From NCBI GenBank assembly GCA_937910695.1, contig CALEMW010000054.1, positions 13,831 through 77,830 on the forward strand: a stretch of DNA of 64,000 nt, given 5' to 3'. The notes beneath the pieces are model-generated. The model was not told where the DNA came from. It worked only from the letters and a program-made list of their open reading frames with translations, and made no database searches. How positions within the stretch are numbered: the first letter of the stretch is position 1; every line of letters starts with the position of its first letter. The stretch is from an uncultured bacterium (GTDB lineage: Bacteria > Krumholzibacteriota > Krumholzibacteriia > LZORAL124-64-63). The position numbers and the translations under genes are program-made. Below, piece by piece: positions 1 through 64,000 of this stretch.

Positions 1-94
1 CGCCGCTCCCTCCATCGTTTCAGGTGGTATCGACCAATATGCTCCGTTATGCTCCACGGCACAATGATGATCCCAAACCCACGCGGAGGTACCC

Positions 95-2620
95 GTGCGT
101 TTCCTCGCCGTTTTGCTGCTTTGCCTATCGATCGCCGTCCCCCTCGCCGCTCAGACCGGCGACGGCGCCTTGCCCGACTACGCCACCGAGACCGAATTCC
201 TGCCCACCTCGCCAGGAGTGATGGGCGGGGCCGCCGGCGCCTTCGTCCTGCCGGCGGCTTGGGCGGCGACCGATCGCTCCGGCGCCGCGTTCTGGTGGGA
301 CGACCGGGATGTCACGGGCAGCGGACTGGAAAACTGGGGCCTCTCCATGGGCCGCACCATCGGCCTCGCCGTTCAGCATCGCACCTACCTGAGTTCCGGT
401 GGTGCCCTCGGTGTAACCGACTGGCAGCTGGGACTGGCCCGCGGCAACCGCCGCAGCACAGCGGCTGTCGCCTGGCGTTGGTCCAGCGGCGACGCCGACG
501 CCGTGGGTCGTGAACGCGCCCTGGTCTTGAGTTCTCTCCACCGCCCGGGACGGAGCGTGAGCCTCGGCCTGAACGCCGTCTTTTCCGTGGAATCCCCGGC
601 CCGGGAAGGCCTGGTGGACCTGGGCGTGCGCCCCTTCGGGCTTCCCTGGTTGACGCTCTTCGGCGACTATGCCGTGCGTGAAGGCCAAGGACTCGACCAG
701 GGTTCGTGGGGAGCCGGCGTCTCTCTGCGACCTGTCAGTGGACTCCAGCTCGGCCTGCGTCTGCGCGAAACGGCCGACGACGATCTTCGCTTCACCTTCG
801 CCGCCGGCCTGACCTTCGGCGGCGCCGGTTACCACGGAACATCCTCCTACGATCCCGACGGCGAACTGATGTTCACCTCCTACCTGGTGGAGACCGACGG
901 CCCCCGCGCTCCGGCTCGACTTCCCGACGGACTCGTGCCCGGGGGCGACAACCCGCGCATCGTCGCTCTGGATCTCGAAGGCCGTGTCCTCACCTATCAG
1001 AAATACAAGTGGTTCGACGATCACCGTCTCGCCTGGCTCGATCTCGCCCGGGTGCTCGAAGCCGCGGCCGACGACCAGGACGTCGACGGCGTGGCCCTGA
1101 ACCTGGCAGGTTTCTCGGGACGTCCCTCGCTGCTCTGGGAAATGCGGACCAGCCTCTTGAAACTGCGTCGGCAGGGCAAGATCGTGATCGTGCACCTCGA
1201 CCGCGCCGGCATGCTCCTGCACGCCGTCGCCACGGCAGCCGACGAGGTGACCATCGACCCTGAAGGCGGACTCACGCTGCCCGGCATCGACCTGAGCCGC
1301 ACCTACATGAAGGGCCTGCTCGACAACCTCGGCCTCGGCTTCGAGGCCCTCCAGTACTTCGATCACAAGACGGCGGTGGAGGTCCTGAGCCTCGAGGCCA
1401 TGTCCGACGCCGACCGTGAGCAGCGCGGCCGCATCGTGGATGTGATCTACGAGGGCATCCGAGAAGCAGTCACCGAAGGCCGCGCCCTCGACCGCGAGGC
1501 CTACGATGCCGCCGTCGATGACGATCCCCTGCTGTCGGCGACGGACGCCGTGGCAGCCGGCCTCGTCGACCGCACCGGCCGTTGGTCCGGACTGGGACGC
1601 CGGCTGTCCGAAGAGAAGAACGCAGTCCTGGTCGGCGCGAATCCGTTGTGGTTCCGCACTCATCAAGACGAACGCTGGGGCGAGCCTCCCGTCGTGGCCG
1701 TTGTCTACGCCCTCGGCGAATGCGCCATGGATTCAGGCATCCGGGGCCGCGCCACAAGCGCCTATATGCGACGCCTCGCCGCGGATCCAAACGTGGCGGC
1801 GGTCGTGCTCCGCGCCGATTCCCCCGGCGGCGACCCCCTGCCCAGCGATCTCATCGCCGACGCGATCACCCAGTTGCGCGAGGCCGGCAAGCCCGTCATC
1901 GTCAGTCAAGGGGACGTGGCGGCTTCCGGAGGCTACTGGATCAGCATGAACGGCACCGAAATCCTCACCACACCGGTGACGATCACCGGTTCCATCGGCG
2001 TGATCGCGGGCTGGCTGTGGGACAAGGAGCTTCATGATAAGATCGGTGTGAACGCCGACGGCGTCTCCCGCGGCAAGCATGCCGACCTGTTCCGCAATGT
2101 CCGCTACCCTGTGGGCTTCGACGTACCCTCACGGCCCATGACCGCCGAGGAATCCGACTACGCCAAGACAAGCATCCTGGATATGTACGACCGCTTCGTG
2201 GAGGCCGTGGCCGCGGGCCGCGGCATGGAAGCCGAGGAGGTGCGCCGTATCGCCGGCGGCCGTGTGTGGATGGGCGGCGACGCCGTCGATCTCGGCCTCT
2301 GTGATGGATTCGGCGGCCTTCTCGACGCCGTGCACCGTGCCCGCGAACTGGCCGGACTCAGCCCGGATCAAGAAATCAACCTTGTCGAATACCCACCACG
2401 CCAGCTTTTCGAGATGCCGAGCATGGGTCTGCCGATTCCCGGACTGCGCGGCGCGTTCAGCCTGTCCCTTCCCATGCTGGCTGGAATTCCGACGACCGAC
2501 TCGGAGTTGGAGATCGACCCGGACATGGCCATGCTGGGCTCCCTGTCCGCCTGGAACGGCAGACCGACGGCCGTCCTGCCTCCCGACATGCTGCCGGAGG
2601 CCTGGCGACGGACCCCTTGA
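95..2620 (+). CDS. sppA: Signal peptide peptidase SppA (protease IV, S49 family), two-domain 67K type, with cleavable signal peptide and an extra ~300-aa N-terminal domain
   Basis: GTG start 95 preceded by GGAGG (85-89). N-terminal signal peptide 'MRFLAVLLLCLSIAVPLAAQ'. Two S49 repeats, including the hallmark 'VVLRADSPGGDPLPSDLIADAITQLREAGKPVIVSQGDVAASGGYWISMNGTEIL'. Confidence 0.8.
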   Translation: MRFLAVLLLCLSIAVPLAAQTGDGALPDYATETEFLPTSPGVMGGAAGAFVLPAAWAATDRSGAAFWWDDRDVTGSGLENWGLSMGRTIGLAVQHRTYLSSGGALGVTDWQLGLARGNRRSTAAVAWRWSSGDADAVGRERALVLSSLHRPGRSVSLGLNAVFSVESPAREGLVDLGVRPFGLPWLTLFGDYAVREGQGLDQGSWGAGVSLRPVSGLQLGLRLRETADDDLRFTFAAGLTFGGAGYHGTSSYDPDGELMFTSYLVETDGPRAPARLPDGLVPGGDNPRIVALDLEGRVLTYQKYKWFDDHRLAWLDLARVLEAAADDQDVDGVALNLAGFSGRPSLLWEMRTSLLKLRRQGKIVIVHLDRAGMLLHAVATAADEVTIDPEGGLTLPGIDLSRTYMKGLLDNLGLGFEALQYFDHKTAVEVLSLEAMSDADREQRGRIVDVIYEGIREAVTEGRALDREAYDAAVDDDPLLSATDAVAAGLVDRTGRWSGLGRRLSEEKNAVLVGANPLWFRTHQDERWGEPPVVAVVYALGECAMDSGIRGRATSAYMRRLAADPNVAAVVLRADSPGGDPLPSDLIADAITQLREAGKPVIVSQGDVAASGGYWISMNGTEILTTPVTITGSIGVIAGWLWDKELHDKIGVNADGVSRGKHADLFRNVRYPVGFDVPSRPMTAEESDYAKTSILDMYDRFVEAVAAGRGMEAEEVRRIAGGRVWMGGDAVDLGLCDGFGGLLDAVHRARELAGLSPDQEINLVEYPPRQLFEMPSMGLPIPGLRGAFSLSLPMLAGIPTTDSELEIDPDMAMLGSLSAWNGRPTAVLPPDMLPEAWRRTP

Positions 2621-2696
2621 TCTCAGCGACGACTTGGCCCACTGTGGGCGGCCAGGGGGCGACCCCGGCAACGCGATCCATCATGAGGAGGAAATC

Positions 2697-3458
2697 ATGA
2701 AACGCATCTTCGCCTTGGGCCTTGCGGCCCTCGCATTGGCCACGACGGGATGTCTGCAGCTCGAATCGGCGGCCGTGATCGACAAAGACGGCAGCGGCAC
2801 GCTGGATATCACCTACACCGTGCCCCTCGATGTGGAGGAGGCCATCAAGGAGCTTTCCACTCTCGACGCCGGAAAGGACCAGGACATGGGCATGCCCCCC
2901 TTGTTCGACGACGGCTTCGATATCAGCGAGATGAAATCCGAGCTCACGCCCCTCGGCGTCAAGGTCAAGGATTACACCAACGGAGTCGAGAACGGCAGCC
3001 GCGTCATCCGCATGAGCCTGGCCTTCGACGACATCGACGGCCTGCAGGCCGCCCTGGAAAGTGCCGGAGGCAGCGACGGCGCCATGGGCCTGAGGCGCCT
3101 GCCTGACGGCAATTATTATTTCGGCGAAGTGGAAACAGCCGGCACCTATGACGAAGAAGAGGATGACTACGAGGAAATCATGCCCGATATGGACGACATG
3201 GAAGACATGGGCGCCGCCATGAAGAACGTCGCCCGCTCCATGGAGCTCATGGGAGTACTCATGAGCCGTGCCGATGAAATGATCATCTCCTGGCGGATTA
3301 CCGTGCCCGGAGACATCATCAGGCACAACGCCCAGCAGGTCGAGGGCCGCACCTGTGTGTGGAAGCTCGATTCCTCGGGCATGATGTCCGGCGACATGGA
3401 CGCTCCCGAAATCGTGTTCTCGGGAGAGGGCCTGAAGATCAAAGCTCCTGAAAAATAG
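2697..3458 (+). CDS. Hypothetical lipoprotein with strongly acidic/Met-rich C-terminal segment
   Basis: ATG 2697 preceded by AGGAGG. Lipobox 'LALATTGC'. 'EEEDDYEEIMPDMDDMEDMG' acidic stretch. The longer upstream ORF (from 2262) is R/P/C-rich junk. Confidence 0.55.
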   Translation: MKRIFALGLAALALATTGCLQLESAAVIDKDGSGTLDITYTVPLDVEEAIKELSTLDAGKDQDMGMPPLFDDGFDISEMKSELTPLGVKVKDYTNGVENGSRVIRMSLAFDDIDGLQAALESAGGSDGAMGLRRLPDGNYYFGEVETAGTYDEEEDDYEEIMPDMDDMEDMGAAMKNVARSMELMGVLMSRADEMIISWRITVPGDIIRHNAQQVEGRTCVWKLDSSGMMSGDMDAPEIVFSGEGLKIKAPEK

Positions 3459-3590
3459 CCCGGCTGTTCGCGGGCCCGGGGGGTGCGGTTTGTCCGCGCC
3501 CCCTTTTTTTTCTGCTCCCGGTTCCAACCTTTCTCCTCCATCATCCGTCCAAGGACTTGCATGGGGGCGCAAGGACCCCGGACCCAAATC

Positions 3591-4175
3591 ATGGAGACGG
3601 TCATGCAGGCCAGGGCTGAACGAATGCACGAGGAACGACACGACGGGTTCAACGCCCCCGACGTGTCCCTTCTCGTCCATCGCGCCCGCAACGGTGATCG
3701 CGCCGCGTTCGAGCAGCTCTACCGACTTCACGTGAGCAGGGTCTACGCCCTGTGTCTGCGGCTCTGCGACGACCGCGACGAAGCCGCGACATTGACCCAG
3801 GACGCCTTCGTGCGCGCCTGGCAGCACCTCGGGTCTTATCGCGGCGACAGTCAGCTGCTGACCTGGCTGCACCGTCTTACGGTGAACGTCGTCCTGGATC
3901 ACCGGCGGGCCTGGCGGCGGCGGGCCCTGCTCGAAATCGCCGACGGCGAGGACCCCGGCGACCGTTCCTCTGTCCATTACGACCGGACATCGACCCGCCT
4001 CGATCTCGAAAAGGCCCTCGCCACCCTCCCTCCCGGCGCCCGCACGGTCTTCGTGCTCCACGAGGTCGAGGGATACCGCCAGACCGAGATCGCCCTGATG
4101 ACGGGCGTCGCGCTCGGCACCGTCAAATCCCAACTCCACCGCGCCCGGGCACTGCTGCGGGAGGTCCTGCGATGA
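3591..4175 (+). CDS. ECF (sigma-70 family group IV) RNA polymerase sigma factor
   Basis: Region 2 ('LYRLHVSRVYALCLRLCDDRDEAATLTQDAFVRAWQHL') and region 4 HTH ('QTEIALMTGVALGTVKSQLHRARALLRE') motifs. Start uncertain (3561 or 3591). Confidence 0.8.
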   Translation: METVMQARAERMHEERHDGFNAPDVSLLVHRARNGDRAAFEQLYRLHVSRVYALCLRLCDDRDEAATLTQDAFVRAWQHLGSYRGDSQLLTWLHRLTVNVVLDHRRAWRRRALLEIADGEDPGDRSSVHYDRTSTRLDLEKALATLPPGARTVFVLHEVEGYRQTEIALMTGVALGTVKSQLHRARALLREVLR

Positions 4176-4774
4176 ACCGACACGACGATATCCGCGAACT
4201 CCTTCACGACTTCGTCGATCACGAACTCCCGGCCGACCGGCAGGACGACGTGGCCCTGCACCTCGCCGAGTGTGCGACCTGCGCCGCCGATGTCGACGCA
4301 CTGCACGCTCTGCGTACGGCCGCCCAGGATCTACCACTCAGCATCGCACCCGACGACGATCTGTGGGGCGCCATCGACGTCCGGCTCGGCGATTCCACTT
4401 CATCGTTCCAAGGTATCGACCGCCACGCCTGGACCATGCGATTGACCTGGGCCGTCGCCGCTGTCCTCGCCTTCGCCCTGATCTGGACCCGTGGCGACGG
4501 CGAAGTAGGCCCGCTGAAGAATCTGACGCAGTCCTACGACACCGTGCGTCACGATGGAGAGCTGGCTCTTTCGAGCGACAACAGCAGACTCGACATCTCC
4601 GGCCGCAACGCCATGACCGACGGCATGAACGCCATCGACGACGCCATCCGCGAAACCCAGATCGCCCTCGACGCCGTGGCCGACGCACCGGAGCAGTTTC
4701 GGCATCTGGCCGACGGGTATCAGAAGAAGATCGACCTGCTGCAACGGCTTGTTCGCCGTGCGGCGCGACCCTAA
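4172..4774 (+). CDS. Membrane anti-sigma factor, zf-HC2 (putative zinc finger) type
   Basis: ATGA start/stop overlap with the sigma gene. 'HLAECATCAADV' H-x3-C-x2-C motif. Single TM 'LTWAVAAVLAFALIW'. Confidence 0.7.
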   Translation: MNRHDDIRELLHDFVDHELPADRQDDVALHLAECATCAADVDALHALRTAAQDLPLSIAPDDDLWGAIDVRLGDSTSSFQGIDRHAWTMRLTWAVAAVLAFALIWTRGDGEVGPLKNLTQSYDTVRHDGELALSSDNSRLDISGRNAMTDGMNAIDDAIRETQIALDAVADAPEQFRHLADGYQKKIDLLQRLVRRAARP

Positions 4775-4784
4775 AGGGAGATGA

Positions 4785-5681
4785 ATGATGAAGCTCAACG
4801 CAAAGACCATGCTGGCAATCATGCTCCTGGCGATCCTCGCCATCCCGGCCCTGGCTGGCGGCGACATCGACGAAAAACGCGACGTGAACAGCGACGCTAA
4901 GATCGTCGTGGACAACCTCGCCGGATCGATCACCGTCGTCGGCTGGGATCGCAACGAGGTCGAGATCAAGGGCTCCCTCGACGAGAAGGCCGACAAGCTC
5001 GATATCGAAGGCGATCGCGACGATCTCGAGATCAAGGTGAAGTACCCGAAGAAGAAGAACCTGAACATCAAGAAGGGGTCTGTCCTCGAAATCCGCGTGC
5101 CCGAGGGCTGCCGGCTCGAACTCAAGGGTGTGAGCTGCGACATCGACGTGAGTAAGTTCCACGGACTGCTCGAAACCGAAAACGTCAGCGGCGACATCCG
5201 CATCGTCGGGGACACCGCAGGCATCACGACCTCCACAGTCAGCGGCGACGTGTTCATCGACACCGACACCGACGTCGTGGAAGTCAGCTGCATCAGCGGC
5301 TATGTGGAGGTGCGTGGCGTTCGAGGCACCCTCGAAGTCAACATGGTGAGCGGTGAAGTCGAAGTGCACAGCGACGTGTTGAAGAACTTCAGTTTCAACA
5401 TCGTCTCCGGCGATCTCGACATCGAAGTCGCCCCTGCCGCAGACGCCGACTGGGAGATCAACAGTCACAGCGGCGACATCACCTTGCGGCTACCGTCCGA
5501 TGTGAGCGCCGAATTCGACATCGAAGTCTTCAGCGGCGACATCGACAACGCGTTCGGCCCCGAAGCCCGACGCACCAGCAAGTTCGCACCCGGCAAAGAG
5601 CTTCAGTTCACCGCCGGAAGCGGGAGCGCGAACATAGAGATCTCGACCTTCAGCGGGGATATCCGACTGGTCCAACGCTAG
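4785..5681 (+). CDS. Secreted DUF4097-type beta-helical repeat protein (putative adhesin; LiaG/YvlB-like)
   Basis: Signal peptide. Repeated '(V/I)SGD(I/V)' beta-strand repeats ('VSGDIRIVGD','VSGDVFIDTD','ISGYVEVRG','VSGEVEVHS','VSGDLDIEV','HSGDITLRL','FSGDIDN','FSGDIRL'). Third gene after the sigma/anti-sigma pair. Confidence 0.65.
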   Translation: MMKLNAKTMLAIMLLAILAIPALAGGDIDEKRDVNSDAKIVVDNLAGSITVVGWDRNEVEIKGSLDEKADKLDIEGDRDDLEIKVKYPKKKNLNIKKGSVLEIRVPEGCRLELKGVSCDIDVSKFHGLLETENVSGDIRIVGDTAGITTSTVSGDVFIDTDTDVVEVSCISGYVEVRGVRGTLEVNMVSGEVEVHSDVLKNFSFNIVSGDLDIEVAPAADADWEINSHSGDITLRLPSDVSAEFDIEVFSGDIDNAFGPEARRTSKFAPGKELQFTAGSGSANIEISTFSGDIRLVQR

Positions 5682-5766
5682 TCTCGGGGATGAGCACGCC
5701 AGTCCCCCGTTGATCGAAGGCCCGCTCCATAAGGAGCGGGCCTTTCGTCGTCCGGAGACGACGTGT

Positions 5767-6963
5767 TCAGCGGGAAAGCGTGATCTTAGTCGTGGTCGTA
5801 CTCGATCCACTGCGCATCCGCGCCAGGTACGTGCCGGAGGGAACGATGTGTCCCCCGACATCGAGTCCCTGCCAGACGATCGAGCCCCGCCCAGCAGGCA
5901 GAAAACCGTCGATCAGCTTCACCACGCGGCGCCCCTTGATGTCCAGAAGCTCCAGCAGCGCCGGGCCTTCGACCTCAAGAGCATAACTCAGGGTGATCCT
6001 GGGATTGAAGGGGTTCGGGTATCCCTCGAGCACGACGACAGCCGGGGGCAACTGGCCCACCCCGGTCCCCACAGTCAACTGATAGGCGAGGACGAGTTGA
6101 TCCATCCCCTGCGCCTCGGTATAGGAATACCCGCTTACGTAGAGCCGACCCAGGGAGTCGATCGTGAGCGCCAGTCCCTCGTCGGTGATGTGATCGACGC
6201 CGTCCCAGCGCTCGACCCATCTTATCTTGCCGATGGTGGGCTCGAGACCGAGGGTGGCGACGTCCCACGACGTGCCGGTCCCGTCGCTGAACCCCGTCAC
6301 GACGATGTCGCCGTTCGGAGCGAAGGTCACGGCGTTGGCCACGTCGTACCAGCCCTGCGGCCCTGCATAGCTCTGACTCCAGACGGTCGCACCGTTCGAG
6401 CCGTCGAGCTTAACGATCAGGTAGTCGCCCGCCGTTGAGCCGACGAGGACCGGGTTGCCCGCGTCGTCGAGGATCATCTCGGACGGGTCGTCGGCGCTGG
6501 CGCCGAGGTGGTTGTAGGACACCGACCAGACGGGCGTGCCGTCGCTGCCGTCGTATTTCGCCACGGCGATGTCGTAGGACGTGGCGCCGCCCCACTCCTT
6601 CCAGGCTGCGATCACATCGCCCGCCTCATCCACGCAGACCCAGCCGTCTCCGCTCTGATCGTTCACCAGACCCGATTCGTTGCGGGCCCAGAGAGCGCCG
6701 CCGTTGGCGCCGTCGTACTTCACGATCATCAGGGTCGCCGAGTTGTCGGCGTTCTGGACCAGGCCCGAGACGACAGGACAATCGTCGTTTCCCACAGCGA
6801 CGCCCAAGGCGCGGTCGTCCATGCGGGCGGCCCCACCCTCCTTGGCCTCCCATAGAGGTGCACCGTCGGCATTGGCGAATTTGATGGTGACCAGCTCGTC
6901 GTCGCGTCCGGTCACGAACATGCGCCCGGCGATCACGATGTCGTCGGAGCCATCGAGGGTCAT
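5767..6963 (-). CDS. C-terminal 398 codons of a secreted BamB/PQQ-like beta-propeller repeat protein ending in a T9SS type-A / FlgD-Ig C-terminal sorting domain
   Basis: C-terminus 'YPNPFNPRITLSYALEVEGPALLELLDIKGRRVVKLIDGFLPAGRGSIVWQGLDVGGHIVPSGTYLARM'. Repeats of the form 'DxxIVAKLDGSNGATVWS'. In frame with 7072..7419 across a single TGA. Confidence 0.6.
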   Translation of the reverse strand: MTLDGSDDIVIAGRMFVTGRDDELVTIKFANADGAPLWEAKEGGAARMDDRALGVAVGNDDCPVVSGLVQNADNSATLMIVKYDGANGGALWARNESGLVNDQSGDGWVCVDEAGDVIAAWKEWGGATSYDIAVAKYDGSDGTPVWSVSYNHLGASADDPSEMILDDAGNPVLVGSTAGDYLIVKLDGSNGATVWSQSYAGPQGWYDVANAVTFAPNGDIVVTGFSDGTGTSWDVATLGLEPTIGKIRWVERWDGVDHITDEGLALTIDSLGRLYVSGYSYTEAQGMDQLVLAYQLTVGTGVGQLPPAVVVLEGYPNPFNPRITLSYALEVEGPALLELLDIKGRRVVKLIDGFLPAGRGSIVWQGLDVGGHIVPSGTYLARMRSGSSTTTTKITLSR

Positions 6964-7071
6964 CCCGTAGGTCGATTCGTTTTCATCACCTGTTGAAGCA
7001 TAATGCTGAAACCAGAGAACCTCTCCGGTTCCGCCGTCGAGCTTCGCGACGACGATATCGTCTCCGTGGCC

Positions 7072-7419
7072 TCAGCCAACGCAACCCAGGATGTGGCCGC
7101 CGACGATCACATCCCCTGCCGCGTCGCAAGCGACGCCGCTGACCGCCATGTCCGAGGTGTCGAACGCAGGAATGCGCCGGGACCAGAGTTCGGCGCCGGT
7201 CTCGCGATGGAGCTTGCGCACCAGCATGTCCGAACCGTCGATGCCGTCGTGGCTGCTGCCGGCAACCACCAGGTGCTGGTCCGAAGTGATGCAGACCACA
7301 TCGCCATGGTCGTCGTAGAGGCCGCCGCCGTCATACGCATCGGACCAGAGAAAGGTCGGGTTCGCCTGTGCCAGGGCGGGGATGATCAGGCACAGACAAC
7401 AGGCAAGAACCCACTTCAT
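7072..7419 (-). CDS. N-terminal part (signal peptide + first propeller blades) of the same gene as 5767..6963, cut off by an in-frame TGA at 7072..7074
   Basis: 'MKWVLACCLCLIIPALAQA' signal peptide. Translation through the TGA gives '...GHILGCVG*GHGDDIVVAKLDGGTGEVLWFQHY...', which continues the repeat pattern. Confidence 0.55.
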   Translation of the reverse strand: MKWVLACCLCLIIPALAQANPTFLWSDAYDGGGLYDDHGDVVCITSDQHLVVAGSSHDGIDGSDMLVRKLHRETGAELWSRRIPAFDTSDMAVSGVACDAAGDVIVGGHILGCVG

Positions 7420-7741
7420 CAGGCAACTCCTCGTTAAACCATAGTTATTTAGTCGCTTATAGCCGACCCCAAGACTGCACGCCCGGGAACTTACGGCATT
7501 ATATCATAGTTCAATGAGCCGGTCGAGATCCGGACCGATCCAGGAGAGCAGCAGAGTGCCGGATGTCCTTGACACTTCGTGAATTGCGTAACAGTCTCTC
7601 CGTTGCTGCTCCCGGAACGTCATGAAGTTGTCATTTTTTTCTTTGGGAGCCCGCAGCCAGATCGCTAAGATGTGAACTGTCGAACTACTTCACGTCTGCC
7701 CACTCCGTCGGCCCAGCCGACGACGACGAGTCCAAGGAGGA

Positions 7742-8281
7742 ATGATGAAGCGCATGAGCCTGATCCTCGCGCTCGCCCTGGTTACCATGGCTGCCGCGAC
7801 CGCCACCTTCGCCGCCGATCCCGAGATCATCGGCGCTCCCAAATGCATGATGTGCCACAAGGCCAAGACCGGCGACCAGGCCGCGATCTGGGAAGCCTCC
7901 GCTCACGCCGGTGCTTTCGAGACTCTCAAGGGCGAGAAGGCAGTCGCCATCGCCGCCGAGAAGGGCCTGGGCAACCCCTGGGAAGAGGCCACTTGTCTGG
8001 GATGCCACACGACCCAGCACTTCACCGGCGCCGCCGTGAACGCGACCGGCAAGTACGAACTGACCGAGGGTGTGAGCTGCGAAGCTTGCCACGGAGCCGG
8101 CTCGGCCTACAAGTCCAAGAAGGTCATGGAAGATCATGACGCAGCCGTCGCCGCCGGCATGCTCGTTGCCGACGAAACGACTTGCGTGAAGTGTCACAAC
8201 GACAAGAGCCCGACTTTTAAGGGCTTCGACTACGCGACGTACTGGGAAAAGATCAAGCACCCGGTTCCCGCCGCCGAGTAG
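7742..8281 (+). CDS. Periplasmic tetraheme c-type cytochrome
   Basis: Signal peptide. Four CxxCH motifs (CMMCH, CLGCH, CEACH, CVKCH). AGGAGG RBS. Confidence 0.8.
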   Translation: MMKRMSLILALALVTMAAATATFAADPEIIGAPKCMMCHKAKTGDQAAIWEASAHAGAFETLKGEKAVAIAAEKGLGNPWEEATCLGCHTTQHFTGAAVNATGKYELTEGVSCEACHGAGSAYKSKKVMEDHDAAVAAGMLVADETTCVKCHNDKSPTFKGFDYATYWEKIKHPVPAAE

Positions 8282-8301
8282 TTCGAATCGAACTGACGGA
8301 A

Positions 8302-8336
8302 AAGGCCCCCGGCTTGCAGCCGGGGGCCTTTTCTTG
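8302..8336. terminator. Rho-independent terminator hairpin between convergent cytochrome genes
   Basis: 'AAGGCCCCCGGC ttgca GCCGGGGGCCTT' 12-bp stem followed by TTCTTG. Confidence 0.7.
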
Positions 8337-8356
8337 TCCTGCGACGGCACTATGAA

Positions 8357-10327
8357 TCAGCTGGTCGGGCCATCCCTCTTGTCCGTCTCGGTCCCTTCAA
8401 CGATCTCACGACCGGCCATGAGTTCGCCTTCGGCCTCGACCCTGGTCCTGACCGTATGGCGCTGCTCGACGAGCTTCACTCCCGGGTGCTCGTGCTGGTA
8501 CATCTCCTGGGGCATCATCCCGTTGATCCAAGACGGGTTCATGGGATAGACCTCGGGATTGAACACCGTGGCGTACATGTGCCAGACAAGGATGGCCAGG
8601 AAGGCCAGCCAGGCCTCGTAGTAATGGATGACAAGCATCACGTCCAGGAAGCCCCGCGGCACGAGATGCACGACCCTGTTGTCGAACCACAGCGCGAAAC
8701 CGGAGATCACCATCACCACGGTTCCCCAGATCAACGCCCAGTACTCGGCCTTCTCCACGTAGGAGAACCTGCCGAACTGAGGCGCGTCCTTGCTGAAGCC
8801 GAGATTGAACTTGAGCTTCTGGAACACCTGCACGGCGTCGGTCCAGGTCGGCGTCATGTCCTTGAGGAAATCGCGGCCGCGAGCCGTGAGGAGGATGAAC
8901 AAAGTGTGCCAGATGGCGCCAAAGATCATCAACACGGCCGATCCGCGGTGAATGACGCCGCGGACAGCGTATCCGCCCTCATGCCCGAAGAAGAGCTGGC
9001 TCCACCAGGCATCATAGAAGCGCAGTGAAAATCCGGTGACGACGAGCACCGAGAACGACAGGGCCAGAATCGTGTGCTGGAACACTTCTCCGGGAGTCAT
9101 TCGACGCACCTGGGGACGTTTGTTCAGAACGGAGTGGATCTGTTTGGCCAGATCGATGAGCCAATGCACGATCATCCCGCCGATCACGCTGAAGATCAGC
9201 ACGAGGTAGATGATGCGCACGACGTTGGCGATGCCGGTACGGTGTCCGGTGGCCGTCTCGTGGATCCTCTGGCTCGCGACGTCTTCGGCGATGCCTTCGT
9301 GGCAGTGGCCGCACGTTTCCTGCAGGTTGGCCAGGTTCACGGAAGAACGGGGGTCGGACGAAGGCAGGATCAGGTGGGCGCCGTGGCATGAAGCGCAGTT
9401 GGCCACCTGTTTGTCGCCCGCCTTGCTCTTCAAGCCGTGATAAGAATCCACGAAGGACTGCAGCCGCCCGGTGGGTAGATTGTATTTCTCGTTGAGACTC
9501 GCGAGTTCGTGACACGGTGTACAGGTCGCCTCGGCAAGCCGATAGGGACTGACAGGAGAGCGGCTATCCTGGGTCGGTAAAATTCCGTGTTCGCCGTGGC
9601 ACGTCGTACAGGTGGGGGTGTCGACTTCGCCGCGCTTAAGGAGCTGACCGTGAACACCCACTAGATAGTCCTGCGAAATGGCGTTGTGACACTGGCCGCA
9701 GGTCTCGTGGATGTTGAAGTGGGCGATGGAGGACCTGGCGTCGCTAGGTGGCAGGATCCGGTGGGCGCTGCCGCCCGTTGAGTGACAGTCGTTGCAGCTA
9801 GCCGCCTGATACAATCCACCGGCCGCCGCCTTGCCGTGGACACTCATGCTGTAGACCCGGATCGGGTGTCTGAACTTGATGTTGAGATCGTCGGTCAGGG
9901 TCGAGTCTTCGTGACACACGCCGCAGGTGTTGGGCAGGTTGATGGGATTGGTCAAGGCATGGCGGTCTGATGACGGTAGGATCAAGTGAGTACCATGACA
10001 ATCCGAACAGACCGGAATGTGCTCGGAAACTCCGACAACAGCCCGACCATGCACTTTATATTCGTCCGAAACATCTTCATGACATCCGTCACAGGCAGCG
10101 CGGGCCAGCTTCTCGGCATGGGGCAGTTCCACGATGTCTGCGTGGCATTCGATGCAGTCGAGCCCTTCGTGGACTCCTCCGAGAAGATGGTCGGCTGTGA
10201 CCTCGACGGGGTCTCCGCCGGTATCGGTATGACAGTCGGCACAGTCCGCCGCCGTGAAGTCCTGTGCGAGAGCCGGAGCAGTCAAAAGGACTAGCAAGAG
10301 CAGGGATCGAATCACAGGTACCGCCAT
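8357..10327 (-). CDS. CbcL-like fusion protein: periplasmic multiheme (11 x CxxCH) c-type cytochrome fused to a C-terminal diheme cytochrome b membrane domain (HydC/FdnI / cytochrome b561-like)
   Basis: Start most likely ATG 10327 (GGAGG 6 nt upstream; 10342 also possible). Signal peptide. CADCH, CIECH, CDGCH, CSDCH, CGVCH, CNDCH, CGQCH, CTTCH, CTPCH, CASCH, CGHCH. C-terminal TM helices with conserved His ('MIVHWLI','IWHTLFILL','HYYEAWLAFLAILVWHMY'). Confidence 0.75.
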   Translation of the reverse strand: MAVPVIRSLLLLVLLTAPALAQDFTAADCADCHTDTGGDPVEVTADHLLGGVHEGLDCIECHADIVELPHAEKLARAACDGCHEDVSDEYKVHGRAVVGVSEHIPVCSDCHGTHLILPSSDRHALTNPINLPNTCGVCHEDSTLTDDLNIKFRHPIRVYSMSVHGKAAAGGLYQAASCNDCHSTGGSAHRILPPSDARSSIAHFNIHETCGQCHNAISQDYLVGVHGQLLKRGEVDTPTCTTCHGEHGILPTQDSRSPVSPYRLAEATCTPCHELASLNEKYNLPTGRLQSFVDSYHGLKSKAGDKQVANCASCHGAHLILPSSDPRSSVNLANLQETCGHCHEGIAEDVASQRIHETATGHRTGIANVVRIIYLVLIFSVIGGMIVHWLIDLAKQIHSVLNKRPQVRRMTPGEVFQHTILALSFSVLVVTGFSLRFYDAWWSQLFFGHEGGYAVRGVIHRGSAVLMIFGAIWHTLFILLTARGRDFLKDMTPTWTDAVQVFQKLKFNLGFSKDAPQFGRFSYVEKAEYWALIWGTVVMVISGFALWFDNRVVHLVPRGFLDVMLVIHYYEAWLAFLAILVWHMYATVFNPEVYPMNPSWINGMMPQEMYQHEHPGVKLVEQRHTVRTRVEAEGELMAGREIVEGTETDKRDGPTS

Positions 10328-10700
10328 GATGGCCTCCAACATGAGATCGTGGACTCGACGTTCTAGTCCCTAGGTTGCTCAATGCGAATGCAAAATCAAG
10401 TTCAGATCCAAAATCCCCATTGAATTCATGGGTGTTACATCGTTTCGAATATCATATATCATTAATACGATCACTCTACACCTAGTCGATTACTAGGATT
10501 ATACCTGAATAGACAGCGTCTTCATATTTCACAACTTACAGTTTTTTGGAAATGGATCTCATTGTTGCTTATCTCATTCGGGATCATCAGGTTAGAACAT
10601 CGATCATTTGTGAGGAGAATTCGGGGTTCGTCCATCAACGTTAAGAAAACAACGTCCTGATCCATGTGGGAGAGCTTTCGAGCCTCCCGGGGACGGAACT

Positions 10701-11330
10701 TCAGCCGGTCAGACCCAAGCTGTAGAACCCCTCGCCTCGCTGGGCGTCCGGCCGGAACCCCATGGTCTCGAGATAGCGGCGGTGTTCTTCTCCAGCTGCG
10801 TGCGCCGTGTATTGACGTAAACCGCCGTCGAGATAATCCGCACGACGATCGCGATAAAAAAAACGGGCACACTGAAGGTCGCGATAGCTGGGAATCACAT
10901 AGTCGAGCCCTATGACGACGTCGTCGCCGTCGCGGCGGCAGACCACCAGGCCGACCGGAAGCATGTTGCGCAAGATGAAGACGATGGTCGCGCCCTCGAG
11001 GCTCCGGCGCTCGAAACAGGGGAAGAAGCGGGCGATGTCGCCGGCGTGAAAATCGAGAAAACGCCCCAGGTATGCATTGTCGGCCCGAGATATCTCCAAC
11101 AGCTCGAAGGTATCTTCCAGCCGCCTCATCCGCAGGAGGTAGGCCACGTTCACCACGGCGATGAAACCGTTCACCACAAGAACGGGATGTGCTCCCACCA
11201 ACCAGCCATATATCGCGAAGACTACGGCGCCGATGAGATTCAACACTCTCAGTTTCACGATCGAACTCATCGTCAGCGACACGGCAACCAGCACCGACGC
11301 CGCATATCCCAGAATGTCCATCCACTCCAT
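10701..11330 (-). CDS. Membrane protein: N-terminal 3-TM YgjV-like domain plus C-terminal soluble domain (possibly GNAT-like)
   Basis: Hydrophobic N-terminus 'ILGYAASVLVAVSLTMSSIVKLRVLNLIGAVVFAIYGWLVG'. C-terminal '...RRYLETMGFRP...GEGFYSL'. Overlapping 727-aa antisense ORF is R-rich artefact. Confidence 0.4.
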   Translation of the reverse strand: MEWMDILGYAASVLVAVSLTMSSIVKLRVLNLIGAVVFAIYGWLVGAHPVLVVNGFIAVVNVAYLLRMRRLEDTFELLEISRADNAYLGRFLDFHAGDIARFFPCFERRSLEGATIVFILRNMLPVGLVVCRRDGDDVVIGLDYVIPSYRDLQCARFFYRDRRADYLDGGLRQYTAHAAGEEHRRYLETMGFRPDAQRGEGFYSLGLTG

Positions 11331-11408
11331 CTGTACTCTCCATCATTCGGGTCGGCACACATGGTAGGCCGAGATGGAGCGAGGGACAAACCGTGAGAAA
11401 ACGGGAAC

Positions 11409-12536
11409 CTATTCGACGAGACTCGACAGAAAGACACCCGCAGCCACCGCCGAGCCGATCACCCCGGCCACGTTGGGAGCCATGGCATGCATGATCAGGA
11501 AGTTCTGCGGATCCTCTTTTGCACCCACCATCTGGCAGACCCGCGCCGAGTCGGGCACGGCGGATACGCCGGCCGCGCCGATGATCGGGTTGATCTTGTC
11601 CTTGAAGACCAGGTTCATGCCCTTGGCGAACAGGATGCCGGCGGCCGTGGCCACGGCGAACGACGCCGCGCCGAGCACGAAGATCTTGATGGACGAAGGC
11701 GTGAGAAACACCGATGCATCGGTGCTCGTGCCCACACAGAGACCGAGCAGGATGGTGATGGTGTCGATCAGGGCGTTGCGCGCCGTCTTGGCCAGACGTT
11801 CGGTCACGCCGCTTTCCTTGAGCAGGTTGCCGAAGAAGAGCATGCCCAGCAGCGTGATGGCCCCCGGCGCGATCATGGCCGACAGCAGGAAGGCCACGAC
11901 CGGGAAGGTGATCCGCAGGCGCTTGCTCACAGGACGCGAGGGCTTCATGCGGATCAGCCGTTCTTCGCGCGTGGTGAGCAGCTTGATGATGGGCGGTTGG
12001 ATGACCGGCACCAGCGCCATGTACGAATAGGCGGCGATGGCGATGGGTCCCAGGAACTCCGGCGCCAACTGCGAGGCGAGGAAGATGGCCGTGGGACCGT
12101 CGGCGCCGCCGATGATGCCGATGGCCGCCGCCTGGTTCACCGCGAACCCCATGGCGAGGGCTCCGAAGAACGTGATGAAGATGCCCGCCTGCGCCGCGGC
12201 GCCCAGCATGATCAGCCGCGGATTCGAGAGCATGCAGCTGAAGTCGGTCATGGCCCCGATGCCCAGGAAGATCAGCGGCGGATACCATCCCTTGCTCACG
12301 CCCTGATAGAGCACCGACAGCACGCTGCCTTCCTCGTACACGCCGATGTTCATGCCCTCGGAATAGGGAATGTTGCCGACGAGGATGCCGAAGCCGATGG
12401 GCACCAGCAGCAGCGGCTCGTAGTCTTTGACCACGGCGAGGTAGATGAACAGGCACCCGACGATGAGCATGACCAGGTTGCCCCAGCTGAAGTTGCCCAG
12501 GGCGCCGACCTGCAGGAATTCCCAGAGAACGTCCAT
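11409..12536 (-). CDS. Na+-translocating decarboxylase beta subunit (OadB/MmdB/GcdB family)
   Basis: 375-aa polytopic membrane protein matching the OadB family along its length ('GFGILVGNIPYSEGMNIGVYEEGSVLSVLYQGVSKGWYPPLIFLGIGAMTDF'). Confidence 0.85.
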   Translation of the reverse strand: MDVLWEFLQVGALGNFSWGNLVMLIVGCLFIYLAVVKDYEPLLLVPIGFGILVGNIPYSEGMNIGVYEEGSVLSVLYQGVSKGWYPPLIFLGIGAMTDFSCMLSNPRLIMLGAAAQAGIFITFFGALAMGFAVNQAAAIGIIGGADGPTAIFLASQLAPEFLGPIAIAAYSYMALVPVIQPPIIKLLTTREERLIRMKPSRPVSKRLRITFPVVAFLLSAMIAPGAITLLGMLFFGNLLKESGVTERLAKTARNALIDTITILLGLCVGTSTDASVFLTPSSIKIFVLGAASFAVATAAGILFAKGMNLVFKDKINPIIGAAGVSAVPDSARVCQMVGAKEDPQNFLIMHAMAPNVAGVIGSAVAAGVFLSSLVE

Positions 12537-12539
12537 GGC

Positions 12540-12938
12540 CTACTCGAACTCGACCAGTTGCTGGTTTTCGCGCACGCTGTCGCCGGCGCCGACGAGCACG
12601 GCCTTGACCCGGCCGGCTCCCGGCGAGACGATGGCGGTGTTCATCTTCATGGCCTCGATGATGATCAGGTCCTGGCCCTGAGCGACGTCGTCCCCCGCCT
12701 TGCACTTGACCTCGATGACCGTCCCTGCGATGGGCGACACCACACCGCCGCTGCCTCCGGCCGACGGAACAGGTGCCTGCTGGGCGACCGGTGCCGACGA
12801 CGGCGCGGAAGCCGACAACGCCTGCGTCGCCGTCATCTGGGGCAGGGCTCCCGTCGGGCCGAACTCGTCGCGCTTGGCGTCGAGGACCTCCACGTCGACC
12901 TCGTAGGCGACGCCGTGGACGGTGATCTTCAACTTCAT
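12540..12938 (-). CDS. Biotin carboxyl carrier subunit (biotinyl domain) of the decarboxylase
   Basis: 'IIIEAMKMNTAIVSPGAGRV' biotinylation motif (EAMKM). Ala/Pro-rich linker. Confidence 0.8.
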   Translation of the reverse strand: MKLKITVHGVAYEVDVEVLDAKRDEFGPTGALPQMTATQALSASAPSSAPVAQQAPVPSAGGSGGVVSPIAGTVIEVKCKAGDDVAQGQDLIIIEAMKMNTAIVSPGAGRVKAVLVGAGDSVRENQQLVEFE

Positions 12939-12955
12939 TTCGTACTCCTATCGGG

Positions 12956-13312
12956 TCAACGGTGTCGCACGTTCTTGCGTTCGATCAGATGGGATCCCTG
13001 CAGCTGGGACCGCCCCTGGGCCGACCACGGGCTGCGTTTGTGGTCCGCCGGCATGAGCCGCCGGATGCTGCTGATCCTGAAGCGGCCGCGTAGCACCGTG
13101 GCGGCGGCGGCCGCGATGAGCACGACGGTGGTCGCGTCGATGGTCGGCTCTCTGTTGTAGGCGTCGGCATCGCGGGCCTTCTCCTGGTGCCGCCATTTTT
13201 CGTCGAGCTGTCGGATGCCCGAGATCGTCATGGCGATGATCATCAACACCGCAAAGACGATCAGCAGACCGACGAGGGCCAACGGCAGGTTTTGGACAAG
13301 CAACTCGGACAT
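12956..13312 (-). CDS. OadG-family small membrane subunit of Na+-pumping decarboxylase
   Basis: Single N-terminal TM 'LALVGLLIVFAVLMIIAMTISGI'. Sits between the carboxyltransferase and BCCP genes. Confidence 0.6.
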   Translation of the reverse strand: MSELLVQNLPLALVGLLIVFAVLMIIAMTISGIRQLDEKWRHQEKARDADAYNREPTIDATTVVLIAAAAATVLRGRFRISSIRRLMPADHKRSPWSAQGRSQLQGSHLIERKNVRHR

Positions 13313-13321
13313 CGCGTGCTC

Positions 13322-14887
13322 CTAGAGGGGAATCAGCCCGTGCTTTTTCTGGGGCCGCTGCTCCCGCTTGGATTTGAGGATCTCCAGGGACTGGGCGATG
13401 AAGATCCGCGTGTCGGCGGGTTCGATGATGTCGTCGACGAGGCCGTGGGCGGCCGCCTCGTAGGGGTTGGCGAAGGCTTCGGTGTACTCGTCCAGCTTCT
13501 GTCGACGCGCGGCAGCAGGGTCGTCGGCCCCGGCGATCTCCTTGCGGTAGATCACGTTCACGGCCCCCTCGGCCCCCATCACGGCGATCTCGGCGCTGGG
13601 CCAGGCGGCCACGCGGTCGGCGCCCATGTCCTTGCCGCACATCGCCAGGTAGGCGCCGCCATAGGCCTTGCGCACGATGATCGTGATCTTGGGCACCGTG
13701 GCGGCGCCGTAGGCGAAGAGCATCTTGGCGCCGTGGCGGATGATGCCGCCGTACTCCTGCTGCACGCCGGGCATGAAACCCGGCACGTCGACGAAGGTGA
13801 CCAGGGGAATGTTGAAGGCGTTGCAGAAACGGATGAAGCGCGACGACTTGTCGCTCGAGTCGATGTCGAGCACTCCCGCCTTGTTCATGGGATTGTTGGC
13901 GACCACGCCGACGGTGGCCCCCTCCATGCGCCCGAAGCCGATGATGATGTTCGGCGCCCACTGCTCCTGGACTTCCATGAAGTCGCCGCCGTCGAGGACG
14001 GCGCGCAGCACCTGGTGCATGTCGTAGGGCTGACGGGGATCGTCGGGCACGATGGAGTTGAGGGCGGGAATCGGCCCCACCTCGTCGTCGTGCAGCTCGG
14101 GGTAGACCGGCGCCTCTTCGGTGTTGTTGCTGGGCAGGAACGAGAGCAGGCGCTTGGTGATTTCGGCGGCCTCGGCGCCGCACGACGCTTCGAAGTGCAC
14201 CACGCCCGAGTAATGAGTATGGCTGTACACGCCGCCCAGGTCTTCGGCGGTGACTTCTTCGCCGGTGACCTGCTTGATCACCGACGGGCCGGTGATGAAC
14301 ATCTGACCCTCGCGGCGCACCTGGATGATGAAGTCGGTCAACGCCGGCGAGTAGGCCGCGCCGCCGGCGCAGGGGCCGGCGATGATGCTGATCTGGGGCA
14401 CGACCCCGGACATCAGCACGTTGCGGTTGAAGATGCCGCCGTAGCCGGCCAGCGAGTCGACACCCTCCTGGATACGGGCGCCGCCGCTGTCGTTGATGAA
14501 GATGAAGGGATCGCCGGTCTTCAGGGCGTCGTCCATCACGCCGTGGATCTTCCGCGCGGTGGCTTCGCCCACGGCGCCGCCGGCGACGGTGAAGTCCTGG
14601 CTGGCTACGTAGACGGGACGTCCGCCGAGCAGGCCGCTGCCGGTCACCACGCCCTCGCCGGGAAACTCCTTGTCCTGCATCCCGAAGTTGGTGCAGCGGT
14701 GCTTCATGAAGAGGTGGGTTTCCAGGAACGTGTCCGGGTCGAGCAGCATGGCCAGTCGCTCGCGGGCGGTGTGCTTGCCGGCGGCGTGGAGCTTTTCGAT
14801 ACGGTCGGCGCCGCCGCCCAGGTACAGGCGTTCGCGACGCTCGAGGAGCTGTTCGATCTTCGTCGGCTCAGGTGTGGGCTCGGCCAT
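13322..14887 (-). CDS. Acyl-CoA carboxyltransferase subunit (methylmalonyl-CoA decarboxylase alpha / propionyl-CoA carboxylase beta family)
   Basis: 521 aa. 'GGGADRIEKLHAAGKHTARERL', 'SGGARIQEG', 'ISIIAGPCAGGAAYSPALTDF', 'RKAYGGAYLAMCGK' carboxyltransferase motifs. First gene of the 4-gene operon. Confidence 0.85.
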   Translation of the reverse strand: MAEPTPEPTKIEQLLERRERLYLGGGADRIEKLHAAGKHTARERLAMLLDPDTFLETHLFMKHRCTNFGMQDKEFPGEGVVTGSGLLGGRPVYVASQDFTVAGGAVGEATARKIHGVMDDALKTGDPFIFINDSGGARIQEGVDSLAGYGGIFNRNVLMSGVVPQISIIAGPCAGGAAYSPALTDFIIQVRREGQMFITGPSVIKQVTGEEVTAEDLGGVYSHTHYSGVVHFEASCGAEAAEITKRLLSFLPSNNTEEAPVYPELHDDEVGPIPALNSIVPDDPRQPYDMHQVLRAVLDGGDFMEVQEQWAPNIIIGFGRMEGATVGVVANNPMNKAGVLDIDSSDKSSRFIRFCNAFNIPLVTFVDVPGFMPGVQQEYGGIIRHGAKMLFAYGAATVPKITIIVRKAYGGAYLAMCGKDMGADRVAAWPSAEIAVMGAEGAVNVIYRKEIAGADDPAAARRQKLDEYTEAFANPYEAAAHGLVDDIIEPADTRIFIAQSLEILKSKREQRPQKKHGLIPL

Positions 14888-14965
14888 GGTGTCCTCCGGG
14901 TGGCGGGCCCTCGCGGGGCCCGATCATGATCTCGTCCCTGGGGATATGGTCCCAAAGACCTTGTT

Positions 14966-14981
14966 TGTCAAATATTTGACA
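14966..14981. promoter_or_regulatory. Perfect 16-bp palindrome TGTCAAATATTTGACA (TTGACA on both strands) in the 220-bp leader of the decarboxylase operon
   Basis: Read directly. Lies ~80 bp upstream of the mmdA-like start (14887, minus strand), in a lower-GC intergenic region. Confidence 0.4.
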
Positions 14982-15106
14982 GGAGAACATCCAAAGTCTT
15001 GCCTCTGTTCATTATCTTGTAAAATCACAACATGTTATGGCTACGTCAAACGCGACGGGAAACCGGCCGAAGACGATTCCCCGCCGGGGGCAAGGGTGGA
15101 TCAGGG

Positions 15107-15967
15107 TCATTCGCCGCGATCGCGCTTGAGGGGCATCACCCCGGCCAGCTCACCGATCACGTTCACCAGTTCCGAATCCGACGGCAGCACGATCTTGGAA
15201 TTCTGGGACAGAGCCACCTCCACAGCCTCGATTTTGCGCATGATCTGGGCGTTGCCGATGAAGTACCGATCGGCCGCATCGTTGACCAGACGGATGGCCT
15301 CGGCTTCGCCTTCGGCCCGCAGAATCTTGCCTTGCTTCACGCCCTCGGCCTTCTTGATCTCGGAGCGCTTCTCGCCGTCGGCCTGGCGCTCGACAGCGTT
15401 GGCGTAGTCGAGGGCCGCGATCTTCTCGTTCTCGGCCTTCACGACCTTGTTCATGGTCTCCTGCACGTCCTTGGGCGGGTCGATCTCCTTGAGCTCGGTG
15501 CGCACGATCTCCATGCCCCAGTTGTTGGTCTCCTTGGCCAGGGTCGAGAGCAGCTCGCCGTTGATCTTGTCGCGCTCGCTGTTGGCCGACTTGAGGGTCA
15601 GCGTGCCGATGATGTTGCGCAATGTGGTACGGGCCAGGCTGACGACCTGGCTCTGGTAGTCGTTCACGTTGTACTGGGAGCTCTTCACGCTCTCCTCGTC
15701 GCACTTGACCTTGAAATAGACCTGGGCGTCGACGCGGGCGTTGAGGTTGTCGAAGGTGATGATCTCCTGGGGCTGGGCGTCGACCATCTGTTCGGTGACG
15801 TTGATCATCACCATGCGGTCGATGACCGGAATGATCCAGTTGAAGCCGGGGCTCGCATAGCGGCGGTACTTGCCCATCCGCTCGACCAGACCGCGGTGGG
15901 TGGGTCGGATGATGCGGATGCCGGCGAAGAAGATGAGCAGGGCGAGGGGAATGATGAAGAGAAACAT
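15107..15967 (-). CDS. SPFH/band-7 family membrane protein (stomatin/prohibitin-like)
   Basis: True start ATG 15967 (GGAGG upstream; the upstream ORF extension to 16201 is non-coding). N-terminal TM 'MFLFIIPLALLIFFAGIRIIRP'. SPFH core. C-terminal coiled coil 'ENEKIAALDYANAVERQADGEKRSEIKKAEG'. Confidence 0.8.
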   Translation of the reverse strand: MFLFIIPLALLIFFAGIRIIRPTHRGLVERMGKYRRYASPGFNWIIPVIDRMVMINVTEQMVDAQPQEIITFDNLNARVDAQVYFKVKCDEESVKSSQYNVNDYQSQVVSLARTTLRNIIGTLTLKSANSERDKINGELLSTLAKETNNWGMEIVRTELKEIDPPKDVQETMNKVVKAENEKIAALDYANAVERQADGEKRSEIKKAEGVKQGKILRAEGEAEAIRLVNDAADRYFIGNAQIMRKIEAVEVALSQNSKIVLPSDSELVNVIGELAGVMPLKRDRGE

Positions 15968-16103
15968 GATAACCTCCGAATCGGGATGCGATCGAAGGAG
16001 CGGCGCTGCGCCGGCTCCACAATGTATTACGCACCCGAAGACAGTGTATTGTCCAGTGTTCTCCCCCCAACAACGAAGACTCTCTATGACGTCGTCGGCG
16101 GGA

Positions 16104-16616
16104 TCACCAAGGACCCGCATAATCGGGAGATCCGCCACCGGATTCCGCTGCGGCATATTCGAAAAGCCGTCGAGCGATCTGCCGTAGATGGAGCAGATCA
16201 TGGGCGTGCCAGGACGTGAGCAGATCTGCGGCCGTGATGGAGCCGAGTTTCTGGTGTTCGTAGGTCCGCACCCAATCAGGATCCTCTAGACTGGACAGCC
16301 AGGCCAGGGACTCGGCGCGGGCGGCACGGAAACGGTCGAGGGACTCGCGCGGATCGCGATCGCGATAACCGCGTTGCTCCACCCAGGAAGGAGGATCGAT
16401 TCCAGGCCAGGATACGACAGGATCCGTCAGGGTCAGGCGCAGCCTGATTCGGAAATCTTCGACCTCCTCGTCGGCCATGTGGTTGACGATCTCCAGAATG
16501 GACCAGGCCCCGGGCACGGGGCGCCAACACCAGGTCGCGATGTCGAGATCGCCTATCAGCGCTGCGACACTCTCACATCCCGCCAGCAAGCGTCGAATAT
16601 ACCATTCCAGGTTCAT
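16104..16616 (-). CDS. DinB/YfiT-like (DinB_2) metal-dependent hydrolase family protein
   Basis: Start at internal ATG (MNLEWYIRRL). 'ILEIVNHMADEE' and 'WHAHDLLHLRQI' His motifs. Confidence 0.55.
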   Translation of the reverse strand: MNLEWYIRRLLAGCESVAALIGDLDIATWCWRPVPGAWSILEIVNHMADEEVEDFRIRLRLTLTDPVVSWPGIDPPSWVEQRGYRDRDPRESLDRFRAARAESLAWLSSLEDPDWVRTYEHQKLGSITAADLLTSWHAHDLLHLRQIARRLFEYAAAESGGGSPDYAGPW

Positions 16617-16872
16617 ATGCCTCCTTTCCTGACTGCGACGAGCATATCCGAACAACTCCGATTCGTCGAGCAAATGCCCCTTCTCCACACAGGAACTACG
16701 AAAGAAATAGAGCAAATGCCTGATGCCGGAGTCGTTGAATTGCCGCCATCTCCCGTGCAACAATCCATTCGGCGCCGCCAAGGGGACCGCCAGCTGAGGA
16801 ACCTGAGCCGCTTCCCTGTGGTATCCGGGTTCTATGTTCTTGTTACTATATTCTCATTACGGGGAGGAACCG

Positions 16873-18690
16873 ATGAACCCCACGCGATCGATCGATCCCG
16901 CTCGCCTCGCCGTCCTGATTGTTCTTGTGACCGTGGTCCTGATGGGATCGGTCGCCTGCAACTCGGGACAGAGCGGAGTCAAAGGCTGGAGCGCCGGCAC
17001 GGACCTCGCCGCCGTTTCGATGCACAAAACCCGCGCCGCTAAAATGCCTGGTCTGGCCACCAAGGCCGCCGAATCCTTCTTCGGCACCTTCGAGACCGAC
17101 GACACGCAGCTCGACGACGGCAGCTACGTGGACCTCTACAACCTGTCCGCCGAAGCAGGCGCCGAGATCACGATCTCGATGATCTCCAGCGACGTCGACT
17201 CCTACATCCTGCTCTACCGCGTCGTCGACGGCGGTACCGAACTCGTCGCCCAGGACAACGACAGCTACGGCGACGGCGACGCCCGCCTGACCGTCACCAT
17301 GCCCTCAGCCGGCGCCTACATCATCGCCGCCAACACGGCCGTCGCCGGCGAGACCGGAGGCTACCTCCTGCAGTACGACATGGAGTCCCCCTTCGACGCC
17401 GCGCCGGTCAATGTGACGGCGGGCGGTGCGCTTCAGTTCGACACCGTGGTCACCGGCACCCTCGACGCCAATGACTCGACCGACCAGGAAGGCCGACTCT
17501 ATGAGCTGTTCACCCTGAGCGGAACCGAAGGCCAATACCTGGACCTGCACCTGGAATCCAACGACTTCGACACCGTGATTTCCCTGTTTACCGGTACTCT
17601 CGACGCCCCGGACGTCTACGCCTCCAACGACGACATCGAAGTGGGCGTCGACGCCAACTCGCGCCTGACCGGCACCCTGCCGCAGACCGCCACCTACACG
17701 ATCCAGGTCAAGGCCTACTCCGGCGGCGGCAGCTACACGTTGACGACGACCGGGGAACCCCCCGTGCCGGCCGGCCCCGTGGTCCACGACTGGGCCCAGC
17801 TCTATCCAGGCGGCGGCGATCCCGCCGGCCGCTACGCCCTGATCGTGGGCATCGACGACTATCCCGGCACCGCCAACGATCTGGGCAGCTGCATCGCCGA
17901 TACCCGCGTGATGAAGGACGCCCTGATCCGCCGCTTCGGCTTCGACCCCGCCAACATCGTCGTGCTGCACGATGCCGAAGCCAATCGCGAGCACATCATG
18001 AACGCCTTCACCCGCCACCTGGGCCAGGCCGGCCCCGCGGGCGCGGCTGTGTTCTACTACTCCGGTCACGGCCTGCAGATGGATGACAACTACGGCCTGG
18101 CCGCCGAATTCGACTTCGAAGACGACGGCGTGGACGAGGCCATCGCCATCTGGGCCGTCGACCAGAAGAATTCGGTGATCCTCGACGACGAGCTGGGCAT
18201 GCTGGCCGAAGGCATCGAAGCCGGACGCATGCTCGTCATGCTCGATTCCTGCCACTCGGGCACCGGCACCCGCGCCCGCGGCGAAAAGCAGATGCGCAAC
18301 TTCGCCCAGATGAAGGACCAGTTCACCCTGCCCGCCGAGTACTACGGCGTGAAAAGCGGTGCGCCGGCGGCCGGCACCGGGGGCGAGAACATGAAGGAAC
18401 TCGTCACCCGCAACCGCGACTACGTGCTGCTGACCGCCGCCGCTCCCGACGAGACGGCCCTGACCGGCAGCGACTGGCCCGACTACGGCGGCGTAGCGAG
18501 CGTGTTCACCTACCACCTCGTGAAGAACTTCGACGCCGCGGGCCCGAACGACACCTTCGAGGACATCGCCCTGCGCGTCCGCGAACAGTCGCGCGACTTC
18601 ACCATGTCCACTCAGGACCACGTGCAGACGGCCCAGTTCGAGGGTTCGCAGCTGGGCGCCGGCGTGCAGGCGTTCCTGGGCGGGCGTTGA
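16873..18690 (+). CDS. Secreted lipoprotein with two PPC (pre-peptidase C-terminal) domains followed by a peptidase C14 caspase-like domain (orthocaspase)
   Basis: GGGGAGG RBS. Lipobox 'LMGSVAC'. PPC signatures ('DDGSYVDLYNLSAEAGAEITISM...DSYILLY', 'NDSTDQEGRLYELFTLSGTEGQYLDLHL...TVISLF'). Caspase 'YALIVGIDDY', His in 'FYYSGHG', Cys in 'DSCHSG'. Confidence 0.8.
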   Translation: MNPTRSIDPARLAVLIVLVTVVLMGSVACNSGQSGVKGWSAGTDLAAVSMHKTRAAKMPGLATKAAESFFGTFETDDTQLDDGSYVDLYNLSAEAGAEITISMISSDVDSYILLYRVVDGGTELVAQDNDSYGDGDARLTVTMPSAGAYIIAANTAVAGETGGYLLQYDMESPFDAAPVNVTAGGALQFDTVVTGTLDANDSTDQEGRLYELFTLSGTEGQYLDLHLESNDFDTVISLFTGTLDAPDVYASNDDIEVGVDANSRLTGTLPQTATYTIQVKAYSGGGSYTLTTTGEPPVPAGPVVHDWAQLYPGGGDPAGRYALIVGIDDYPGTANDLGSCIADTRVMKDALIRRFGFDPANIVVLHDAEANREHIMNAFTRHLGQAGPAGAAVFYYSGHGLQMDDNYGLAAEFDFEDDGVDEAIAIWAVDQKNSVILDDELGMLAEGIEAGRMLVMLDSCHSGTGTRARGEKQMRNFAQMKDQFTLPAEYYGVKSGAPAAGTGGENMKELVTRNRDYVLLTAAAPDETALTGSDWPDYGGVASVFTYHLVKNFDAAGPNDTFEDIALRVREQSRDFTMSTQDHVQTAQFEGSQLGAGVQAFLGGR

Positions 18691-20999
18691 GCCGCGGCCT
18701 GAAACGAGTGCTCCCGAGGAGGTGCGGCCCCGCGCCGCACCTCCTTCCTCTTCTGCTGATCCTGTCCATCCTGGCGGCGGAAGCCGCCGCCGCCGAGCGC
18801 CATGCCCTGGTCGTGGGCATCAATCTCTATGCTCCGGACGGAACAGAGCAGGCCACCGTGGCTCCCGACCGCGGCGGCTGGGGCAACCTCGAGGGCGCCG
18901 TGGACGACGCCCGGGCCATGGCGTCGCTCCTGGAACACCGATTCGGATTTCCCGCCGACAACATCGCCGTGCTGCTCGACCGCGAGGCGACCCGCGTCGC
19001 CATCCTCGACGGGCTGCGACGCACCCTGCTGGAACAGTCGCAGCCGGGCGATACGGCTGTGTTCTTCTATGCGGGTCACGGCTCCCAGGTGCGCAACACG
19101 GCGTCGGACGAGCTCGACGGCAAGGACGAAACCCTCGTACCCGCCGACGCCTGCCTCGGTGCCCCCGACATCCGCGACAAGGAATTGAAGCGTCTGCTCT
19201 GGCAGTCGTTGGAGCGCGGCGTGCGGGTTGTGTTCGTGAGCGACAGCTGCCACAGCGGTTCGGTGACCCGGGGCGTGGCCCCGCCGCGGGCCCGCGCCCT
19301 GCCGCCGGCAGCCGGCTCGGTCGACGATCCCGACGGCGCCCCCGACCCCGCCGGCCATCCCCTGGCGATCATGATCACCGCCACGCAATCCCATCAGCGG
19401 GCCCAGGAGATCGACGTCGACGGCGGCCGGCGCGGCGCCTTGAGCTGGTCGCTGCAGCGGGCGCTGACGTCGTTGCCTGTGGACGCCAGTGCCCGCGACG
19501 TGTTCGCCGCCGCCCGCGGTCTGCTGCGTTGGCAGGGTGTAAGCCAGGATCCGGGACTGGAGGGACGCGGCGAGAGCCTGAATGCGCCACTGTTCGGCGC
19601 TGCTGGACAAGCGAAAGAAGGCGACAGCAATGTTGCCCGTACAATCGTGGCAGTGAGCGGCGTTGAAAGCGGCGTCGTGAGCCTGGACGGCGGTTTGGCC
19701 CTGGGGCTCGCCGTCGGCTGCGAGTTGGCCGCATCCGGAGGCGACGGCCCCCTGCTGCGCATCGACGCCGTCGACATCACCGGCGGCCGTGCATCGGTCT
19801 TGCAGGCCGACCTTCCTGCTCCTGTTCCAGGCACGCTCTACGAAGTCGTCCGCTGGGCGCCGCCGCCGGGTGAACCGTTGCGGTTCTGGCTTCCACCTCA
19901 AACGCCGACCGAAGATGCTGCAGCCATGATCCGCGCCCTGCAGAACGCAGCCTCAAGGCACCGAGTCCTGACGATGTCCGAACCCACAGTCACTCTTCCC
20001 ACCCATTCGGTCATGACGACCACCGAAGGCTGGTTCATGACAGGCGGCGGTCTGAACGTCCCGATCGGCTCCCCCGGCGACGTCGACCATCTCCTCGCCG
20101 ACGCGGTCGCTCACTACCAGGAATCCTTGAATCTGCTGATCCTGGCTCCTCCTCCCAGAGGGCTCGCAGACAAACTCGAAGAGGCCCTGACGCTCCGATC
20201 CGGAGGGATCCAACTCGTTTCCGATCTCGGCCGCGCCGACTACTTCCTGATGATCGACCCCGACTCCGGATTCGGTTCCTGGGTCAATCGCGCCGCAACC
20301 CAGGACACGATCGGCTGCGCCATGCCCCGCCGCACCCGCGGTGTTCGTTTCGATGACGAAAAACACGGCCTGGCGGCAGCGGCCCTGGCCGACCAGGCTT
20401 CGAGGCTGGCGCGAATCCGCGGCTGGCATCAGCTCCAGGGACCCGGCGACGATCCGGCGTTCCCCTACCGTCCGGTCGGCCTCCGCGGCGCCGACGGCCA
20501 GCTGCGCGACCTCGACCAACCGGTCCACGACGGCGAGAGCCTGAGTCTCGTGCTCCGAGCCGACGAAGCGGGCCGCCGCGGCCTCGCCCGTCTGGCCAGG
20601 GCCTACAAGGCGACGCCCCGCCATCTCTACGTGTTTGCTGTGGATCAACTTGGGAACGGTTTTCCTCTGCTGCACGAACTCTTCCAGCCCGAGGCGCGGG
20701 GACTGCCTCCCGAGGAGATCGTACTGCGCCAGCCGGGCCAGGAATTCCTGGTCGAAGTCGGTGAGCCCTACGGCACCGACACGATCTTCGTGCTGGCCAC
20801 AGAGGAGCCCCTGCCGTCGATGGAGGTGTTCGACTTCGGAGGCGTGGGCGTGCGCTCCGCCCCCCTGGGCGCAACGTCGCCGTTGGCGGACCTGCTCTAC
20901 GGCGTCGGCACACAACGGCGCGGCGATCTACCCGCCGTTCCGCTGAACTGGAGCGTGTCGAAGTGGACGGTGCTCAGCAAGGCGCCAGCCGGGCGCTAG
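18687..20999 (+). CDS. Secreted caspase-like peptidase C14 (N-terminal domain) with ~500-aa C-terminal region of unknown function
   Basis: 4-nt overlap with the previous gene. Signal peptide 'LLPLLLILSILAAEAAAA'. 'HALVVGINLY', His in 'FFYAGHG', Cys in 'VSDSCHSG'. Exact start uncertain (non-ATG). Confidence 0.75.
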   Translation: MSRGLKRVLPRRCGPAPHLLPLLLILSILAAEAAAAERHALVVGINLYAPDGTEQATVAPDRGGWGNLEGAVDDARAMASLLEHRFGFPADNIAVLLDREATRVAILDGLRRTLLEQSQPGDTAVFFYAGHGSQVRNTASDELDGKDETLVPADACLGAPDIRDKELKRLLWQSLERGVRVVFVSDSCHSGSVTRGVAPPRARALPPAAGSVDDPDGAPDPAGHPLAIMITATQSHQRAQEIDVDGGRRGALSWSLQRALTSLPVDASARDVFAAARGLLRWQGVSQDPGLEGRGESLNAPLFGAAGQAKEGDSNVARTIVAVSGVESGVVSLDGGLALGLAVGCELAASGGDGPLLRIDAVDITGGRASVLQADLPAPVPGTLYEVVRWAPPPGEPLRFWLPPQTPTEDAAAMIRALQNAASRHRVLTMSEPTVTLPTHSVMTTTEGWFMTGGGLNVPIGSPGDVDHLLADAVAHYQESLNLLILAPPPRGLADKLEEALTLRSGGIQLVSDLGRADYFLMIDPDSGFGSWVNRAATQDTIGCAMPRRTRGVRFDDEKHGLAAAALADQASRLARIRGWHQLQGPGDDPAFPYRPVGLRGADGQLRDLDQPVHDGESLSLVLRADEAGRRGLARLARAYKATPRHLYVFAVDQLGNGFPLLHELFQPEARGLPPEEIVLRQPGQEFLVEVGEPYGTDTIFVLATEEPLPSMEVFDFGGVGVRSAPLGATSPLADLLYGVGTQRRGDLPAVPLNWSVSKWTVLSKAPAGR

Positions 21000-21355
21000 T
21001 CCGCCGTGCTGAAGGGCTGCATCACGCCGAACATGATCCCCGCCGGATCCTTGAAGTAACCGTGAGTACCCACGCCGGGAATTTCATGGGGCCCGAGCAC
21101 CAGTTCTCCTCCCGCCGCCTCGGCCTTCTGCTTCGTCGCAGCGAAATCGTCGATCTGGATCGTGTTGATCACCGGCTGCGGGAAGTGAGCGCCCATGAAA
21201 CCGCCGTCGATGCCGGGGCCGTCGCCGGTGCCGGCGAGCCAGTAGCCCTGGGGGCCGTCGGCCTTGGCGATTTTCCAGCCAAAAACATCTTCGTAGAAGG
21301 CGTAGAGAGCTTCAGGATTCTCAGCGAGGATTTCGAAGTGGATGGGACGGGGCAT
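20996..21355 (-). CDS. VOC (glyoxalase/bleomycin-resistance/dioxygenase) family protein
   Basis: 119 aa. 'IHFEILAENPEALYAFYEDVFGW...HGYFKDPAGIMFGV' VOC fold pattern. Confidence 0.7.
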   Translation of the reverse strand: MPRPIHFEILAENPEALYAFYEDVFGWKIAKADGPQGYWLAGTGDGPGIDGGFMGAHFPQPVINTIQIDDFAATKQKAEAAGGELVLGPHEIPGVGTHGYFKDPAGIMFGVMQPFSTAD

Positions 21356-21514
21356 GGGGATCTCCCGGGTTGATGCCTTGGCGTCTTTGATGGAACCAAG
21401 CAGCTGGATTACGGTATCACCGCGCCTCAGAGTACCCTTGAATCACGGGGCCCGCGACTCTAGAATGACCCCACCTTTATCTCATCAGCCGTCACACCCG
21501 AACAGGAGCCCGCG

Positions 21515-22225
21515 ATGAGCGAATTCCGGCCCCAGAACGACACGGCTCTCTTCAGCACTCCTGCGACCCAGGCGGCTGCTCAAGACGTCGAACGCTTCAT
21601 CCCCCGCGTCTACAACCACGTGATGGGCGCCATCGTGCTGCTGATCGCCCTGGAGGTCTGGTACTTCAAGACCGACCTCGCTTATACGATGGCCTCGGCG
21701 ATGCTCGGAGTGAACTGGCTGATGGTCCTCGGCGCGTTCATGGTCGTCGGCTGGCTGGCCCGCGGCGCCGCCCACCGGGCTCATTCCCTGCGCACGCAGT
21801 ATCTCGCGCTCGCTGGTTACGTGGTGGCCGAATCGATCATCCTGGTGCCCATGCTGGTCATCGCCGAGTACAGGGCCCCCGGCACAATCACGAGCGCGGG
21901 GCTGCTGACCCTGCTGGGATTCGCCGGCCTGACGGCCATCGCCTTCCGCTCGCGCCGCGACTTCACGATGTACACGGCGCTGCTGCAGTGGGCGGGCGTG
22001 CTGGCGCTGGTGGCCATCGTCGGCAGCGTGGTGTTCGGCATGCATCTGGGCACCTGGTTCTCGGTGCTGATGGTGGGCGTGGCCGGCCTGGCGATCCTGC
22101 GCGACACCTCGGCGATCATCCACCACTACCCGTCCGACCGGTACGTGGCGGCGGCGCTGGAGCTGTTCGCTTCGGTGGCACTGATGTTCTGGTATCTGTT
22201 GAGGTTGCTGTCGGGACGACGTTAG
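21515..22225 (+). CDS. Bax inhibitor-1 / YccA (TMBIM) family membrane protein
   Basis: 236 aa, 7 predicted TM. Matches the BI-1/YccA family along its length ('FIPRVYNHVMGAIVLLIALEVW...'). Confidence 0.8.
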   Translation: MSEFRPQNDTALFSTPATQAAAQDVERFIPRVYNHVMGAIVLLIALEVWYFKTDLAYTMASAMLGVNWLMVLGAFMVVGWLARGAAHRAHSLRTQYLALAGYVVAESIILVPMLVIAEYRAPGTITSAGLLTLLGFAGLTAIAFRSRRDFTMYTALLQWAGVLALVAIVGSVVFGMHLGTWFSVLMVGVAGLAILRDTSAIIHHYPSDRYVAAALELFASVALMFWYLLRLLSGRR

Positions 22226-22246
22226 ACACCTCATCGCATTCATTAG

Positions 22247-22276
22247 AAGGGCGCCCCATAGGGGGCGCCCTTTCTC
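22247..22276. terminator. Bidirectional hairpin terminator between convergent genes
   Basis: 'AGGGCGCCCC atag GGGGCGCCCT' perfect 10-bp stem followed by TTCTC. Confidence 0.6.
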
Positions 22277-22292
22277 ATGCGACTCGGGGCGC

Positions 22293-22670
22293 TCAGGCCT
22301 GATACAGGGCGCAGACCGCGCCGGCCGGATCGCGGATCACGGTGAACCGCGCTTCGCCCATCTCCCTCGTGGGCACGACCACCGCACCGCCGAGCTTCTC
22401 CACGTTGGCCAGGCTCTTGTCCAGGTTCTTCACCACGATGTACATCATCCAGACGGGGGGCTGGTTCGCGTTGTCGCCTTTGCTGTGGCAGATGCCGGCG
22501 ACGGGGTCGGCCTCGGACGGGCTCATGCACCAGTCCTCGTAGTCGCCCATCGGCACGGGATCGATGTCCCAGCCCACGACCTTGGCGTAGAAATCGCGGA
22601 CTTCCCTGGCATTGCCGACGGTGAGGTCGATCCAGCCGATGGTGCCGACGGCGGGTTTGTTGTCGCTCAT
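22293..22670 (-). CDS. VOC/glyoxalase family protein
   Basis: Start at internal ATG (MSDNKPAVG). 'GWIDLTVGNAREVRDFYAKVVGW...FTVIRDPAGAVCALYQ'. Confidence 0.65.
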   Translation of the reverse strand: MSDNKPAVGTIGWIDLTVGNAREVRDFYAKVVGWDIDPVPMGDYEDWCMSPSEADPVAGICHSKGDNANQPPVWMMYIVVKNLDKSLANVEKLGGAVVVPTREMGEARFTVIRDPAGAVCALYQA

Positions 22671-22751
22671 GCGGGGGCCTTTCGGGAGAAGATCCAAAAA
22701 TTCACCGACATTGGAGTATGAGAGTCCAGACGTCTGGACTCTCATCGACGA

Positions 22752-25700
22752 TCAGTCCTCTGTTTCGTGCGACGGCTTCCACCACCACCCGATCAACATC
22801 CGATAGAAGAAGTCCTTCACAGGATCAATACTCGCGTACATCACCGGCACCACCACCAGCGTCAGGAAGGTGGCCACCACCAGGCCCCAGATCACCGCGA
22901 CGCCCATGGGGCCCCACCACTGGCTCGACTCGCCGCCCACGATCACGGCGTGACCGAAGTCGCCGTGGACGAGGCGGTTGAAGTCGACCGAGAAGCCGGT
23001 CGTCAGCGGGATCAGGCCGAGCACGGTGGTCACAGCGGTCAGGATCACCGGCCGGAAACGGGTCATGCCGGCGGTGACGATGGCCTCGATCTTGTCCATG
23101 CCCTTGTTGCGGAGCTGGATGATGTAGTCGAGCAACACGATGGCGTTGTTGACCACGATGCCCGCCAGGGAGATCACGCCGACGCCGGTCATGATGATGC
23201 CGAACGGGGTGCCGGTGATCATCAGTCCCAGGAACACGCCGATGAGCGACAGCACCACGCTGCTCAAGATCACCAGCGGCACCGTGATGCTGCTGAACTG
23301 GCTGATCAGCACCACGAAGATGAGCATGACCGCGAGCAGGAAGGCCTCCTGGATGAAGGCGCTGGCCTCCGCCTGGTCCTCGCTCTCGCCGGTGTAGTCC
23401 AGGCCGTAGCCGGGGGGCAGAGTGTAGTCGGCGAGGCGTTGCTGCACCTCGGCGAGCAGGGCGTTGCCGTTGTAGCCGGCGGCCACGTCCGCACTGACGG
23501 TCACCACGCGCTCGGCGTCGATGCGGTTGATCGAGGCGAGACCCGAGGTGAACTCGGTTGTGGCGAAGGCCGACAGGGGCACCTGCTCGCCTTCGTAGAA
23601 GATGTTCAGGTTTTCGAGGTCCTCCACCTTTTTGCGGAACGGCTCCTGGTAGCGGACCATGATGTCGTATTCGTCTTCGCCCACGCGGAACTTGGCCGTC
23701 TCGGCGCCGTGCAGGGCGGTGCGGATGGTGCCGGCGATGTCCCAGGTGCGCAGGCCGTAGCGGCCGGCCTTGTCCACGTCGGGGCGCACCTCGATCTTGG
23801 GCAGGCCGCGGTCGAAGTTGTCGACGATGTCCACCAGGCCAGGCACGCCACGGATGCGTTCCTTGACCTGGGCGGCGAGTTCGCCGAGCACCTCGAAATC
23901 GGCGCCGGTGATCTCGATGTTCACGGGCTTGCCCGTAGGCGGCCCCTCCTCCTGCTTGTCGATCACCAAGCGGGCTCCGGTGAACCCGGCCAGGGATGCA
24001 CGGAGGTCCTCGATGTGCTGGCGAGATGAACCGACGCGCTCCTCGCGGTCGACGAACTCCATCGTCACGAGGCTCTTGTGGGACGGCGCCTGGTTGGTGC
24101 CGGACAGGCCGCCGCCGCTCTCGGCGCCGACCTGGGCGCTGAACGCCTTGAGGTCGGGCACCTCGGCCACAACCTTCTCGATGGCCTTCGTGTAGGAATC
24201 GCTCACGTCGACGCGGGTACCCGACGGCGCTTCGACGCTCACGTACGCCACCCGCGGCTCGACGTCGGGGAACAGCTCCACGCCGGCGTTGAACATACCG
24301 AACAGGATCATCACGACCACCAAGGCGACCGCCATGCCGACCTGCACAAGCACCTTGTGGCGCAGCGCCCATTCGAGGGTCGGCTTGTAGGTCGTCTGGC
24401 CGTAGGTGATGAGCCTGTCGCCTACGCCCTGCTTGGCCACGCTCTTGCGCGGCACGCGCATCATGCGGGCGCAGAGCACCGGGTTGAAGACCAGCGCCAC
24501 CAGCAGCGACGCCGACAGGGTGATCATCACGGTCAGCGGCAGGTATCTCATGAACTCGCCCATGATGCCCGGCCAGAGCATCATCGGGCCGAAGGCGCAG
24601 AGGGTCGTGAGGGTCGAGGCGATGACGGCGCCCGACACCTCGGAGGCGCCCAGTCGCGCGGCCTCGGCGGCGCTCTTGCCCTCGCCCCGGTGGCGGAAGA
24701 TGTTCTCGACGATCACGATGGCGTTGTCCACGAGCATGCCCAGCGCCAGGATCAGCGAGAAGAGCACCACCATGTTCAAAGTGATGCCCAAGGCCCGCAG
24801 CACGATGAACGCGATGAGCATCGAGAACGGGATGGCCACGCCGACGAACAATGAGTTGGTGAAGCCGAAGAACAGCAGCAGCACCGCGACCACCAGGATC
24901 AGACCGCTGATGATGTTGTTTTCGAGCTCGTTGACATAGTGGCGGATATCCACGGACTGGTCGCCCACGATGGTCACGTCGATGCCCTCGGGCATCAGGG
25001 GCTCCTGCTCGGCGAGCAGGGCCTTCACCGCGTCGACGATGTCGATGATGTTCTCGCCGCTGCGTTTCTTGACCGAGAGGATGACGGCCTCCTGGCCGTT
25101 CACCCGCGAGATGGTCTCGCGGTCCTTCACGCCGAAGCTCACGTCGGCTACGTCGCGCACATAGACCGGCGTCGCCTCGCCGATGTTCAGGACGAAGTCG
25201 AGGATCTCCTCGACCCGCTCCACCTCCCCGGGCACGGTGACCTGGTACTTGTAGAGTCCCAGCTCCAGCTCGCCGCCGGGGATGGTGGTGTTCTGCAGGA
25301 AGATGGCATCCTGCACATCGATCAGGCTCAGGTTGTAGAACGAGAGCCGTTCGGGGTCGACGTCCACGCGCACCTCGTGCTCGATGCCGCCGGTCAGGTC
25401 GACTTCGAGCACGCCGCGCACCTGCTCGATCTCCTCCTGCAGGTCCTCGCCCACCTCCTTGAGGGTGCTCGGATCGAGGTCGCCGGCCAGATTGATCTGC
25501 ACGATGGGCCAGTCGTCGCTGCTGATCTCGATGATCATCAGATCCTCGCGGGGATCGTCGGGCAGCTCCGGCTTGGCCGTGTCCACACGGTCGCGGACCT
25601 TCTGCAGGGCGTCGCTCATCTCGATGCTGGGGTCGAACTCCAGCAGGATCGACGAGGCGCCTTCGACCGACGTGCTCGTCATCTCCTCGAGGTCGGCCAG

Positions 25701-25919
25701 TCCCTTCAGCTCGCGTTCGAGCTTACGGGTGATCAGGTTCTCGACGTCTTCGGGACTGGCGCCCGAGTAGGGCGTCATGACCAGCACGAAGGGGATCTTG
25801 ATGTCGGGGCTCGATTCGCGGGGCAGGGACTTGTACGAATCCAGGCCCACGAGCGTGATGATCACCATGAACGCGAAGATCATGGGATACTTGCGGATGG
25901 CGCCTTCGGTGATCCTCAT
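22752..25919 (-). CDS. RND efflux permease (HAE1/AcrB family)
   Basis: 1055 aa, 12 TM plus large periplasmic loops. Matches the AcrB/MexB family along its length. Confidence 0.9.
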   Translation of the reverse strand: MRITEGAIRKYPMIFAFMVIITLVGLDSYKSLPRESSPDIKIPFVLVMTPYSGASPEDVENLITRKLERELKGLADLEEMTSTSVEGASSILLEFDPSIEMSDALQKVRDRVDTAKPELPDDPREDLMIIEISSDDWPIVQINLAGDLDPSTLKEVGEDLQEEIEQVRGVLEVDLTGGIEHEVRVDVDPERLSFYNLSLIDVQDAIFLQNTTIPGGELELGLYKYQVTVPGEVERVEEILDFVLNIGEATPVYVRDVADVSFGVKDRETISRVNGQEAVILSVKKRSGENIIDIVDAVKALLAEQEPLMPEGIDVTIVGDQSVDIRHYVNELENNIISGLILVVAVLLLFFGFTNSLFVGVAIPFSMLIAFIVLRALGITLNMVVLFSLILALGMLVDNAIVIVENIFRHRGEGKSAAEAARLGASEVSGAVIASTLTTLCAFGPMMLWPGIMGEFMRYLPLTVMITLSASLLVALVFNPVLCARMMRVPRKSVAKQGVGDRLITYGQTTYKPTLEWALRHKVLVQVGMAVALVVVMILFGMFNAGVELFPDVEPRVAYVSVEAPSGTRVDVSDSYTKAIEKVVAEVPDLKAFSAQVGAESGGGLSGTNQAPSHKSLVTMEFVDREERVGSSRQHIEDLRASLAGFTGARLVIDKQEEGPPTGKPVNIEITGADFEVLGELAAQVKERIRGVPGLVDIVDNFDRGLPKIEVRPDVDKAGRYGLRTWDIAGTIRTALHGAETAKFRVGEDEYDIMVRYQEPFRKKVEDLENLNIFYEGEQVPLSAFATTEFTSGLASINRIDAERVVTVSADVAAGYNGNALLAEVQQRLADYTLPPGYGLDYTGESEDQAEASAFIQEAFLLAVMLIFVVLISQFSSITVPLVILSSVVLSLIGVFLGLMITGTPFGIIMTGVGVISLAGIVVNNAIVLLDYIIQLRNKGMDKIEAIVTAGMTRFRPVILTAVTTVLGLIPLTTGFSVDFNRLVHGDFGHAVIVGGESSQWWGPMGVAVIWGLVVATFLTLVVVPVMYASIDPVKDFFYRMLIGWWWKPSHETED

Positions 25920-27058
25920 CGGACGGCCTCCTCGCCGCCGCTCGCGCGGACCCGGGAATCCTCGTCGCGGATCACGTCGGGATCGCCGGCGGCGGAACCG
26001 TCGGCGTTGTCGGTCGTCTCGGTCACTTTGACCAGCGCACCTTCGATAAGATCACGCTGGCCACGCACCACGAGTCTGTCGCCTGCCGCGAGACCGTCGA
26101 CGACCAGGACCATCAGGCCCTGATCGGCGCCCGTGGTGATCGACCGCAGCCGTGCCCGGTCGCTCTCCACCACGTAGACCGCCCGGCCCTCGGGAGTACT
26201 CAGTACGGCATCGCGGGGCACTGCGATCACACCGACGTGCTCGGCGCTGCGGATGCTGGCTCTGCCGACAACCCCGCTGCGCAGCCCGCCATCGGGGTTG
26301 GGCACACGGATTTCAACGGTGAACTTGCCCGTGAGCGGATCGGCTTCGAAGCCCACCCAAACAACCTCGCCGACGACCATGCCGTCGGATCCGTCGAGGG
26401 TCACTTCAACCTGGGAGCCTTCATCGATGCCGGCCACGTCCCTTTCGGTGACCACGCCGACGAGCTTGAGCGCCGAGGGATCGACCACCCTGGCCACCGG
26501 CGTACCGGGCGCCACCAGCTCACCCGGTTCCACATAGCGGTCGGTGACGAGACCCGCGAAAGGCGCCGCCACAGCCGATCGATCATAGCGCCGCTCGACG
26601 ACCGCGAGCTGGGCGCGGGCCTGGGCCGCGGCATTGCGTGCCGTGAGCAGTTCGAGCCGGCTCACCTTTTCGGCCTCGTACAGGGACGACACTTTCGCGG
26701 CGCTGTAGTCCTGCAGTTCTACGTTGGCGCGGGCGGCCTCGAGCTCCGCCGCCAGCAGACGCCGGTCCAGCTCCACGAGCACGTCGCCCTCCTGCACCAC
26801 ATCGCCCTTGTCGTGGGGCACGGCGAAGACCGAGCCAGACTCCTCGGCGCTCACCACGGCCCCGCGCACCGGCGCCATGGGCCCGGTGATCTCCAGGTAT
26901 TCCGTGACGTCGGTCGGCGCGAGATCGAGCACCCGCACGTTGCGCGCCACTTCGGCGGGAGCCTCGGCCTGCTGCTCGGGGGCACAGCCCGCCGTCAGCA
27001 GAGTGGCGACCAGAACGGTCAGGACGACGGTGATTCCCTTGCGTGCGAACATCATCAC
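25916..27058 (-). CDS. RND periplasmic adaptor (membrane fusion protein, HlyD/AcrA family), lipoprotein
   Basis: Lipobox 'LLTAGCA'. Coiled-coil hairpin plus beta-barrel/lipoyl-like motifs. 4-nt overlap with the permease gene. Confidence 0.85.
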   Translation of the reverse strand: MMMFARKGITVVLTVLVATLLTAGCAPEQQAEAPAEVARNVRVLDLAPTDVTEYLEITGPMAPVRGAVVSAEESGSVFAVPHDKGDVVQEGDVLVELDRRLLAAELEAARANVELQDYSAAKVSSLYEAEKVSRLELLTARNAAAQARAQLAVVERRYDRSAVAAPFAGLVTDRYVEPGELVAPGTPVARVVDPSALKLVGVVTERDVAGIDEGSQVEVTLDGSDGMVVGEVVWVGFEADPLTGKFTVEIRVPNPDGGLRSGVVGRASIRSAEHVGVIAVPRDAVLSTPEGRAVYVVESDRARLRSITTGADQGLMVLVVDGLAAGDRLVVRGQRDLIEGALVKVTETTDNADGSAAGDPDVIRDEDSRVRASGGEEAVR

Positions 27059-28515
27059 GATTCCTCCGAGGTCAGGCCGGGAACGGCGGTCAGCGGCAGC
27101 ATGGGCGAAACGCCGATGGCCTTCTTGAGCTGGGCGGTGAGGGTGAGCACGTCGTAACGCGCCTGGATCAGATTGGAACGGGCTTGGGCCCTTCCGGATT
27201 CGGATTGCAGCACGGTGAGGTAGTCGGCCAGACCTTCGCGCATCATCATGGTGCTGGTGTCGATGAGTTCCTCGGCCCGTTCCATGTTCAGCTCGGCTGC
27301 CGTGAGGTTTTCGCGGGCGGCGATCAACCCGTCGATCACATCGAGGATTTCAACGCGCACCTGTCGCACCAGTCCGTTGCGTTCGGCCTCGGTACGCAGG
27401 ATCGAGGCCGAGGTCTGCTGCACGAGTCCCTTGGTGAGCAGACCGTCGAACAGCGGCACGTTGAGCGACACCGAAGCGTTCCAGAAGTCGTGCCCGACGT
27501 CGTCGAGATCCTTGATGGCCTTCCCTACATATCCGTAGCTGCTGTTGACGGCGAAATACGGACGCATGTCGGCCTTCTGGGCCTTGCGGTTCTGGCGCAA
27601 CAGGTCGCCCATGACGTCGAGCTGGGCCACGTCGGGGCGCTGCTCGGCCATGGCGACGGCCTTGTCTTTGATGAGTTCGTCGAGTTCCACTACCTGTTCG
27701 GTGCGGATGCTCAGAGGCGATTCGGGGTCGCGCCCCATCAGCGCGTTCAGCTGCGCACCAGCCAGGCCCACGCCCTGCCGGGCCTGCCTCAGCCGCGGTT
27801 CGATGTTGGCCACCGCCACGGCCGCCTGCAAAGTATCGAGCCGACTGACCAGACCCATGTCGTGACGCAGCCGCACGATGTCGAGGAATTCGCGCTGGTT
27901 GGCCAGCTCGGCCTCCACGGCCCGCGACTGCTCCTGGGCCAGGACGATGCCGTGGTATGCGGATACGACCTGTTCCTCCACCGCGAAGCGCGTCTGGTCA
28001 AGGATCAGCTCCTGGCGCCGGATCCCCTGGCCCGCGGCCCCCACCGCACCGATGATCTTCACCGGGTTGATGGTCCAGCTCAGGTTCAGGCTCGTGCGCC
28101 AGAAGGTCTGGGCCGGGATGTCCTGGGGGTCGGGCAGGAAGTCGAAACCGGCCAGCAGTGTGTCCAGGGGACTGGTGCCGATCTCGCCCGAGCCGTCGCC
28201 GCCGAAGGTGGAGTCGAGGGCGAAGCTCGGGTCCCGCGAGCGATTCCAGGCACCCGTCACGTCGATGGTCGGCAGACCCGTCGACAGGGCCTGGTTCATC
28301 TGACCGTCGAGTTCCTTGCGACGGAACCGTTCCGCCGTGAGCTGGTCGTTTTTGGACACGGCCTCACGCACACAGGCTTCGAGGTCGAGCACATCGGAGG
28401 CGCCGGGTCTGGCCGCAATCACGCCCCGTTCCGGCTCCTCGGCTACAGCCCCCGTCGCCAGCCACAAGGCCACGACCAGGAGACCACCATTGATCCACGT
28501 CGTTTTCATCGTCAT
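27055..28515 (-). CDS. TolC-family outer membrane efflux protein (OMF)
   Basis: Signal peptide. Paired alpha-helical/beta repeats typical of OMF. 4-nt overlaps on both sides. Confidence 0.8.
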   Translation of the reverse strand: MTMKTTWINGGLLVVALWLATGAVAEEPERGVIAARPGASDVLDLEACVREAVSKNDQLTAERFRRKELDGQMNQALSTGLPTIDVTGAWNRSRDPSFALDSTFGGDGSGEIGTSPLDTLLAGFDFLPDPQDIPAQTFWRTSLNLSWTINPVKIIGAVGAAGQGIRRQELILDQTRFAVEEQVVSAYHGIVLAQEQSRAVEAELANQREFLDIVRLRHDMGLVSRLDTLQAAVAVANIEPRLRQARQGVGLAGAQLNALMGRDPESPLSIRTEQVVELDELIKDKAVAMAEQRPDVAQLDVMGDLLRQNRKAQKADMRPYFAVNSSYGYVGKAIKDLDDVGHDFWNASVSLNVPLFDGLLTKGLVQQTSASILRTEAERNGLVRQVRVEILDVIDGLIAARENLTAAELNMERAEELIDTSTMMMREGLADYLTVLQSESGRAQARSNLIQARYDVLTLTAQLKKAIGVSPMLPLTAVPGLTSEES

Positions 28516-29114
28516 CCTTCCGAAGGTCGGGCCAGCAGGCCGTTGATCACGAACGCCTTGAGTTCGCGGACGAAGGCCTCGTCCGCATCGATCCGGGAAT
28601 TCTTGAAGAGCTGGGGCAGAATGCAGAAGAGCGAGTCCATCATCATGCCGATGATCAACGTCAGCTTCACCGCATGGACGGGTCGGAATTCACCGCTGGC
28701 CGACCCCATGGCGATGGCGGCGCCGAGAGCGGCGAACATGGGCTTGCAGCTGTCGTCGTTGAAAGCCTCGTCGACGGCCTGCATGGATTCGTCGTTCTCG
28801 AAGATCACCGCGAAAATGGGCGTGGCCTGGCAGCTGGTAATGTACTGATCGATGTAACGTTCGATCTGCACCGCGGCCGAGGTTTCATCGCGCACGGCCT
28901 CCTGCCACTCGAGAGTGAAGGCGGTGGCCATGTGCAGCACGAGCCGTCCGAAGAAGTCCTTCTTGTCGTCGAACTCCTCGTAGAAGGTGCGTTTGGACAA
29001 ACCCGCCTCACGGCAGATCTCCTCGATGGTTGTTTTGCGGTAACCGAAGCGGTTGAAGATCGGCAGGGCGGCAGCGAACAGCTCTGCCTTGCGATCCGGG
29101 TCCATCGGGCACAT
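28512..29114 (-). CDS. TetR/AcrR family transcriptional regulator
   Basis: N-terminal HTH 'TIEEICREAGLSKRTFYEEFDDKKDFF'. First gene of the efflux operon. Confidence 0.8.
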   Translation of the reverse strand: MCPMDPDRKAELFAAALPIFNRFGYRKTTIEEICREAGLSKRTFYEEFDDKKDFFGRLVLHMATAFTLEWQEAVRDETSAAVQIERYIDQYITSCQATPIFAVIFENDESMQAVDEAFNDDSCKPMFAALGAAIAMGSASGEFRPVHAVKLTLIIGMMMDSLFCILPQLFKNSRIDADEAFVRELKAFVINGLLARPSEG

Positions 29115-29316
29115 CTCTGACTTCCCTTACTGAAACAGAGAAACGTTTATACTTTTATCGTTTCATCGAGGAGCAAGATAATGACGGCGAGCGACGCCGT
29201 CAACCTGCAAGTCCGTGGTTTACGGGAAAACAAGAGCAGGGTTGCACGAAAATTCCGTGACGGCGTCTGCCGCCGCCGCCTATGATTCCCCGAACCCCAG
29301 CCCCGGAGAGCTGTTC

Positions 29317-29682
29317 ATGTCGACTCATCACGTCGCCCTGGTCGTGGCCCTGCTGGCCAACGCCGTCGCCAACATCCTGATCAAGTACGGCATGCGCACC
29401 CAGCAGATCGACCTCGCCAACCCGGGCCAGGCCCTGCTGGCCATCCTGACCAACGTGCCGGTCATGCTGGGCGTGACCCTCTTTGCGGTGAACGTGCTGG
29501 CCTATTCATACGTTTTGACGAGGATTCCCCTATCGACTGCCTACCCGATCATGACGTCGGTGGGGTTCTTGATCGTCATCTCGGCGTCGTTGTTCATGCT
29601 CGGCGAAAAGATGAGCGGGGGCCAGTTCGCGGGGGTCGGGCTGATCCTCTGCGGTGTGATTCTCGTGGCCAAGGGCCTCTGA
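29317..29682 (+). CDS. Small 4-TM EamA/SMR-like membrane protein (ArnE/ArnF-like flippase subunit candidate)
   Basis: 121 aa, four hydrophobic helices. Followed by an NAD-dependent sugar epimerase gene. Confidence 0.55.
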   Translation: MSTHHVALVVALLANAVANILIKYGMRTQQIDLANPGQALLAILTNVPVMLGVTLFAVNVLAYSYVLTRIPLSTAYPIMTSVGFLIVISASLFMLGEKMSGGQFAGVGLILCGVILVAKGL

Positions 29683-29753
29683 TTCCTGGCTTTTCTGCCT
29701 TCAATCCCCATGTTTTGTCTCGATCGGTCCCCTGACGGGACCCAACCGGACCA

Positions 29754-30824
29754 ATGTCGGAGGATATGACCGTGAATGAGACGACCGGAACGAGGGTAAT
29801 GGTGACCGGCGGCGCCGGGTTCCTGGGCATCAACCTGGTGCGCTATCTGCTGGACCGCGGCCACGAAGTGACCTCTCTGGACCTCATGCCCTTCGACTAC
29901 CCGGAGCGCGACCGCATCCGCGAGGTCATCGGCGACATCCGCAACCGCGCGGACGTGGACCGGGCGATGGAAGGCGCCGACCTTGTCGTCCATTGCGCCG
30001 CGGCCCTGCCTCTGTACAAGGCCGAGGATATCTTCAGCACCGACATCGACGGCACCCGAACAGTCTTCGAAGCAGCCCATGCCGACGGCATACCGCGTGT
30101 GGTGCATGTTTCCTCGACGGCTGTCTACGGCATCCCCGACCACCATCCTCTGGTTGAAGACGATCCCCTGGACGGAGTCGGCCCCTACGGTATTTCCAAG
30201 GTGAAGGCCGAGGACGAATGCGCCGCTTTCCGCGCCAAGGGCATGGTCGTGCCCATTATCCGACCCAAGTCGTTCATCGGACCTGAGCGCCTGGGCGTGT
30301 TCGCCCTGTTCTACGACTGGGCCAAGGACGGCCGCAACTTCCCGATGATCGGCAGCGGCAACAACCGCTACCAGCTGTGCGACGTCGAGGACGTGTGCCA
30401 AGGCATTTATCTGTGCCTGACCGGTCCGGCCGAGAAGGTCGACGACGTGTTCAACATCGGGGCCCGGGAATTCACCACCATGAAGGAAGACTATCAGGCG
30501 GTCCTCGACGACGCCGGCTTCGGCCGCCGCATCATCGGCTTCCCCGCCTCGCCGGTGATCTGGACGCTGCGGTTCCTCGAGATGCTCAAGCTTTCGCCCC
30601 TTTACAAATGGGTCTATGAGACGGCCTGCGAGGATTCGTTCGTTTCGATCGAAAAGGCCGAGACCGTACTCGGATATGATCCTCTGCATTCGAACAAGGA
30701 CGCCCTGGTTAGAAATTATCGTTGGTATCTTGAGAACCTCGAATCGTTCGAAGGAGCTTCAGGAGTGTCGCATCGGGTACCTTGGAAACAGGGAATCCTG
30801 AGACTGTTCAAGATATTTTTCTGA
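29754..30824 (+). CDS. NAD-dependent epimerase/dehydratase (extended SDR family)
   Basis: 'VMVTGGAGFLGINLVRYLL' Rossmann GxxGxxG. 'YGISK' YxxxK catalytic motif. Start may be 29754 or 29799. Confidence 0.8.
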   Translation: MSEDMTVNETTGTRVMVTGGAGFLGINLVRYLLDRGHEVTSLDLMPFDYPERDRIREVIGDIRNRADVDRAMEGADLVVHCAAALPLYKAEDIFSTDIDGTRTVFEAAHADGIPRVVHVSSTAVYGIPDHHPLVEDDPLDGVGPYGISKVKAEDECAAFRAKGMVVPIIRPKSFIGPERLGVFALFYDWAKDGRNFPMIGSGNNRYQLCDVEDVCQGIYLCLTGPAEKVDDVFNIGAREFTTMKEDYQAVLDDAGFGRRIIGFPASPVIWTLRFLEMLKLSPLYKWVYETACEDSFVSIEKAETVLGYDPLHSNKDALVRNYRWYLENLESFEGASGVSHRVPWKQGILRLFKIFF

Positions 30825-30999
30825 GCCGATCTGCCAATACATATCAATATTGCATGCTATTCCCTGAATTTGGGCGTCGTGACAATATTCACAAAATAGA
30901 CACACTTTGTGTTGATTTTATTATGTCAAAGATGTTAGGATCTCATCTACAAAGTCCCGGTCTATCCAGACTACAAAATGATCCCTGGAGGGAACACCC

Positions 31000-31920
31000 A
31001 TGCGTAAACTGCTACTGATCGTCGCGATCGCGGCTCTCGCCACCGGCGCGGCCCTGGCCAAGGCTCCTCTCGAGAAGCCGGTCCAGACCTACGTGTCCAA
31101 CAGCCGCGCGGCCGAAGTCGAGCCCAACGACGACTACCTGTCCGCCAACACCCTGACCGCCGGTGACGACATGAACGCCGCCATCGACGTCGCGGGCGAC
31201 CTGGACTTCTTCGCCGTCACCGTGGGCGCCGGCGATACCTACGACTTCGAGACCCTGCCGGGCGACGCGGGCGACACCAAGATGTGGCTGATCGACGTGG
31301 ACGGCGTGACCGAACTCGTCTTCAACGACGACGGCGGTACCGGCTACTACTCCCTGATCAACTACAACTTCGCCGCCGCCGGCACCTACTTCATCAAGAT
31401 CAGCCACTACAGCGCCAGCGGCACCGGCACTTACATCTTGACCGCCACCGCGGCCGCGCCGCCGCCGCCCCCGCCGGCCAACGACACCTGTGCCGGCGCG
31501 ATCGCCATCGGTTACGGCGCCTTCTCCATCGACGGCGACCTGACCGGTGCAGTGAACGACTACAGTCCTGGATCCGGCGGCTGCACGGGCTACAGCGCCA
31601 ACGGTGCCGACGTGGTCTACGCATTCGGTCTCGAGGCCGGCGAGGCCTTCGACGTCACCATGACGACCGACGGCTTCGACGACTCCATCTACCTGGTCAC
31701 CGACTGCGGCGACCCCGTGCTGTCCTGCGTGGCCGGCGCCGACGCCTATCCCGACGGCTCGACCTTCAGCTTCACGGCTCCGGCCGACATGCAGCTGTAC
31801 CTGATCGTCGACGCCTACAGCGGTGCCGGCGGCGTGTACAACATCACGGGCTTCAACGGAGGCAACGTGATCGGCAACGAGGAAGGCAGCTTCAGCTCCA
31901 TGAAGGCCAGCTTCCGCTAG
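31000..31920 (+). CDS. Secreted protein with an N-terminal PPC domain, poly-Pro linker and a second PPC-like domain
   Basis: Signal peptide. 'EVEPNDDYLSANTL...GDLDFFAVTV' PPC signature. 'AAPPPPPPAND' linker. Preceded by a 175-bp AT-rich promoter region. Confidence 0.6.
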   Translation: MRKLLLIVAIAALATGAALAKAPLEKPVQTYVSNSRAAEVEPNDDYLSANTLTAGDDMNAAIDVAGDLDFFAVTVGAGDTYDFETLPGDAGDTKMWLIDVDGVTELVFNDDGGTGYYSLINYNFAAAGTYFIKISHYSASGTGTYILTATAAAPPPPPPANDTCAGAIAIGYGAFSIDGDLTGAVNDYSPGSGGCTGYSANGADVVYAFGLEAGEAFDVTMTTDGFDDSIYLVTDCGDPVLSCVAGADAYPDGSTFSFTAPADMQLYLIVDAYSGAGGVYNITGFNGGNVIGNEEGSFSSMKASFR

Positions 31921-31960
31921 ACGAACCGAACCCTGCGGGGTGAGGAGACCAAACACAGAC

Positions 31961-31990
31961 GAGGCCCCTGCTCTGCGGAGCGGGGGCCTC
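31961..31990 (+). terminator. GC-rich hairpin downstream of the PPC-protein gene
   Basis: 'GAGGCCCCtGCTC tgcg GAGCgGGGGCCTC'. Confidence 0.4.
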
Positions 31991-32101
31991 GTTGCGTGAC
32001 AGGCGGAGGCTCCAACCCTGAGCCGCACGTTAGAATGCCCCTTATTGATCGTACCTGTTCGGCGAGTTATTGCGGCCCTATTCCTATCGAAACCGGAGAT
32101 C

Positions 32102-35100
32102 ATGATGATCACAGCATTCGCCGTTCTGGCCTTGTCTGCAGCGATCACGGCAGCCGGCGGCTCCATGACCGGCAAACCCAGAGTCGTTCCCGCCGACGAT
32201 ACCCACGTATTTGTGGCCCACGGCCCCGCCGTCGCCAAGAGCGACACCGTCACCCTGTTCGGCGGGCCCCTGCGCAACGACGGGAAGTTCCAGGACGACT
32301 TCAATCCGGCGCTGCCGGATTTCGAAGGCTGGACGGGAGTGGACATGAGGGCCGTCACCGTTTCCCGCTGGCACATCGACACCTTCAACTCCCCCACGGG
32401 CACCGCCGCCGCCTGGTGCGGCGAGATGTTCGAGAGCTGCGATGTCGATGATCCGCCCGAGGGCTACGGCAATAGCTACGAAGAGTACCTGGAATGGACC
32501 GGCCGGGTCGCGGATCCCGACCTCCCGACGAACATGACGGTGAGCTTCACGCTGAACTACGACAACGAGCCGGGGTACGACTACCTGTACCTGCAATCTC
32601 TCGGTGCCGCCGGCTGGAACGTCGTGGCCACCTACAACGGCAGCACCCTTCTCGAGGGAACGGGTTTCTTCCAACCTGTGTCGCCCGTCCTGAGCTTCAC
32701 CGTTCCGGCCTCCGATCTCGGCGGCGACGACGGCGACGAAATCCGGTTGCGGTTCCGCGCGACCTCGGACGGTGGGTGGGCCGATTCCGATTGTCTGTGG
32801 CCCACGTCCGGGCTGGCGCAGGTCGATGATGTCGCTGTGAGCGGGGACAATGGATTGGTCGCGACCTTCGACGACTTCGAGAACGGACTGGAGGGTGCGA
32901 GCTGGGCCCTGGGCTTCCCTATCGGTTACGGGAACTTCACGAAGATCTGGCCCCTGCTCGACGACCTCGATCCCTGTGTGCAGAACGATACGCCGCAGGC
33001 GGCGTTCATCGACGATGGGGTGGTGGTGCCCTGCACCGGTGGGACGTTGGGAACGTCCTGGACCTACGGCCCCGGGGGCTTCGTCGTCAACATGACCGGC
33101 GGCTGTGCAGGTCCGACGATGCACGGCTGGAACGAGATCTGGTCGCCGGCGATCGCCTGGGTGGATCCGGCGACGGGAATCGAGCTCGGCAGGACGCATC
33201 GCGGCGGCAGGTTGGAATATGGGATCTGGCCACATCTGCCGATCTCAAACGGGTGCTTCTATCTATGGCATGTTCGCTCGTCTTCCGATCATGGGATGAC
33301 ATGGACGGATTGGATGGATCGCAACTACGTCTATTACGGATCGACATCATACCAACGTGACTCGAGAGACGTCACCGATCTCGTCGTCGACAACCCGACC
33401 CATATCCAAGTGGCTCTCGGTTTCAGGGAGTTGGGGTGGATCTGGCCGATCTACCATGACCCGACCCCCGCCCCCTACTTCGACAACATCCGCTTCGACG
33501 TCTTCACCCTGACCGGTCCCACCCTCGCCGCCCAGGCCGACCTGCTCGCCCAGGACGCCTTCCCCGCCTCGGGCGTGCTCGACTTCGCCGAGCTCGCCGC
33601 CAACTCCATACGCTTCGACTGTGCCCGGGATCTCATAGAGGACGCAGCCACCGCCATCATGCCCGGCGACTCGCTTGTCTGCAGCGTCGCCTCCCATCGC
33701 CCGGGCGCCGTCCTCACCCAACCGCCCCGCCTGTACTACACCATGAAGCCGAACCCCCTGTTCGACCCCTGCCGGGAGCACCCGACGAGAGGCTGGGTCG
33801 TCGGAGACTCGGCGCGCACCGCGGCCGGCGAGGCCGTGCCCGATCTCTGGGCCTTCGACCTGCCCGACACCGGCTTCTTCTTCCCCGGCGACGTGATCCA
33901 CTACCTGTTCCACGCCGAGGACGACGTGGGCGGCGACGTCGAAGCCACGACCCTGCCCGCCTCGACCGTCGGCTTCGACGTGTTCCCCGGCGACCCCGGC
34001 TACGACCCGCTGCTCTGGCCCGCCGAGTTCACGGTGCGCGGGCTGCCGACGATGACCGGTTCCGAGCCCGGCGATCAGCCTACGGTGCTGCTGTGGGACG
34101 ACGGCGGGACGCGTCCGGACGCAGAGCGCTGGGAACCGGTCATGGCCGAGCTCGGCTACGACCTGGGCGTGCACTTCGATCTGTACCGGACCCAGGCCGC
34201 TTCGTCGGGCGTGAGCAACGGGCTGGGGTCGCGGGCGACGGTCGATCAGATCGCCGGTTACGAGACGGTCCTCTACTCCTGCGGGGATCAGGGGTCCTAC
34301 ACCCTCAACCATGTGAGCCGATACGGCGACAAGTCCGACGATCTCGGCCTGCTGGACGGCTGGTTGCCGCTGGGAGGCAATCTGCTGGTCTCGGGTGACA
34401 ACGTGGTGTACGACCTGGACAGGGGCCAGGGAGCAGCCGGCGACGCATTCGCCGCGGACTGGATCTCGGCCGCCTACATCGCCCCTGCGATCGAGGACCT
34501 CATCGATGGTCAGCTTGCACCGCTGATCATTGCCATCCCCGGCAACCCCGCCGGCCTCGCCCTGCCCTTCACCGTCTACGGCGACTGTCCCGGCCGCCGG
34601 CGCTTCAACGCCTTCGAGCCCGCAGGCGACGCGTTCGCCCTGGCGGAGTGGACCGATCCGTATGGCCAGGGCGGCGTCTATCCTTATGCCGCCGTCCTCG
34701 CCCATGAGACGGCGGGATCGCGCATCGTGACCATCGCCGCCGATCTGTCTGCCTGGATCGATCAGGACGGCGGGGCGGTGTCTCGACTCCACGCCCTCGC
34801 TTCGCTGCTCCAGTGGTTCGGGGAGCCGGTGCCGGGCGGGTCGACCGGTGTGGAGGACACACCGCGAGCGCTCGCCGCCCGCGCCTATCCGAACCCGTTC
34901 AATCCGCAGACGACGATCGTCTTCGACGTGCCGCGGCGCGGGCGGGTGTCGGTGGCCGTGTACGACGTGCGCGGACGGCTGGTGCGGCAGTTGGCGGACG
35001 GGAAGTACGAGGCTGGTTCGGCCTACGAAGCGACATGGACCGGTGACGACGACACCGGGCGATCCGTGGCGACAGGAGCCTACTTTGTCGAAGTGCGAAC

Positions 35101-35143
35101 CGGCGGGGAGTCAGTGGTGGAGAAGGTCATGCTGGTAAGGTGA
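32102..35143 (+). CDS. Large (~1010 aa) secreted protein of unknown function with T9SS type-A/FlgD-Ig C-terminal sorting domain
   Basis: Signal peptide 'MMITAFAVLALSAAITAAGG'. C-terminus 'AYPNPFNPQTTIVFDVPRRGRVSVAVYDVRGRLVRQLADG...TGAYFVEVRTGG'. Confidence 0.7.
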   Translation: MMITAFAVLALSAAITAAGGSMTGKPRVVPADDTHVFVAHGPAVAKSDTVTLFGGPLRNDGKFQDDFNPALPDFEGWTGVDMRAVTVSRWHIDTFNSPTGTAAAWCGEMFESCDVDDPPEGYGNSYEEYLEWTGRVADPDLPTNMTVSFTLNYDNEPGYDYLYLQSLGAAGWNVVATYNGSTLLEGTGFFQPVSPVLSFTVPASDLGGDDGDEIRLRFRATSDGGWADSDCLWPTSGLAQVDDVAVSGDNGLVATFDDFENGLEGASWALGFPIGYGNFTKIWPLLDDLDPCVQNDTPQAAFIDDGVVVPCTGGTLGTSWTYGPGGFVVNMTGGCAGPTMHGWNEIWSPAIAWVDPATGIELGRTHRGGRLEYGIWPHLPISNGCFYLWHVRSSSDHGMTWTDWMDRNYVYYGSTSYQRDSRDVTDLVVDNPTHIQVALGFRELGWIWPIYHDPTPAPYFDNIRFDVFTLTGPTLAAQADLLAQDAFPASGVLDFAELAANSIRFDCARDLIEDAATAIMPGDSLVCSVASHRPGAVLTQPPRLYYTMKPNPLFDPCREHPTRGWVVGDSARTAAGEAVPDLWAFDLPDTGFFFPGDVIHYLFHAEDDVGGDVEATTLPASTVGFDVFPGDPGYDPLLWPAEFTVRGLPTMTGSEPGDQPTVLLWDDGGTRPDAERWEPVMAELGYDLGVHFDLYRTQAASSGVSNGLGSRATVDQIAGYETVLYSCGDQGSYTLNHVSRYGDKSDDLGLLDGWLPLGGNLLVSGDNVVYDLDRGQGAAGDAFAADWISAAYIAPAIEDLIDGQLAPLIIAIPGNPAGLALPFTVYGDCPGRRRFNAFEPAGDAFALAEWTDPYGQGGVYPYAAVLAHETAGSRIVTIAADLSAWIDQDGGAVSRLHALASLLQWFGEPVPGGSTGVEDTPRALAARAYPNPFNPQTTIVFDVPRRGRVSVAVYDVRGRLVRQLADGKYEAGSAYEATWTGDDDTGRSVATGAYFVEVRTGGESVVEKVMLVR

Positions 35144-35382
35144 TGGTGCCACTGACCGGACGATGAACGGATCAGTCCATCGAGAACACGCGAAACATAC
35201 GTATAGTCCTGTGATTACGTGCGTTGCGATCACGCCACCTGCAACATCTCCGCCATGATCGAGGCCCCCACCCCCCATCCATTTGTCTCGCCCTCCCCCC
35301 TGTCCGCATATTGATCCCAGACGCCCCACGTAAACGAAACCGTTGCGCGGGGCGTCTCTGTATCCAAGCGAGGGGAGATATC

Positions 35383-35970
35383 ATGAAACCCGAATGGAAA
35401 CGACACGATGACACGGAGCTCGCCAGACAGGCCCTGGCCGGACGCGACGGCGCCTGGCGGGAGATCTACGACCGGACATGCCAGCCCCTCTTCAACTTCC
35501 TCTGCTACCAGACCGGCGACCGTGACCGGGCGCGGGATCTCCTGCAGGAGACCTACGTGACGGCCATGGCCCGGATCGGGGACTACCGCGGCGAGGGCCG
35601 GCTCGACGGCTGGCTGCGGACCATCGCCCTGCGCAAGTGCCTGGACTGGCGACGGCGCGCGGCGACGAGGCTGAGGAAGCTGGGGGAGCTGGCCCGCGAA
35701 CTCCCCTCGCCTCTCGAACGATCTGCGGAGGAGGACACCGTCGTGCTGGGCGACTCCTTCGAAGAGGCACTCGCCGGCCTCTCCTCGAAGCAGCGCGCGG
35801 CGCTCCTTCTCCGCGAACTCGAAGATCTCCCGTTCCGCGACGTCGCGGCGGCCCTGGGCTGCAGCGAGGCCACGGCGCGGGTTCATCACCACCGGGCGTG
35901 CCGCAACATGCGGCGGCTGCTCGGGGAGGGCGTCGCGCTCGTCCCCGACGGCACCACAGGAGGTGCTTGA
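35383..35970 (+). CDS. ECF sigma factor
   Basis: 'RDLLQETYVTAMARIGDYRGEGRLDGWLRTIALRKCLD' (region 2). 'LPFRDVAAALGCSEATARVHHHRACRNMR' (region 4). Confidence 0.8.
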   Translation: MKPEWKRHDDTELARQALAGRDGAWREIYDRTCQPLFNFLCYQTGDRDRARDLLQETYVTAMARIGDYRGEGRLDGWLRTIALRKCLDWRRRAATRLRKLGELARELPSPLERSAEEDTVVLGDSFEEALAGLSSKQRAALLLRELEDLPFRDVAAALGCSEATARVHHHRACRNMRRLLGEGVALVPDGTTGGA

Positions 35971-35971
35971 G

Positions 35972-38386
35972 ATGAAGAACCGATTCGATCCCCACCGTCA
36001 TCAGCTCGATGCGCGCGAACAGGACGCGCTCTGGCTGGAGATCCGCAACGCGGCGCGCGAGCCGCAGGCCCGACGCACCGCCTTCGCACCGGCGTTGGTC
36101 GTGTCCGCCGCCGCCGTGGCTCTCGCCCTGATCGGGGCCCTGGCCTTCTGGCCCGCCTCCGATCACGGCAACGATCCCCGGCGCAGCGCCCCCCTGGCGC
36201 AGCGCTACCAAGTGACCGAGGAGTCGGAGCCCGTGCTCCGGGACCGCGCGACCGGGCGTCCCGTGCCCGTACTCGAGGTCCTGCCGACCCCCGTGGACGA
36301 CTGCGAAGAAGCCGAGGACCCGCCCGCCCCCGCGGTCGTGCGCGGCGAGATTCGCGAAGCCTTCACCGGCGAACTCCTCGGTCACGCCGTCCTGACTTCC
36401 CTGGACGGCAGCGTCCACGCGGCGGCCGACAGCAACGGCGTGTTCCGGCTGTTCGGTGTGACGCCCGATCAGCCGCTGTCACTACACCTGAGTCGTTTGG
36501 GGTACACGCCCATCGACACCGTCCTGACGGCGGCGCCCGGGGAAACCCTCGTGGTGGCGCTGGTGATGGAGGCGATGATCGTGGCGCAGCTCGACGCCAT
36601 CGATGTGGAGGGCGATCGGTACATGGTCGATGTGAAGTCGACCGTCCGGGAGCAGTCGATCGACTCGTCGCGGCTGAGCAAGTACGCCATCGATTCGGTG
36701 GAGGACGCCATCGCCAAGCAGGCCGGAGCTCGTCCCAGTGGGAATCAACCGTACATGCTGGGTGGCGGCACCATGAATGTTGTCGAAGGAATCGACGGAT
36801 CCGCCCTGCAATCCCGTAGCATCCAGGTCGCTCGCAGGAAGCCGCGTCCGGGCGACGAAAACATCGCCGACACCCTGCTGTCCAGCGACGAGATGTTATC
36901 ATTTTCTAACTCCGTCACCGGCGGCACCACCCCGCCCAACGGCGAGCCCTACGAGCTCATGTACTTCCACCACGCCGGCGTGAACCCCTTCGTCACGACC
37001 GACGAGGACAACCTGAGCACCTTCGCCGTCGACGTGGACGACGCCTCCTACACCCTGGCGCGAAGCTACATCGAGAACGGCCATCTGCCGCCGCAGGACG
37101 CGGTGCGGGTGGAGGAGTTCGTCAACGTCTTCGACGGCGACTGGCCCGAGCACCGCGGCGAGGATCTGCGGATCCACGCCGACGGCGCGCCCTCCCGCTT
37201 CGGTGACGGCTATCACCTGCTGCGAGTCGGCCTGAGGGCACGCACCGTGGGCGCCATGGACCGTAAACCGGCCTTGCTGATCTTCGTGATCGACGTGTCG
37301 GGCTCCATGCGGGCCGGCAACCGCCTGGGCCTGGTCAAGGAGGCCCTGCTGACCCTGGTCGACGATCTCCACGAAGACGACCAGGTCGGACTGGTGATCT
37401 ACGGCAGTATCGGACAGGTGGTGCTCGAACCCACCGGGCCGGAGGACCACAGCCGCCTGCGCAAAGCCATCGCCTCGCTGCAGACCGGCGGCAGCACCAA
37501 CGCCCACGAGGGCCTGAAGCTGGCCTACGACATGGCGCGTGACCACTACGAAGCCGGCCACATCCACCGTTTGATCCTCTGCTCCGATGGGGTGGCGAAC
37601 AACGGCCTGACCGTTGCCGATCAGATTCTCGACGACGTGCGCCGCGAATCGGACCGCGGCATCCAGCTGACGACCGTCGGCTTCGGCATGGGCAACTACA
37701 ACGACGTGCTGATGGAGAAGCTCGCTGACACCGGCGACGGCACCTACCACTACGTGGACGATCTCGACGCCGCCCGCAACGTGTTCCGGCAGAACCTCAC
37801 CGGCCTGCTGCAGACCGTGGCCCGCGACGCCAAGATCCAGGTGGAATTCGACCCCGCACGGGTGCTGCGCTGGCGGCTGCTGGGCTACGAGAACCGCGAC
37901 GTCGCCGACCGTGATTTCCGCAACGACGACATCGACGCAGGCGAGGTCGGTTCGGCCCACGTCGTGACCGCTCTGTACGAAGTCAAACTGGCCGACGATG
38001 TGGTCGAGGCCATGGGCCGCAGCCTGGCCTGGGGCGCGAGCGCCGAGCTCGCCGTGGCCAGGGCGCGTTGGGAAGTGCCGGCTCACGACACCGAGCGGGC
38101 GGGCGAGGTGACGGAGATCGAGCAGAAGATCACCGCCGCCGACGTGGGCCGCAGCTTCGGGGCGGCCCGATCGGGGCTGCGGCTGCAGGCCGTGGCCGCC
38201 GAGTTCGCCGAGATCCTGCGCGGCAGCTTCTGGGCCCGCGAGAGCTCGCTGGCGGATCTGGTGCCGGTAGCGGACGCCACGGCGGCTGGACGCGACGGTG
38301 ATGGGGCGGCATCCGAGCTGGTCGACCTGATCAGGCGAGCGGCTGATCTTGCAGGCGACGGAGCGAAAGAAGGCCGGACCCGCTGA
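35972..38386 (+). CDS. Membrane anti-sigma factor fused to periplasmic carboxypeptidase-regulatory-like, vWA N-terminal, von Willebrand factor A (MIDAS) and DUF3520-like domains (YfbK-like sensor)
   Basis: Start 2 nt after the sigma stop. TM 'ALVVSAAAVALALIGALAFW'. vWA 'LLIFVIDVSGSMRAGNRLGLVKEAL...QTGGSTNAHEGL...LCSDGVANNG'. Confidence 0.7.
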   Translation: MKNRFDPHRHQLDAREQDALWLEIRNAAREPQARRTAFAPALVVSAAAVALALIGALAFWPASDHGNDPRRSAPLAQRYQVTEESEPVLRDRATGRPVPVLEVLPTPVDDCEEAEDPPAPAVVRGEIREAFTGELLGHAVLTSLDGSVHAAADSNGVFRLFGVTPDQPLSLHLSRLGYTPIDTVLTAAPGETLVVALVMEAMIVAQLDAIDVEGDRYMVDVKSTVREQSIDSSRLSKYAIDSVEDAIAKQAGARPSGNQPYMLGGGTMNVVEGIDGSALQSRSIQVARRKPRPGDENIADTLLSSDEMLSFSNSVTGGTTPPNGEPYELMYFHHAGVNPFVTTDEDNLSTFAVDVDDASYTLARSYIENGHLPPQDAVRVEEFVNVFDGDWPEHRGEDLRIHADGAPSRFGDGYHLLRVGLRARTVGAMDRKPALLIFVIDVSGSMRAGNRLGLVKEALLTLVDDLHEDDQVGLVIYGSIGQVVLEPTGPEDHSRLRKAIASLQTGGSTNAHEGLKLAYDMARDHYEAGHIHRLILCSDGVANNGLTVADQILDDVRRESDRGIQLTTVGFGMGNYNDVLMEKLADTGDGTYHYVDDLDAARNVFRQNLTGLLQTVARDAKIQVEFDPARVLRWRLLGYENRDVADRDFRNDDIDAGEVGSAHVVTALYEVKLADDVVEAMGRSLAWGASAELAVARARWEVPAHDTERAGEVTEIEQKITAADVGRSFGAARSGLRLQAVAAEFAEILRGSFWARESSLADLVPVADATAAGRDGDGAASELVDLIRRAADLAGDGAKEGRTR

Positions 38387-38407
38387 ACCCGGCGGCGGAT
38401 CCGGTGC

Positions 38408-38439
38408 GACGGCCGGCGGTTCGGCGACCGCCGGCCGTC
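38408..38439. terminator. Perfect 12-bp GC hairpin between convergent genes (no U-tract)
   Basis: 'GACGGCCGGCGG ttcggcga CCGCCGGCCGTC'. Confidence 0.35.
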
Positions 38440-38478
38440 GGCGTGTGCTCAGTGAGCCGGAAAATCATATCATGCCCA

Positions 38479-39516
38479 TCAAATGAGACCGGTCTTGCCC
38501 GTGACCCCGCGCTCCAGGTCCAGCAGGAACCTCTTGCGCCAGAGCCCGCCTCCGTAACCGGTCAGCGACCCGTCGGTGCCGATGACGCGGTGGCAGGGCA
38601 CGATGATGGCGATCCTGTTGTCGCCGTTGGCCCGGGCCACCGCACGCACGGCGTTGGGATTTCCCACGGCCACGGCCTGCTCGCGATAGCTCCGCGTCTG
38701 TCCGTAGGGAATGCTCCGGAGCTGTTCCCACGTCATCCGCTGAAAGTCCGTACCCGGCATCACCAGGGGTAGGTCGAACCGACGGCGCGTCCCCGCAAAG
38801 TACTCCCCGAGCTGGGCATCGAGGTTGTCGAAGTGCTCGTTGCGGCCAGGCATGAACTCGGCTCCGAGCAGCTTCCGCAATCTCGTGATCTGGGTCTCGA
38901 GCATCCTGCGGTCCGTGAATTCCAACAGACAGATGCCGTCGTCGGTCGCACCGGCAAAGAGAGGGCCAAGGGGCGAGAGGATCCGCGTAACGATCACGAC
39001 ATTCTGCTGCGCGCTTCGCGACGGCACGAAGCCGGTGGCCTTCTTGAAGGCTTCATTGAATCCACTCAGGGAGTCATAGCCAATGTCGAAGGCCGAATCG
39101 ATCACCTTGCCGGCGTGCCGTATCCGACCGAATGCTTCATTCAGGCGGCGTGAACGCAGGTAAGCCTGGAACGTCATTCCATGATGTTTTTTGAACCAAC
39201 GGCGTATCCGCGCCGGATCGATCCCACGTGCACGCAGATCGGCATCTTTGAGCCTCAGGGACGGATCACGATCAACCTCGGCGAGAAGCGGCTTCAGCCA
39301 GGCAGGGGGCTGACCGTACAACTCCATGGGATGACATGATTTGCAGGGCCTGTAGCCCAATGCCAACGCCTCCTTGACGTTTGCGAAATACTCCGTGTTT
39401 TCCAGGTTGGGTTTGCGGGCGGGGCAGGTCGGTCGGCAGAAAATGCCGGTGGTCTTGACCCCCACGACGAAAATCCCCTCGAACGACGGATCTCGGTCCA
39501 CAAGGGCGCGGTACAT
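38479..39516 (-). CDS. ada: Bifunctional Ada: Zn-Cys4 methylphosphotriester-repair domain + AraC-type HTH + O6-methylguanine-DNA methyltransferase
   Basis: 'FCRPTCPARKP...YRPCKSCHP' Cys4. AraC HTH. 'IVPCHRVIG' MGMT active site. The ORF extension upstream of ATG 39516 is AT-rich non-coding. Confidence 0.85.
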   Translation of the reverse strand: MYRALVDRDPSFEGIFVVGVKTTGIFCRPTCPARKPNLENTEYFANVKEALALGYRPCKSCHPMELYGQPPAWLKPLLAEVDRDPSLRLKDADLRARGIDPARIRRWFKKHHGMTFQAYLRSRRLNEAFGRIRHAGKVIDSAFDIGYDSLSGFNEAFKKATGFVPSRSAQQNVVIVTRILSPLGPLFAGATDDGICLLEFTDRRMLETQITRLRKLLGAEFMPGRNEHFDNLDAQLGEYFAGTRRRFDLPLVMPGTDFQRMTWEQLRSIPYGQTRSYREQAVAVGNPNAVRAVARANGDNRIAIIVPCHRVIGTDGSLTGYGGGLWRKRFLLDLERGVTGKTGLI

Positions 39517-39894
39517 CACCGACGTTTCGGGCAGGTTCGAACGGTTCACGGAAGCTCCTTGGTTCGAGGTCGGCGAGAGTATGAGGGTTCGAATTGTGCC
39601 GTGCTTGCGAAAACTGGACGGAGATATGGATTCTCGGAGTGTCCGGCAAGAGATAGAACTCCGTGGAACACAAATACGATTGATCGACTCCTGTATTTTT
39701 GTAAAATTATCATCATATTGAATTTTACAGATCATAATATAAGTAACCTGTGATACAATCGCATACTCGTCAGATATCGACATCTTTAGCGCCGATGAAC
39801 GCCTTTTAGGCCTAATCGGCATATGACAGGTCCGGAGTTGGATCAAAATCGCAACATGGTGTGGCGACACGATCCGACGGAGAAAGGAAGGCCC

Positions 39895-42800
39895 ATGAAA
39901 CGCACTCTTGTGATGGTCACCCTGATTTTCGCTACCCTATGCGCCTCGATGGCATCGGGCGCGACGCAGGCCATCCCCCTGCAGGCCGAACGCACGGCCC
40001 TCGACCTGGTCGACACCCGTGGCGACGCCCTCCAGTTCCGCGTGAACATCGCCGAGCTGCAGGCCATGGACGTGACCACGTCCGCCGGCGATTTCTCCCG
40101 GATCGTCATCCCCGGGTTCCACAACTCGATGATCGACGGCAGCCCCGAGCTGCCCATGATGAATCGGTTGTTGGAACTTCCTTTCGGCGCCAATGCGCGC
40201 GTCGAAGTGGTTTCGGCATCGCGGCGCGTGGTGCGATTGGCCGACCACGGCATCACCACACCGCTGATGCCCCACCAGCCCAGCGTCTCCAAGAGCGCCG
40301 ACCTGGACAATCTGCCCTTCATTTACGACCGGGCCGCCTATGCCGGCACCGTGGCGCGTGAACTGGTGCGGGTCGTCGAGCTGGGTCAGCTGCGTTCCCG
40401 CGGGCTCGTCCGTTGCGAGATTTCCCCGGTGGAGTACCTGCCTGAAAGCGGCGAGCTGATCATCCACGACCAGATCGAATTCCGCGTCATATTCGACGGC
40501 GTCGACCGCGCCGGCGAGGCCGACATGCTGGCCCGAACCTGGAGCCCCTTCTTCTCGCCCCTGTTCACCAACGTTGCAGGATCGCGGGCGAACCACTTCG
40601 ACTTCCCCGACCTCGTCAAGAACCCCGTGACGATGGTCGTCGTGACCCCGCCCGAGTTCCAGTACGTGTTGACCGACTTCGTCAACTGGAAGACCGAGCG
40701 CGGCTTCAACATGATCATGGGCGTGACCGGCACCCCCGAAGTGGGCGCCACCGCCGCCTCGATCCAGTCCTACCTGCACGGCCTCTACAACGCCGCCACG
40801 CCCGAGCTGCCGGCCCCGAGCTTCGTGCTCTTCGTCGGCGACGTGGCTCAGATGCCCACGTTCACCGAGGGCGGCGACGCCACCGACCGTCCCTACTGCG
40901 CGGTCGACGGCGACCTCTATCCGGACATGTACTACGGCCGCTTCTCGTGCACCAACGTGAGCCAACTCCAGGCTCAACTCGACAAGACGATGATGTACGA
41001 CCAGTTCACGATGCCCGACCCCAGCTACCTGGGCAACGTGACGATGATCGCCGGCGTCGACGGGAGCTTCGCCCCGACCCACGGCAACGGCCAGATCAAC
41101 TACGGCACCGAGCACTACTTCAACGCCGCCCACGGCATCAACAGCTACACGTACCTGTATCCCGCTTCGGACGCCGCCGGCGCTCCGGCCGAGATCGTGG
41201 CGCATGCGAGCGAGGGCGTTGGCTTCATCAACTACACCGCCCACGGCAGCCAGACAAGCTGGTCCGACCCCGCCTTCACCCAGACGAACATCAACAGTCT
41301 GACGAACACCGGGAAGTATTTCCTGGCCATCGGCAACTGCTGCCTGACCTCGACCTACGACTACGGCGAGTGCTTCGGCGAGACCTTCCTGCGCGCCGCG
41401 GGTAAGGGCGCCGTGGGTTACATCGGCGGCTCCAACTCGACCTACTGGGACGAGGACTACTGGTGGGGCGTGGGCTTCCACGCCAGCTCGCAGATCGACG
41501 GCTCGGCCTATCCCGTCGAGAGCACGGGCATCGGCGTGTACGACGGCATCTTCCACGACCACGGCGAGGCTCCCGCCCAGCAGTACGTGACCAACGACGC
41601 CGTCGTGTTCTGCGGCAACATGACCGTCACCGAATCCGGATCCAGCCGTGAGACCTACTACTGGAACATCTACAACCTGTTGGGAGACCCTTCCCTGTCG
41701 ACCTACATGGGCGTGCCGACGACCAACCCCGTCAGCCATCAGCCCGTGTTCACGAACTCCCCGGACCTCGTCATCGACGCGGCCCCGGGCAGCTACGTGG
41801 GTCTGACCCAGGGCGGCGTCATCTTCGCCGCCGGCACGATCCCCGCGGGCGGCCGTCTGGCCCTGCCCATCAACGGCGTGCTCACCCCGGGCACGGCCAA
41901 GCTGGTCGTCACTGCCCAGAACCGTGAGCCCTATGTCGAGGTCGTTCCGGTCATCGTGCCGGCGACCGTGCTGATCGACCCCGCGGCCATCGACGCCAAC
42001 GTCGCCACCGACGTGACCGTCACGGTCTACGGCGAGGACGGCGTGACCCCCGTGGTCGGCCTGAGCGTCTGGGCCGAGGGCCTGGGCTATGCCACCGCGC
42101 CGGTGCTGACCGACGCCCTGGGCGTGGCCGTGCTTAACGTGACCTACCCCTACGGTCCGACCGTGGACATCGTGGGCCGCAACATGGCCGACCCGTACGA
42201 GCTCTTCCGCGAGCCCCTGACGGTCAACGCCTTGGCCCTGGCTTCACCCGATCTGTCGGTTTCGACCGGCATCGGCATGGCCGACATGTTCCCGCTGAAC
42301 CTGCCCGCCGACCTGAACGCCACGGTCGCCGAGCCCGGGTTCACGCTGCACGCCTTCCTGCCCGACGGCAGTGAGCTGACCACCGGCGCCGCGTCGATGA
42401 GCATCACCGCCGGCGACTTGGGCCTTGTGACCGGCGTGATCGCGGTCAGCGGCTACGACATCTACACCGAGTCCTTCGACGTCATCGAAGCCTTCGGCAC
42501 CATGACGGGCGTCGTGACTGCCGGCGGCGGCGGCGCGGCCGGTGCGGTCGTGCGTCTGATCGACGGCGGCGGCATCGAAGCCTACAGCGCGACCTGCGAC
42601 GGCGCGGGCGCCTACGACTTCGGCGGCGACATCCTGGTCGCCAACTACGACGTCGTGATCGACTACTTCGGCTATCTGCACTATGAGATGCCGTACTTCG
42701 TGAACTTCGGCGCCAACGTCTACGACATCGCGTTGACGGCGGCCCCGAGCGGCGTACTCACCGGTACGCTGAGCGATTCGGTCACCGGCGAGCTGCTCGA

Positions 42801-44673
42801 GGGCGGCATCGTGCGCGTGTTCCGTCATGACACAGGCACGCTCTACACCGAGGCCGTGAGCGACGTCGCCGGCACGTTCACGACCACGGCACTGCCCTAC
42901 TTCAACTACGACATCATGGTGCGTGCCTACCATCACGTGCCGGTGATCATCACCCTTGAAGTCGCCGACCCGGTCGTCACCAAGGACTTCGTCCTCGAGC
43001 CGACCAACGGCGACCTGCTGATCATCGACGACAACGGCGCTGCGGCGGCCAAGGCCGACAAGTTCGACGAGAAGGGCAACTTCCTCGCGGCCGGTTATAT
43101 GAGCGAGGCTCCCAAAACGGCCGCCCAGATGGCCAGCACGCTGGAGCTCGTCGGCTACAGTGTGACCGTCGAGACTTCAGGTACGACGGACCCGTCGTCC
43201 TGGTCGATGTACGACCTGGTCATCGTGTCCTGCGCCGACAACACGTCGGCCCTGCCCGACGCCGTTATCCGCAATGCGTTGATCAACTATGTCGACGCCG
43301 GCGGCAAGCTGCTGCTCGAAGGCGGCGAAGTCGGCTACAACCATTACGGCAGCGGTGCCTTCGCCGAGCGCGTCATGCACTCGACGGACTGGAACCACGA
43401 CGCCAGCGGCAACTTCGTCATCGCGGAGCCCACGCACCCGGTGATGAGCGTGCCCAACGCGGTCGAGGACAACTCACCGGTCACCTACAACGGCTACGGA
43501 GACCAGGACGCCATGGCGCCCCTGGGCGACGCCGTGATGGTCGGTACTTGGGCCACCTACCCGACCGACGCCAGCGTGATCTGCTACGATCCGAACCCGG
43601 CGCCCGAGGGCGGTCAGATCGTCTTCATGTGCTTCAACTACGGCGCTCTGCCCGGCAGCTGCGCCACGGGCATTCTCGAGAACGCAGTGAACTGGCTGCT
43701 GGTGCTCGAGGCCGGCACTTCGTCGGTGACCGGTCAGGTCCTGCTGTCCGGTGAAACGAACCATGCGGGCATCCTCGTCGAGGCCGTGCCCGGCGGCGGT
43801 TCCACCTTCACGGCGACCGACGGTACGTACACCCTGCCCGGCCTGTTCGCCGGCGAGTACACGATCCGCGCTTCGAAGTCCGGATGGGGAACACAGGCCC
43901 AGGCTGTTTCTCTTGCCGAGGGACAGGCTACGACGGTGGATCTGGTGCTCACACCGGTCCTGGAGTTCGACGGCTGCAACCAGCCCGCGCTGGCGATTCC
44001 TGATAACAGCCCGGCCGGTGTGTCCGACGTGATGACCGTCGATCTGGGCTACGGCGCTTCGACGACCGTATCGGAGATCTCGGTCTTCGTTGACGTGACC
44101 CACACCTGGCAGGGCGACCTTCTCGTCACCCTGACCTCGCCCATGGGCACGAGCGTCGTGCTGCACAACCGCACCGGCAGCAGCGCCGACAACATCTACG
44201 GCTGGTACCCGACCGAACTGGTTCCCGCAGGCGACCTCGGCGTGTTCGCCGGGCAACTGACCAACGGCGACTGGACCCTGTCGATCAGCGACAACGCCGG
44301 CGCCGACACCGGCTCGTTGAACGAGTGGTGCCTGCACATGGTCTTCAGCGGCGTGGTGACCAACGAGGGCGAACCTGGCGACAGCGCCGTTCCGTCGGTC
44401 TACAAGCTCCACTCCAACTACCCGAACCCATTCAACCCCATGACCAACGTCAAGTTCGAGCTGTCCCGCCCGGGCCTGACCAAGGTCAGCGTGTACGATG
44501 TGAGCGGCCGTCTGATCAAGACGCTCGTGAACGAAGACCTGCCGGCTTCGGTCTACACCGTGACCTGGGACGGCACCAACAGCCGCGGCCAGCGCGTGGC
44601 CAGCGGCACGTACTACCTCCGCCTGGTCTCCGATGACTTCCAGGCGGTTCACAAGATGACGATGCTGAAGTAG
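39895..44673 (+). CDS. Gingipain-like cysteine peptidase (family C25) with propeptide, multiple Ig-like/CarboxypepD_reg-like domains, a proprotein-convertase P-domain and a T9SS type-A C-terminal sorting domain (1592 aa)
   Basis: RBS GAAAGGAAGG. Signal peptide. Catalytic His 'INYTAHGSQTSWSDPAF' and Cys 'FLAIGNCCLTSTYDYGECFGETF' (RgpB-like). P-domain 'VTHTWQGDLLVTLTSPMGTSVVLHNRTG'. C-terminus 'YPNPFNPMTNVKFELSRPGLTKVSVYDVSGRLIKTL'. Confidence 0.85.
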   Translation: MKRTLVMVTLIFATLCASMASGATQAIPLQAERTALDLVDTRGDALQFRVNIAELQAMDVTTSAGDFSRIVIPGFHNSMIDGSPELPMMNRLLELPFGANARVEVVSASRRVVRLADHGITTPLMPHQPSVSKSADLDNLPFIYDRAAYAGTVARELVRVVELGQLRSRGLVRCEISPVEYLPESGELIIHDQIEFRVIFDGVDRAGEADMLARTWSPFFSPLFTNVAGSRANHFDFPDLVKNPVTMVVVTPPEFQYVLTDFVNWKTERGFNMIMGVTGTPEVGATAASIQSYLHGLYNAATPELPAPSFVLFVGDVAQMPTFTEGGDATDRPYCAVDGDLYPDMYYGRFSCTNVSQLQAQLDKTMMYDQFTMPDPSYLGNVTMIAGVDGSFAPTHGNGQINYGTEHYFNAAHGINSYTYLYPASDAAGAPAEIVAHASEGVGFINYTAHGSQTSWSDPAFTQTNINSLTNTGKYFLAIGNCCLTSTYDYGECFGETFLRAAGKGAVGYIGGSNSTYWDEDYWWGVGFHASSQIDGSAYPVESTGIGVYDGIFHDHGEAPAQQYVTNDAVVFCGNMTVTESGSSRETYYWNIYNLLGDPSLSTYMGVPTTNPVSHQPVFTNSPDLVIDAAPGSYVGLTQGGVIFAAGTIPAGGRLALPINGVLTPGTAKLVVTAQNREPYVEVVPVIVPATVLIDPAAIDANVATDVTVTVYGEDGVTPVVGLSVWAEGLGYATAPVLTDALGVAVLNVTYPYGPTVDIVGRNMADPYELFREPLTVNALALASPDLSVSTGIGMADMFPLNLPADLNATVAEPGFTLHAFLPDGSELTTGAASMSITAGDLGLVTGVIAVSGYDIYTESFDVIEAFGTMTGVVTAGGGGAAGAVVRLIDGGGIEAYSATCDGAGAYDFGGDILVANYDVVIDYFGYLHYEMPYFVNFGANVYDIALTAAPSGVLTGTLSDSVTGELLEGGIVRVFRHDTGTLYTEAVSDVAGTFTTTALPYFNYDIMVRAYHHVPVIITLEVADPVVTKDFVLEPTNGDLLIIDDNGAAAAKADKFDEKGNFLAAGYMSEAPKTAAQMASTLELVGYSVTVETSGTTDPSSWSMYDLVIVSCADNTSALPDAVIRNALINYVDAGGKLLLEGGEVGYNHYGSGAFAERVMHSTDWNHDASGNFVIAEPTHPVMSVPNAVEDNSPVTYNGYGDQDAMAPLGDAVMVGTWATYPTDASVICYDPNPAPEGGQIVFMCFNYGALPGSCATGILENAVNWLLVLEAGTSSVTGQVLLSGETNHAGILVEAVPGGGSTFTATDGTYTLPGLFAGEYTIRASKSGWGTQAQAVSLAEGQATTVDLVLTPVLEFDGCNQPALAIPDNSPAGVSDVMTVDLGYGASTTVSEISVFVDVTHTWQGDLLVTLTSPMGTSVVLHNRTGSSADNIYGWYPTELVPAGDLGVFAGQLTNGDWTLSISDNAGADTGSLNEWCLHMVFSGVVTNEGEPGDSAVPSVYKLHSNYPNPFNPMTNVKFELSRPGLTKVSVYDVSGRLIKTLVNEDLPASVYTVTWDGTNSRGQRVASGTYYLRLVSDDFQAVHKMTMLK

Positions 44674-44688
44674 CGTCGTTGCGACCCG

Positions 44689-44715
44689 AAAGGGGTCCGG
44701 CTGCGGCCGGGCCCC
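44689..44715 (+). terminator. Hairpin terminator after the gingipain-like gene
   Basis: 'GGGGTCCGGC tgc GCCGGGCCCC' followed by TTTCCCTTTG. Confidence 0.5.
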
Positions 44716-44842
44716 TTTCCCTTTGCCCCTGGTATTGCTTTATCATTCTGCAAAAATACGTTAGAATGATAGGGTACTGATGGACTGGATTCCGCGTCCT
44801 CCCGCCGCGACGCCGTCACAGCACACCCGATCCCAAGGATGG

Positions 44843-47404
44843 ATGCACATGCCCACCGTTCGCCACACGGGCTTGATCTTCGCTATTTGCCTGATCTGCC
44901 TCGGCGCCGCCGCAACGGCCGTTTCCGCCTACGAAGCACCCCTGGACCACAACGGCCTGCCCCAGTGGGTCGAGAAAGTCTGGACCGACGCCCCGATCCG
45001 CCTCGAACTGCGCGATCACGCGGAGCTGCAGCAGCTGCTCGCCGCCGTGCCCATCGCAGCGTTCAACCGCGAGGATGTGGGCTTTTCCGGCGATGTGAAG
45101 AACCGCACCCTGGTGCTGCGGACCCGCGTCACCGAAGCCGAGTTCGCCGCCCTGACCGCCGCCGGCTGGAGTCCCGAGCGCGTGCGCGACCTCGATCGCG
45201 AGGGTCGCGAAGCCGCCGAACAGGTGTGGCGCGATATGGCCGAGGGCAAGGCCGTGGGCGACAAGACTTATCCCTACAACTACTACCCGACCCACGCGGA
45301 GATCGGCACCATCCTGGCCGCCGTCGAGACCGCCCACCCCGCCATCGCGCGGGACTTCCAGTGGGGCTCGTCGGTGCAGGGCCGCGCGTTGTGGGGCATC
45401 GTCATTTCCGACAACGTGAACGTGAACGAGGCCGAGCCGGAAATCCGATTCTCGTCGACCATGCACGGCGACGAAGTCACGGGAATGATCTTGATGCTGG
45501 ATCTGGCCGAATACCTGACGACGAACTATGGCGTCGCCGGCTACGAGGACGTCACCTACCTGGTCGACAACTACGAAATCCATCTCATGCCCGACCACAA
45601 CCCCGACGGTACGGCGGCCGGTCAGCGTTACAACGCCCACAGCATCGACCTGAACCGCAACTACCTGCTGCCCCAGGGCACTGACACGGTGCTCGAGCTC
45701 GAGAACCAGAACATGATCAACTACTCCACCGGGCAGCACTTCGTGATCAGCTTGAACTTCCACGGCGGCGCCCTGGTAGCGAACTACCCGTGGGACTGGA
45801 CCTACACCCTGTCCGACGACAACCCGGCGCTGATCAAGATGAGCCTGGAGTACTCCACCTACAACTCGCCCATGTACAACGGCTCGTTCCCCCAGGGCAT
45901 CACCAACGGGGCCGACTGGTACGTCGTGTACGGGTCGCACCAGGACTGGAGCTACGACCAGACCGACTGCATCGACGTGACCCTCGAAGTGTCCAACACC
46001 AAGTGGCCCTCGGCCGGCACGCTGGTGGGCTTCTGGAACGACAACCGCGAGAGCCTGATGCACTACGCCAAGTCCGCCCGCTACGGCGTCAACGGCATCG
46101 TGACCGGTTCCGATACCGGACTGCCCCTCGACGCCACCGTGACGGTGACCGGCAACTCCATGGAAGTGCACACCGATCCCGAGAACGGCGACTACTACAA
46201 GCTGCTCGACACCGGCACCTACGCCCTCACCTTCGAAGCCTACGGCTACATCACACAGACGATCACCGGCGTGTCCACCGTGTGGGGCACCCCGACGGTG
46301 CTCGACGTGGTGCTCGATCCGGTGGCGACCGGCGCCGTGGACGGCTTCGTGTACGAGCAGGGCGGCGCGCCCATCGCGGCCCGCGTCGACGCCTACACCC
46401 ACCCGCTGAATGTGTTCATCAACACGGCCTACAGCGCCGCCGGCGACGGTTCGTACAGCCTGCCCAACCTGGTGTACGGCGACTACAAGCTGGTCTACAG
46501 CGCCGCCGACCACGCCACCGTGGAGCAGGTCGTGACGGTGGATGCCTCCTCGGTGACCGCCCCCGACGTGACTCTTGGCCTGACCATGCCGATCACGCCC
46601 TTCGCCACCAATTTCGATGGTCAGCTGACCGACGGCTGGACCGGTGCCTGGGGCATCCAGACAGGCGGCGCCGACGGCACTGCGTACTCCATGAGCGACA
46701 GCCCCGGCGGCAACTACGCGGCCAACACGAACTCGGCCTGTACCATGGATGCGGGCGTGGATCTGAGCACCATGGACGCGGGAAGCGTGAGCTTCTGGGC
46801 AAGGTGGGACATCGAGGCCAACTGGGACGGCGTCTCGTTCGAAGTGTCCACCAACGGCGGCGGTGCGTGGACCAAACTGGCCACGACCTACACCCAGGCA
46901 GGCAGCGGTCAGGGTGCCCAGCAATCCGGACAACCCTACTTCGAGGGCAGCCAGGCCGCCTGGGTCTTCAACGAGGTCGACCTCGCCCCCTGGCTCGGCC
47001 TGGCGGATGTGCGCTTCCGCTTCGTGCTGGGATCCGACGGTTCTGTGCAGAAGGACGGCTTCACCTTCGATGAATTCATGATCGACGGCGTAGGCGCGAT
47101 CGTGACGGGCGCCGACAATATTCCGGTCGCAGTCCGGCTCGACGGCGTGAGCCCGAACCCGTTCAACCCCTCGACGAACGTGCGATTCACCCTGGCCCGC
47201 GACGGCCTGGCCCGCGTCGACGTCTTCGACGTGACCGGACGCCTGGTGCGAACCCTCGTTGACGGACGCTTGCCGGCGGGCGACCATGCTGTGACCTGGA
47301 ACGGCCGCAACGACGACGGTTCTCAGACCGCCAGCGGTCTTTACTTCGTGCGTCTGCGGAGCGGCGGCGTGAGCGAGACGGCGAAGGCGCTGCTCGTCAA
47401 GTAA
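44843..47404 (+). CDS. Secreted M14 zinc carboxypeptidase (M14B-like) with transthyretin-like regulatory domain, MAM/LamG-like domain and T9SS type-A C-terminal sorting domain
   Basis: Signal peptide. Zn ligands 'STMHGDEVTG' (HxxE) and 'LNFHGGALVANYPWD'. 'DLNRNY'. C-terminus 'VSPNPFNPSTNVRFTLARDGLARVDVFDVTGRLVRTL'. Confidence 0.8.
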   Translation: MHMPTVRHTGLIFAICLICLGAAATAVSAYEAPLDHNGLPQWVEKVWTDAPIRLELRDHAELQQLLAAVPIAAFNREDVGFSGDVKNRTLVLRTRVTEAEFAALTAAGWSPERVRDLDREGREAAEQVWRDMAEGKAVGDKTYPYNYYPTHAEIGTILAAVETAHPAIARDFQWGSSVQGRALWGIVISDNVNVNEAEPEIRFSSTMHGDEVTGMILMLDLAEYLTTNYGVAGYEDVTYLVDNYEIHLMPDHNPDGTAAGQRYNAHSIDLNRNYLLPQGTDTVLELENQNMINYSTGQHFVISLNFHGGALVANYPWDWTYTLSDDNPALIKMSLEYSTYNSPMYNGSFPQGITNGADWYVVYGSHQDWSYDQTDCIDVTLEVSNTKWPSAGTLVGFWNDNRESLMHYAKSARYGVNGIVTGSDTGLPLDATVTVTGNSMEVHTDPENGDYYKLLDTGTYALTFEAYGYITQTITGVSTVWGTPTVLDVVLDPVATGAVDGFVYEQGGAPIAARVDAYTHPLNVFINTAYSAAGDGSYSLPNLVYGDYKLVYSAADHATVEQVVTVDASSVTAPDVTLGLTMPITPFATNFDGQLTDGWTGAWGIQTGGADGTAYSMSDSPGGNYAANTNSACTMDAGVDLSTMDAGSVSFWARWDIEANWDGVSFEVSTNGGGAWTKLATTYTQAGSGQGAQQSGQPYFEGSQAAWVFNEVDLAPWLGLADVRFRFVLGSDGSVQKDGFTFDEFMIDGVGAIVTGADNIPVAVRLDGVSPNPFNPSTNVRFTLARDGLARVDVFDVTGRLVRTLVDGRLPAGDHAVTWNGRNDDGSQTASGLYFVRLRSGGVSETAKALLVK

Positions 47405-47480
47405 CGACCGCCGCAACGAACGACCGTGTTCGCGAAGACCCCCGGGTGATCGGCACTCGGGGGTCTTTGCGGGAGGACCG

Positions 47481-49955
47481 ATGAACAGTTCGCCGACTCG
47501 GCCGTCCCCGCCATCGGCCATCCACATGGTGGTGTTTCTGGCCGGCTGCACTTTCCTCATCTACGAGGTGAGCTGGAACCGCATGCTCGCGATAGCCCTG
47601 GGCGCCACCGTAACCGCAGCGACCGTGGTGCTCTCGACGTTCATGGCCGGATTCGGTGTCGGCGCTGTGATCTGGGGCCGGCTTGCCGACCGCGGCGGGT
47701 CCGTCGGCAGACTGCTGGGCGCGCTCCTGGCCGGAGTCGGCGTGACCGGCGCTCTGGCTTCGTGGCTGTTCGTCCACGTCGTACCCGGGCTCTACTCCTC
47801 CGTCCCGGCACCCCTGGTCTTCACTCTGACCGTAGCGACGCTATTCGTACCGACCTTCCTGATGGGCGGCACCTTCCCCTTGGCCAGCAAGATCGCCGCG
47901 GCGCAGAGCGGTCCTCTCGCAGCTTCTCTCGGCCGCCTCTACGCGGCCGAAACCCTGGGCTGCACCCTCGGTGGTCTGGCGGCGGGCTTCGTGCTGCTGG
48001 GCGCACTGGGTCAGGTGATGACGATTCAGCTGACCGTTGGAGCCAACCTGATGCTGGGCGTATGGCTCTTCGCAGCACGGCGATTCGATATCCGTAACGT
48101 TGCTGCCGACCACGCCGACGAGCCGATCGTCGAGAAGAACGCCCCTGTCCTGCGCCGAGCCGCCCTGATCGGCGCCTTCGCCTGTGGTTTTGCCGCCCTT
48201 GGTCTGCAGGTGCTGTGGATCCGCGTGTTTCGGATCTACCTGACCAACACCAGCTATACCTTCGCCCTGGTGGCCTCGGTTTCCATTCTCGCCCTCTTTG
48301 CTGGCAGCAAGACGTTCGAACACCGTTCGGCGAAGATCCGAAACCACGGTCGCTCTTTGCGCACCGCCCTGCTGGCCATGGCCGCCGCCACAGCGATCGG
48401 ACTGGTGGTGCTGGTCCGTCTGCCCCAGCTTCTGATGTTCCCTTTCCAGGCCGCCTTCAGCGAGCCCCTCGCCCGAATTCTACTCCTACCGCTGGTCGCC
48501 TCGCTGCTCGTGGTTTTTCCCCCGGCGTTCTTCTCAGGTTACGCCTTTCCGCTGGCCTGCCGCATGGCAGCAGCGGGGCGGGGCCGTCTGGGCTTCGATG
48601 TCGGGCTGGTGATGACCGTGAATACGGTCGGGTCGGTGCTCGGACCGGTGACGGCGGCCTTCCTGCTCCTGCCGCGGTTCGGCGTCGTGCTGTCGATCCT
48701 GCTGGTCGCCGTCATACCGTTGGGCGCGGCTCTCGTGATCGCCCACGGCACGCCGCGACGCTCAGAAGTCGGCTTGGCCGTCCTCTACGCCCTGATCGCC
48801 ATCGTGGCGACGACCGTCGGCTTCCGTCCCGAGATCCGGATCCTGCCGCCTTCCTTCATCCGCTTCGACCGCGATGTGTTGTTCTACCGCGAGACGGTCG
48901 AGGGCACGCTGTCGGTGGGGCGCGACCGCGGCACACGCACCGAATCGAAGTACACCTTCGTCGACAACAGCGCGGTGATCGGCTCGTCCTACGATGCAGT
49001 CAAGGTCGTGAAGATGGTGGGCCACTTCCCGTTCCTGCTCGGACTCGAAGCACGGGACGTGCTGGTGATCGGCTTCGGCATCGGCGTCACGACATCGGCC
49101 ATCGCCTCGCATCCGGAGGTCGCATCGATCGAATGCGTGGAGCTGGTCGACGGTCTCAAGGATGCGGCACGCTTCTACCGCGACATGAATCACGACGTGG
49201 TGAACGATCCGCGCCTGCGGATCATCGCCGGGGACGGCCGCCACCACCTGCAGGCGACGACCAAGACCTACGATCTGATCTCCTGCGACCCCACCCACCC
49301 CATCCTGGGTTCGGGGGGGCTCTACACCGCCGACTACTTCCGGCTGTGCCGCGAACACCTGAACCCCGGCGGCATGGTGTCGCAGTACCTTCCCCTGCAC
49401 AAGCTGCGCACCGAGGAAGTCCTGGGCATCATCCGTACGTTCCAGTCGGTGTTCCCCGACGCGACGGTCTGGCTCGGGCACTACCACGCAGTCCTGTTGG
49501 GCGGCACCGACCCCATCCGTGTGGATTTCGCGGATTGGGAGTCACGCACCGCTGCCCTGAGCGAAGATCCGCACTTCTATATCGATCCCCGTCACCTGGC
49601 AGCCACACTGTTCCTCGACGGCGACGCGATCGAAGAACTCGGAGCCCGCACCCCCATCAACACGGACAACCGCTCCTACACAGAATTCTTCACGCCCCAC
49701 TGTCTCGCACCCGGCAACTTGCCCGCGAACGTACGCTTCCTCCAGATGAATCGTGTTCCGCTGGATCGCGTCTTCACGGGAATCGAAGACGACGCGCTGT
49801 TGGGGCGTTTCGTCAGAGGCAACGTGCTGCTTACCGAGAGCCTCATCTCCAGCCTGGGCGGCGACGGTCGGCGTGGATTGGAGTTGTTGCAGGAGGCGTG
49901 CAGGGAGAATCCAGAAGATGGGGAGTTCCCGTTCCTCATCCGACTCAACTACTGA
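47481..49955 (+). CDS. Fused polytopic membrane (MFS-like) domain + spermidine synthase-like (polyamine aminopropyltransferase fold) domain protein
   Basis: ~12 TM N-terminal half. C-terminal 'VLVIGFGIGVTTSAIASHPEVASIECVELVDGL...DLISCDPTHP' AdoMet-dependent spermidine synthase motifs. Confidence 0.7.
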   Translation: MNSSPTRPSPPSAIHMVVFLAGCTFLIYEVSWNRMLAIALGATVTAATVVLSTFMAGFGVGAVIWGRLADRGGSVGRLLGALLAGVGVTGALASWLFVHVVPGLYSSVPAPLVFTLTVATLFVPTFLMGGTFPLASKIAAAQSGPLAASLGRLYAAETLGCTLGGLAAGFVLLGALGQVMTIQLTVGANLMLGVWLFAARRFDIRNVAADHADEPIVEKNAPVLRRAALIGAFACGFAALGLQVLWIRVFRIYLTNTSYTFALVASVSILALFAGSKTFEHRSAKIRNHGRSLRTALLAMAAATAIGLVVLVRLPQLLMFPFQAAFSEPLARILLLPLVASLLVVFPPAFFSGYAFPLACRMAAAGRGRLGFDVGLVMTVNTVGSVLGPVTAAFLLLPRFGVVLSILLVAVIPLGAALVIAHGTPRRSEVGLAVLYALIAIVATTVGFRPEIRILPPSFIRFDRDVLFYRETVEGTLSVGRDRGTRTESKYTFVDNSAVIGSSYDAVKVVKMVGHFPFLLGLEARDVLVIGFGIGVTTSAIASHPEVASIECVELVDGLKDAARFYRDMNHDVVNDPRLRIIAGDGRHHLQATTKTYDLISCDPTHPILGSGGLYTADYFRLCREHLNPGGMVSQYLPLHKLRTEEVLGIIRTFQSVFPDATVWLGHYHAVLLGGTDPIRVDFADWESRTAALSEDPHFYIDPRHLAATLFLDGDAIEELGARTPINTDNRSYTEFFTPHCLAPGNLPANVRFLQMNRVPLDRVFTGIEDDALLGRFVRGNVLLTESLISSLGGDGRRGLELLQEACRENPEDGEFPFLIRLNY

Positions 49956-50010
49956 GACTTCAATCGCCGGAACGACGCAGGCGAGGATCCACGTCCAGCG
50001 TGGTGCAGTC

Positions 50011-50034
50011 GCCCCGGCCCGCAGGCCGGGGCGC
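50011..50034. terminator. Bidirectional GC hairpin between convergent genes
   Basis: 'CGCCCCGGCC cgca GGCCGGGGCG' perfect 10-bp stem. Confidence 0.45.
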
Positions 50035-50049
50035 GCATTGGGGACGGGA

Positions 50050-50651
50050 TCAGAACAGAGCGTTCAGTTCCGCCCAGACCAGATCGAGCTCCAGTCGCAT
50101 CTCTAACTCTGCGAGCCTGCGCTCGGTCCACGACGCCCGCATCCGCAGCACCTCGCTCAGCTCGGAATCGCCGACGGTATAACGCCGTTCGGCGGCGTTG
50201 AGAACGGCGTCGGCAGCCGGCCGCAGATCCGAAACCAGCATCCGGGCCGCAGCGCGGCCGCCACAGAACGGTCTGCCAGATCCCTTTCTGCTACGGCTCC
50301 CCGGGCGCGATGACGAGCCGCCGCGCGATCCGCACTCAGACGTCCGCTCCATGGCAGTATCTGCTCGATTCCCAACACCCGATCGGCATCGCGCCAGGCG
50401 TCGCCACTGGCAGGAGCCCCTTCGAAATCGAGAAACGCTGCAGGGTTGGGCCAGGCACCCTGCTGTCGGGATCTCTCATGAGCCGCTGTCACGTGAGCCG
50501 CCGCCGCATCCAGTTCGGGACTCGCCGCGGCGGCCAGGGCCAAGGCACGCTCGAGGGTCAGCAGACCGCCTTCGGCCGCGACGGCCCCAGCGACCATCAC
50601 CGCCAGCACACAGCACGCTGCAGCGCACACCAGGGCACCAGAGCGCATCAT
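50050..50651 (-). pseudogene. Decayed CzcC/TolC-like outer membrane factor: N-terminal 164 codons and a C-terminal ~60 codons in a different frame, middle missing
   Basis: N-terminal 'LTLERALALAAAASPELDAAAAHVTAAHERSRQQGAWPNP...LGIEQILPWSGRL'. C-terminal piece '...RLAELEMRLELDLVWAELNALF'. Overlapping frames indicate a frameshift/deletion. Confidence 0.5.
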
Positions 50652-51097
50652 GACACACCTCCGTCGGGATTACGGGCCGGCCGGCCCAGCTTCAGGTACA
50701 GGGTCGGCGTGATGACCATGTTCAGGATCATCGACGACATCAGACCGAACAGGATCACGCGGGCCATGGGTGTTTCGATCTCGCTGCCGGGTCGGTCGGC
50801 GGCCAGGGCCAGGGGTACCAGAGCCAGGCCCGAGGCGAGAGCCGTCATCAGGATCGGCGCCAGACGCTCCTCAGCTCCTCGGCGCACGGCCTCGCGCAGG
50901 TCGAGCACGCCTTCAACAAGCTGCAGGTGTCGCACATGAGAAACGAGCATGATCCCGTTGCGGGTGGCGATGCCGAACACGGTGATGAAACCGATGATCG
51001 AGGCTACCGAGAGCACATTGTCGGTCAACAGGACGCCGATCACGCCGCCGATCAGCGCCAGCGGCAGGTTGAGCATGACCAACAGGGCGTCTTCCAC
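50648..51097 (-). pseudogene. 3' fragment (last ~150 codons) of a heavy-metal efflux RND permease (CzcA/CusA family)
   Basis: 'LNLPLALIGGVIGVLLTDNVLSVASIIGFITVFGIATRNGIMLVSH...ILMTALASGLALVPLALA' matches the CzcA C-terminus. No upstream coding continuation beyond 51097. Confidence 0.6.
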
Positions 51098-51188
51098 TTG
51101 AGCCCGACATAAGACCCTGCTTGTGCTAGGGTGATCCCATCACACCCCTGATTTGAATCCGAATGTCCCTTTTGGAGGAATTGTCATG

Positions 51189-51902
51189 ACTCGTTATTGG
51201 TTCGTCATCGGTCTCATTGTACTCGTAGGTGCAGGTGCGCAAGCCCAGGAACTGCAAGACATCCGCCCCGGCACCCTTGATTGTCTGATCCTGGCGGACG
51301 ACGATGCGGGAGGGCGATATCCGGATCGGGCCCTGGAGTTCGAAATGGACAACTACTTCAGACTGAGTTCGTTCGAGGGCCTCGACATCGCCTACCGGGT
51401 CCAGACCTCAGAGTCGAGAGGCTGGCGATTCGGTACGAACTTCACTTTCAGGGTCAACAACCAGAATTCCTCCGGTCAATACGGTGATGAAGATCCGTCC
51501 TCGACCGACTCCGACGAAAGGAACATCAGTCTGCGTCTCCTCGCCCAGAAACTCTTCATCACCCGACCTTCCCACAGCGCATCATTCTACTGGGGGTTGG
51601 GCCCGGTCGCCTCCTATGGCTGGAGCAAATCGACGAACGACAACACCAGCGACCATTCCTCGGAATCGAAATCGACTCGATGGACCGCCGGCCTCAACGC
51701 GGACCTCGGCGTCGTGTGGCGGTTGATCGATCAGCTTTCCCTCGAAGCGCGTTATCGGTGGTTTGCAGGGTATTTCTCCAGCGAGAACAGCCGCACCTAT
51801 TGGCTGGAGTCCGAAGTCGACCACACCAATCGTTCCGAAAGCAATGCGTTCGAACTCGACGGCAGCAACTCCGTCGACCTGGCCCTGGCGTTCCACTTCT
51901 AA
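51189..51902 (+). CDS. Outer-membrane beta-barrel (porin-like) protein
   Basis: Signal peptide 'MTRYWFVIGLIVLVGAGAQA'. Alternating amphipathic beta-strands. C-terminal 'LALAFHF' (terminal Phe). Lower-GC gene. Confidence 0.5.
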   Translation, partial: TRYWFVIGLIVLVGAGAQAQELQDIRPGTLDCLILADDDAGGRYPDRALEFEMDNYFRLSSFEGLDIAYRVQTSESRGWRFGTNFTFRVNNQNSSGQYGDEDPSSTDSDERNISLRLLAQKLFITRPSHSASFYWGLGPVASYGWSKSTNDNTSDHSSESKSTRWTAGLNADLGVVWRLIDQLSLEARYRWFAGYFSSENSRTYWLESEVDHTNRSESNAFELDGSNSVDLALAFHF

Positions 51903-52006
51903 CGCGCGCTTTCGCCGAACAGACCTTGTCCCTTGCGGGAGTCCGGTGGCATGATCGCCCCGGAATCCCGTGCATCGTCGCCCGTCCATCTGCGAAAGGT
52001 GACCCC

Positions 52007-52639
52007 ATGAAATCAGCGCTCCTCGTCGCCGCCTGCCTGTCACTGTTCGCCGCCGCCGCCACCGCCGAACTGATCATCACCGAAGCCTTCTACGATGAAG
52101 TCGGCCTCGATGAAACCGCCGAATGGGTCGAGATCCTCAACACGGGCCCCGATGCCGTCGACCTGACCGGCTATCAGCTCTGCAACGGGGGCACCAGCTA
52201 TGCCTATTCCGTGAACGTGCTGTCCGGCACCATCGACCCCTGCCAGGTCTTCGTAGTGGGCGGGCCGGCGTCGTCGGAGACCAACGGCTCCCCCGTCTAC
52301 GATCTCGTCCTCGACTTCACGCCGGACTTCCAGAACTCGGGCACCGCATCCGACGGCATCGCCCTGTTCGCTCCCGGCGACGACCCCCTGACCGCCTGTC
52401 CCGTCTCGGCGATCCTCTACGGCGGCGAGAACACCAGCAACCTGCTCGACGCCTCGTGCTCGATCAACCCGCCCGCAGTCGGCGACGCCGTAGCCGGCCA
52501 GTCCATCGAGCGCATCGCGTATCCGGAAGACACGTGGGTCATCAATGCGGCGCCGGCGCCCGGGGTCGTGGGGTTCGCCTGCGGAGGGACGTCCGCGGAG
52601 CGGAAGACCTGGGGGGAAGTCAAATCGGTCTATCGGTGA
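52007..52639 (+). CDS. Secreted lamin-tail-domain (LTD) protein
   Basis: Signal peptide. 'LIITEAFYDEVGLDETAEWVEILNTGPDAVDLTGYQL' LTD signature. Confidence 0.6.
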   Translation: MKSALLVAACLSLFAAAATAELIITEAFYDEVGLDETAEWVEILNTGPDAVDLTGYQLCNGGTSYAYSVNVLSGTIDPCQVFVVGGPASSETNGSPVYDLVLDFTPDFQNSGTASDGIALFAPGDDPLTACPVSAILYGGENTSNLLDASCSINPPAVGDAVAGQSIERIAYPEDTWVINAAPAPGVVGFACGGTSAERKTWGEVKSVYR

Positions 52640-52904
52640 GGGGGGATGCCGCCAACGACCAGTTGCTGAGCAAGCGTGGTCTCTCGGTACTCAGGACGCC
52701 GAGCTACCGTAATACAGACGCGGGGCTCATCGCCGATCTCGAGATTCGGCGGCACCACCTGGACGCGTCGAGCTTCTTCCACACGGCCCCATTCTGCGCC
52801 TGCGATCGCTTGATCAGACTCCATTGCCGAGCCAATACGAATCCGCTTCCGTCGCCGTCGCGGATCACGACGAGCCACCTGTCCACGAACGACGCGAAGG
52901 AATG

Positions 52905-53474
52905 TCATTCGCCAATACTGATCCGAGTCGTGCGGGTCGCAACGCCGATCCCTATCATGGGCCGATGATTCAACCTCTTGGACAGAAGCGGGATTCTCAA
53001 TGGGACGTCGTCACACATCCGGTACGCGGCGAAGAGCGCCTCAGCGCAATAGACGGCGGCAAAGATACGCTTCTTGGATTCCGACAATGGGCCGAAATCC
53101 CCCTTTCGGTCATGGCGGCGCAACGTAGAATACGTCAGCTGCTCCACGATGTTGGTCACCAACCATCCGTTCAAAAACGAACCCCGTGCCCCCCTTGGAA
53201 TCAGGAGGATGAATTCGGACGAGAGTGCATTGCCCGCAAGTCCGGCCATCTGAAATGCGGTCGTGGGGCGATTCGTTTCCCACCCGAGGCCATGGGGCCT
53301 GACCTCGAGGCCCTGCACGCGAGCGACCAGGTAGTGAGATGCCTCATGGGTGGCAATGGACGAACCGGCCCCCAGGGTGAATCGGAGGGCGTCCAGGACA
53401 TGGGACCCGTCCCGTCCCGATGCAGGGCAGGAAGTCACGAGAACGAGGATGCAAATCAACAGGAATATCTTCAT
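52905..53474 (-). CDS. Small lipoprotein with HExxH motif (putative zincin-like metallopeptidase)
   Basis: 'MKIFLLICILVLVTSC' lipobox. 'IATHEASHYLVA'. Confidence 0.35.
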   Translation of the reverse strand: MKIFLLICILVLVTSCPASGRDGSHVLDALRFTLGAGSSIATHEASHYLVARVQGLEVRPHGLGWETNRPTTAFQMAGLAGNALSSEFILLIPRGARGSFLNGWLVTNIVEQLTYSTLRRHDRKGDFGPLSESKKRIFAAVYCAEALFAAYRMCDDVPLRIPLLSKRLNHRPMIGIGVATRTTRISIGE

Positions 53475-53752
53475 GGCTTTCCCCAGCACGCAGCGCGACA
53501 AGCGGTACCGTCTGCGGCGGTCGCTTGTTGGACTGTCAAGTACTCACTACCGATCATCGACTCTACGATCACTCCCATCCTGTCCATCGCCGCGATTTCG
53601 TCCCCAAGATGTTCCACTGTGTGAACTCGAGGCATATCCTCTTCATCGTAAGTGACGAACAACAGGGGGGCGGGATTGCCGAGATCGCAGTCGACGGCCA
53701 TGGCGGTCGTTGAGAACAGCATGAGCAAAACGAACACGAACGTCGTCATCAT
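53471..53752 (-). CDS. Small secreted protein (hypothetical)
   Basis: Signal peptide 'MMTTFVFVLLMLFSTTAMA'. 4-nt overlap with the downstream lipoprotein gene. Confidence 0.35.
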   Translation of the reverse strand: MMTTFVFVLLMLFSTTAMAVDCDLGNPAPLLFVTYDEEDMPRVHTVEHLGDEIAAMDRMGVIVESMIGSEYLTVQQATAADGTACRAACWGKP

Positions 53753-54141
53753 GATATCCCTCCCCCATGGATCTGAATATATCCCGCCTTGTGATCTTGA
53801 AATCAGATTACCATACCGTCACGGACAAGGGCAAACGCGCCACGCCGCGTCGGGTCGGTCGGCCATTCAAGGATGGCGCAACTCCCGAGAATCCGGTAGA
53901 CTCAAGACAAGTTCGTCCCCCCTCCGGGGCGCGACGGCTCGCGGAACCAGGGCGGTTTCGTGGGCCGGGCGGAGTTGGGTCCCGCCGCTGTACGGTTCGC
54001 CCGAAAGGAGGTGATCTCGTAGTGAGTTCAGACAATCACGGCATGGTGGAGGTGGCGCCCCGTTAGAGGGGACTCTCCGGCCAACGGCCGACGTAGGGGG
54101 GCCCTCGAAGGGGAACCCAGCGCCACCGAAGCCGATGCACT

Positions 54142-54174
54142 GGGCGCCGTCGCATGAGCGACGGCGCCCTTTTT
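54142..54174 (+). terminator. Strong rho-independent terminator (plus strand) 83 bp upstream of pfkA
   Basis: 'GGGCGCCGTCGC atga GCGACGGCGCCC' 12-bp perfect stem followed by TTTTTCC. Confidence 0.75.
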
Positions 54175-54188
54175 CCAGCGAGTCCGCG

Positions 54189-54217
54189 TTGCACGGCGAT
54201 GCGGACCGCGATACGAT
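54189..54217 (+). promoter_or_regulatory. Candidate sigma70-type promoter of pfkA (-35 TTGCAC, 17-nt spacer, -10 TACGAT)
   Basis: Read directly. Located between the upstream terminator and the ATG at 54257. Confidence 0.45.
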
Positions 54218-54256
54218 GACCGACGCCGTCGATCCACCCGAATCCGGAAGCGCGCC

Positions 54257-55396
54257 ATGACAACATCGAAGACCCGCTGCATCGGCATCCTCACCTCGGG
54301 CGGCGACTGTCCGGGGCTGAACGCCGCGATCCGCGGCATCACCAAGGCCGCCATCCAGGACTACGGCATTCAGGTCGTGGGCGTGCTCGACGGGTTCCGC
54401 GGGCTGGTCGAGAACCGCACCGTGCCGCTGAAGCACGACAACCTGAGCAACGTGCTGACCCTCGGCGGCACGATCCTCGGCACCTCGCGCGACAAGCCGG
54501 CCAAAATGGCCATGGGCGACCGCATCATGGACATGACCGACGTCGCGGTGCAGAACGCCCGCGCCAACGGCTTCGACTGTCTGGTCTGCCTGGGCGGCGG
54601 CGGCACCCAGAAGAACGCCTACCATCTCCACAAGGCCGGCGGCCTCGACGTGATGACGCTGCCGAAGACCATCGACAACGACGTGGCCGGCACCGACGTC
54701 AGCTTCGGCTACGACACGGCCCTGACCATCGCCGCCGAGGCCATCGACCGCCTGCACACCACGGCCACGAGCCACGACCGCATCATCATCGTGGAGGTGA
54801 TGGGCAACAAGGCGGGTTGGTTGGCGCTGGGCGCCGGCATCGCCGCGGGGGCCGACGTGATCCTGATCCCGGAGATCCCCTACGACATCGAGGCCGTGAA
54901 GGAGTACCTGATCGAACGTCGGCGACGGTTCGGCAAGCGGTTCTCCATCGTCGTGGTTGCCGAGGGCGCGGTGTCGAAGGAAGAGGCGGCCCTGGGCGCA
55001 CGGCCCAGTACGGAAACTCTGTTCGAAGACGAGGACAACGGCGTCTTCGGTCCGAAGCTGGTGATGGAATCGTTGGCGGGGCGTCTGGCCCGCCAACTCC
55101 AAGCCATGACCGGCACCGAGGCCCGCGTGACCTCCCTGGGGCACGTACAGCGCGGCGGCGTGCCGACGCCCACCGACCGCCTGCTCTGCACCCGACTGGG
55201 CGTCCGCGCCGCCGACTTCCTGGCCAAGGGCCGGTACAACGTGATGGTCGCAGTCCAGGGCAGAAAGATCGTTTCGGTGCCATTGGCCGAAGTGGCCGGC
55301 GTCCGGCGCACGATTCCCCTGAAGCATCCCTGGCTCGACGCCGCCATGAAGGTGGGCACCTGTCTGGGTGTGTCGCGCAGCGAGCTCCGGCCCTAG
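54257..55396 (+). CDS. pfkA: 6-phosphofructokinase (PfkA family)
   Basis: 'CIGILTSGGDCPGLNAAIRGI', 'LVCLGGGGTQKNA', 'TIDNDVAGTDVSFGYDTA', 'IVEVMGNKAGWLAL' PFK motifs. Confidence 0.85.
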   Translation: MTTSKTRCIGILTSGGDCPGLNAAIRGITKAAIQDYGIQVVGVLDGFRGLVENRTVPLKHDNLSNVLTLGGTILGTSRDKPAKMAMGDRIMDMTDVAVQNARANGFDCLVCLGGGGTQKNAYHLHKAGGLDVMTLPKTIDNDVAGTDVSFGYDTALTIAAEAIDRLHTTATSHDRIIIVEVMGNKAGWLALGAGIAAGADVILIPEIPYDIEAVKEYLIERRRRFGKRFSIVVVAEGAVSKEEAALGARPSTETLFEDEDNGVFGPKLVMESLAGRLARQLQAMTGTEARVTSLGHVQRGGVPTPTDRLLCTRLGVRAADFLAKGRYNVMVAVQGRKIVSVPLAEVAGVRRTIPLKHPWLDAAMKVGTCLGVSRSELRP

Positions 55397-55448
55397 AGCC
55401 TCGGTTCATCTGTTTTCTTCCCCGACGATTCGCGTTAATGTCACCACC

Positions 55449-57608
55449 ATGGCGCCCTCGAAAAAGACTTCCGACCGCTTCGCCCCCATCCTGCGCTGGC
55501 TCAACGACGAGGGCGCCTACTTTGCGCGTCCGGTCCATGTGCTCGGCGATCTGCGTCTCGCCAACCTGCGCCCGGACCTCATCGCCGGCCTGACCATCGC
55601 CGTGGTGCTGCTGCCCCAGGCCATCGCCTACGCCATGATCGCCGAACTGCCGCCGCAGACAGGGCTCTATACAGCCATCGTCGCGGCCGTCATCGGTGCT
55701 CTATGGGGCTCGTCCCGTCATCTTCACACAGGGCCGACCAACGCCAGCTCGCTGCTGGTGTTGGCCACTCTGCTGACAGTCGCCCGACCGGGCACCCACG
55801 ACTTCATCGTGGCGGCGGGGATGCTGGCGGTCATGGTGGGGATCATCAAGGTCGTCATGGGACTGGCGCGCATGGGGGCGCTGGTCAACTTCGTATCGGA
55901 TTCCGTGGTGGTGGGATTCACCGCCGGCGCCGCGGTGCTGATCAGCGTGAACCAGCTGCGGCACCTGCTGAAGCTCGACCTGCCGAGCCGGCCCGTGTTC
56001 CTCGAGACCGCGGCCGAGATCGTACGCAACGCGGGTTCGGCCCACGTCGCAAGCACGCTGCTGGGCGTGGCGACCCTCGTGATCGTTCTGCTACTCCGCA
56101 AGCTCAGGCCACGCTGGCCCGGCGCTCTGCTGGCCATGGTTCTGGCGGCCGTCGTCACCGGTGTGTTCGATCTCGACGCCAGGGGCGTCGTGGTACTCGG
56201 CGAACTGCCCCGCGCTCTGCCTCCATTGACGAGCCTGCCCCTTTTCGATCTGGAGCTGATCGGCAGACTGGCCGCCGGCGCGCTGGCTATCGCAGCCATC
56301 GGGCTGGTCGAGGCCATGTCCATCTCCCGGGCCATTGCGGCCCAGACAGGACAGCGACTCGACAGTAATCAGGAGTTCGTGGGACAGGGGCTGGCAAGCA
56401 TCGCCTGCGGTTTTCTGTCAGGGTACACGGCGTCGGGATCGTTCACCCGCACGGCTGTGAATTACGAAGCTGGTGGGCGGGGACCGCTGGCCGCAGCTTC
56501 GTCGGGGCTGTGGGTGCTTGTCGCGTTGTTCCTGCTGGCCCCACTGGCCGTCTATCTGCCTCAGACTGCGGTGGTGGGCGTGCTGCTGGCGACCGCCTAC
56601 GGCATGGTCGACTGGAAAGAGATCCTCCGCATCATGCGCAGCTCGCGGGGCGATTCGACGATCCTCATCGCCACCTTCGTCGCGACCCTCACCCTGCCCC
56701 TGGAATTCGCCGTACTGGCCGGCGTGTTCGTGTCGTTCGGCCGCTACCTCATGCGCACTTCGACGCCCGTCGTCCACGAGGTCGTGCCGGACGACTCCTT
56801 CGCCCACCTCGTCCCCCTACGCAACCAGCGGCCGGGGTGCCCCCAGCTGGGCATCGTGGAGATCGAAGGCTCGCTGTATTTCGGCGCCGTGAACCATGTG
56901 GAGGAAGAATTGGCGCACATGCGCGAAAGGCGGCCAGGACTGGTGTTCCTGCTGCTGCGCATGCAGCGGGTCAACCACTGCGATGTGAGCGGCATCCATA
57001 TGCTCGAGGCCCTGGTGCGACGCTTCCGCGACCGCGGCGGCGACGTGTTCCTTGAAGGAGTACGCCCGCGCGTACTGCACCTGATGAGCCTGAGCGGATT
57101 CCTGCGGACCCTCGGCCACCGCAACGTGCTGCGCAAGGACAGCACCATCGGCTATCTGTTCCACAACACGTTGCATCCGGGCATCTGCATCTACGAGTGC
57201 GAACACCGTGTCTTCGCCGAGTGCCAGGCCTTGCCAAAACACACCGAGAGCATCGACCACGAGAACCTGATGGACGTGGCCAGCCACAAAATCACTCAGA
57301 TCAGACCGAGCGAAGTGCGTCGGCTGATGGAAGAGAATCCCGACTCTGTGCTGCTGGTGGATGTGGGCGAAGAGCGTGAGTTCCGGAAGTGGCATGTTCC
57401 CGGCTCGATCAACAAGCCGTTGTCACGCCTCGCCAACATCGAGTCCGACCTGCCCGACGACCGCACCATCGTGGCCATCAGCCGCATCGGCCGCCGCAGC
57501 ACCCTGGCAGCACAGATCCTGTATGCAAAGGGATACCACGACGTGAGGAATCTGCACGGCGGAGTTCTGGGCTGGGAAGCTGCGGGCTACCCCATCGGGG
57601 TGGAATAG
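55449..57608 (+). CDS. SulP-family anion (sulfate/bicarbonate) transporter with C-terminal STAS domain and a rhodanese-like domain whose catalytic Cys is replaced by Ser
   Basis: SulP motif 'LIAGLTIAVVLLPQAIAYAMIA'. STAS region. Rhodanese 'VLLVDVGEEREFRKWHVPGSINKP...TIVAISRIGRRS...HGGVLGWEAAGYP'. Confidence 0.85.
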   Translation: MAPSKKTSDRFAPILRWLNDEGAYFARPVHVLGDLRLANLRPDLIAGLTIAVVLLPQAIAYAMIAELPPQTGLYTAIVAAVIGALWGSSRHLHTGPTNASSLLVLATLLTVARPGTHDFIVAAGMLAVMVGIIKVVMGLARMGALVNFVSDSVVVGFTAGAAVLISVNQLRHLLKLDLPSRPVFLETAAEIVRNAGSAHVASTLLGVATLVIVLLLRKLRPRWPGALLAMVLAAVVTGVFDLDARGVVVLGELPRALPPLTSLPLFDLELIGRLAAGALAIAAIGLVEAMSISRAIAAQTGQRLDSNQEFVGQGLASIACGFLSGYTASGSFTRTAVNYEAGGRGPLAAASSGLWVLVALFLLAPLAVYLPQTAVVGVLLATAYGMVDWKEILRIMRSSRGDSTILIATFVATLTLPLEFAVLAGVFVSFGRYLMRTSTPVVHEVVPDDSFAHLVPLRNQRPGCPQLGIVEIEGSLYFGAVNHVEEELAHMRERRPGLVFLLLRMQRVNHCDVSGIHMLEALVRRFRDRGGDVFLEGVRPRVLHLMSLSGFLRTLGHRNVLRKDSTIGYLFHNTLHPGICIYECEHRVFAECQALPKHTESIDHENLMDVASHKITQIRPSEVRRLMEENPDSVLLVDVGEEREFRKWHVPGSINKPLSRLANIESDLPDDRTIVAISRIGRRSTLAAQILYAKGYHDVRNLHGGVLGWEAAGYPIGVE

Positions 57609-57612
57609 AAAA

Positions 57613-58455
57613 TCAGATCGACCCGGGTCCGGCCAGGAAATCCGTAACGGCCTCGATCACGCCTGGATCGCGCAGCACACGATTGTGCCCCAATCCCTTA
57701 GTCGTCAGCAAGCGGCCCCGCTCCCCCGCCATATGAACGCCTTCCGCGTAGGGAACGTCGAGATCACCCGTGTCGTGAACCACCAGCAGGTTTTCGCCGA
57801 AGGTCCAGGCCTGGGCCGCCACATCGAACTCCAGGAACGGACTGCCGAAGATTTCGTCGACCCGGGCGCGCATGTTCGCTTCGGCCACCCCCGACAGGCG
57901 GAACCGGCGGGAGTAGTCGGAGAACACTTTGTCGATGTCGTTGGGAGCGCCGACGGTCACCAGCCGCTCCGGCGCCGGACCCGTCATGCGGGCCAACCCC
58001 AGCAGCAGCGACGGCGCTCCGAAGGAATGGCACACCGCGCCATGGAACGGTCCCAGGCGATCGAGGACTGCACCCAAGGCCCTTCCAGACTCGAGCATGT
58101 TGGTGGTCTTGCCGGAGGAATTGGCGTGTGCCGGCAGATCGACGCACACGGCGCGCAGACCCCGCGCCGCCAGAGCATGGGCGAATCCACGCATGCTCGC
58201 CCCGTGGGCGCTCCAACCGTGGGCGAGCAGCACGGCAGGCCCGGCGCCGATCTCATAAGCGGCGACGGTGCCCTTGTCCCAAGGGATGTCGTGCCGCACG
58301 GCGTCGGCCATGAATGCCAGAGCGCCACTCGACGGTCGGCTCGGAATCGGCGTGCAGAACAAGCGCAGGGCGAGACGGCCGGCGAGGCGCGGCGACACGA
58401 CGCCGACCGCGGTCAATCCGGCCGCGAACCAGCGCTCGACGGTGACGGGATTCAT
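57613..58455 (-). CDS. Alpha/beta hydrolase fold protein
   Basis: 'AVLLAHGWSAHG' (HG oxyanion). 'AVCHSFGA' nucleophile elbow. C-terminal 'GLGHNRV' His. Start ATG overlaps the upstream stop (TGATG). Confidence 0.65.
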   Translation of the reverse strand: MNPVTVERWFAAGLTAVGVVSPRLAGRLALRLFCTPIPSRPSSGALAFMADAVRHDIPWDKGTVAAYEIGAGPAVLLAHGWSAHGASMRGFAHALAARGLRAVCVDLPAHANSSGKTTNMLESGRALGAVLDRLGPFHGAVCHSFGAPSLLLGLARMTGPAPERLVTVGAPNDIDKVFSDYSRRFRLSGVAEANMRARVDEIFGSPFLEFDVAAQAWTFGENLLVVHDTGDLDVPYAEGVHMAGERGRLLTTKGLGHNRVLRDPGVIEAVTDFLAGPGSI

Positions 58456-59600
58456 CAGTAGAGCTCCAGCTCGACCAGCGTGCACTCGATGCCGCCATTG
58501 CGCAGGGGGACCTTGCGCTTGGGTCGCAGGCCCAGGGCCCCGACCAGCTCCTTCTCCCCACACAGCACCCAGGCGGTACTGCCGGTGCAACCGCGCTTGA
58601 GCCAGTCGCCCAGATCCTTGTAGATGGCGAAGGCCGTCTCGCGGTCCTCCAGGCGCACGCCGTAGGGAGGGTTGGTGACGATCAGGGAATCCTGCACGCC
58701 GTCGAGCTGGCGGAAGTCCACCCGCGACAGCTGGGTCTCGGACCCGCCCGGCACCCGGCGCAGGTTGGTACGCGTAGCCTTCACGGCGTCGCGGTCGAGG
58801 TCGGACCCCCGGACCAGTCCGGCGGGCACCTCAACCTGGGCCGCTTCCGCGTCGGCCTTCACCCGGTCCCAGAGGGCCTGATCGAAGTCGGGCAACGCGG
58901 CCGTCGGGGCCCGCTTCCTGCAACGCCGCCAGCCTGCCGGCACGTTGCCGGCGATGAGCAGCCCTTCGGCCAGCACCGTTCCCGAACCACACATGGGATC
59001 GTACAACGGACGTTCGCCGTGCCAGCGCGCGCCGGTCAGGATGGCGGCGGCCAGGGTCTCCTGCATGGGCGCGGCCACCGACTCCTTGCGGTAGCCGCGG
59101 CGGTGCATGGCGCCGCCCGAGGCGTCGATGCTGATGGTCGCGTTGTTGCGGCGGATGTTCAGGTCGAACCAGACGTCCGGGTTCTCGCGGTCCACCGAAG
59201 GTCGACGGCCCTCTTTGTCCACGAACCAGTCCGCGATGGCGTCCTTCATCTTCTGAGCCGCGTACTGCCCGTGGGTGATCCGGCTGTCCGAAACGTGGGA
59301 CTGGATGGCGAAGGTGCGCTCGCAGTCGAGCACCACGCTCCAGTCGAGCTGCTTGGTGCAGTTGTACAGGTCGTGTTCGGACTGGCACTCGAAGGTGACC
59401 AGTGGGGCGAGCACATGGCTGGCCAGACGAGATTCGAGCACAGTGCGGTAGAGGGTGCGCGGATCCGTCTGATAACTCACGCCCAGATACAGCGGTTCGA
59501 TACACTGGGCGCCCAGAGCGGACAGCTCGCGGGCGAGCAGTTCCTCGAGGCCTCCGGCGCACTTGGCGAAGACATTGCCGTTTCGTTGATAGTCGAACAT
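58455..59600 (-). CDS. THUMP-domain class I SAM-dependent RNA methyltransferase (RlmL/RlmK N-terminal-module-like, rRNA m2G methyltransferase family)
   Basis: THUMP region. 'LYDPMCGSGTVLAEG' SAM motif I. 'LIVTNPPYGVRL' NPPY motif IV. Confidence 0.75.
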   Translation of the reverse strand: MFDYQRNGNVFAKCAGGLEELLARELSALGAQCIEPLYLGVSYQTDPRTLYRTVLESRLASHVLAPLVTFECQSEHDLYNCTKQLDWSVVLDCERTFAIQSHVSDSRITHGQYAAQKMKDAIADWFVDKEGRRPSVDRENPDVWFDLNIRRNNATISIDASGGAMHRRGYRKESVAAPMQETLAAAILTGARWHGERPLYDPMCGSGTVLAEGLLIAGNVPAGWRRCRKRAPTAALPDFDQALWDRVKADAEAAQVEVPAGLVRGSDLDRDAVKATRTNLRRVPGGSETQLSRVDFRQLDGVQDSLIVTNPPYGVRLEDRETAFAIYKDLGDWLKRGCTGSTAWVLCGEKELVGALGLRPKRKVPLRNGGIECTLVELELY

Positions 59601-59697
59601 GTCCCCAGAATGGCACCTCGATGCGTCCAGCGCCAGCTCCGGACACACGAACGGCCGTTTCCCCGAGGAAACGGCCGTCATGTCGCAGGGATCGGAT

Positions 59698-60369
59698 CTA
59701 ACGGTACAGGGTCTTCACACCGCTCCAAGTGCCCGACTTGTTGCCGACTGTCGGGACGCAGCAGGTCAGGTCGCCCCAGATGATCACCTTGCCGCTGGAT
59801 GTGCGCTTCAGGCCGTTCATGTCGAACCAGCCGTTGCCGTCGTTCACGTACACGATCCCTGGCTGGGGCAGCCCGTCCACAGGCAAATTCGCCTGGAAGG
59901 GTCCAGAGAAGTGCATCACCAGGAAGTAGGGCGCATTGACGGAGTAACAGCCGCAGGTGCCGTTCATCGGTACGGTGATCTGGTGCAGACCCGGATCGTT
60001 GATCTCCAGAGTCACCGGCGGGGATATGCAGGCCGGAGCACCGGGCAACAGAAACTCACCCGACGGATCCCAAACAGCATCGCTCAGACCGCCTTCGATA
60101 GTCAGCAGGACAGGAATCTGGGCCGAAGTGAAATCGAGGAGCATCTGCACCGATTCCAACTTGAATCCGCCCTGGGCGCACGACACCTGTTCGTCGGGAT
60201 AGACCAGATATGCAAAGGACTGGTCGCCATAAACAAGGCCGGGCACCGAAGGCGGGACGGGGGGATTCAAGTTGCCGATCTGGCCCCCGGAACCCTGGGC
60301 GAAGACAGCTCCGGACACCATCAGCAAAACGACGGCGGCAATGAACGGAACGAGGCGGGCGCGCATCAT
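59698..60369 (-). CDS. Secreted Cys-containing hypothetical protein
   Basis: Signal peptide 'MMRARLVPFIAAVVLLMVSGAVFAQ'. 'NGTCGCYSV' and 'GDLTCCVP'. Downstream of the anti-sigma gene. Confidence 0.45.
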   Translation of the reverse strand: MMRARLVPFIAAVVLLMVSGAVFAQGSGGQIGNLNPPVPPSVPGLVYGDQSFAYLVYPDEQVSCAQGGFKLESVQMLLDFTSAQIPVLLTIEGGLSDAVWDPSGEFLLPGAPACISPPVTLEINDPGLHQITVPMNGTCGCYSVNAPYFLVMHFSGPFQANLPVDGLPQPGIVYVNDGNGWFDMNGLKRTSSGKVIIWGDLTCCVPTVGNKSGTWSGVKTLYR

Positions 60370-60483
60370 GAGCGATCTCCTGGAAGAGGCGGCACGGTCA
60401 TCAGGTCTGTCCATTGTACCAGAGATCAAACGGGACCTCAACCGGCCCCGTTTGTCCTGAGAAAAATGAAGAGATGATGCGCT

Positions 60484-61275
60484 CTATGGCGTTTCGAGCC
60501 GTTTTTTCAGCTCCAGGGCCCGCTGGCCATACACTGGGCTGTTCAACAGCCCTTCGAGCTCGATCAGAGCGCCATGGCCATCGTCGAGCATCAGGCGGGC
60601 CTGGACCAACTGCCAGCTCGCGCGCTCGGACACCGGCGGCTGGGGCGATACGGCGGCGGTCTGGAGCGCCGTGACTGCGGATCCTGTTCGACCAGCCATG
60701 AGACGGGCGCTGCCCAGATACAGATGAGCCTGATCGTTGCGGGACCAGGACGCGTCGCCGGCGCCGGCGGCGATGGCCTGTTCGAGACCAACGGCCGCGG
60801 TGTCCCAGTTCTGTACGAGGTAGGAGTCCATGGCGTCGTGGAACAGGCGGTCCGCCGTGGGGGCGTCGCCGCGCACGTCGATCTGACCGTAGGCCAAAGG
60901 TTCGAGAACAGCGAGGCCCGCAAACTTGCCCTCACCGGTCGGCACGAGCACCAGGGCGATGATCACAGCCGCCGTCACCATGGCAGACGCCAGGATCCGC
61001 GGTGTCAGAAGATCGGCGAAGAACCCGCGGAGACGAGCGTAGGTACTCGGCTGCGACTCGGCGCGCACCGCACGGAGAACGGCGACCAGCCGGGCGGGAT
61101 CGGCCGTCATCGCCGCAGCGGCCGGTGCACCTTCGAAGAGTTCCTCGAGAAGAGACGCGTCCTTGCGGGTGGCGGCTTCGAAGCGGTGGGCTGCATCGTC
61201 GTCGAGCAGGCCCAGTTCATAGGCGGCCAGCAGGTCTTCGTCACGGATCTCGATGTCGCGGTTTTCGTCACGCAT
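60484..61275 (-). CDS. Membrane-anchored anti-sigma factor with periplasmic TPR-like domain
   Basis: 8-nt overlap with the ECF sigma gene. Cytoplasmic N-terminus 'DLLAAYELGLLDDDAAHRFE'. Single TM 'ILASAMVTAAVIIALVLVP'. Confidence 0.6.
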   Translation of the reverse strand: MRDENRDIEIRDEDLLAAYELGLLDDDAAHRFEAATRKDASLLEELFEGAPAAAAMTADPARLVAVLRAVRAESQPSTYARLRGFFADLLTPRILASAMVTAAVIIALVLVPTGEGKFAGLAVLEPLAYGQIDVRGDAPTADRLFHDAMDSYLVQNWDTAAVGLEQAIAAGAGDASWSRNDQAHLYLGSARLMAGRTGSAVTALQTAAVSPQPPVSERASWQLVQARLMLDDGHGALIELEGLLNSPVYGQRALELKKRLETP

Positions 61276-61900
61276 GTCCGACCCCCGTCTCCATTCGATC
61301 CATCAGGCTGCGCAGCTGAGCGCGGCAACGGTGGAGGGCGACGTAGAAAGTGTTCCGGGTCAGGTCCGGATGTTCGAGGCAGACCGTTTCGAACGCGCGT
61401 TGGCTGATCTCGCGCTGCCCGCCGCCGCGTTCGTGACTTTCGAGGATGTGACGGAAGATGTCGCCGCAGCGGGGCGATCTTCTCGCCAACTCTGCGACGG
61501 CATTCTCGAGCAGTCCGGCGGTTTCGTCGTGGTCGAGACCCCCGCTGGGGTCTTTGCCCGGCGTCTCTTCGCCGATGCGTTGCCAGTCTTCCACCTGCGT
61601 CGTGCGTTCCGTCTCACGCCGGCGGGTCTGGTAGTGGTTGCCGATCACGTTCCTCAACACGGTCAGACTCCAGACGAGTAGGCCGCAGTCGCGGCTCCGT
61701 TCCCGGTATTTCCCCAGGATGATCCTGAGGGCGTCCTGAACCACATCCTCCACGTGGTCCGGTTGAACCCTCCGTTTGGTGATGGTCAGGAACCTTACAC
61801 GCAGCTCCTCGAACAGTACGGCTTCGGCTCGGCCGTCACCGCCTGCAGCACGATCGCCGAGGGTGTCGAAAGAGGCTTCGGGGGTCGGAACGTCGTTCAC
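61268..61900 (-). CDS. ECF sigma factor (start uncertain; GTG 61900 proposed)
   Basis: 'VVQDALRIILGKYRERSRDCGLLVWSLTVLRNVIGNHY' (region 2). 'QREISQRAFETVCLEHPDLTRNTFYVALHRCRAQLR' (region 4). Must start downstream of 62019 because the divergent gene starts at 62020. Confidence 0.7.
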   Translation of the reverse strand: MNDVPTPEASFDTLGDRAAGGDGRAEAVLFEELRVRFLTITKRRVQPDHVEDVVQDALRIILGKYRERSRDCGLLVWSLTVLRNVIGNHYQTRRRETERTTQVEDWQRIGEETPGKDPSGGLDHDETAGLLENAVAELARRSPRCGDIFRHILESHERGGGQREISQRAFETVCLEHPDLTRNTFYVALHRCRAQLRSLMDRMETGVGHA

Positions 61901-62019
61901 GGGGCCCTCCGGTTGCGCGATGGAACGGATCCGGAATCGTTGCCGCCAAGGGGCGGTGCGTGCATACTCGGACCAAGCGACTCCGCCCGCATCGCTGGAA
62001 TGAACCAGGGGGATGATCC

Positions 62020-64000
62020 ATGACCACAGGTCCACAGTCCACACGAGGGGCGGCTTCTTGTCGATTCTCACCCCGACGGGGGGTCGCTGACAAGATCCTA
62101 TTGGCCATGGCGTTCACTCTCATGGTCGCATCAGGAACCTGGGCCGATACGGGGCCAGCAGAATCAGCATGGATTCAGCATGTCAACGGACAAGACGACG
62201 AAGCCCGACATCTGCTGACCGGAGTCTCGATCGACGACGCCCGCGCCGTTTGGCTCAGGGGCTGGTTGGGATACTCCGGCGACTCTCCTCTCGCCCTGGC
62301 CGCCACTCTTGAAGCCGCAGGCGGCGAAGCCGTCCCGGCCTACACTGCCGCCCTCGCCGTCGCCGAAGCCGGCATCGACAGCCTCGGCATCCTGGTCTGC
62401 CTGGAGCGTTTGGCCACCCTGGCGGTCGAGGAGCGTCGCACCGAAGATGCCGTCGCTCATCTCGAACGGACCCTCATCCTCACCGATCTGCTCGACCAAC
62501 CCGTCGCCGCGCTCCTCGCCCACCTCGACCAGGGCCGGGTGCTGGTGCGCACCCGCGATGTGGAAGGCGCCACCCTGCACCTCGAAACCGCCCGCGCCAC
62601 GGCCGCAGAGCTGGGCATCCATCGCTGGCATGCCGACGCCGCCATGGCGTTCTCCATCGTCCATCGCCTGCGAATGGATCTCGAGGCATCGCTCGCCCTG
62701 CGAGAAGAGGCCTATGAAGCCTACACCGAGGCCGACTTCTTGCCGGGCCGCGCCAGGGCCCAGCATTACATCGGCACCATCCACGCCATGCGCGGCGAAC
62801 TGACGAAAGCCATGGTGCGCCTTCGCTCAGCCGAAGATCTCGCGCGCGAGTCGGGCAGCCTGGACGTCCTGGGCGGCTGCCTGGGAGACCAGGCCGGCAT
62901 CCACTACCTCATTGGAGAATTCGAACGCGCCGTGGATCAATACAATGAAGCCGCCTCCCTGGTCACCGATCCGCGGCGTGTGGGATGGTACGAGAACAAC
63001 ATCGGCTCGATTCTCTCTTACCAGCAGCGTCACGAAGAGGCTCTACCCCATTTCGCAACCGCACTGGCTTCGGTGCGCGCCACCGGCGACCGCAACACCG
63101 AGTCGACGATCATGCTCGCCATGGGCCAGACCCTGAGCGACCTCGGGCGGGTTGACGAAGCCCTCGACATCCTCGACCAGGCCATCGCCCACGCCCGCGA
63201 ATGGGATATCCCCCTGGACGAAGCCAAGGCCATCGAGGTCAAGGGCCACTCCCTGCTCGACGCCGGCCGTGTAGATGAAGCGGCGCCCTTGCTCGTCGCC
63301 GCCGGCGAGATGGCTGAGCGACTCGGCTACTTTGACCTTCAGGACTCCGTTCATCGCGGTCTGGCCACAGTGGCCCGACGTCAGGGCCGCCTTCACGACG
63401 CCATCGCTCACCTCGAACGGGCCGCCGCCACGGTGCAGGACGTCCGCCGCCGCAGCGGAGGCTCGGCCAGCGTGCAAAGCGGATATTTCGGCCAGGTGGG
63501 TCCCGCGTTCACCGAACTGGTGGACGTGCTCGACGATCTGAACGAACAGGAACCAGGAGCCGGCCACGATCACCGCGCCTGGGAGGTCGTCCAGCGCGGC
63601 CGCGCCAGGACCCTGCTGGACATGCTGGCCGAAGCCGAAGTGGATCTTCGCATCAGGGCCGATGCCTCCTATCGCGATCGGGAATCGGAACTCCTGACGG
63701 CCATGGCCGGCCTCGACGCACGCCGTCTCGCAGCCCCCGACAGCGCCGTCATCTTCCAGAGACAGGCCGTACAACTCGAAACGAACCTAGAAACCCTCGA
63801 AGCCGAACTGCGTGCAGCCGACCCCCGCTACGCAGAGCTGCGCTATCCCCGGCCGGTGAGTCTGACGGACATCCAGAGTGAAGTGCTGCAACCCGGCGAA
63901 GCTCTGCTCGAATACCAGCTGGGCGACGACCGCTCCCACGCCTGGATCGTCGGCACCGACCGGTTCGTAATGCACCGTCTCGCCGGACGCTCCGAAATCG
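62020..64000 (+). CDS. Secreted TPR-repeat protein with C-terminal CHAT (caspase-like) domain; 3' partial (runs off window). Absent from the supplied ORF track because no stop is reached
   Basis: Hand translation from ATG 62020 (or 62107) is open to 64000. Signal peptide 'ILLAMAFTLMVASGTWA'. TPR-like helices. CHAT N-terminal signature '...GEALLEYQLGDDRSHAWIVGTD'. Confidence 0.7.
   Translation, partial: MTTGPQSTRGAASCRFSPRRGVADKILLAMAFTLMVASGTWADTGPAESAWIQHVNGQDDEARHLLTGVSIDDARAVWLRGWLGYSGDSPLALAATLEAAGGEAVPAYTAALAVAEAGIDSLGILVCLERLATLAVEERRTEDAVAHLERTLILTDLLDQPVAALLAHLDQGRVLVRTRDVEGATLHLETARATAAELGIHRWHADAAMAFSIVHRLRMDLEASLALREEAYEAYTEADFLPGRARAQHYIGTIHAMRGELTKAMVRLRSAEDLARESGSLDVLGGCLGDQAGIHYLIGEFERAVDQYNEAASLVTDPRRVGWYENNIGSILSYQQRHEEALPHFATALASVRATGDRNTESTIMLAMGQTLSDLGRVDEALDILDQAIAHAREWDIPLDEAKAIEVKGHSLLDAGRVDEAAPLLVAAGEMAERLGYFDLQDSVHRGLATVARRQGRLHDAIAHLERAAATVQDVRRRSGGSASVQSGYFGQVGPAFTELVDVLDDLNEQEPGAGHDHRAWEVVQRGRARTLLDMLAEAEVDLRIRADASYRDRESELLTAMAGLDARRLAAPDSAVIFQRQAVQLETNLETLEAELRAADPRYAELRYPRPVSLTDIQSEVLQPGEALLEYQLGDDRSHAWIVGTDRFVMHRLAGRSEI

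What the first reader, a model, noticed from the sequence alone, without database searches (positions are those of the whole stretch)
32102..47404. Cluster of T9SS-type C-terminal-domain cargo genes including a gingipain-like C25 protease and an M14 carboxypeptidase
Three consecutive large secreted proteins (32102..35143 unknown function, 39895..44673 gingipain-like with P-domain, 44843..47404 M14 carboxypeptidase) and one more at 5767..7419 all end in the same ~80-aa 'YPNPFNP...VYDVSGRLV...TWDG...G..V.SGVYF' sorting domain. The gingipain catalytic His/Cys contexts match RgpB closely. No T9SS machinery genes are in the window. The gingipain/M14 tandem suggests coordinated extracellular protein degradation.
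Basis: partly seen in the sequence, partly recalled or inferred. Interest (0 to 1): 0.5.

Follow-up and report, generated by a model that had tools for sequence, protein, structure and literature searches.

The report
Secreted protease gene pair; candidate selenoprotein
An uncultured freshwater bacterium carries several genes for exported proteins, including a conserved pair (a lysine-cutting gingipain-like protease followed by a trimming carboxypeptidase), which is ordinary, but one further exported protein has a conserved in-frame UGA that most likely encodes selenocysteine, which is unusual.

Summary
The four genes are real and all end in one about 85-aa domain. That domain passes the T9SS type A sorting-domain model TIGR04183 in all four. 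The three large genes are not consecutive: an ECF sigma factor, a VWA protein and Ada lie between the first and second.

The C25 protein is much closer to Lys-gingipain Kgp (E 1.8e-86) than to RgpB (E 2e-30). It keeps the Kgp triad, the lysine-binding Asp516 and the Kgp propeptide loop. The M14 protein belongs to the carboxypeptidase D / N/E subfamily and has the Asp207/Gln255 signature for basic C-termini.

C25 followed by M14 is a conserved gene pair in about 10 of 14 related species. It parallels Kgp plus CPG70 in Porphyromonas. The 32102 protein is not syntenic and looks non-catalytic: jelly-roll domains plus a ThuA/GATase1-like domain.

T9SS machinery could not be checked. It is absent from the window and 6-10 kb beyond each end.

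Unexpected result: the fourth gene (5767-7419, minus strand) is split by a TGA in the motif C-V-G-[TGA]. All 30 homologous loci examined carry TGA, coding sequence is conserved on both sides, and covarying hairpins follow. It is a probable new selenoprotein family.

The parts
32102..35143 (+). 1013-aa secreted protein of unknown function. It has a signal peptide, several beta jelly-roll (MAM/CBM-like) domains (about aa 25-640), a ThuA/GATase1-like alpha/beta domain (about aa 645-910) and a C-terminal sorting domain (aa 929-1013).
35383..39549 (.). Intervening genes that are not part of the cargo set: ECF sigma factor (35383-35970 +), VWA/YfbK_C protein (35972-38386 +) and Ada/Ogt methyltransferase (38479-39549 -).
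   Evidence: None is found next to C25 homologues in 80 related loci.
39895..44673 (+). 1592-aa Kgp-type C25 cysteine peptidase zymogen. Layout: signal peptide; propeptide (aa 47-224); catalytic plus Ig-like domain (aa 235-686); Ig-like and CarboxypepD_reg repeats; a probable GATase1-like module (about aa 1100-1267); a further CarboxypepD_reg repeat (aa 1277-1353); P-domain (aa 1393-1481); C-terminal sorting domain (aa 1509-1592).
   Evidence: Pfam. Kgp 4rbm E 1.8e-86, Kgp propeptide 5mun E 1.3e-27; conserved residues; propeptide loop; weak profile match of the middle module to the 32102 family, E 3.8e-4, probability 36%.
40597..41952 (+). C25 catalytic plus IgSF region. Asp389/His450/Cys483 correspond to the Kgp triad Asp388/His444/Cys477. 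The S1 residues Thr448, Asn481, Cys482, Trp518 and Asp521 correspond to Kgp Thr442, Asn475, Cys476, Trp513 and Asp516.
   Evidence: 39% identity over 438 aligned positions; these residues are invariant in 23 homologues; residue roles, PMC6426963. RgpB Asp163 aligns with Asn402.
44849..47404 (+). 851-aa M14 metallocarboxypeptidase of the N/E (carboxypeptidase D-like) subfamily. Layout: signal peptide; N-terminal extension; catalytic domain; transthyretin-like domain; InhA-like MAM domain; C-terminal sorting domain. It starts 175 bp after the C25 stop, on the same strand.
   Evidence: Pfam; duck CPD-II 1h8l E 2.8e-57; His69, Glu72, Arg127, Asn144, Arg145, His196, Asp207, Tyr248, Gln255 and Glu270 are all conserved. 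Asp207/Gln255 specify basic C-termini; conserved position downstream of C25.
5767..7419 (-). 550-residue read-through ORF for a beta-propeller protein (SBBP / delta-60-like repeats). It has a signal peptide and a C-terminal sorting domain, and is interrupted by one in-frame TGA. Candidate selenoprotein.
   Evidence: the same split is seen in at least 8 assemblies; about 45 homologues are all called as truncated proteins..
7072..7074 (-). Conserved in-frame TGA in the context Gly-Cys-Val-Gly-[TGA]-Gly-His-Gly-Asp-Asp, a CxxU-type motif. Predicted selenocysteine codon.
   Evidence: same position and context in 5 species; 30 of 30 true homologues carry TGA and none carries TGC or TGT. TGA is the ordinary stop of 19 of 32 well-supported genes in the window.
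7010..7054 (-). Two conserved RNA hairpins immediately downstream of the TGA, a SECIS-like element. Hairpin 1 spans 7032-7054; its apical loop (YGAARNU) begins 25 nt after the UGA. Hairpin 2 spans 7010-7030 with loop AGGUU.
   Evidence: RNAalifold on 28 sequences; 96.9% of cells paired, 6 pairs with compensatory changes, 0 of 500 shuffles reach this, and slid controls reach at most 57% paired; fold z-score -3.15.

Best explanation
**Source organism (inferred).** The window comes from an uncultured, GC-rich freshwater bacterium. Its closest relatives are annotated Krumholzibacteria or Eisenbacteria, candidate phyla commonly grouped with the FCB superphylum (my knowledge; the NCBI lineage shows no such grouping). 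It encodes many exported proteins that carry a T9SS type A-like C-terminal sorting domain.

**The conserved unit (shown).** Inside the flagged region the only conserved unit is a two-gene module.
- The first gene is a Kgp-type C25 cysteine endopeptidase. It is made as a zymogen whose propeptide loop presents an invariant lysine, and its S1 pocket keeps the lysine-binding aspartate.
- The second gene is an M14 N/E-subfamily carboxypeptidase. Its S1' pocket has the Asp207/Gln255 pair that selects C-terminal Lys or Arg.

**Proposed mechanism (inferred).** Both proteins cross the inner membrane through Sec, using their signal peptides. They are then exported and possibly surface-anchored through their C-terminal domains. 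The endopeptidase cuts proteins after lysine. The carboxypeptidase removes the newly exposed C-terminal basic residue. This would serve protein scavenging, the maturation of surface proteins, or both. It parallels Kgp/Rgp with carboxypeptidase CPG70 in Porphyromonas gingivalis.

**Status of each step.** The enzyme identities and active-site residues are shown. The gene-pair conservation is shown. Export by a T9SS and the sequential action of the two enzymes are inferred.

**The 32102 protein.** It is a separate cargo protein from a large, tandemly expanded family. It has no recognisable catalytic site and is most likely a surface binding protein.

**The fourth cargo gene (5767-7419).** It is most likely translated through its TGA as selenocysteine.
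For: **C25 peptidase**
- Kgp is the best solved match: 294 bits against 108 bits for RgpB.
- The triad and the S1 residues are conserved and invariant in 23 homologues. Their roles in Kgp come from PMC6426963.
- RgpB's arginine-binding Asp163 aligns with Asn.
- The propeptide matches the Kgp propeptide at E 4.7e-29. The loop LMPHQPS(V/M)SKS is conserved and Lys133 is invariant.

**M14 carboxypeptidase**
- The best solved match is duck carboxypeptidase D domain II. All zinc, catalytic and S1' residues are conserved.
- The Asp207/Gln255 pair determines specificity for basic residues (PMC5683605).

**Gene pair**
- An M14 orthologue of 46-66% identity, full length including MAM and C-terminal domain, lies directly downstream on the same strand in L007, L014, L015, L016, L030, L033, L034, L035, L036 and L041, and 2.5 kb away in L013.
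- That is about 10 of 14 assessable long-form C25 loci, against 1 of 9 short-form paralogues.

**Precedent**
- CPG70 is itself a T9SS cargo and trims C-terminal Arg/Lys during gingipain processing (PMC5445135).

**C-terminal domains**
- TIGR04183 is above its cutoff for all four proteins.
- A family profile matches the C-terminal domains of PorU (E 3e-4) and PorZ (E 1.6e-3).
Against: - No T9SS component was seen in the window or within 6-10 kb beyond each end. The rest of the genome could not be searched. No paper in the library links Krumholzibacteria or Eisenbacteria to a T9SS.
- The C-terminal domains score as well or better against FlgD Ig-like models. FlgD structures match at E 2e-9, against 3e-4 for PorU. 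PF18962 is below its cutoff for three of the four proteins.
- The C25-M14 pairing is absent from about a third of the long-form loci.
- No transcript evidence exists. A weak promoter-like site lies between the two genes.
- Substrate specificities are predicted from residues only.
Confidence: 0.7

Rival explanations
1. The C-terminal domains are generic FlgD-type Ig domains used for surface display or folding. These proteins would then not be T9SS substrates, and the organism may have no T9SS.
For: FlgD_ig scores exceed PF18962 for the C25 and M14 proteins, and PF18962 is below its cutoff for three of the four. The family profile hits FlgD structures at E 2e-9, better than PorU or PorZ. No machinery gene was seen in about 80 kb. 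No literature was found for a T9SS in this lineage.
Against: TIGR04183 passes its curated cutoff in all four proteins. The FlgD match covers only profile positions 22-77, whereas the PorU and PorZ matches start at positions 4-5 and include the N-terminal PNPFNP motif, ending at positions 73-76. The domain is always at the extreme C-terminus, after a signal-peptide-bearing multidomain protein, and ends in K-x-x-L-x-K/R. Homologues are annotated by NCBI as T9SS type A sorting domain proteins. T9SSs may also be present in several non-Bacteroidota FCB phyla.
Confidence: 0.2
2. The C25 protein is the T9SS sortase (a PorU-type housekeeping component) rather than a degradative cargo protease.
For: PorU is also a C25-family protein that keeps its C-terminal domain. 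NCBIfam lists weak matches to the PorU and PorU2 models.
Against: The PorU model scores 58.9 bits against a cutoff of 420, and its best-scoring stretch is the C-terminal domain. PorU2 scores 38.6 against 450. Similarity to Kgp is far higher, and the protein has the Kgp-type propeptide and lysine pocket. Long and short forms of this C25 family both occur among relatives, and one MAG contributes two C25 loci (L026 and L039), which is atypical for a single housekeeping sortase.
Confidence: 0.05
3. All genes from 32102 to 47404 form one co-regulated proteolysis locus. The ECF sigma factor and VWA protein would control it, and the 32102 protein would be a third, unrecognised hydrolase.
For: The genes lie close together and mostly on the same strand. 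ECF sigma factor SigP regulates T9SS component genes in P. gingivalis (abstract of PMC7712824).
Against: Neither the 32102 protein, the sigma factor, the VWA protein nor Ada occurs near C25 in any of 80 related loci. In other genomes the 32102 family forms its own tandem arrays of 3-5 paralogues. Its model shows only jelly-roll and ThuA-like folds. I saw no HExxH motif in the sequence, and no conserved Cys at the GATase nucleophile position in the family consensus.
Confidence: 0.1
4. The TGA in 5767-7419 is a simple nonsense mutation or pseudogene. Alternatively, the locus is two separate genes: a small secreted peptide and a cytoplasmic propeller.
For: Gene callers split it into 115-aa and 398-aa ORFs. 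No Rfam SECIS model matches. No tRNA-Sec or Sec-machinery gene was seen in the DNA held. No Cys-containing orthologue was found.
Against: The TGA is at the identical codon in 30 of 30 homologous loci, whose upstream and downstream parts are 30-81% and 36-73% identical to the window protein. Both parts are conserved as protein and lie exactly 3 nt apart. There is no conserved start codon after the TGA, and the downstream part starts in the middle of a propeller blade without a signal peptide. A Cys sits three residues before the TGA, giving a CxxU motif. Covarying hairpins follow.
Confidence: 0.15

Closest known systems
Lys-gingipain Kgp of Porphyromonas gingivalis (MEROPS family C25; PDB 4RBM, 6I9A; propeptide 5MUN)
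   Same: It shares the signal peptide, a long inhibitory propeptide with the conserved lysine loop, a caspase-like catalytic domain, an Ig-like domain and a C-terminal sorting domain. Asp388/His444/Cys477 and the S1 residues Thr442, Asn475, Cys476, Trp513 and Asp516 are all conserved. Identity is 39% over 438 aligned positions.
   Different: No haemagglutinin/adhesin (cleaved adhesin, DUF2436) domains were detected. It carries instead Ig-like and CarboxypepD_reg repeats, a probable GATase1-like module and a proprotein-convertase P-domain. The host is an environmental non-Bacteroidota bacterium. Trp391 is replaced by Phe and Ala451 by Ser.
CPG70 (PG0232) of P. gingivalis, and animal carboxypeptidase D domain II (M14 N/E subfamily; PDB 1H8L)
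   Same: It is an M14 catalytic domain followed by a transthyretin-like domain. The zinc ligands, the catalytic residues and the Asp207/Gln255 basic-specificity pair are conserved. Like CPG70 it carries a T9SS-type C-terminal domain and accompanies a gingipain-type endopeptidase.
   Different: It carries an InhA-like MAM domain. No PKD domain was detected, whereas CPG70 has PKD domains according to the title of Chen et al. 2002 as cited. Here it is encoded directly downstream of the endopeptidase gene in many genomes. To my knowledge cpg70 is not adjacent to kgp in P. gingivalis. Direct similarity to CPG70 was not measured.
T9SS type A C-terminal sorting domains (TIGR04183 / PF18962), for example those of RgpB, PorU and PorZ
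   Same: It is an about 85-aa C-terminal beta-sandwich-type domain with a PNPFNP start, a G-x-Y motif and a K-x-x-L-x-K/R end. It is above the TIGR04183 cutoff. The profile matches the PorU and PorZ C-terminal domains.
   Different: It is closer in sequence to FlgD Ig-like domains than the Bacteroidota domains are. The secretion machinery has not been observed in this genome.
Bacterial selenoproteins with CxxU / UxxC redox motifs and a SECIS hairpin after the UGA (for example the SelW-like and AhpD-like families)
   Same: It has a conserved in-frame UGA, a Cys three residues upstream, coding conservation on both sides and a conserved stem-loop. The apical loop starts 25 nt after the UGA and contains G.
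   Different: The fold is a beta-propeller with a signal peptide and a T9SS-type C-terminal domain, not a thioredoxin-like fold. No Cys-containing orthologue was found. No such family is among the 58 listed in the GOS selenoproteome survey. The element has two hairpins and matches no Rfam model.

Membership tests
Peptidase family C25, gingipain K type | Catalytic Cys/His (Kgp Cys477, His444) with third member Asp388 | tested here: met
   Cys483, His450 and Asp389 align to them and are invariant in 23 homologues. Their roles are taken from PMC6426963.
Peptidase family C25, gingipain K type | Lysine-specific S1 pocket: Asp516 salt bridge, with Thr442, Asn475, Trp513 and Cys476 | tested here: met
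   Asp521, Thr448, Asn481, Trp518 and Cys482 are conserved. RgpB's Asp163 position is Asn. Activity itself was not tested.
Peptidase family C25, gingipain K type | N-terminal inhibitory propeptide homologous to the Kgp propeptide | tested here: met
   Propeptide_C25 scores E 1.1e-13. PDB 5mun matches at E 4.7e-29 with the loop LMPHQPSxSKS conserved. Lys133 is invariant. That this Lys (Kgp Lys129) enters the S1 pocket is my recollection of the 5MUN study and was not verified here.
Peptidase family C25, gingipain K type | Haemagglutinin/adhesin domains between the Ig-like domain and the C-terminal domain (as in Kgp and RgpA) | tested here: not met
   No cleaved-adhesin or DUF2436 hits. CarboxypepD_reg and P_proprotein are found instead. 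RgpB also lacks these domains, so this does not exclude C25 membership.
T9SS sortase PorU | Score above the NF033707 (or PorU2 NF052324) cutoff | tested here: not met
   58.9 bits against 420, and 38.6 against 450.
Peptidase family M14, N/E (carboxypeptidase D-like) subfamily | Zinc ligands His69/Glu72/His196 and catalytic Arg127, Arg145 and Glu270 | tested here: met
   All align in the match to 1h8l. The residue list comes from PMC5683605.
Peptidase family M14, N/E (carboxypeptidase D-like) subfamily | Asp at position 207 and Gln at 255 (basic C-terminal specificity), with a transthyretin-like domain after the catalytic domain | tested here: met
   YPWD and HQDW align with YPFD and MQDW of CPD-II. 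CarboxypepD_reg covers aa 416-491. PDB 5aq0 matches at E 1.1e-6.
T9SS type A cargo | C-terminal domain above the curated model cutoff | tested here: met
   TIGR04183 scores 31.0, 33.6, 27.1 and 26.4 against a cutoff of 23. PF18962 is above its cutoff of 27 for only one of the four.
T9SS type A cargo | N-terminal Sec signal peptide | tested here: met
   Hydrophobic N-termini are read directly from the translations. No dedicated predictor was run.
T9SS type A cargo | T9SS machinery (PorV, SprA/Sov, PorK/L/M/N, PorU) encoded in the same genome | not testable with these tools
   None is in the window or within 6-10 kb beyond each end. The remainder of the 188-kb scaffold and of the genome could not be read.
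Bacterial selenoprotein | In-frame UGA conserved across orthologues, with coding conservation on both sides | tested here: met
   30 of 30 loci carry TGA. The upstream part is 30-81% identical and the downstream part 36-73% identical, with exactly 3 nt between them. 21 complete read-through ORFs were recovered.
Bacterial selenoprotein | SECIS stem-loop shortly downstream of the UGA | tested here: inconclusive
   Two hairpins have covariation: 6 compensatory pairs, and 0 of 500 shuffles reach the observed values. The loop of hairpin 1 starts 25 nt after the UGA and contains G. No Rfam SECIS model matches, and binding by SelB is untested.
Bacterial selenoprotein | Cys-containing homologues at the Sec position | tested here: not met
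   No TGC or TGT was found among true homologues. All 16 co-linear cluster representatives in the 1.84-billion-protein library are truncated at the UGA. Some accepted families also have no Cys homologues (Table 2).
Bacterial selenoprotein | selA, selB, selC and selD present in the genome | not testable with these tools
   No tRNA-Sec was found in 44 loci.

The most novel reading that the evidence does not exclude
The beta-propeller gene at 5767-7419 (minus strand), one of the four cargo genes in the finding, would found a previously undescribed selenoprotein family. It would be a Sec-signal-peptide, T9SS-type-domain-bearing and therefore extracytoplasmic or surface protein. Selenocysteine would sit in a Cys-Val-Gly-Sec loop, decoded with the help of a two-hairpin element in the coding sequence. 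In the closer relatives the gene sits beside multihaem cytochrome c / cytochrome b genes. This suggests an extracellular selenol-thiol redox function.
Probability: 0.7. Interest if true: 0.7.

Novelty: new member of a known kind. Interest (0 to 1): 0.45.

Why it matters
**The cluster itself is ordinary.** It consists of T9SS-type cargo peptidases in an uncultured FCB-lineage bacterium.

Two points go beyond that.

**1. The gingipain pairing is not confined to oral pathogens.** Kgp-type lysine endopeptidases, complete with the Kgp propeptide and S1 pocket, are widespread in environmental candidate phyla. Homologues come from MAGs annotated as Krumholzibacteria, Eisenbacteria, Latescibacterota, Zixibacteria and Cloacimonadota. 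They are frequently hard-wired to a basic carboxypeptidase as a gene pair. The gingipain/CPG70 division of labour known from a human pathogen may therefore be an old, general protein-scavenging module.

**2. A probable new selenoprotein family.** If confirmed, the UGA-containing propeller would be a selenoprotein family missed by gene callers. Every database entry seen for it is truncated. It would be a rare case of a selenoprotein predicted to be exported to the cell surface. It is directly testable by proteomics or 75Se labelling.

Tried and rejected
- **Finding the organism's genome.** No species representative closer than 68% identity exists for the C25 protein in the genome collection. 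Contig walking beyond the window is blocked, because only window proteins can be looked up. The reach was 10 kb beyond the left end and about 6 kb beyond the right end, and no T9SS genes appeared.
- **Literature.** Searches for a T9SS or gingipains in Krumholzibacteria and Eisenbacteria found nothing.
- **PorU reading of the C25 protein.** Rejected on model scores.
- **One large operon.** Rejected for lack of synteny.
- **Promoter and terminator scan.** Uninformative: 5 promoter-like sites against 1.9 expected, and fewer terminator-like sites than in shuffles.
- **Sequence searches for the 32102 protein.** Pfam, NCBIfam and PDB sequence searches gave only the C-terminal domain. Whole-chain Foldseek gave only low-TM domain matches.
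- **Shared module in 32102 and C25.** Only weakly supported: BLASTP E 0.09 and hhalign probability 36%.
- **Rfam and tRNA scans.** Rfam gave nothing at gathering or relaxed thresholds. The tRNA scan found no tRNA-Sec.
- **Other read-through candidates.** A scan of the window for further TGA read-through cases found only antisense-frame artefacts.
- **Veith et al. 2004.** The paper (PMC415657) is not held.
Full report
**1. What is in the sequence**

The window is 57-69% GC in 2-kb windows. It matches a 188-kb scaffold from a lake metagenome, ENA ERZ23486368, and the same genes recur in several independent assemblies.

ORFs are present at the stated positions:
- 32102-35143(+), 1013 aa. The gene caller starts it at 32105.
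- 39895-44673(+), 1592 aa.
- 44843/44849-47404(+), 853 or 851 aa.

The three are not consecutive. Between the first and second lie an ECF sigma factor (35383-35970), a VWA/YfbK_C protein (35972-38386) and, on the other strand, an Ada/Ogt gene (38479-39549).

The fourth gene, 5767-7419, is on the minus strand. It is interrupted by an in-frame TGA at 7072-7074.

**2. The shared C-terminal domain**

- The last about 90 residues of the four proteins align without difficulty at 31-48% pairwise identity.
- A profile built from them finds exactly these four ORFs in the six-frame translation.
- All four exceed the curated cutoff of the T9SS type A sorting-domain model TIGR04183: 31.0, 33.6, 27.1 and 26.4 bits against 23. 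They also give weak matches to the C-terminal ends of the PorU, PorZ and T9SS-dependent peptidase models.
- Pfam PF18962 passes its cutoff only for the 32102 protein. FlgD_ig scores higher for the C25 and M14 proteins.
- A 30-sequence profile of this domain hits FlgD structures best (E 2e-9), but only over its central part. It also hits the C-terminal domains of PorU (E 3e-4) and PorZ (E 1.6e-3), starting at profile positions 4-5.

The resemblance to FlgD is nevertheless real.

**3. T9SS machinery**

Pfam scans of about 45 window ORFs found none. The gene tables for 10 kb beyond the left end and about 6 kb beyond the right end contain none either.

The flank beyond the right end does hold two more proteins with this C-terminal domain, one of them an M43/reprolysin-like metallopeptidase. 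Cargo genes are therefore dense here, six in about 80 kb. Three within 15 kb is not a special cluster.

The rest of the genome could not be read. [quoted passage not shown] I found nothing specific to Krumholzibacteria or Eisenbacteria.

**4. The C25 protein**

Pfam gives Propeptide_C25, Peptidase_C25 (E 8.6e-56), the C25 Ig-like domain, three CarboxypepD_reg repeats, a proprotein-convertase P-domain (E 3e-17) and the C-terminal domain.

Against solved structures:
- The best match is Lys-gingipain Kgp (4rbm, E 1.8e-86, 294 bits).
- RgpB scores E 2e-30, 108 bits.
- The N-terminus matches the Kgp propeptide (5mun).

Identity to Kgp is 39% over 438 aligned positions. Kgp Asp388, Thr442, His444, Gly445, Asn475, Cys476, Cys477, Tyr512, Trp513 and Asp516 are all conserved, and they are invariant or nearly so in 23 homologues. 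In Kgp, Cys477/His444/Asp388 form the triad. The substrate lysine is held by a salt bridge to Asp516 and by Asn475 and Thr442, between Trp513, Ala451 and Cys476 (PMC6426963).

RgpB's Asp163, in its S1 region, aligns with Asn in the window protein.

The propeptide loop LMPHQPSVSKSAD is almost identical to LMPHQPSMSKSDD in Kgp, and its Lys is invariant. From memory, this Lys (Kgp Lys129) occupies the S1 pocket in the zymogen. I could not verify that in the library.

The enzyme is therefore a Kgp-type, probably lysine-specific, zymogen. It is not a PorU sortase: NF033707 scores 58.9 bits against a cutoff of 420.

**5. The M14 protein**

The best solved match is duck carboxypeptidase D domain II (E 2.8e-57). 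The alignment conserves His69, Glu72, Arg127, Asn144, Arg145, His196, Asp207, Tyr248, Gln255 and Glu270 in CPA numbering.

Asp207 and Gln255 are the residues that give carboxypeptidase D its specificity for C-terminal basic residues (PMC5683605).

A transthyretin-like domain, an InhA-like MAM domain and the C-terminal sorting domain follow.

**6. Is the tandem meaningful?**

A scan of one genome per species returned 80 C25 loci. The best identity was 67-68%, so this species itself is not represented.

- An M14 orthologue of 46-66% identity, full length, lies directly downstream on the same strand (gaps 113-987 bp) in ten loci, and 2.5 kb away in one.
- That is about 10 of 14 assessable loci carrying the long-form C25 (about 1440-1590 aa).
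- Only 1 of 9 loci carrying short-form paralogues has it.
- None of the other genes of the flagged region is syntenic with C25.

The predicted specificities fit a sequential mechanism: cleavage after Lys, then removal of the new C-terminal Lys. There is direct precedent in P. gingivalis. There, the T9SS cargo carboxypeptidase CPG70 trims C-terminal Arg/Lys during gingipain processing (PMC5445135).

**7. The 32102 protein**

- It belongs to a family of more than 500 proteins of about 1000 aa. The only Pfam hit is the C-terminal domain. Members are mostly annotated Krumholzibacteria.
- In relatives the family forms tandem arrays of three to five paralogues.
- An AlphaFold model built from a 63-sequence alignment is confident: pLDDT 88, pTM 0.75.
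- I saw no HExxH motif in the sequence, and no conserved nucleophile Cys in the family consensus.
- A weak profile match (E 3.8e-4, probability 36%) links its alpha/beta domain to residues about 1100-1267 of the C25 protein.

My best guess is a non-catalytic surface binding protein. This is inference.

**8. The interrupted fourth gene**

The same 115-aa plus 398-aa split is called in at least eight independent assemblies.

About 45 homologues of 34-99% identity are all annotated as 375-432-aa proteins. They begin just after the stop, in mid-blade, with no signal peptide.

In four other species a 114-117-aa ORF with a signal peptide precedes them. Reading through gives 549-557-aa ORFs with a single TGA at the same codon, in the context G-C-V-G-[TGA]-G-H/E-G-D-D.

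A metagenome DNA-pattern scan that left the third base of that codon free returned 39 loci.
- All 30 true homologues in the set examined (the scan hits plus the window and four loci fetched earlier) have TGA, and none has TGC or TGT.
- The 14 TGY matches are unrelated sequence.

Further points:
- The upstream part (30-81% identity) and the downstream part (36-73%) are both conserved as protein and lie exactly 3 nt apart.
- 21 complete read-through ORFs have a signal peptide and a C-terminal sorting domain.
- TGA is the normal stop of 19 of 32 well-supported genes in the window, so the genetic code is standard.
- The codon that some callers use as a start after the TGA is not conserved: GCG, GTG, CTG, CAC, CGC or CAT.
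- In the 1.84-billion-protein library, all 16 co-linear cluster representatives are truncated at this point. No full-length Cys form was seen.

**9. RNA structure after the UGA**

RNAalifold on 28 sequences predicts two hairpins.
- One spans alignment columns 36-58. Its apical loop starts 25 nt after the UGA.
- The other spans columns 60-80, with loop AGGUU.

On the named structure, 96.9% of cells pair and six pairs show compensatory changes in 28 cells. For example, pair 37-57 is G-C in 14 sequences, A-U in 11, G-U in 3 and mismatched in none. No shuffle out of 500 reaches these values, and slid controls give at most 57% pairing.

Caveats:
- The sequences are related.
- The region also encodes a conserved peptide.
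- The 5' part of the alignment (columns 7-32, which do not include the hairpins) was fixed by the search pattern.
- No Rfam SECIS model matches, and no tRNA-Sec was seen in the DNA held.

The GOS selenoproteome survey lists 58 families, none of them a beta-propeller. I conclude that this is probably a new selenoprotein family with a CxxU motif.

In the closer relatives the gene sits next to multihaem cytochrome c and cytochrome b genes. In three more distant loci it sits near a C25 gene.

**10. Verdict**

The flagged region contains new members of known kinds: a Kgp-type C25 peptidase, an M14 N/E carboxypeptidase and T9SS-type cargo. One unit is genuinely conserved, the C25-M14 pair. Export by a T9SS remains inferred.

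The most interesting item is outside the stated coordinates but inside the finding: the UGA-containing propeller gene.

Noticed in passing
window 5767-7419 (-), TGA at 7072-7074, hairpins 7010-7054: The fourth cargo gene has an in-frame TGA in a C-V-G-[TGA] motif. The TGA is conserved in 30 of 30 homologous loci, coding sequence is conserved on both sides, and covarying hairpins lie downstream. It is a probable new selenoprotein family, and all database entries seen for it are truncated at the UGA.
   Followed up: yes
window 7742-8281 (+) and 8357-10342 (-); L097-L099, L117, L118, L123, L128, L135: A c554-like multihaem cytochrome and a fused multihaem cytochrome c / cytochrome b561-like protein lie next to the candidate selenoprotein gene. 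The arrangement is conserved in the closer relatives, together with DUF4097, an anti-sigma factor, an ECF sigma factor, LppM and an S49 peptidase on the other side.
   Followed up: partly
L095 1-13018 and L096 10001-19228: Homologues of the 32102 protein form tandem arrays of five and three paralogues of about 1000 aa in other genomes. In L096 the array sits next to an M6 (InhA-like) peptidase that carries the same C-terminal domain.
   Followed up: partly
L100, L120, L124: In three more distant relatives the UGA-containing propeller gene lies within a few kb of a long-form C25 gingipain-like gene.
   Followed up: no
window 16834-18690 (+), 18687-20999 (+), 62017-63999 (+, runs off the end): There are two adjacent caspase-domain (Peptidase_C14) genes. 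At the right edge is a TPR protein that, in the longer contig, is a 966-aa TPR-CHAT protein.
   Followed up: no
L094 2-4485 (just beyond the right end of the window): There are two more genes with the same C-terminal domain: an 817-aa protein with no other domain, and an M43/reprolysin-like metallopeptidase with fn3 and Big_1 domains.
   Followed up: partly
L093 1-4480 (5-10 kb beyond the left end of the window): A nitrous-oxide reductase cluster is present: a nos_propeller/cupredoxin protein, NosD, cytochrome c and an ABC ATPase.
   Followed up: no
window 35383-38386 (+): An ECF sigma factor is followed directly by an 804-aa protein with CarboxypepD_reg, vWF_A/VWA and YfbK_C domains. This may be a sigma / anti-sigma-like pair.
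   Followed up: no
window 47481-49955 (+): A fused MFS transporter / spermidine synthase gene (NF037959) lies directly downstream of the M14 gene. It is not syntenic with C25-M14 in other genomes.
   Followed up: partly
window 50648-51076 (-): A 142-aa ORF with an ACR_tran hit is probably a remnant of an RND transporter gene. An intact RND efflux operon lies at 22752-28515.
   Followed up: no
window 11409-14887 (-): An operon encodes a Na+-translocating decarboxylase (OAD beta, biotin carrier, OAD gamma, carboxyltransferase).
   Followed up: no

Follow-up and report, generated by a model that had tools for sequence, protein, structure and literature searches.

Introduction

The closest described system is ECF289, a group in which the gene for an extracytoplasmic function (ECF) sigma factor is followed at position +1 by a gene for a membrane protein with vWA and DUF3520 domains, whose anti-sigma role was assigned from context alone, with no experiments (PMC7826278). 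Class I anti-sigma domains average 101±33 aa; in CnrY the sigma factor is wrapped by two helices, and the periplasmic part is small (PMC7406223). Transporters of the Oar subclass consist of a CarboxypepD_reg N-terminal extension, a TonB box, a Plug domain and a 22-strand barrel (PMC6434023). Proposed vWA force transducers have an SHLS/His- or Asp-bearing helix and are encoded beside tolQ/tolR-like motor genes (PMC12204202).

In the window, the whole 64-kb stretch of DNA analysed here, an ECF sigma factor gene is, as in ECF289, followed directly by the gene for a membrane protein with vWA and DUF3520/YfbK_C domains (Table 1). We think it quite probable that the pair is best explained as an autoregulated two-gene module of an ECF sigma factor and its membrane anti-sigma factor. 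The pair adds an uncharacterised member to a class that is already catalogued and introduces no new principle.

Table 1. Features of the sigma/anti-sigma locus, in window coordinates. Residues, including Pfam positions, are numbered on the 804-aa form of the second protein.
Feature	Residues	Coordinates	Strand	Remarks
Putative ECF-type autoregulatory promoter, GTAAAC (-35) N17 CGTC (-10)		35330..35356	+	26 nt 5' of sigma start codon
ECF (group IV) sigma factor gene		35383..35970	+	195 aa; Sigma70_r2, Sigma70_r4_2 and TIGR02937 matches
Putative anti-sigma factor gene		35972..38386	+	804 aa; ATG 35972, stop 38386
Cytoplasmic N-terminus	1-38	35972..36085	+	one amphipathic helix 14-28; presumed sigma-binding element
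Transmembrane helix	39-58	36086..36145	+	sole strongly hydrophobic segment; modelled as helix
Periplasmic linker	59-120	36146..36331	+	poorly conserved, variable length, predicted disordered
CarboxypepD_reg-like beta-sandwich	121-199	36332..36568	+	equivalent to N-terminal extension of Oar/SusC-type TonB-dependent transporters
TonB-box region and first half of Plug domain, remnant	194-280	36551..36811	+	degenerate, predicted unfolded
vWF_A N-terminal domain (PF12450)	331-417	36962..37222	+	79 bits; confidently modelled
vWA domain (VWA, PF00092), complete MIDAS	436-606	37277..37789	+	69 bits
MIDAS residues	D441, S443, S445, T509, D539	D441 37292-37294; S445 37304-37306; T509 37496-37498; D539 37586-37588	+	
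YfbK_C / DUF3520 (PF12034)	613-792	37808..38347	+	122 bits, profile positions 3-183 of 184; pLDDT >90

Results

Both ORFs that the sequence-only reading of this DNA had taken for an ECF sigma factor and a vWA-type membrane protein are real by gene calls, Pfam and TIGR02937, and independent gene calls on four metagenome contigs recovered the 195-aa and 804-aa products identically. The anti-sigma ATG begins 1 nt after the sigma stop codon (TGA, 35968-35970), and GGAGG lies ahead of the 804-aa gene at 35959-35963. In relatives the two genes share a 4-bp overlap (ATGA), found by ORF analysis and by independent gene calls and conserved across phyla. From this arrangement we take the sigma and 804-aa genes to be translationally coupled. 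The sigma ORF can be extended to TTG 35224 and that of the anti-sigma to GTG 35963, but such long forms are commonly over-extensions in high-GC DNA, and both starts were rejected.

ECF promoters are recognised by their AAC / CGT pattern. The site predicted upstream of the sigma gene has an AAC-containing -35 and a CGT-containing -10 element, as expected of ECF autoregulatory promoters, and both genes appear to be transcribed from this family-conserved GTAAAC-N17-CGTC sequence. All 22 of 22 loci have the pattern GTAA[AG]C-N17-CG[TA]C ahead of the sigma gene, always with a 17-nt spacer, compared with 0.07 expected from shuffles, and in 21 related loci it is a single site per locus. The strict conservation of this predicted autoregulatory promoter is new here. 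In the 64-kb window the exact or degenerate pattern again occurs once, as the sigma gene's own site. Allowing one mismatch gave four sites in the window where 2.3 were expected, which is not significant, and the flanking genes for T9SS-cargo proteases can therefore not be claimed as members of the regulon. One of the four sites falls within an Ada-like gene. The sequence-only reading mentioned neither the promoter nor the transporter remnant described below.

The sigma protein has domains 2 (Sigma70_r2, PF04542, 39 bits) and 4 (Sigma70_r4_2, PF08281, 53.9 bits) only, with no C-terminal extension, and scores 79.8 bits against TIGR02937 (cut-off 42.9), placing it among the ECF (group IV) sigma factors. 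Its closest solved relative is M. tuberculosis SigE (4e-14). While ECF289 comes from ECF20, the old group that contains CnrH, a comparison of the window sigma with CnrH gives no better than E 0.2, and a CnrH-like identity was dropped because of this weak similarity. The partner sigma of a second type of vWA anti-sigma, the acidobacterial type, matches CnrH at 5e-7. The poor resemblance to CnrH, a proxy used here in place of the group HMMs, suggests that the window sigma probably belongs to a different clade from ECF289.

Sigma/vWA-type anti-sigma pairs are not rare. The 804-aa protein matches 4636 proteins at E<=1e-10, and an ECF sigma with a vWA/DUF3520 partner is already catalogued as ECF289 (PMC7826278), so the initial description of the architecture as unusual was overstated. 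Dozens of full-length homologs, 45-69% identical across their full length, are found in Krumholzibacteriota, Eisenbacteria, Gemmatimonadota and related MAGs. The anti-sigma N-terminus is present in 95 of the best 120 of the 4636 matches. Homologs with the N-terminal motif have an adjacent, closely related sigma (E 1e-38 to 1e-88) at 19 of 21 loci, and the remaining two loci lie at the edge of a contig. Among motif-less homologs for which upstream sequence is available, 30 have no sigma of any kind and begin instead as secreted proteins or lipoproteins, with a signal peptide or lipoprotein start; 14 further motif-less homologs adjoin a more distant sigma.

This comparative context strongly supports the pairing of sigma and anti-sigma, and the second protein, a membrane protein, probably holds the sigma in check. 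In an independent assignment, Casas-Pastor et al. 2021 made vWA+DUF3520 proteins the +1 anti-sigma factors of an ECF group, which supports this role for the 804-aa protein. Across 23 loci no third gene (protease, TonB/ExbBD, transporter or metal resistance) is conserved beyond close relatives. As the sigma gene is the only conserved neighbour, the pair forms a self-contained module.

The 804-aa protein had been read as having a short cytoplasmic, sigma-binding N-terminus and one transmembrane helix. The topology stands: the protein is N-in and single-pass, with ~38 aa in the cytoplasm, and the only strongly hydrophobic segment lies at residues 41-59 (Kyte-Doolittle 2.54). Sigma binding is something that we infer, as none of ten N-termini matched an anti-sigma family in Pfam (E<=10). 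The family motif of this part is MKxxLxxxRxxLxDxExExLWxxI, with W21 invariant and E16 nearly invariant (>=90%) in 27 homologs. AlphaFold2 models residues 14-28 as a helix with pLDDT about 80, the sole helix predicted in the cytoplasmic part. The linker beyond the membrane has pLDDT <50 at residues 61-113 (AlphaFold2) and aligns with many gaps.

With 38 aa, one predicted helix, no Cys motif and no Pfam match, the N-terminus is not a class I anti-sigma domain (ASDI). Its length fits class II (CnrY/NepR-like), where two helices are expected rather than the one predicted. As in CnrY-type proteins, a very short cytoplasmic region, here putatively sigma-binding, is joined to one transmembrane helix with no zinc motif. 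Unlike CnrY, the window protein has a single predicted helix and a periplasmic part of ~745 aa, and the likeness lies in the layout. New here is so small a cytoplasmic part, ~38 aa, whose one conserved helix carries E16 and W21 and which matches no known anti-sigma domain.

Such an N-terminus could also mean that the 804-aa protein serves as a vWA adhesin or envelope protein anchored in the membrane, and that its gene is no more than the first target of a sigma controlled by something else. This would be in keeping with the failure to detect a known anti-sigma domain, with a cytoplasmic tail shorter than any structurally characterised anti-sigma domain, and with the existence of secreted relatives that have no sigma. 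We regard it as unlikely, however, as the helix motif is tied to an adjacent, closely related sigma and is replaced elsewhere by a signal peptide, and the tight gene overlap is kept from phylum to phylum. In addition, no other candidate regulator is conserved beside the sigma, and the sigma itself (195 aa, domains 2 and 4) has no C-terminal extension.

The carboxypeptidase-regulatory-like fold that had been suggested for the periplasmic part held up. In the window protein CarboxypepD_reg (Pfam, residues 123-199) scores 26.9 bits, below the gathering score of 32.3, while the same domain scores 48-69 bits in homologs, and AlphaFold2 models residues 121-199 as a beta-sandwich with pLDDT about 96. 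The beta-sandwich profile matches transporter N-termini across 96% of its length. A sub-threshold window copy, a modelled fold and stronger homologs together identify it as the N-terminal extension of the Oar subclass.

The block that follows resembles the next part of the same transporters. Its profile aligns with transporter N-terminal fragments over 80 columns (hhalign, probability 98.6%, E 6.3e-16), and Pfam Plug matches 8 of 17 members at 18-21 bits over profile positions 5-67 of 107, about the first 60%. The window copy has no Pfam Plug match. It is degenerate, with MLGGGTMNV where VRGGRSGEV is expected, and its TonB-box equivalent has diverged (AFDVEGA vs xVVVTA). A secreted relative from Zixibacteria keeps a full Plug at 34.7 bits, above the Pfam threshold. 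At family level the Plug and TonB box are thus partial rather than complete. The remnant has pLDDT <50 in both AlphaFold2 models, and the profile of the plug-like block found only chance matches among PDB sequences.

What lies between the beta-sandwich and the vWA module is a remnant of an Oar-type TonB-dependent transporter N-terminus, a finding that is new here. Its TonB-box and half-plug part has decayed and is predicted not to fold on its own, and because it is degenerate in the window protein it may be vestigial there. The N-terminal extension, TonB-box region and first plug half of the family are homologous to those of Oar-subclass transporters, but the plug is truncated and predicted to be unfolded, and the window protein has an inner-membrane anchor rather than an outer-membrane location. 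Pfam found no 22-strand beta-barrel (PF00593) in the 804-aa protein. The YfbK module comes after the plug remnant and takes the barrel's place, which explains why there is no barrel. The acidobacterial-type vWA anti-sigma has a different N-terminus and lacks the CarboxypepD_reg/plug-remnant segment, whereas the window protein carries both of its parts.

Because the block is homologous to the part of Oar-type transporters that holds the TonB box and plug, the anti-sigma could be coupled to the Ton system. TonB would bind and pull on the retained transporter N-terminus, consisting of beta-sandwich and TonB-box region, while the vWA domain grips an outer-membrane or extracellular partner, and the force would unfold or expose the disordered segment and release the sigma, a one-protein version of FecA/FecR cell-surface signalling. 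The isolated Oar N-terminal extension and plug bind the TonB C-terminal domain in a two-hybrid assay (PMC6434023), and a separate proposal makes YfbK-like vWA domains the C-terminal domains of TonB/TolA-like force transducers (PMC12204202). The block is also conserved yet predicted to be unfolded, as a strand-exchange or pulling element should be. On the other hand, the TonB-box equivalent has diverged and the window copy of the remnant is degenerate, tonB, exbB and exbD are not conserved nearby, and the segment may be a mere evolutionary leftover. We consider this reading improbable. The 804-aa protein has no FecR or STN match in Pfam, and is not a FecR-type regulator.

The window protein and the proposed vWA force transducers (PMC12204202) both have a transmembrane helix, a disordered linker and a periplasmic YfbK-like vWA module. 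Identity with them was rejected, as the helix, APALVVSAAAVALALIGALA, has no His or Asp, the neighbouring gene encodes a sigma factor, and no motor genes lie within 10 kb of the pair.

Domain scans matched PF12450, VWA and PF12034 in that order, at the scores in Table 1, which makes the periplasmic module YfbK-like and bears out the DUF3520-like tail that had been proposed. E. coli YfbK and secreted or lipoprotein YfbK-like proteins have the same periplasmic module (PF12450, PF00092 and PF12034) with an intact MIDAS. They start with a signal peptide or lipobox and have no adjoining sigma, unlike the window protein with its cytoplasmic helix, transmembrane anchor and transporter-derived segment.

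The proposed MIDAS of the vWA domain hung on the presence of its residues in an alignment, and all were present. D441-V-S443-G-S445, T509 and D539 (DxSxS ... T ... D) align with the MIDAS of the ITIH4 and ITIH1 vWA domains and are invariant in 27 and in 120 homologs, and the site is predicted to bind a metal. Foldseek matched the vWA domain to ArnB/VWA2, 4fx5, ITIH1 and Sec23/24. The residues are equally invariant in secreted relatives without a sigma.

It had been suggested that the protein could sense a metal or ligand through this site. In the metal version the MIDAS itself would be the sensor and its metal-ion occupancy the signal, in a metal-stress system like CnrH/CnrY. The MIDAS is indeed intact, but where vWA domains have been characterised, the metal acts as a cofactor when an acidic ligand is bound, which is the normal role of MIDAS metals. 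Moreover, homologs that are secreted and do not signal have the same invariant site, no metal-resistance genes are conserved beside the pair, and the sigma barely resembles CnrH. ECF289 was split from the old ECF20, which also holds the metal-responsive CnrH, but heavy-metal contexts are given for ECF281, ECF290 and ECF291, not for ECF289 (PMC7826278). Metal sensing through the MIDAS is thus unsupported, and we think it very improbable.

Discussion

In the autoregulated sigma/anti-sigma module that we favour, the short conserved cytoplasmic helix (L12, E16, L20, W21, I24) would hold the sigma at the membrane. The vWA module, via a divalent cation in the MIDAS, would bind an acidic group on a ligand, most likely a protein, located in the envelope or outside the cell, and gain or loss of this contact would free the sigma. 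Release would probably proceed in two steps: the disordered periplasmic segments would undergo regulated proteolysis, and intramembrane cleavage would come next. Once free, the sigma would amplify its own operon and turn on unlinked target genes. We infer the sigma binding, the signal and the regulon of the pair.

Some observations count against this explanation. The cytoplasmic part is only ~38 aa long, with one predicted helix and no match to an anti-sigma HMM, the promoter has no second copy in the 64 kb, and the window protein's copy of the plug remnant has degenerated.

A bolder arrangement would combine a one-helix anti-sigma element, possibly a fourth structural class, with a TonB-interacting transporter N-terminus and a MIDAS adhesion module in one polypeptide, giving a trans-envelope device in which TonB pulling on the ligand-engaged vWA module, not simple binding, frees the sigma. 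This seems doubtful to us.

ECF sigma/anti-sigma pairs are among the commonest signalling devices of bacteria, and most of their sensor domains have no assigned signal. The family described here is spread widely through phyla of the FCB-related radiation that are poorly studied and mostly uncultured. With its defined promoter, its mutable MIDAS and a candidate sigma-binding peptide that is very short, the family could be put to a direct test in a heterologous host. The proposed vWA force transducers were a first hint that the Ton/Tol machinery has YfbK-type vWA proteins as partners. A barrel-less transporter N-terminus joined to a YfbK module is a second, independent hint of this, and bears on the function of E. 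coli YfbK.

A coupled sigma factor and putative vWA anti-sigma factor

The ECF sigma factor gene and the putative anti-sigma gene are coupled. They are co-directional, the second ATG lies one base past the sigma stop codon and a GGAGG stands at 35959-35963. Sigma70_r2 and Sigma70_r4_2 are both found in the sigma factor, which also satisfies the NCBIfam model for the ECF superfamily. An identical protein occurs on four independent metagenome contigs, where gene calls yield the same two products; longer mechanical ORFs (TTG 35224, GTG 35963) disagree with these calls and were rejected as over-extensions.

Features of the locus and of the 804-aa protein (residues); L084 and L028 are homolog loci
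Feature	Position	Strand	Detail
RND efflux adaptor, outer-membrane factor (OEP), TetR regulator	25972-29105	-	divergent cluster upstream of the pair
Large secreted protein	32105-35143	+	1012 aa, unknown function
Promoter	35330-35356		sole match in 64 kb
ECF sigma gene	35383 (ATG)-35970 (TGA)	+	195 aa
Putative anti-sigma gene	35972 (ATG)-38386	+	804 aa
Terminator-like hairpin	38393-38373	-	overlaps anti-sigma stop codon
Ada-like gene	38479-39549	-	Ada_Zn_binding, AraC HTH_18, methyltransferase DNA_binding_1; convergent with anti-sigma gene
Large secreted protein	39895-44673	+	1592 aa, gingipain-like Peptidase_C25, P_proprotein
Large secreted protein	44849-47404	+	851 aa, Peptidase_M14
Single N-terminal helix	residues 14-28		AlphaFold2
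Transmembrane helix	residues 39-58		AlphaFold2
Disordered linker, transmembrane helix to beta-sandwich			AlphaFold2
Beta-sandwich, confident	residues 121-199		AlphaFold2, pLDDT about 96
CarboxypepD_reg	residues 123-199		Pfam 26.9 bits, under gathering score 32.3
Conserved block between beta-sandwich and vWF_A	residues 194-280
Unfolded stretch	residues 206-314		AlphaFold2
vWA module, confident	residues 330-800		AlphaFold2
vWF_A PF12450	residues 331-417		Pfam 79 bits
VWA	residues 436-606		Pfam 69 bits
YfbK_C/DUF3520	residues 613-792		Pfam 122 bits
Second ECF sigma, then 575-aa protein without Pfam match	L084:10684-13018		directly downstream of the vWA pair (homolog P0035)
Secreted Plug-YfbK protein	L028:1201-3171		Zixibacteria MAG

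The domain-level reading made from sequence alone agrees with the Pfam and NCBIfam domains, the gene calls and the module in an AlphaFold2 model (120 homologs as input, mean pLDDT 77). Residues 41-59 are the sole strongly hydrophobic segment, and the protein is predicted to be N-in and single-pass. A Foldseek search of the PDB matched vWA-plus-beta-sandwich proteins (ArnB/VWA2, 4fx5, ITIH1, Sec23/24, pilus tip adhesins). D441-x-S443-x-S445, T509 and D539 line up with the MIDAS of ITIH4 and ITIH1 and do not vary in alignments of either 27 or 120 homologs. None of the MIDAS residues is missing, which confirms the DxSxS...T...D motif noted earlier; the protein has an intact MIDAS and a modular ancestry. 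The accompanying suggestion that the MIDAS senses metal now looks very improbable: metal context is absent, and the text defining ECF289, the catalogued group with a vWA and DUF3520 partner, omits it from the metal-linked groups (PMC7826278).

The cytoplasmic segment and sigma pairing

Only about 38 residues of the protein are cytoplasmic. They carry the family motif MKxxLxxxRxxLxDxExExLWxxI, with a nearly invariant E16 (at least 90%) and an invariant W21. Pfam searches found no known anti-sigma domain in the full protein, nor in ten N-termini at E<=10, and this one-helix element lies outside the class I anti-sigma definition and fits class II only loosely. The cytoplasmic N-terminus is short, as first noted; that it binds sigma is inferred, and the case for the pairing rests on comparison.

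Among 79 loci surveyed (contigs from one genome per species), the motif occurs in 21. In 19 of these a closely related ECF sigma (E 1e-38 to 1e-88) lies directly upstream with a 4-bp ATGA overlap, and the other two are at contig edges. The 30 motif-less homologs having upstream sequence lack a sigma, their N-termini being signal-peptide-like or lipoprotein-like. In three distant homologs, gene calls made independently again gave sigma then vWA with a 4-bp overlap. No other conserved genes surround the pair in the homolog loci compared. That the vWA protein is merely a target gene of the sigma factor seems unlikely.

A further 14 loci (Thermoanaerobaculia/Acidobacteriota, Dehalococcoidia, Phycisphaerae) have another N-terminus, no CarboxypepD_reg/plug-remnant segment and a more distant ECF sigma as partner. 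Seven loci in Thermoanaerobaculia, Acidobacteriota and Dehalococcoidia (L024, L032, L033, L038, L047, L059, L062) encode a second putative YfbK-fused anti-sigma type, with a longer cytoplasmic N-terminus (PEPPxxLLxxIxxxIP), the same segment missing and a 4-bp overlap with an ECF sigma that is more like CnrH. They probably represent the ECF289 type already catalogued. One relative (L084) has tandem ECF modules.

A transporter remnant in the periplasmic part

The conserved block has the family consensus LEPxIVATLxAFDVEGAxYMVEVKS...KYAIDSVEDALSKQAGVV.R.GELYVRGGRSGEV.M.IDGV. Eight of 17 members score 18-21 bits against Pfam Plug, short of its gathering score (23.9), and align colinearly with positions 5-67 of the 107-position profile. 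A beta-sandwich plus block profile retrieves N-terminal fragments of TonB-dependent receptors (E 1e-16 to 1e-26, 96% of length), so named by NCBI and with full Plug matches (33-41 bits). Aligned alone with these fragments, the block gives an hhalign probability of 98.6% (E 6.3e-16, 80 columns) across the TonB-box region and the first half of the plug. The secreted L028 protein has a complete Plug between CarboxypepD_reg and vWF_A (34.7 bits, above threshold, positions 3-105 of 107), and the block is present in further secreted relatives. Oar-type transporters consist of an N-terminal extension, TonB box and plug ahead of the barrel (PMC6434023). On these profile comparisons, the periplasmic part is an Oar-type transporter N-terminus with its barrel replaced by a YfbK module (vWF_A, VWA, YfbK_C/DUF3520).

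About half of the plug is left in the anti-sigma branch, the remnant is predicted unfolded in the window protein and in the homolog P0009, and RGGRSGEV has decayed to LGGGTMNV in the former. TonB might still engage the retained TonB-box region, as an isolated Oar fragment (N-terminal extension and plug) binds TonB (PMC6434023) and YfbK-like domains have been proposed as force transducers (PMC12204202), but the box has diverged and Ton genes are not linked to the pair, and we doubt this explanation. L028, L040, L055 and L034 encode secreted proteins with a signal peptide, CarboxypepD_reg, a complete or partial Plug and a YfbK module; we found no description of such plug domains without a barrel in the literature.

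A probably autoregulated operon

ECF promoters typically show an AAC / CGT pattern. GTAA[AG]C-N17-CG[TA]C was found upstream of the sigma gene in 22 of 22 loci in aligned upstream regions (shuffles give 0.07); the spacer is 17 nt in every case, and the site stands 25-75 nt ahead of the start codon. It occurs exactly once in each of 21 related loci, always at the sigma gene, and a one-mismatch search gave no significant excess. With this ECF-typical promoter matched once per locus, the operon is very probably autoregulated, with targets elsewhere.

The pair is flanked by genes for three very large secreted proteins. Each carries a FlgD_ig/Por_Secre_tail-type C-terminal sorting domain ending ...YPNPFNP.... 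The motif is absent upstream of all three, so there is no ground for counting the neighbouring secretion-tagged proteases among the sigma targets. The hairpin may serve both the anti-sigma and Ada-like genes. The RND cluster is followed, on the plus strand, by a small gene of EamA type and one for an epimerase.

Signalling and relation to known systems

It seems likely that the pair works as a sigma/anti-sigma system with a vWA sensor. The N-terminal helix would sequester the sigma factor, while the vWA module, by analogy with characterised vWA domains, would bind an acidic ligand, probably a protein, via the MIDAS cation. Altered vWA-ligand contact would then release sigma, probably by stepwise proteolysis across the disordered periplasmic regions and then the membrane. 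We are much less confident of any particular signal.

The architecture was first thought unusual, but 4636 proteins match at E<=1e-10; of the top 120, the anti-sigma N-terminus is present in 95. Full-text searches found DUF3520 and ECF289 in no work besides Casas-Pastor et al. (2021) and turned up no experiments on a vWA anti-sigma, so the kind is listed in the catalogue but has yet to be characterised. ECF289 is a group separated from ECF20, which contained CnrH (PMC7826278). Against CnrH the window sigma reaches just E 0.2, and a Thermoanaerobaculia-type partner sigma 5e-7. With CnrH similarity taken as a proxy for ECF289 membership, these values suggest independent recruitment of YfbK modules by at least two ECF clades, of which the window pair would belong to the one not described.

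The vWA-type sigma/anti-sigma pair is thus neither rare nor a new kind of system. What is added here is its conserved promoter, its minimal cytoplasmic motif and its transporter-derived segment.

Follow-up and report, generated by a model that had tools for sequence, protein, structure and literature searches.

A gene for a very probably exported protein, in which TPR repeats precede a CHAT protease domain, lies divergent to an operon for an ECF-like sigma factor and its anti-sigma factor in the 64,000 nucleotides of DNA analysed here (the window), which derive from an uncultured bacterium of the Krumholzibacteriota. The TPR-CHAT gene and the divergent sigma/anti-sigma operon constitute a conserved unit, which in Krumholzibacteria also includes a gene for a secreted jelly-roll protein (Table 1). 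The linkage of the TPR-CHAT gene to the operon is conserved and not accidental. Our preferred reading, to which we assign a probability of roughly 0.45, is that the unit is related to DdvA-DdvS but split and acting in trans, and that it is the periplasmic equivalent of the Csx29-Csx30-sigma pathway of craspase. In this reading, the protease might act as the sensor or the site-1 protease of the anti-sigma factor.

Table 1. Features of the TPR-CHAT and sigma/anti-sigma unit, in order of position in the window.
Feature	Position	Strand	Basis or remarks
Secreted jelly-roll (lectin/CBM-like) protein, 223 aa	59698..60369	-	6 Cys; conserved C-terminal K-x-L-Y-R
Promoter-like element of jelly-roll gene, TTGAGG-N17-TACAAT, extended TG	60413..60441	-	Promoter scan
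Single-pass class-I anti-sigma factor, 263 aa	60484..61275	-	Orthologue alignments; 8-nt overlap with sigma gene
Periplasmic juxtamembrane motif of anti-sigma factor, LAVLEPLAYGQIDVRG, residues 121-136	60868..60915	-	Conserved in orthologues
Divergent ECF-like sigma factor, 210 aa	61268..61900	-	GTG start; GGAGGG Shine-Dalgarno-like sequence
Promoter-like element of CHAT gene, TTGCCG-N17-CATACT	61940..61968	+	Conserved; consensus match
TPR-CHAT gene, part inside the window	62020..64000	+	First 660 of 995 codons; ~1,005 nt more beyond the window
Predicted Sec-type signal peptide, residues 1-42	62020..62145	+	Predicted cleavage TWA/DT; heuristic basis
Promoter-like element of sigma operon, TTGTCA-N18-GAGAAT	62064..62093	-	Promoter scan; within CHAT codons 15-25
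TPR repeats, sequence-detectable, residues ~220-472	62677..63435	+	TPR_12, TPR_2, TPR_7, TPR_MalT
Pre-CHAT segment, three beta-strands EALLEYQLG / SHAWIVG / RFVMHRL	63886..64000	+	AF2 model

Architecture and export of the TPR-CHAT protein

The TPR-CHAT reading frame carries no stop codon in the 660 codons between its ATG and the last base of the window (ORF translation), just as originally predicted, and the start coordinate given for it was correct. A Shine-Dalgarno-like run, GGGGGA, is present 6 nucleotides upstream of this ATG. Six metagenome contigs (L001-L006) that are 99.9% identical to the window, with 4-15 mismatches per 9,001 positions, supply the complete gene of 995 codons and a stop codon. 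Sequence beyond the window also bears out the prediction of a CHAT protease: the frame closes only at 995 codons, and the catalytic dyad is intact, with His849 in IHLATHG and Cys896 in LSACS. Both residues are invariant in an alignment of 30 sequences that extends down to 22% identity.

The Pfam CHAT model (PF12770) matches residues 686-993 of the 995-residue protein with 201 bits (cut-off 24, E=3.2e-59). The match begins 26 residues past the end of the window and is absent from the 660 residues encoded inside it. The claim that the window holds the start of the CHAT domain is nevertheless fair in structural terms, as three beta-strands that come before the Pfam match still lie inside the window in the AF2 model of orthologue P0001, at its positions 598-604, 610-616, and 620-625. 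These correspond to residues ~627-654 of the window protein, whose numbering is higher by 29. The predicted TPR repeats are well supported, with TPR_12 scoring 93 bits (Pfam cut-off 30.1), and the model (pLDDT 88) contains 29 helices and a helical-repeat solenoid at residues ~46-622. The protein thus combines a TPR solenoid with a caspase-like alpha/beta fold behind it, an arrangement it shares with separase and Csx29. In the PDB, Csx29 alone gives a significant sequence-profile match to the CHAT domain (E 8e-5), and similarity of this domain to DdvA is undetectable at the sequence level. PDB searches with the full-length protein (phmmer and a full-length profile) returned generic TPR proteins only and were uninformative on the CHAT part.

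The N terminus has the layout of a Sec-type signal peptide, in agreement with the original prediction, although this assignment is heuristic. The n-region is basic (R9, R15, R19, R20, K25), the hydrophobic core ILLAMAFTLMVA is 12-13 residues long with a Kyte-Doolittle value of 2.62, and the c-region SGTWA is followed by DT. A manual and hydropathy check found a basic n-region, a core in the 10-15-residue range, and small residues at -3 and -1. This n/h/c layout is common to almost all orthologues, of which P0001 and P0002 are shortened at the N terminus by the start chosen by the gene caller. Because gene callers place the start at Met30, the signal peptide is lost and database entries conceal the export of the protein, which is a practical warning for others who examine this family. 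A Tat signal was rejected, as the RR position is not kept among orthologues and there is no conserved twin-arginine motif. A lipoprotein signal was likewise rejected, there being no Cys at the cleavage region, and an uncleaved signal-anchor helix was judged unlikely because the hydrophobic core has only 12-13 residues.

A signal peptide or lipobox opens nearly every TPR-CHAT homologue found, down to 27% identity, the exception being one partial match of 1435 aa that has neither. The exported CHAT protein had been regarded as an oddity in the original prediction, a view that does not survive this survey or the periplasmic location of the CHAT domain of M. xanthus DdvA (PMC11506125). We conclude that the TPR-CHAT protein is very probably exported, as judged from its heuristic export features. 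The mature protein of ~950 residues would then be periplasmic, and its long TPR solenoid would lead into a CHAT protease (caspase-fold, His/Cys) that looks active.

The sigma factor, anti-sigma factor, and jelly-roll protein

The module of an ECF sigma factor, an anti-sigma factor, and a secreted protein that had been predicted at 61900..59698 is confirmed, with the sigma factor being a divergent ECF-like member. The accompanying label of cell-envelope stress was an assumption. The sigma factor falls short of the curated cut-offs for every ECF model, including Sigma70_r2 (E=1e-3, 19.1 bits, cut-off 24) and TIGR02937 (E=2e-6, 27.3 bits, cut-off 42.9). A profile built only from its clade matches the sigma-2 domain of ECF SigH (E=1e-5) and then other ECF sigma factors, which is a weak but specific signal. 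Of the sigma-4 domain, no more than the last helix aligns, and an insertion interrupts the helix-turn-helix region.

The overlapping anti-sigma gene codes for a protein of a ZASD-derived family. It includes an N-terminal anti-sigma domain that lacks zinc ligands, a transmembrane helix (ILASAMVTAAVIIALVLV, residues 94-111) whose position after the sigma-binding domain is conserved, and a helical periplasmic domain. The residues at the HxxxCxxC positions are A-x3-D-x2-L in the window protein, whereas H-x3-C-x2-C is kept in the orthologues from loci L025, L026, L028, and L029. The deeper relatives P0112, P0113, and P0117 match zf-HC2 (PF13490). The presence of this motif and domain in deeper relatives identifies the window protein, by homology, as a class I (ZASD-type) member that has lost its zinc ligands.

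Just outside the membrane, the juxtamembrane motif is conserved in 13 orthologues reaching down to Eisenbacteria, and R135 is invariant among them. The motif may serve for docking or as the cleavage site. It is no real match to the separase motif (S/D/E)xExxR, as its acidic residue is at P3 and not P4. A search of the periplasmic domain against PDB sequences gave no significant match, and the description 'TPR-like' is unproven for this domain.

Pfam and NCBIfam gave no matches for either the anti-sigma factor or the jelly-roll protein. The latter had been described as Cys-rich and secreted. Its secretion is upheld, but Cys-rich is a mild overstatement for 6 Cys in ~199 mature residues. A relationship between this protein and the beta-rich C-terminal domain of distant anti-sigma factors was considered and rejected (hhalign probability 0.1%). 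The jelly-roll gene is a separately transcribed part of the Krumholzibacteria unit, as judged from its own promoter-like element in the promoter scan. This element is conserved in 8 other loci as TTGATG-N13/14-TGnTAnnAT.

Promoter-like elements

Each of 13 distinct loci, among them L023, L025, and L026, has exactly one copy of the promoter-like element of the CHAT gene, always 5' of this gene. The window holds one match where 0.09 are expected, and a regulon search revealed no extra copies in the window or elsewhere in the loci. The element of the sigma operon faces that of the CHAT gene. It is found as TTGCCA/TTGTCA-N18-nAnnAT in 9 of 10 anchored loci, and in the remaining locus (L028) the -35 is kept and the -10 is unclear. 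Within its -35 hexamer, which overlaps CHAT codons, third codon positions are conserved as much as first and second positions. The motif is absent from L023, the locus that has no sigma gene.

Conservation of the linkage

Co-occurrence of the sigma and TPR-CHAT genes in relatives, which the original prediction had made a point to check, is extensive. Of 16 orthologous loci, 15 have the sigma gene next to the CHAT gene and 14 the anti-sigma gene, with differing flanks. The genome scan for these loci used an alignment of the 16 orthologues in place of the over-diverse 30-sequence alignment. Nine further lineages, mostly of Acidobacteriota, have exported TPR-CHAT genes that are less closely related (27-33% identity). 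Six of the nine carry adjacent sigma and anti-sigma genes, and three have no adjacent sigma gene. The anti-sigma factors beside these distant genes are of the zf-HC2 or HxxxCxxC type. At least three gene orders are represented in the distant lineages, including divergent pairs and sigma-antisigma-CHAT operons, and in one case the stop and start codons overlap. A fusion of anti-sigma factor and TPR-CHAT was seen in none of 40 anti-sigma clusters and none of 55 TPR-CHAT matches.

Locus L023 retains the CHAT gene, its promoter-like element, and the jelly-roll gene, and lacks adjacent sigma and anti-sigma genes. Therefore, the TPR-CHAT protease works, or is able to work, independently of these partners, unless they are encoded elsewhere in the L023 genome.

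The module is flanked by housekeeping genes (RlmL-type methyltransferase, PFK, SulP) or by genes for secreted proteases. Genes located 3' of the CHAT gene code for large secreted proteins that carry FlgD_ig or Por_Secre_tail-like C-terminal domains or Peptidase_C25, and such a gene is orthologous in just a subset of loci.

Comparison with known systems

The M. xanthus protein DdvA is an ECF anti-sigma factor whose sensor is a periplasmic TPR-CHAT domain of solved structure (PMC11506125). For this domain, a function as site-1 protease has been proposed, and degradation was shown to depend on RseP (PMC11506125). As the activating signal is unknown, self-cleavage has escaped demonstration, and the structure, a dimeric arrow architecture, has an incomplete active site from which the three-helix motif is missing (PMC11506125). 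Reports of fused DdvA-like proteins are confined to Myxococcota and one Comamonas (PMC11506125). The protein described here resembles DdvA in having a periplasmic TPR solenoid followed by CHAT (~950 residues compared with ~900 in DdvA), in its His/Cys spacing (H849/C896 compared with H862/C907), in its genetic tie to an ECF-type sigma factor and a ZASD-family anti-sigma domain, and in the mechanism proposed, with CHAT as the site-1 protease ahead of RseP. However, DdvA is one polypeptide, whereas the anti-sigma factor and TPR-CHAT protein are encoded here by two genes on opposite strands. The latter has its own signal peptide, and cleavage would be intermolecular and carried out by a soluble enzyme. 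The anti-sigma factor also differs in having only 263 aa, a small helical periplasmic domain, and no zinc ligands. Moreover, there is no defence island near the module, which is found in Krumholzibacteriota, Eisenbacteria, and Acidobacteriota.

The craspase system provides a second precedent, in that the TPR-CHAT protein Csx29 cleaves Csx30, an inhibitor of the ECF-like sigma factor CASP-sigma (PMC10028731). Type III-E craspase and the present unit share a TPR-CHAT protease and an inhibitor of an ECF-like sigma factor, although cutting would have to be supposed in our case. Craspase is cytoplasmic, bound to Cas7-11/gRAMP, and activated by its target RNA. The tabulated neighbourhoods of the module contain no cas genes, Csx30, or CRISPR array. 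The TPR-CHAT protein has a signal peptide and is ~250 residues longer than Csx29, and the inhibitor is a membrane-spanning class-I anti-sigma factor rather than Csx30.

The E. coli RseA-DegS-RseP-RseB pathway employs a single-pass anti-sigma factor, a separate signal-activated periplasmic site-1 protease, and the periplasmic modulator RseB. The proposed function of the present unit is similar, with a single-pass anti-sigma factor, a separate periplasmic protease, and possibly a modulator, for which the jelly-roll protein would take the place of RseB. The components of the two pathways are not homologous, and where the E. coli pathway has a PDZ-regulated serine protease, the present unit has a cysteine protease of the caspase fold whose sensor would be the TPR part.

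A link between CHAT and sigma factors is also already on record: CHAT-domain genes are conserved beside the sigma gene in ECF group 54 (PMC8999054). That group is described without an anti-sigma factor, and proteolysis is proposed to act on the sigma factor itself (PMC8999054), whereas a clear anti-sigma factor is present here. The main text of the ECF re-classification paper makes no mention of CHAT.

A possible mechanism and its implications

The periplasmic proteolytic circuit that was originally suggested is supported by the intact dyad, the very probable export, and the conserved linkage, and the mechanism can be put forward only conditionally. We infer the substrate, cleavage site, signal, regulon, and compartment of the TPR-CHAT system. 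At rest, the anti-sigma factor would keep the sigma factor bound on the cytoplasmic side of the membrane. A periplasmic signal, probably a protein or an envelope component, might be bound by the TPR solenoid, the jelly-roll protein, or both, and could thereby activate the soluble TPR-CHAT protein. The protease would then cleave the periplasmic part of the anti-sigma factor, for which the candidate site is the juxtamembrane LAVLEPLxYxQ(V/I)(E/D)xR. Finally, the stub would be cleared by intramembrane and cytoplasmic proteolysis to free the sigma factor. It counts against this mechanism that cleavage by the CHAT domain of DdvA is itself a proposal (PMC11506125). Further points against it are the L023 locus, the three distant lineages that lack a neighbouring sigma gene, the undetectable sequence similarity of the CHAT domain to DdvA, the sub-threshold scores of the sigma factor with all ECF models, and the heuristic basis of export.

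The first cut of ECF anti-sigma factors is known for few systems, and the one CHAT-based case, DdvA, was reported as narrowly myxobacterial. It is conceivable, although we hold this broader idea to be doubtful, that soluble Sec-exported TPR-CHAT proteins are widespread, at least in Krumholzibacteriota, Eisenbacteria, and Acidobacteriota, as a hitherto undescribed class of site-1 proteases that act in trans on ZASD-type anti-sigma factors. If so, a single rule, that TPR-CHAT cuts an anti-sigma factor, would cover both fused DdvA and the cytoplasmic pair of craspase and Csx30 as special cases. In Krumholzibacteria, the promoters facing each other across the first protease codons could create a mutual-interference switch between expression of the protease and of the sigma and anti-sigma factors. 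Because the split version offers the protease and a ~150-residue periplasmic substrate as separate pieces that can be expressed in soluble form, cutting of the anti-sigma factor by CHAT is directly testable in vitro. The split version would also carry the link between caspase-fold proteases and sigma release into several poorly studied phyla.

Alternative explanations

The strongly conserved CHAT promoter would be explained just as well if the gene were an output of the sigma factor. The anti-sigma factor would then sense through its own helical periplasmic domain, and the sigma factor would have TPR-CHAT as its principal target gene, a possible reading that we nonetheless consider rather unlikely. 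The protease would be induced by stress for periplasmic processing or degradation of envelope or secreted proteins, such as its T9SS-like-tailed neighbours, and may feed back on the anti-sigma factor. This explanation draws on the near-invariance of TTGCCG-N17-CATACT, its single occurrence before the CHAT gene at each locus, and its absence from the rest of the window. Divergent placement beside the sigma operon, as observed for the CHAT gene, is a common layout of ECF target genes. The genes for large secreted proteins 3' of the CHAT gene would be plausible sources of substrates, but they are orthologous in only some loci. Persistence of the CHAT and jelly-roll genes in L023 without sigma or anti-sigma genes is in keeping with this reading. 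However, the promoter-like element is retained there despite the missing adjacent sigma gene, and it is sigma-70-like rather than of the GGAAC/CGT type that is usual for ECF promoters. In addition, the CHAT gene of other phyla is part of the sigma/anti-sigma operon, in one case with stop and start codons that overlap, as is usual for partners that act together, and in both fused DdvA and craspase the protease acts upstream of the sigma factor.

As has been proposed for DdvA, the TPR-CHAT protein might instead detect a phage-derived protein, with the sigma factor turning on distant defence genes. We regard this as improbable. PADLOC models matched neither the sigma factor nor the anti-sigma factor nor the jelly-roll protein, and their TPR and BovA matches to the protease were weak; there are no defence genes in any orthologous neighbourhood, where the flanks are housekeeping genes or secreted proteases. 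Furthermore, the module is not in a variable island but keeps the same conserved place on the chromosome in several genomes, and even in Myxococcota just some of the DdvA-like pairs have defence genes nearby.

That the genes are unrelated neighbours, kept adjacent by inherited synteny in one clade and by chance elsewhere, is highly improbable: the orthologous loci are indeed non-independent observations, and ECF sigma genes are frequent enough in the window (three, or about one per 21 kb) to give a ~14% chance of one within +/-1.5 kb of a random gene, but against this background adjacency in six of nine distant lineages with at least three gene orders has a binomial probability of ~4e-4, the module stays together although its flanks change, and a natural fusion of anti-sigma factor and TPR-CHAT exists in DdvA.

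A TPR-CHAT protein predicted to be exported

The TPR-CHAT gene starts at the ATG at position 62020 (+), which has a GGGGGA run 6 nt upstream, and its frame runs for 660 codons to the final base of the window without meeting a stop codon, as originally noticed. By hydropathy, the N-terminus (MTTGPQSTRGAASCRFSPRRGVADK-ILLAMAFTLMVA-SGTWA|DT) has the layout of a signal peptide, with basic residues in the n-region, a hydrophobic core of 12 residues (Kyte-Doolittle 2.62), and a c-region of small residues, and it carries no lipobox cysteine. Residues ~220-470 match TPR_12 at 93 bits (Pfam cut-off 30.1) and further TPR models, in agreement with the repeats read from the sequence.

At least 22 contigs from metagenomes of aquatic samples encode letter-identical copies of the window's anti-sigma protein, and the full TPR-CHAT gene was read from six of these (L001-L006). 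The six contigs represent the same population as the window, because they show only 4-15 differences from positions 55000-64000 (9,001 bases). On them the gene comprises 995 codons, counted from the window ATG, and reaches a stop codon. In its product the Pfam CHAT model matches residues 686-993 with 201 bits against a cut-off of 24 (E 3.2e-59), and the dyad motifs IHLATH849G and LSAC896S are present. His849 and Cys896 do not vary across 30 aligned sequences that extend down to 22% identity. Thus, these 99.9%-identical contigs keep the frame open past the window and provide the CHAT domain and dyad that the original prediction had anticipated.

The claim that the CHAT domain starts inside the window holds in part. 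Pfam detects no CHAT match in the 660 window-encoded residues and places the onset 26 residues past the window end. However, the AF2 model (pLDDT 88.3, pTM 0.80) has three beta-strands ahead of the Pfam start, which correspond to window residues ~627-654. The database copies all have the ORF called from Met30 (966 aa) and so lose the basic n-region together with some of the hydrophobic core, and export of the deposited proteins would probably escape automated signal-peptide prediction.

The closest homologues (48-59% identity) are all TPR and CHAT proteins of ~950-1020 aa from MAGs of Candidatus Krumholzibacteria/Krumholzibacteriota. The 36-42% tier includes Eisenbacteria and other Krumholzibacteria, and the 27-33% tier includes Thermoanaerobaculia, Pyrinomonadaceae, and metagenome contigs. 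Export had been regarded as a departure for a CHAT protein. Because nearly all homologues start with a signal peptide or lipobox (except for one 1435-aa partial match), exported TPR-CHAT proteins instead constitute a large family, and this protein is no exception. Four MAGs with a Krumholzibacteria-type module (L014, L020, L022, L023), which show the same synteny and proteins that are 46-58% identical, are labelled 'uncultured Fibrobacteraceae bacterium', a label that looks doubtful.

Linkage to a sigma module

In four homologous loci (L007, L009, L010, L011), the sigma/anti-sigma/jelly-roll operon adjoins the TPR-CHAT gene divergently, and the flanking genes vary (gingipain-like proteases, RlmL/SulP, QueF/QueG, MBOAT). 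HMMs of the window proteins were used to scan 22 loci, one genome per species, of which 16 distinct loci carry a TPR-CHAT orthologue (at least 36% identity) together with upstream DNA. The sigma gene is present in 15 of these 16 loci, the anti-sigma in 14 (one contig is cut), and the jelly-roll protein in 13. The exception is L023 (contig CAZAHC010000044.1), where the jelly-roll gene directly adjoins the CHAT gene and there is no sigma or anti-sigma gene. The two genes may have been cleanly lost or may have moved to another part of that genome, or the arrangement may be ancestral.

Among nine distant lineages with exported TPR-CHAT genes (27-33% identity), six have an adjacent sigma or sigma and anti-sigma gene, and three (P0028, L032, L033) have no adjacent sigma. 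The linkage in both sets supports the proposed signalling circuit. The distant anti-sigmas carry a different periplasmic domain, which looks beta-rich and is without Pfam annotation, so the sigma module is associated with TPR-CHAT as such and not with one anti-sigma type. A common end motif of this domain is GDYR(L/I)R(V/L)...LG.Y.L.I.

Coordinates of the module, its promoter-like elements, and related loci (positions without a handle refer to the window; L handles denote homologous loci)
Feature	Location	Strand	Observation
ECF-like sigma	61268-61900	-	Divergent; Sigma70_r2 E 1e-3, TIGR02937 (ECF superfamily) E 2e-6, both under model cut-offs
Anti-sigma	60484-61275	-	8-nt overlap with sigma gene
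Secreted jelly-roll protein	59698-60369	-	223 aa; AF2 pLDDT 89
CHAT promoter-like element, TTGCCG-N17-CATACT	61940-61968	+	Upstream of CHAT gene
Sigma-operon promoter-like element, TTGTCA-N18-GAGAAT	62093-62064	-	Inside CHAT codons 15-25
Jelly-roll promoter-like element	60441-60413	-	Extended -10; conserved; consensus match
Canonical ECF sigma	3459-4175	+	Sigma70_r2 and Sigma70_r4_2 above cut-off
Canonical ECF sigma	35215-35970	+	Sigma70_r2 and Sigma70_r4_2 above cut-off
Full TPR-CHAT gene	L001:6269-9256	-	Equals window 62020 onward
Gene after TPR-CHAT	L001:3644-6097	-	817 aa; directly beyond window end; internal repeat of ~180 residues
Split sigma gene	L010:5284-5906	-	Krumholzibacteriia MAG
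CHAT and jelly-roll genes	L023:5718-9754		
Distant anti-sigma with end motif	L012:10328-11119		Sigma (or sigma and anti-sigma) downstream of TPR-CHAT, same strand
Distant anti-sigmas with end motif	L013:5077-5880; 2108-2941		Sigma-antisigma-CHAT operon
Distant anti-sigma with end motif (locus L030/L031)	L030:5651-6520		Operon with TPR-CHAT
Distant anti-sigma with end motif	L036:4219-5004		Operon, stop/start overlapping
Distant anti-sigma with end motif	L037:3280-4308		Divergent to TPR-CHAT, as in window
Distant sigma module	L038		Upstream of TPR-CHAT, same strand

Components of the sigma module

A profile built solely from the sigma factors of this clade hits SigH, an ECF sigma, in its sigma-2 domain (E 1e-5), along with further ECF sigmas; its sigma-4 alignment is limited to the last helix, and the clade carries an insertion within sigma-4. 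With three sigma genes in 64 kb, or about one per 21 kb, the source genome is rich in ECF sigmas. In L010, a frameshift splits the sigma gene into 163-aa and 44-aa pieces, which reflects misassembly or a pseudogene.

At its N-terminus the anti-sigma shows the helix pattern DLLAAYELGLLD...RFE; a single TM helix (residues 94-111) leads to a periplasmic part that is helical, and Pfam gives no match. Its AxxxDxxL sequence, shared by its clade, aligns exactly with HxxxCxxC of deeper orthologues in L025, L026, L028, and L029, and zf-HC2 (PF13490) is found in 3 of 40 family clusters. Because orthologues retain the zinc ligands in place and zf-HC2 occurs in the family, the protein is a class-I anti-sigma in which these ligands were lost, a zinc-free descendant of a ZASD-type anti-sigma domain. 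A periplasmic juxtamembrane motif, LAVLEPLxYxQ(V/I)(E/D)xR, is kept in all 13 aligned orthologues, and its Arg (R135) is invariant.

The jelly-roll protein is restricted to Krumholzibacteria (23 clusters). Its AF2 fold is a jelly-roll sandwich, which marks it as a binding module and not an enzyme.

Promoter-like elements

Cross-locus alignment of the divergent region revealed two conserved promoter-like elements, and the jelly-roll gene has a conserved one of its own; all three are consensus matches. TTGCCG-N17-CATACT is matched just once in the 64-kb window, against 0.09 matches expected. Each of 13 distinct loci, including the Eisenbacteria-like L025 and L026, plus L023, has exactly one copy, and this copy always precedes the CHAT gene. 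For the sigma-operon element, third codon positions of the -35 hexamer are conserved as strongly as first and second positions, and the DNA TTG(C/T)C is retained where the encoded amino acids differ (G/D/C before K). The odd conservation of 'RxSP....GK' in the signal-peptide n-region seems to be a side effect of this overlapping DNA element. L023 has both the CHAT and jelly-roll elements, and its CHAT 5' codons lack the embedded motif just as the locus lacks the sigma gene. If both divergent elements are real, the predicted transcription starts (~61975 on the plus and ~62057 on the minus strand) would face each other, and the transcripts would overlap head-on for ~80 nt, an unusual layout for conserved putative promoters.

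Relation to known systems

The top Foldseek matches in the PDB are M. xanthus DdvA (8RW5, E 9e-15; 8ROT, E 1.4e-13), aligned over ~1000 columns at 17-18% identity, followed by human separase and craspase Csx29. At the sequence level, a profile limited to the CHAT domain matches Csx29 (E 8e-5) and, weakly, separase, and does not detect DdvA.

In DdvA, a single-pass anti-sigma, a TPR-CHAT module makes up the periplasmic part of ~900 residues, and the CHAT domain is proposed as a site-1 protease that cuts the linker to the TM helix (PMC11506125). RseP-dependent degradation of truncated DdvA was shown, whereas self-cleavage was not, the signal being unknown (PMC11506125). Fused DdvA-like proteins are reported only from Myxococcota and one Comamonas (PMC11506125); the window's module would be a split, trans-acting relative of DdvA-DdvS in phyla without a reported fused form. 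In type III-E CRISPR, the cytoplasmic TPR-CHAT protein Csx29 cleaves Csx30, an inhibitor of an ECF-like sigma (PMC10028731), whereas the TPR-CHAT protein described here is predicted to be exported. ECF group 54, which is without an anti-sigma, has CHAT genes in its genomic context (PMC8999054, review). No description of the split arrangement was found in the literature searched; ECF classification supplements lie outside that search and may mention it. The main value of the split module is a cleaner two-component test of a CHAT protease cutting an anti-sigma.

Possible function

In fused DdvA, in the translationally coupled operons, and in craspase, a TPR-CHAT protease precedes an ECF-type sigma in the pathway and targets the inhibitor of that sigma. 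We therefore favour, tentatively (probability roughly 0.45), a model where the exported TPR-CHAT protein would sense the signal and serve as site-1 protease for the anti-sigma, or would at minimum be its sensing partner in the periplasm. The protein would work in trans, and the juxtamembrane motif with the invariant Arg may be its site of action. For the jelly-roll protein, the model envisages a co-sensing or modulating role specific to this clade.

The main alternative, that the CHAT gene is a target of the sigma factor, seems less likely; the gene's dedicated conserved promoter-like element, the situation in L023, and the secreted proteins encoded nearby all fit it. It is compatible with proteolysis of the anti-sigma in trans, since a positive feedback loop would combine the two. 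A role against phage, as proposed for DdvA, is possible but finds no support at the locus: PADLOC is negative and there are no defence genes nearby. Chance adjacency is unlikely: with three sigma genes in the 64-kb window giving a ~14% background within +/-1.5 kb, six of nine adjacencies have a binomial estimate of ~4e-4.

The gene after TPR-CHAT encodes a protein with a FlgD_ig/Por_Secre_tail-like sorting domain at its C-terminus and is orthologous in seven loci. The same position in L007, L010, L017, and L024 is occupied by a 1,200-1,400-aa Peptidase_C25 protein (gingipain-like and likewise of the caspase fold), which carries a like C-terminal domain in three of the four.
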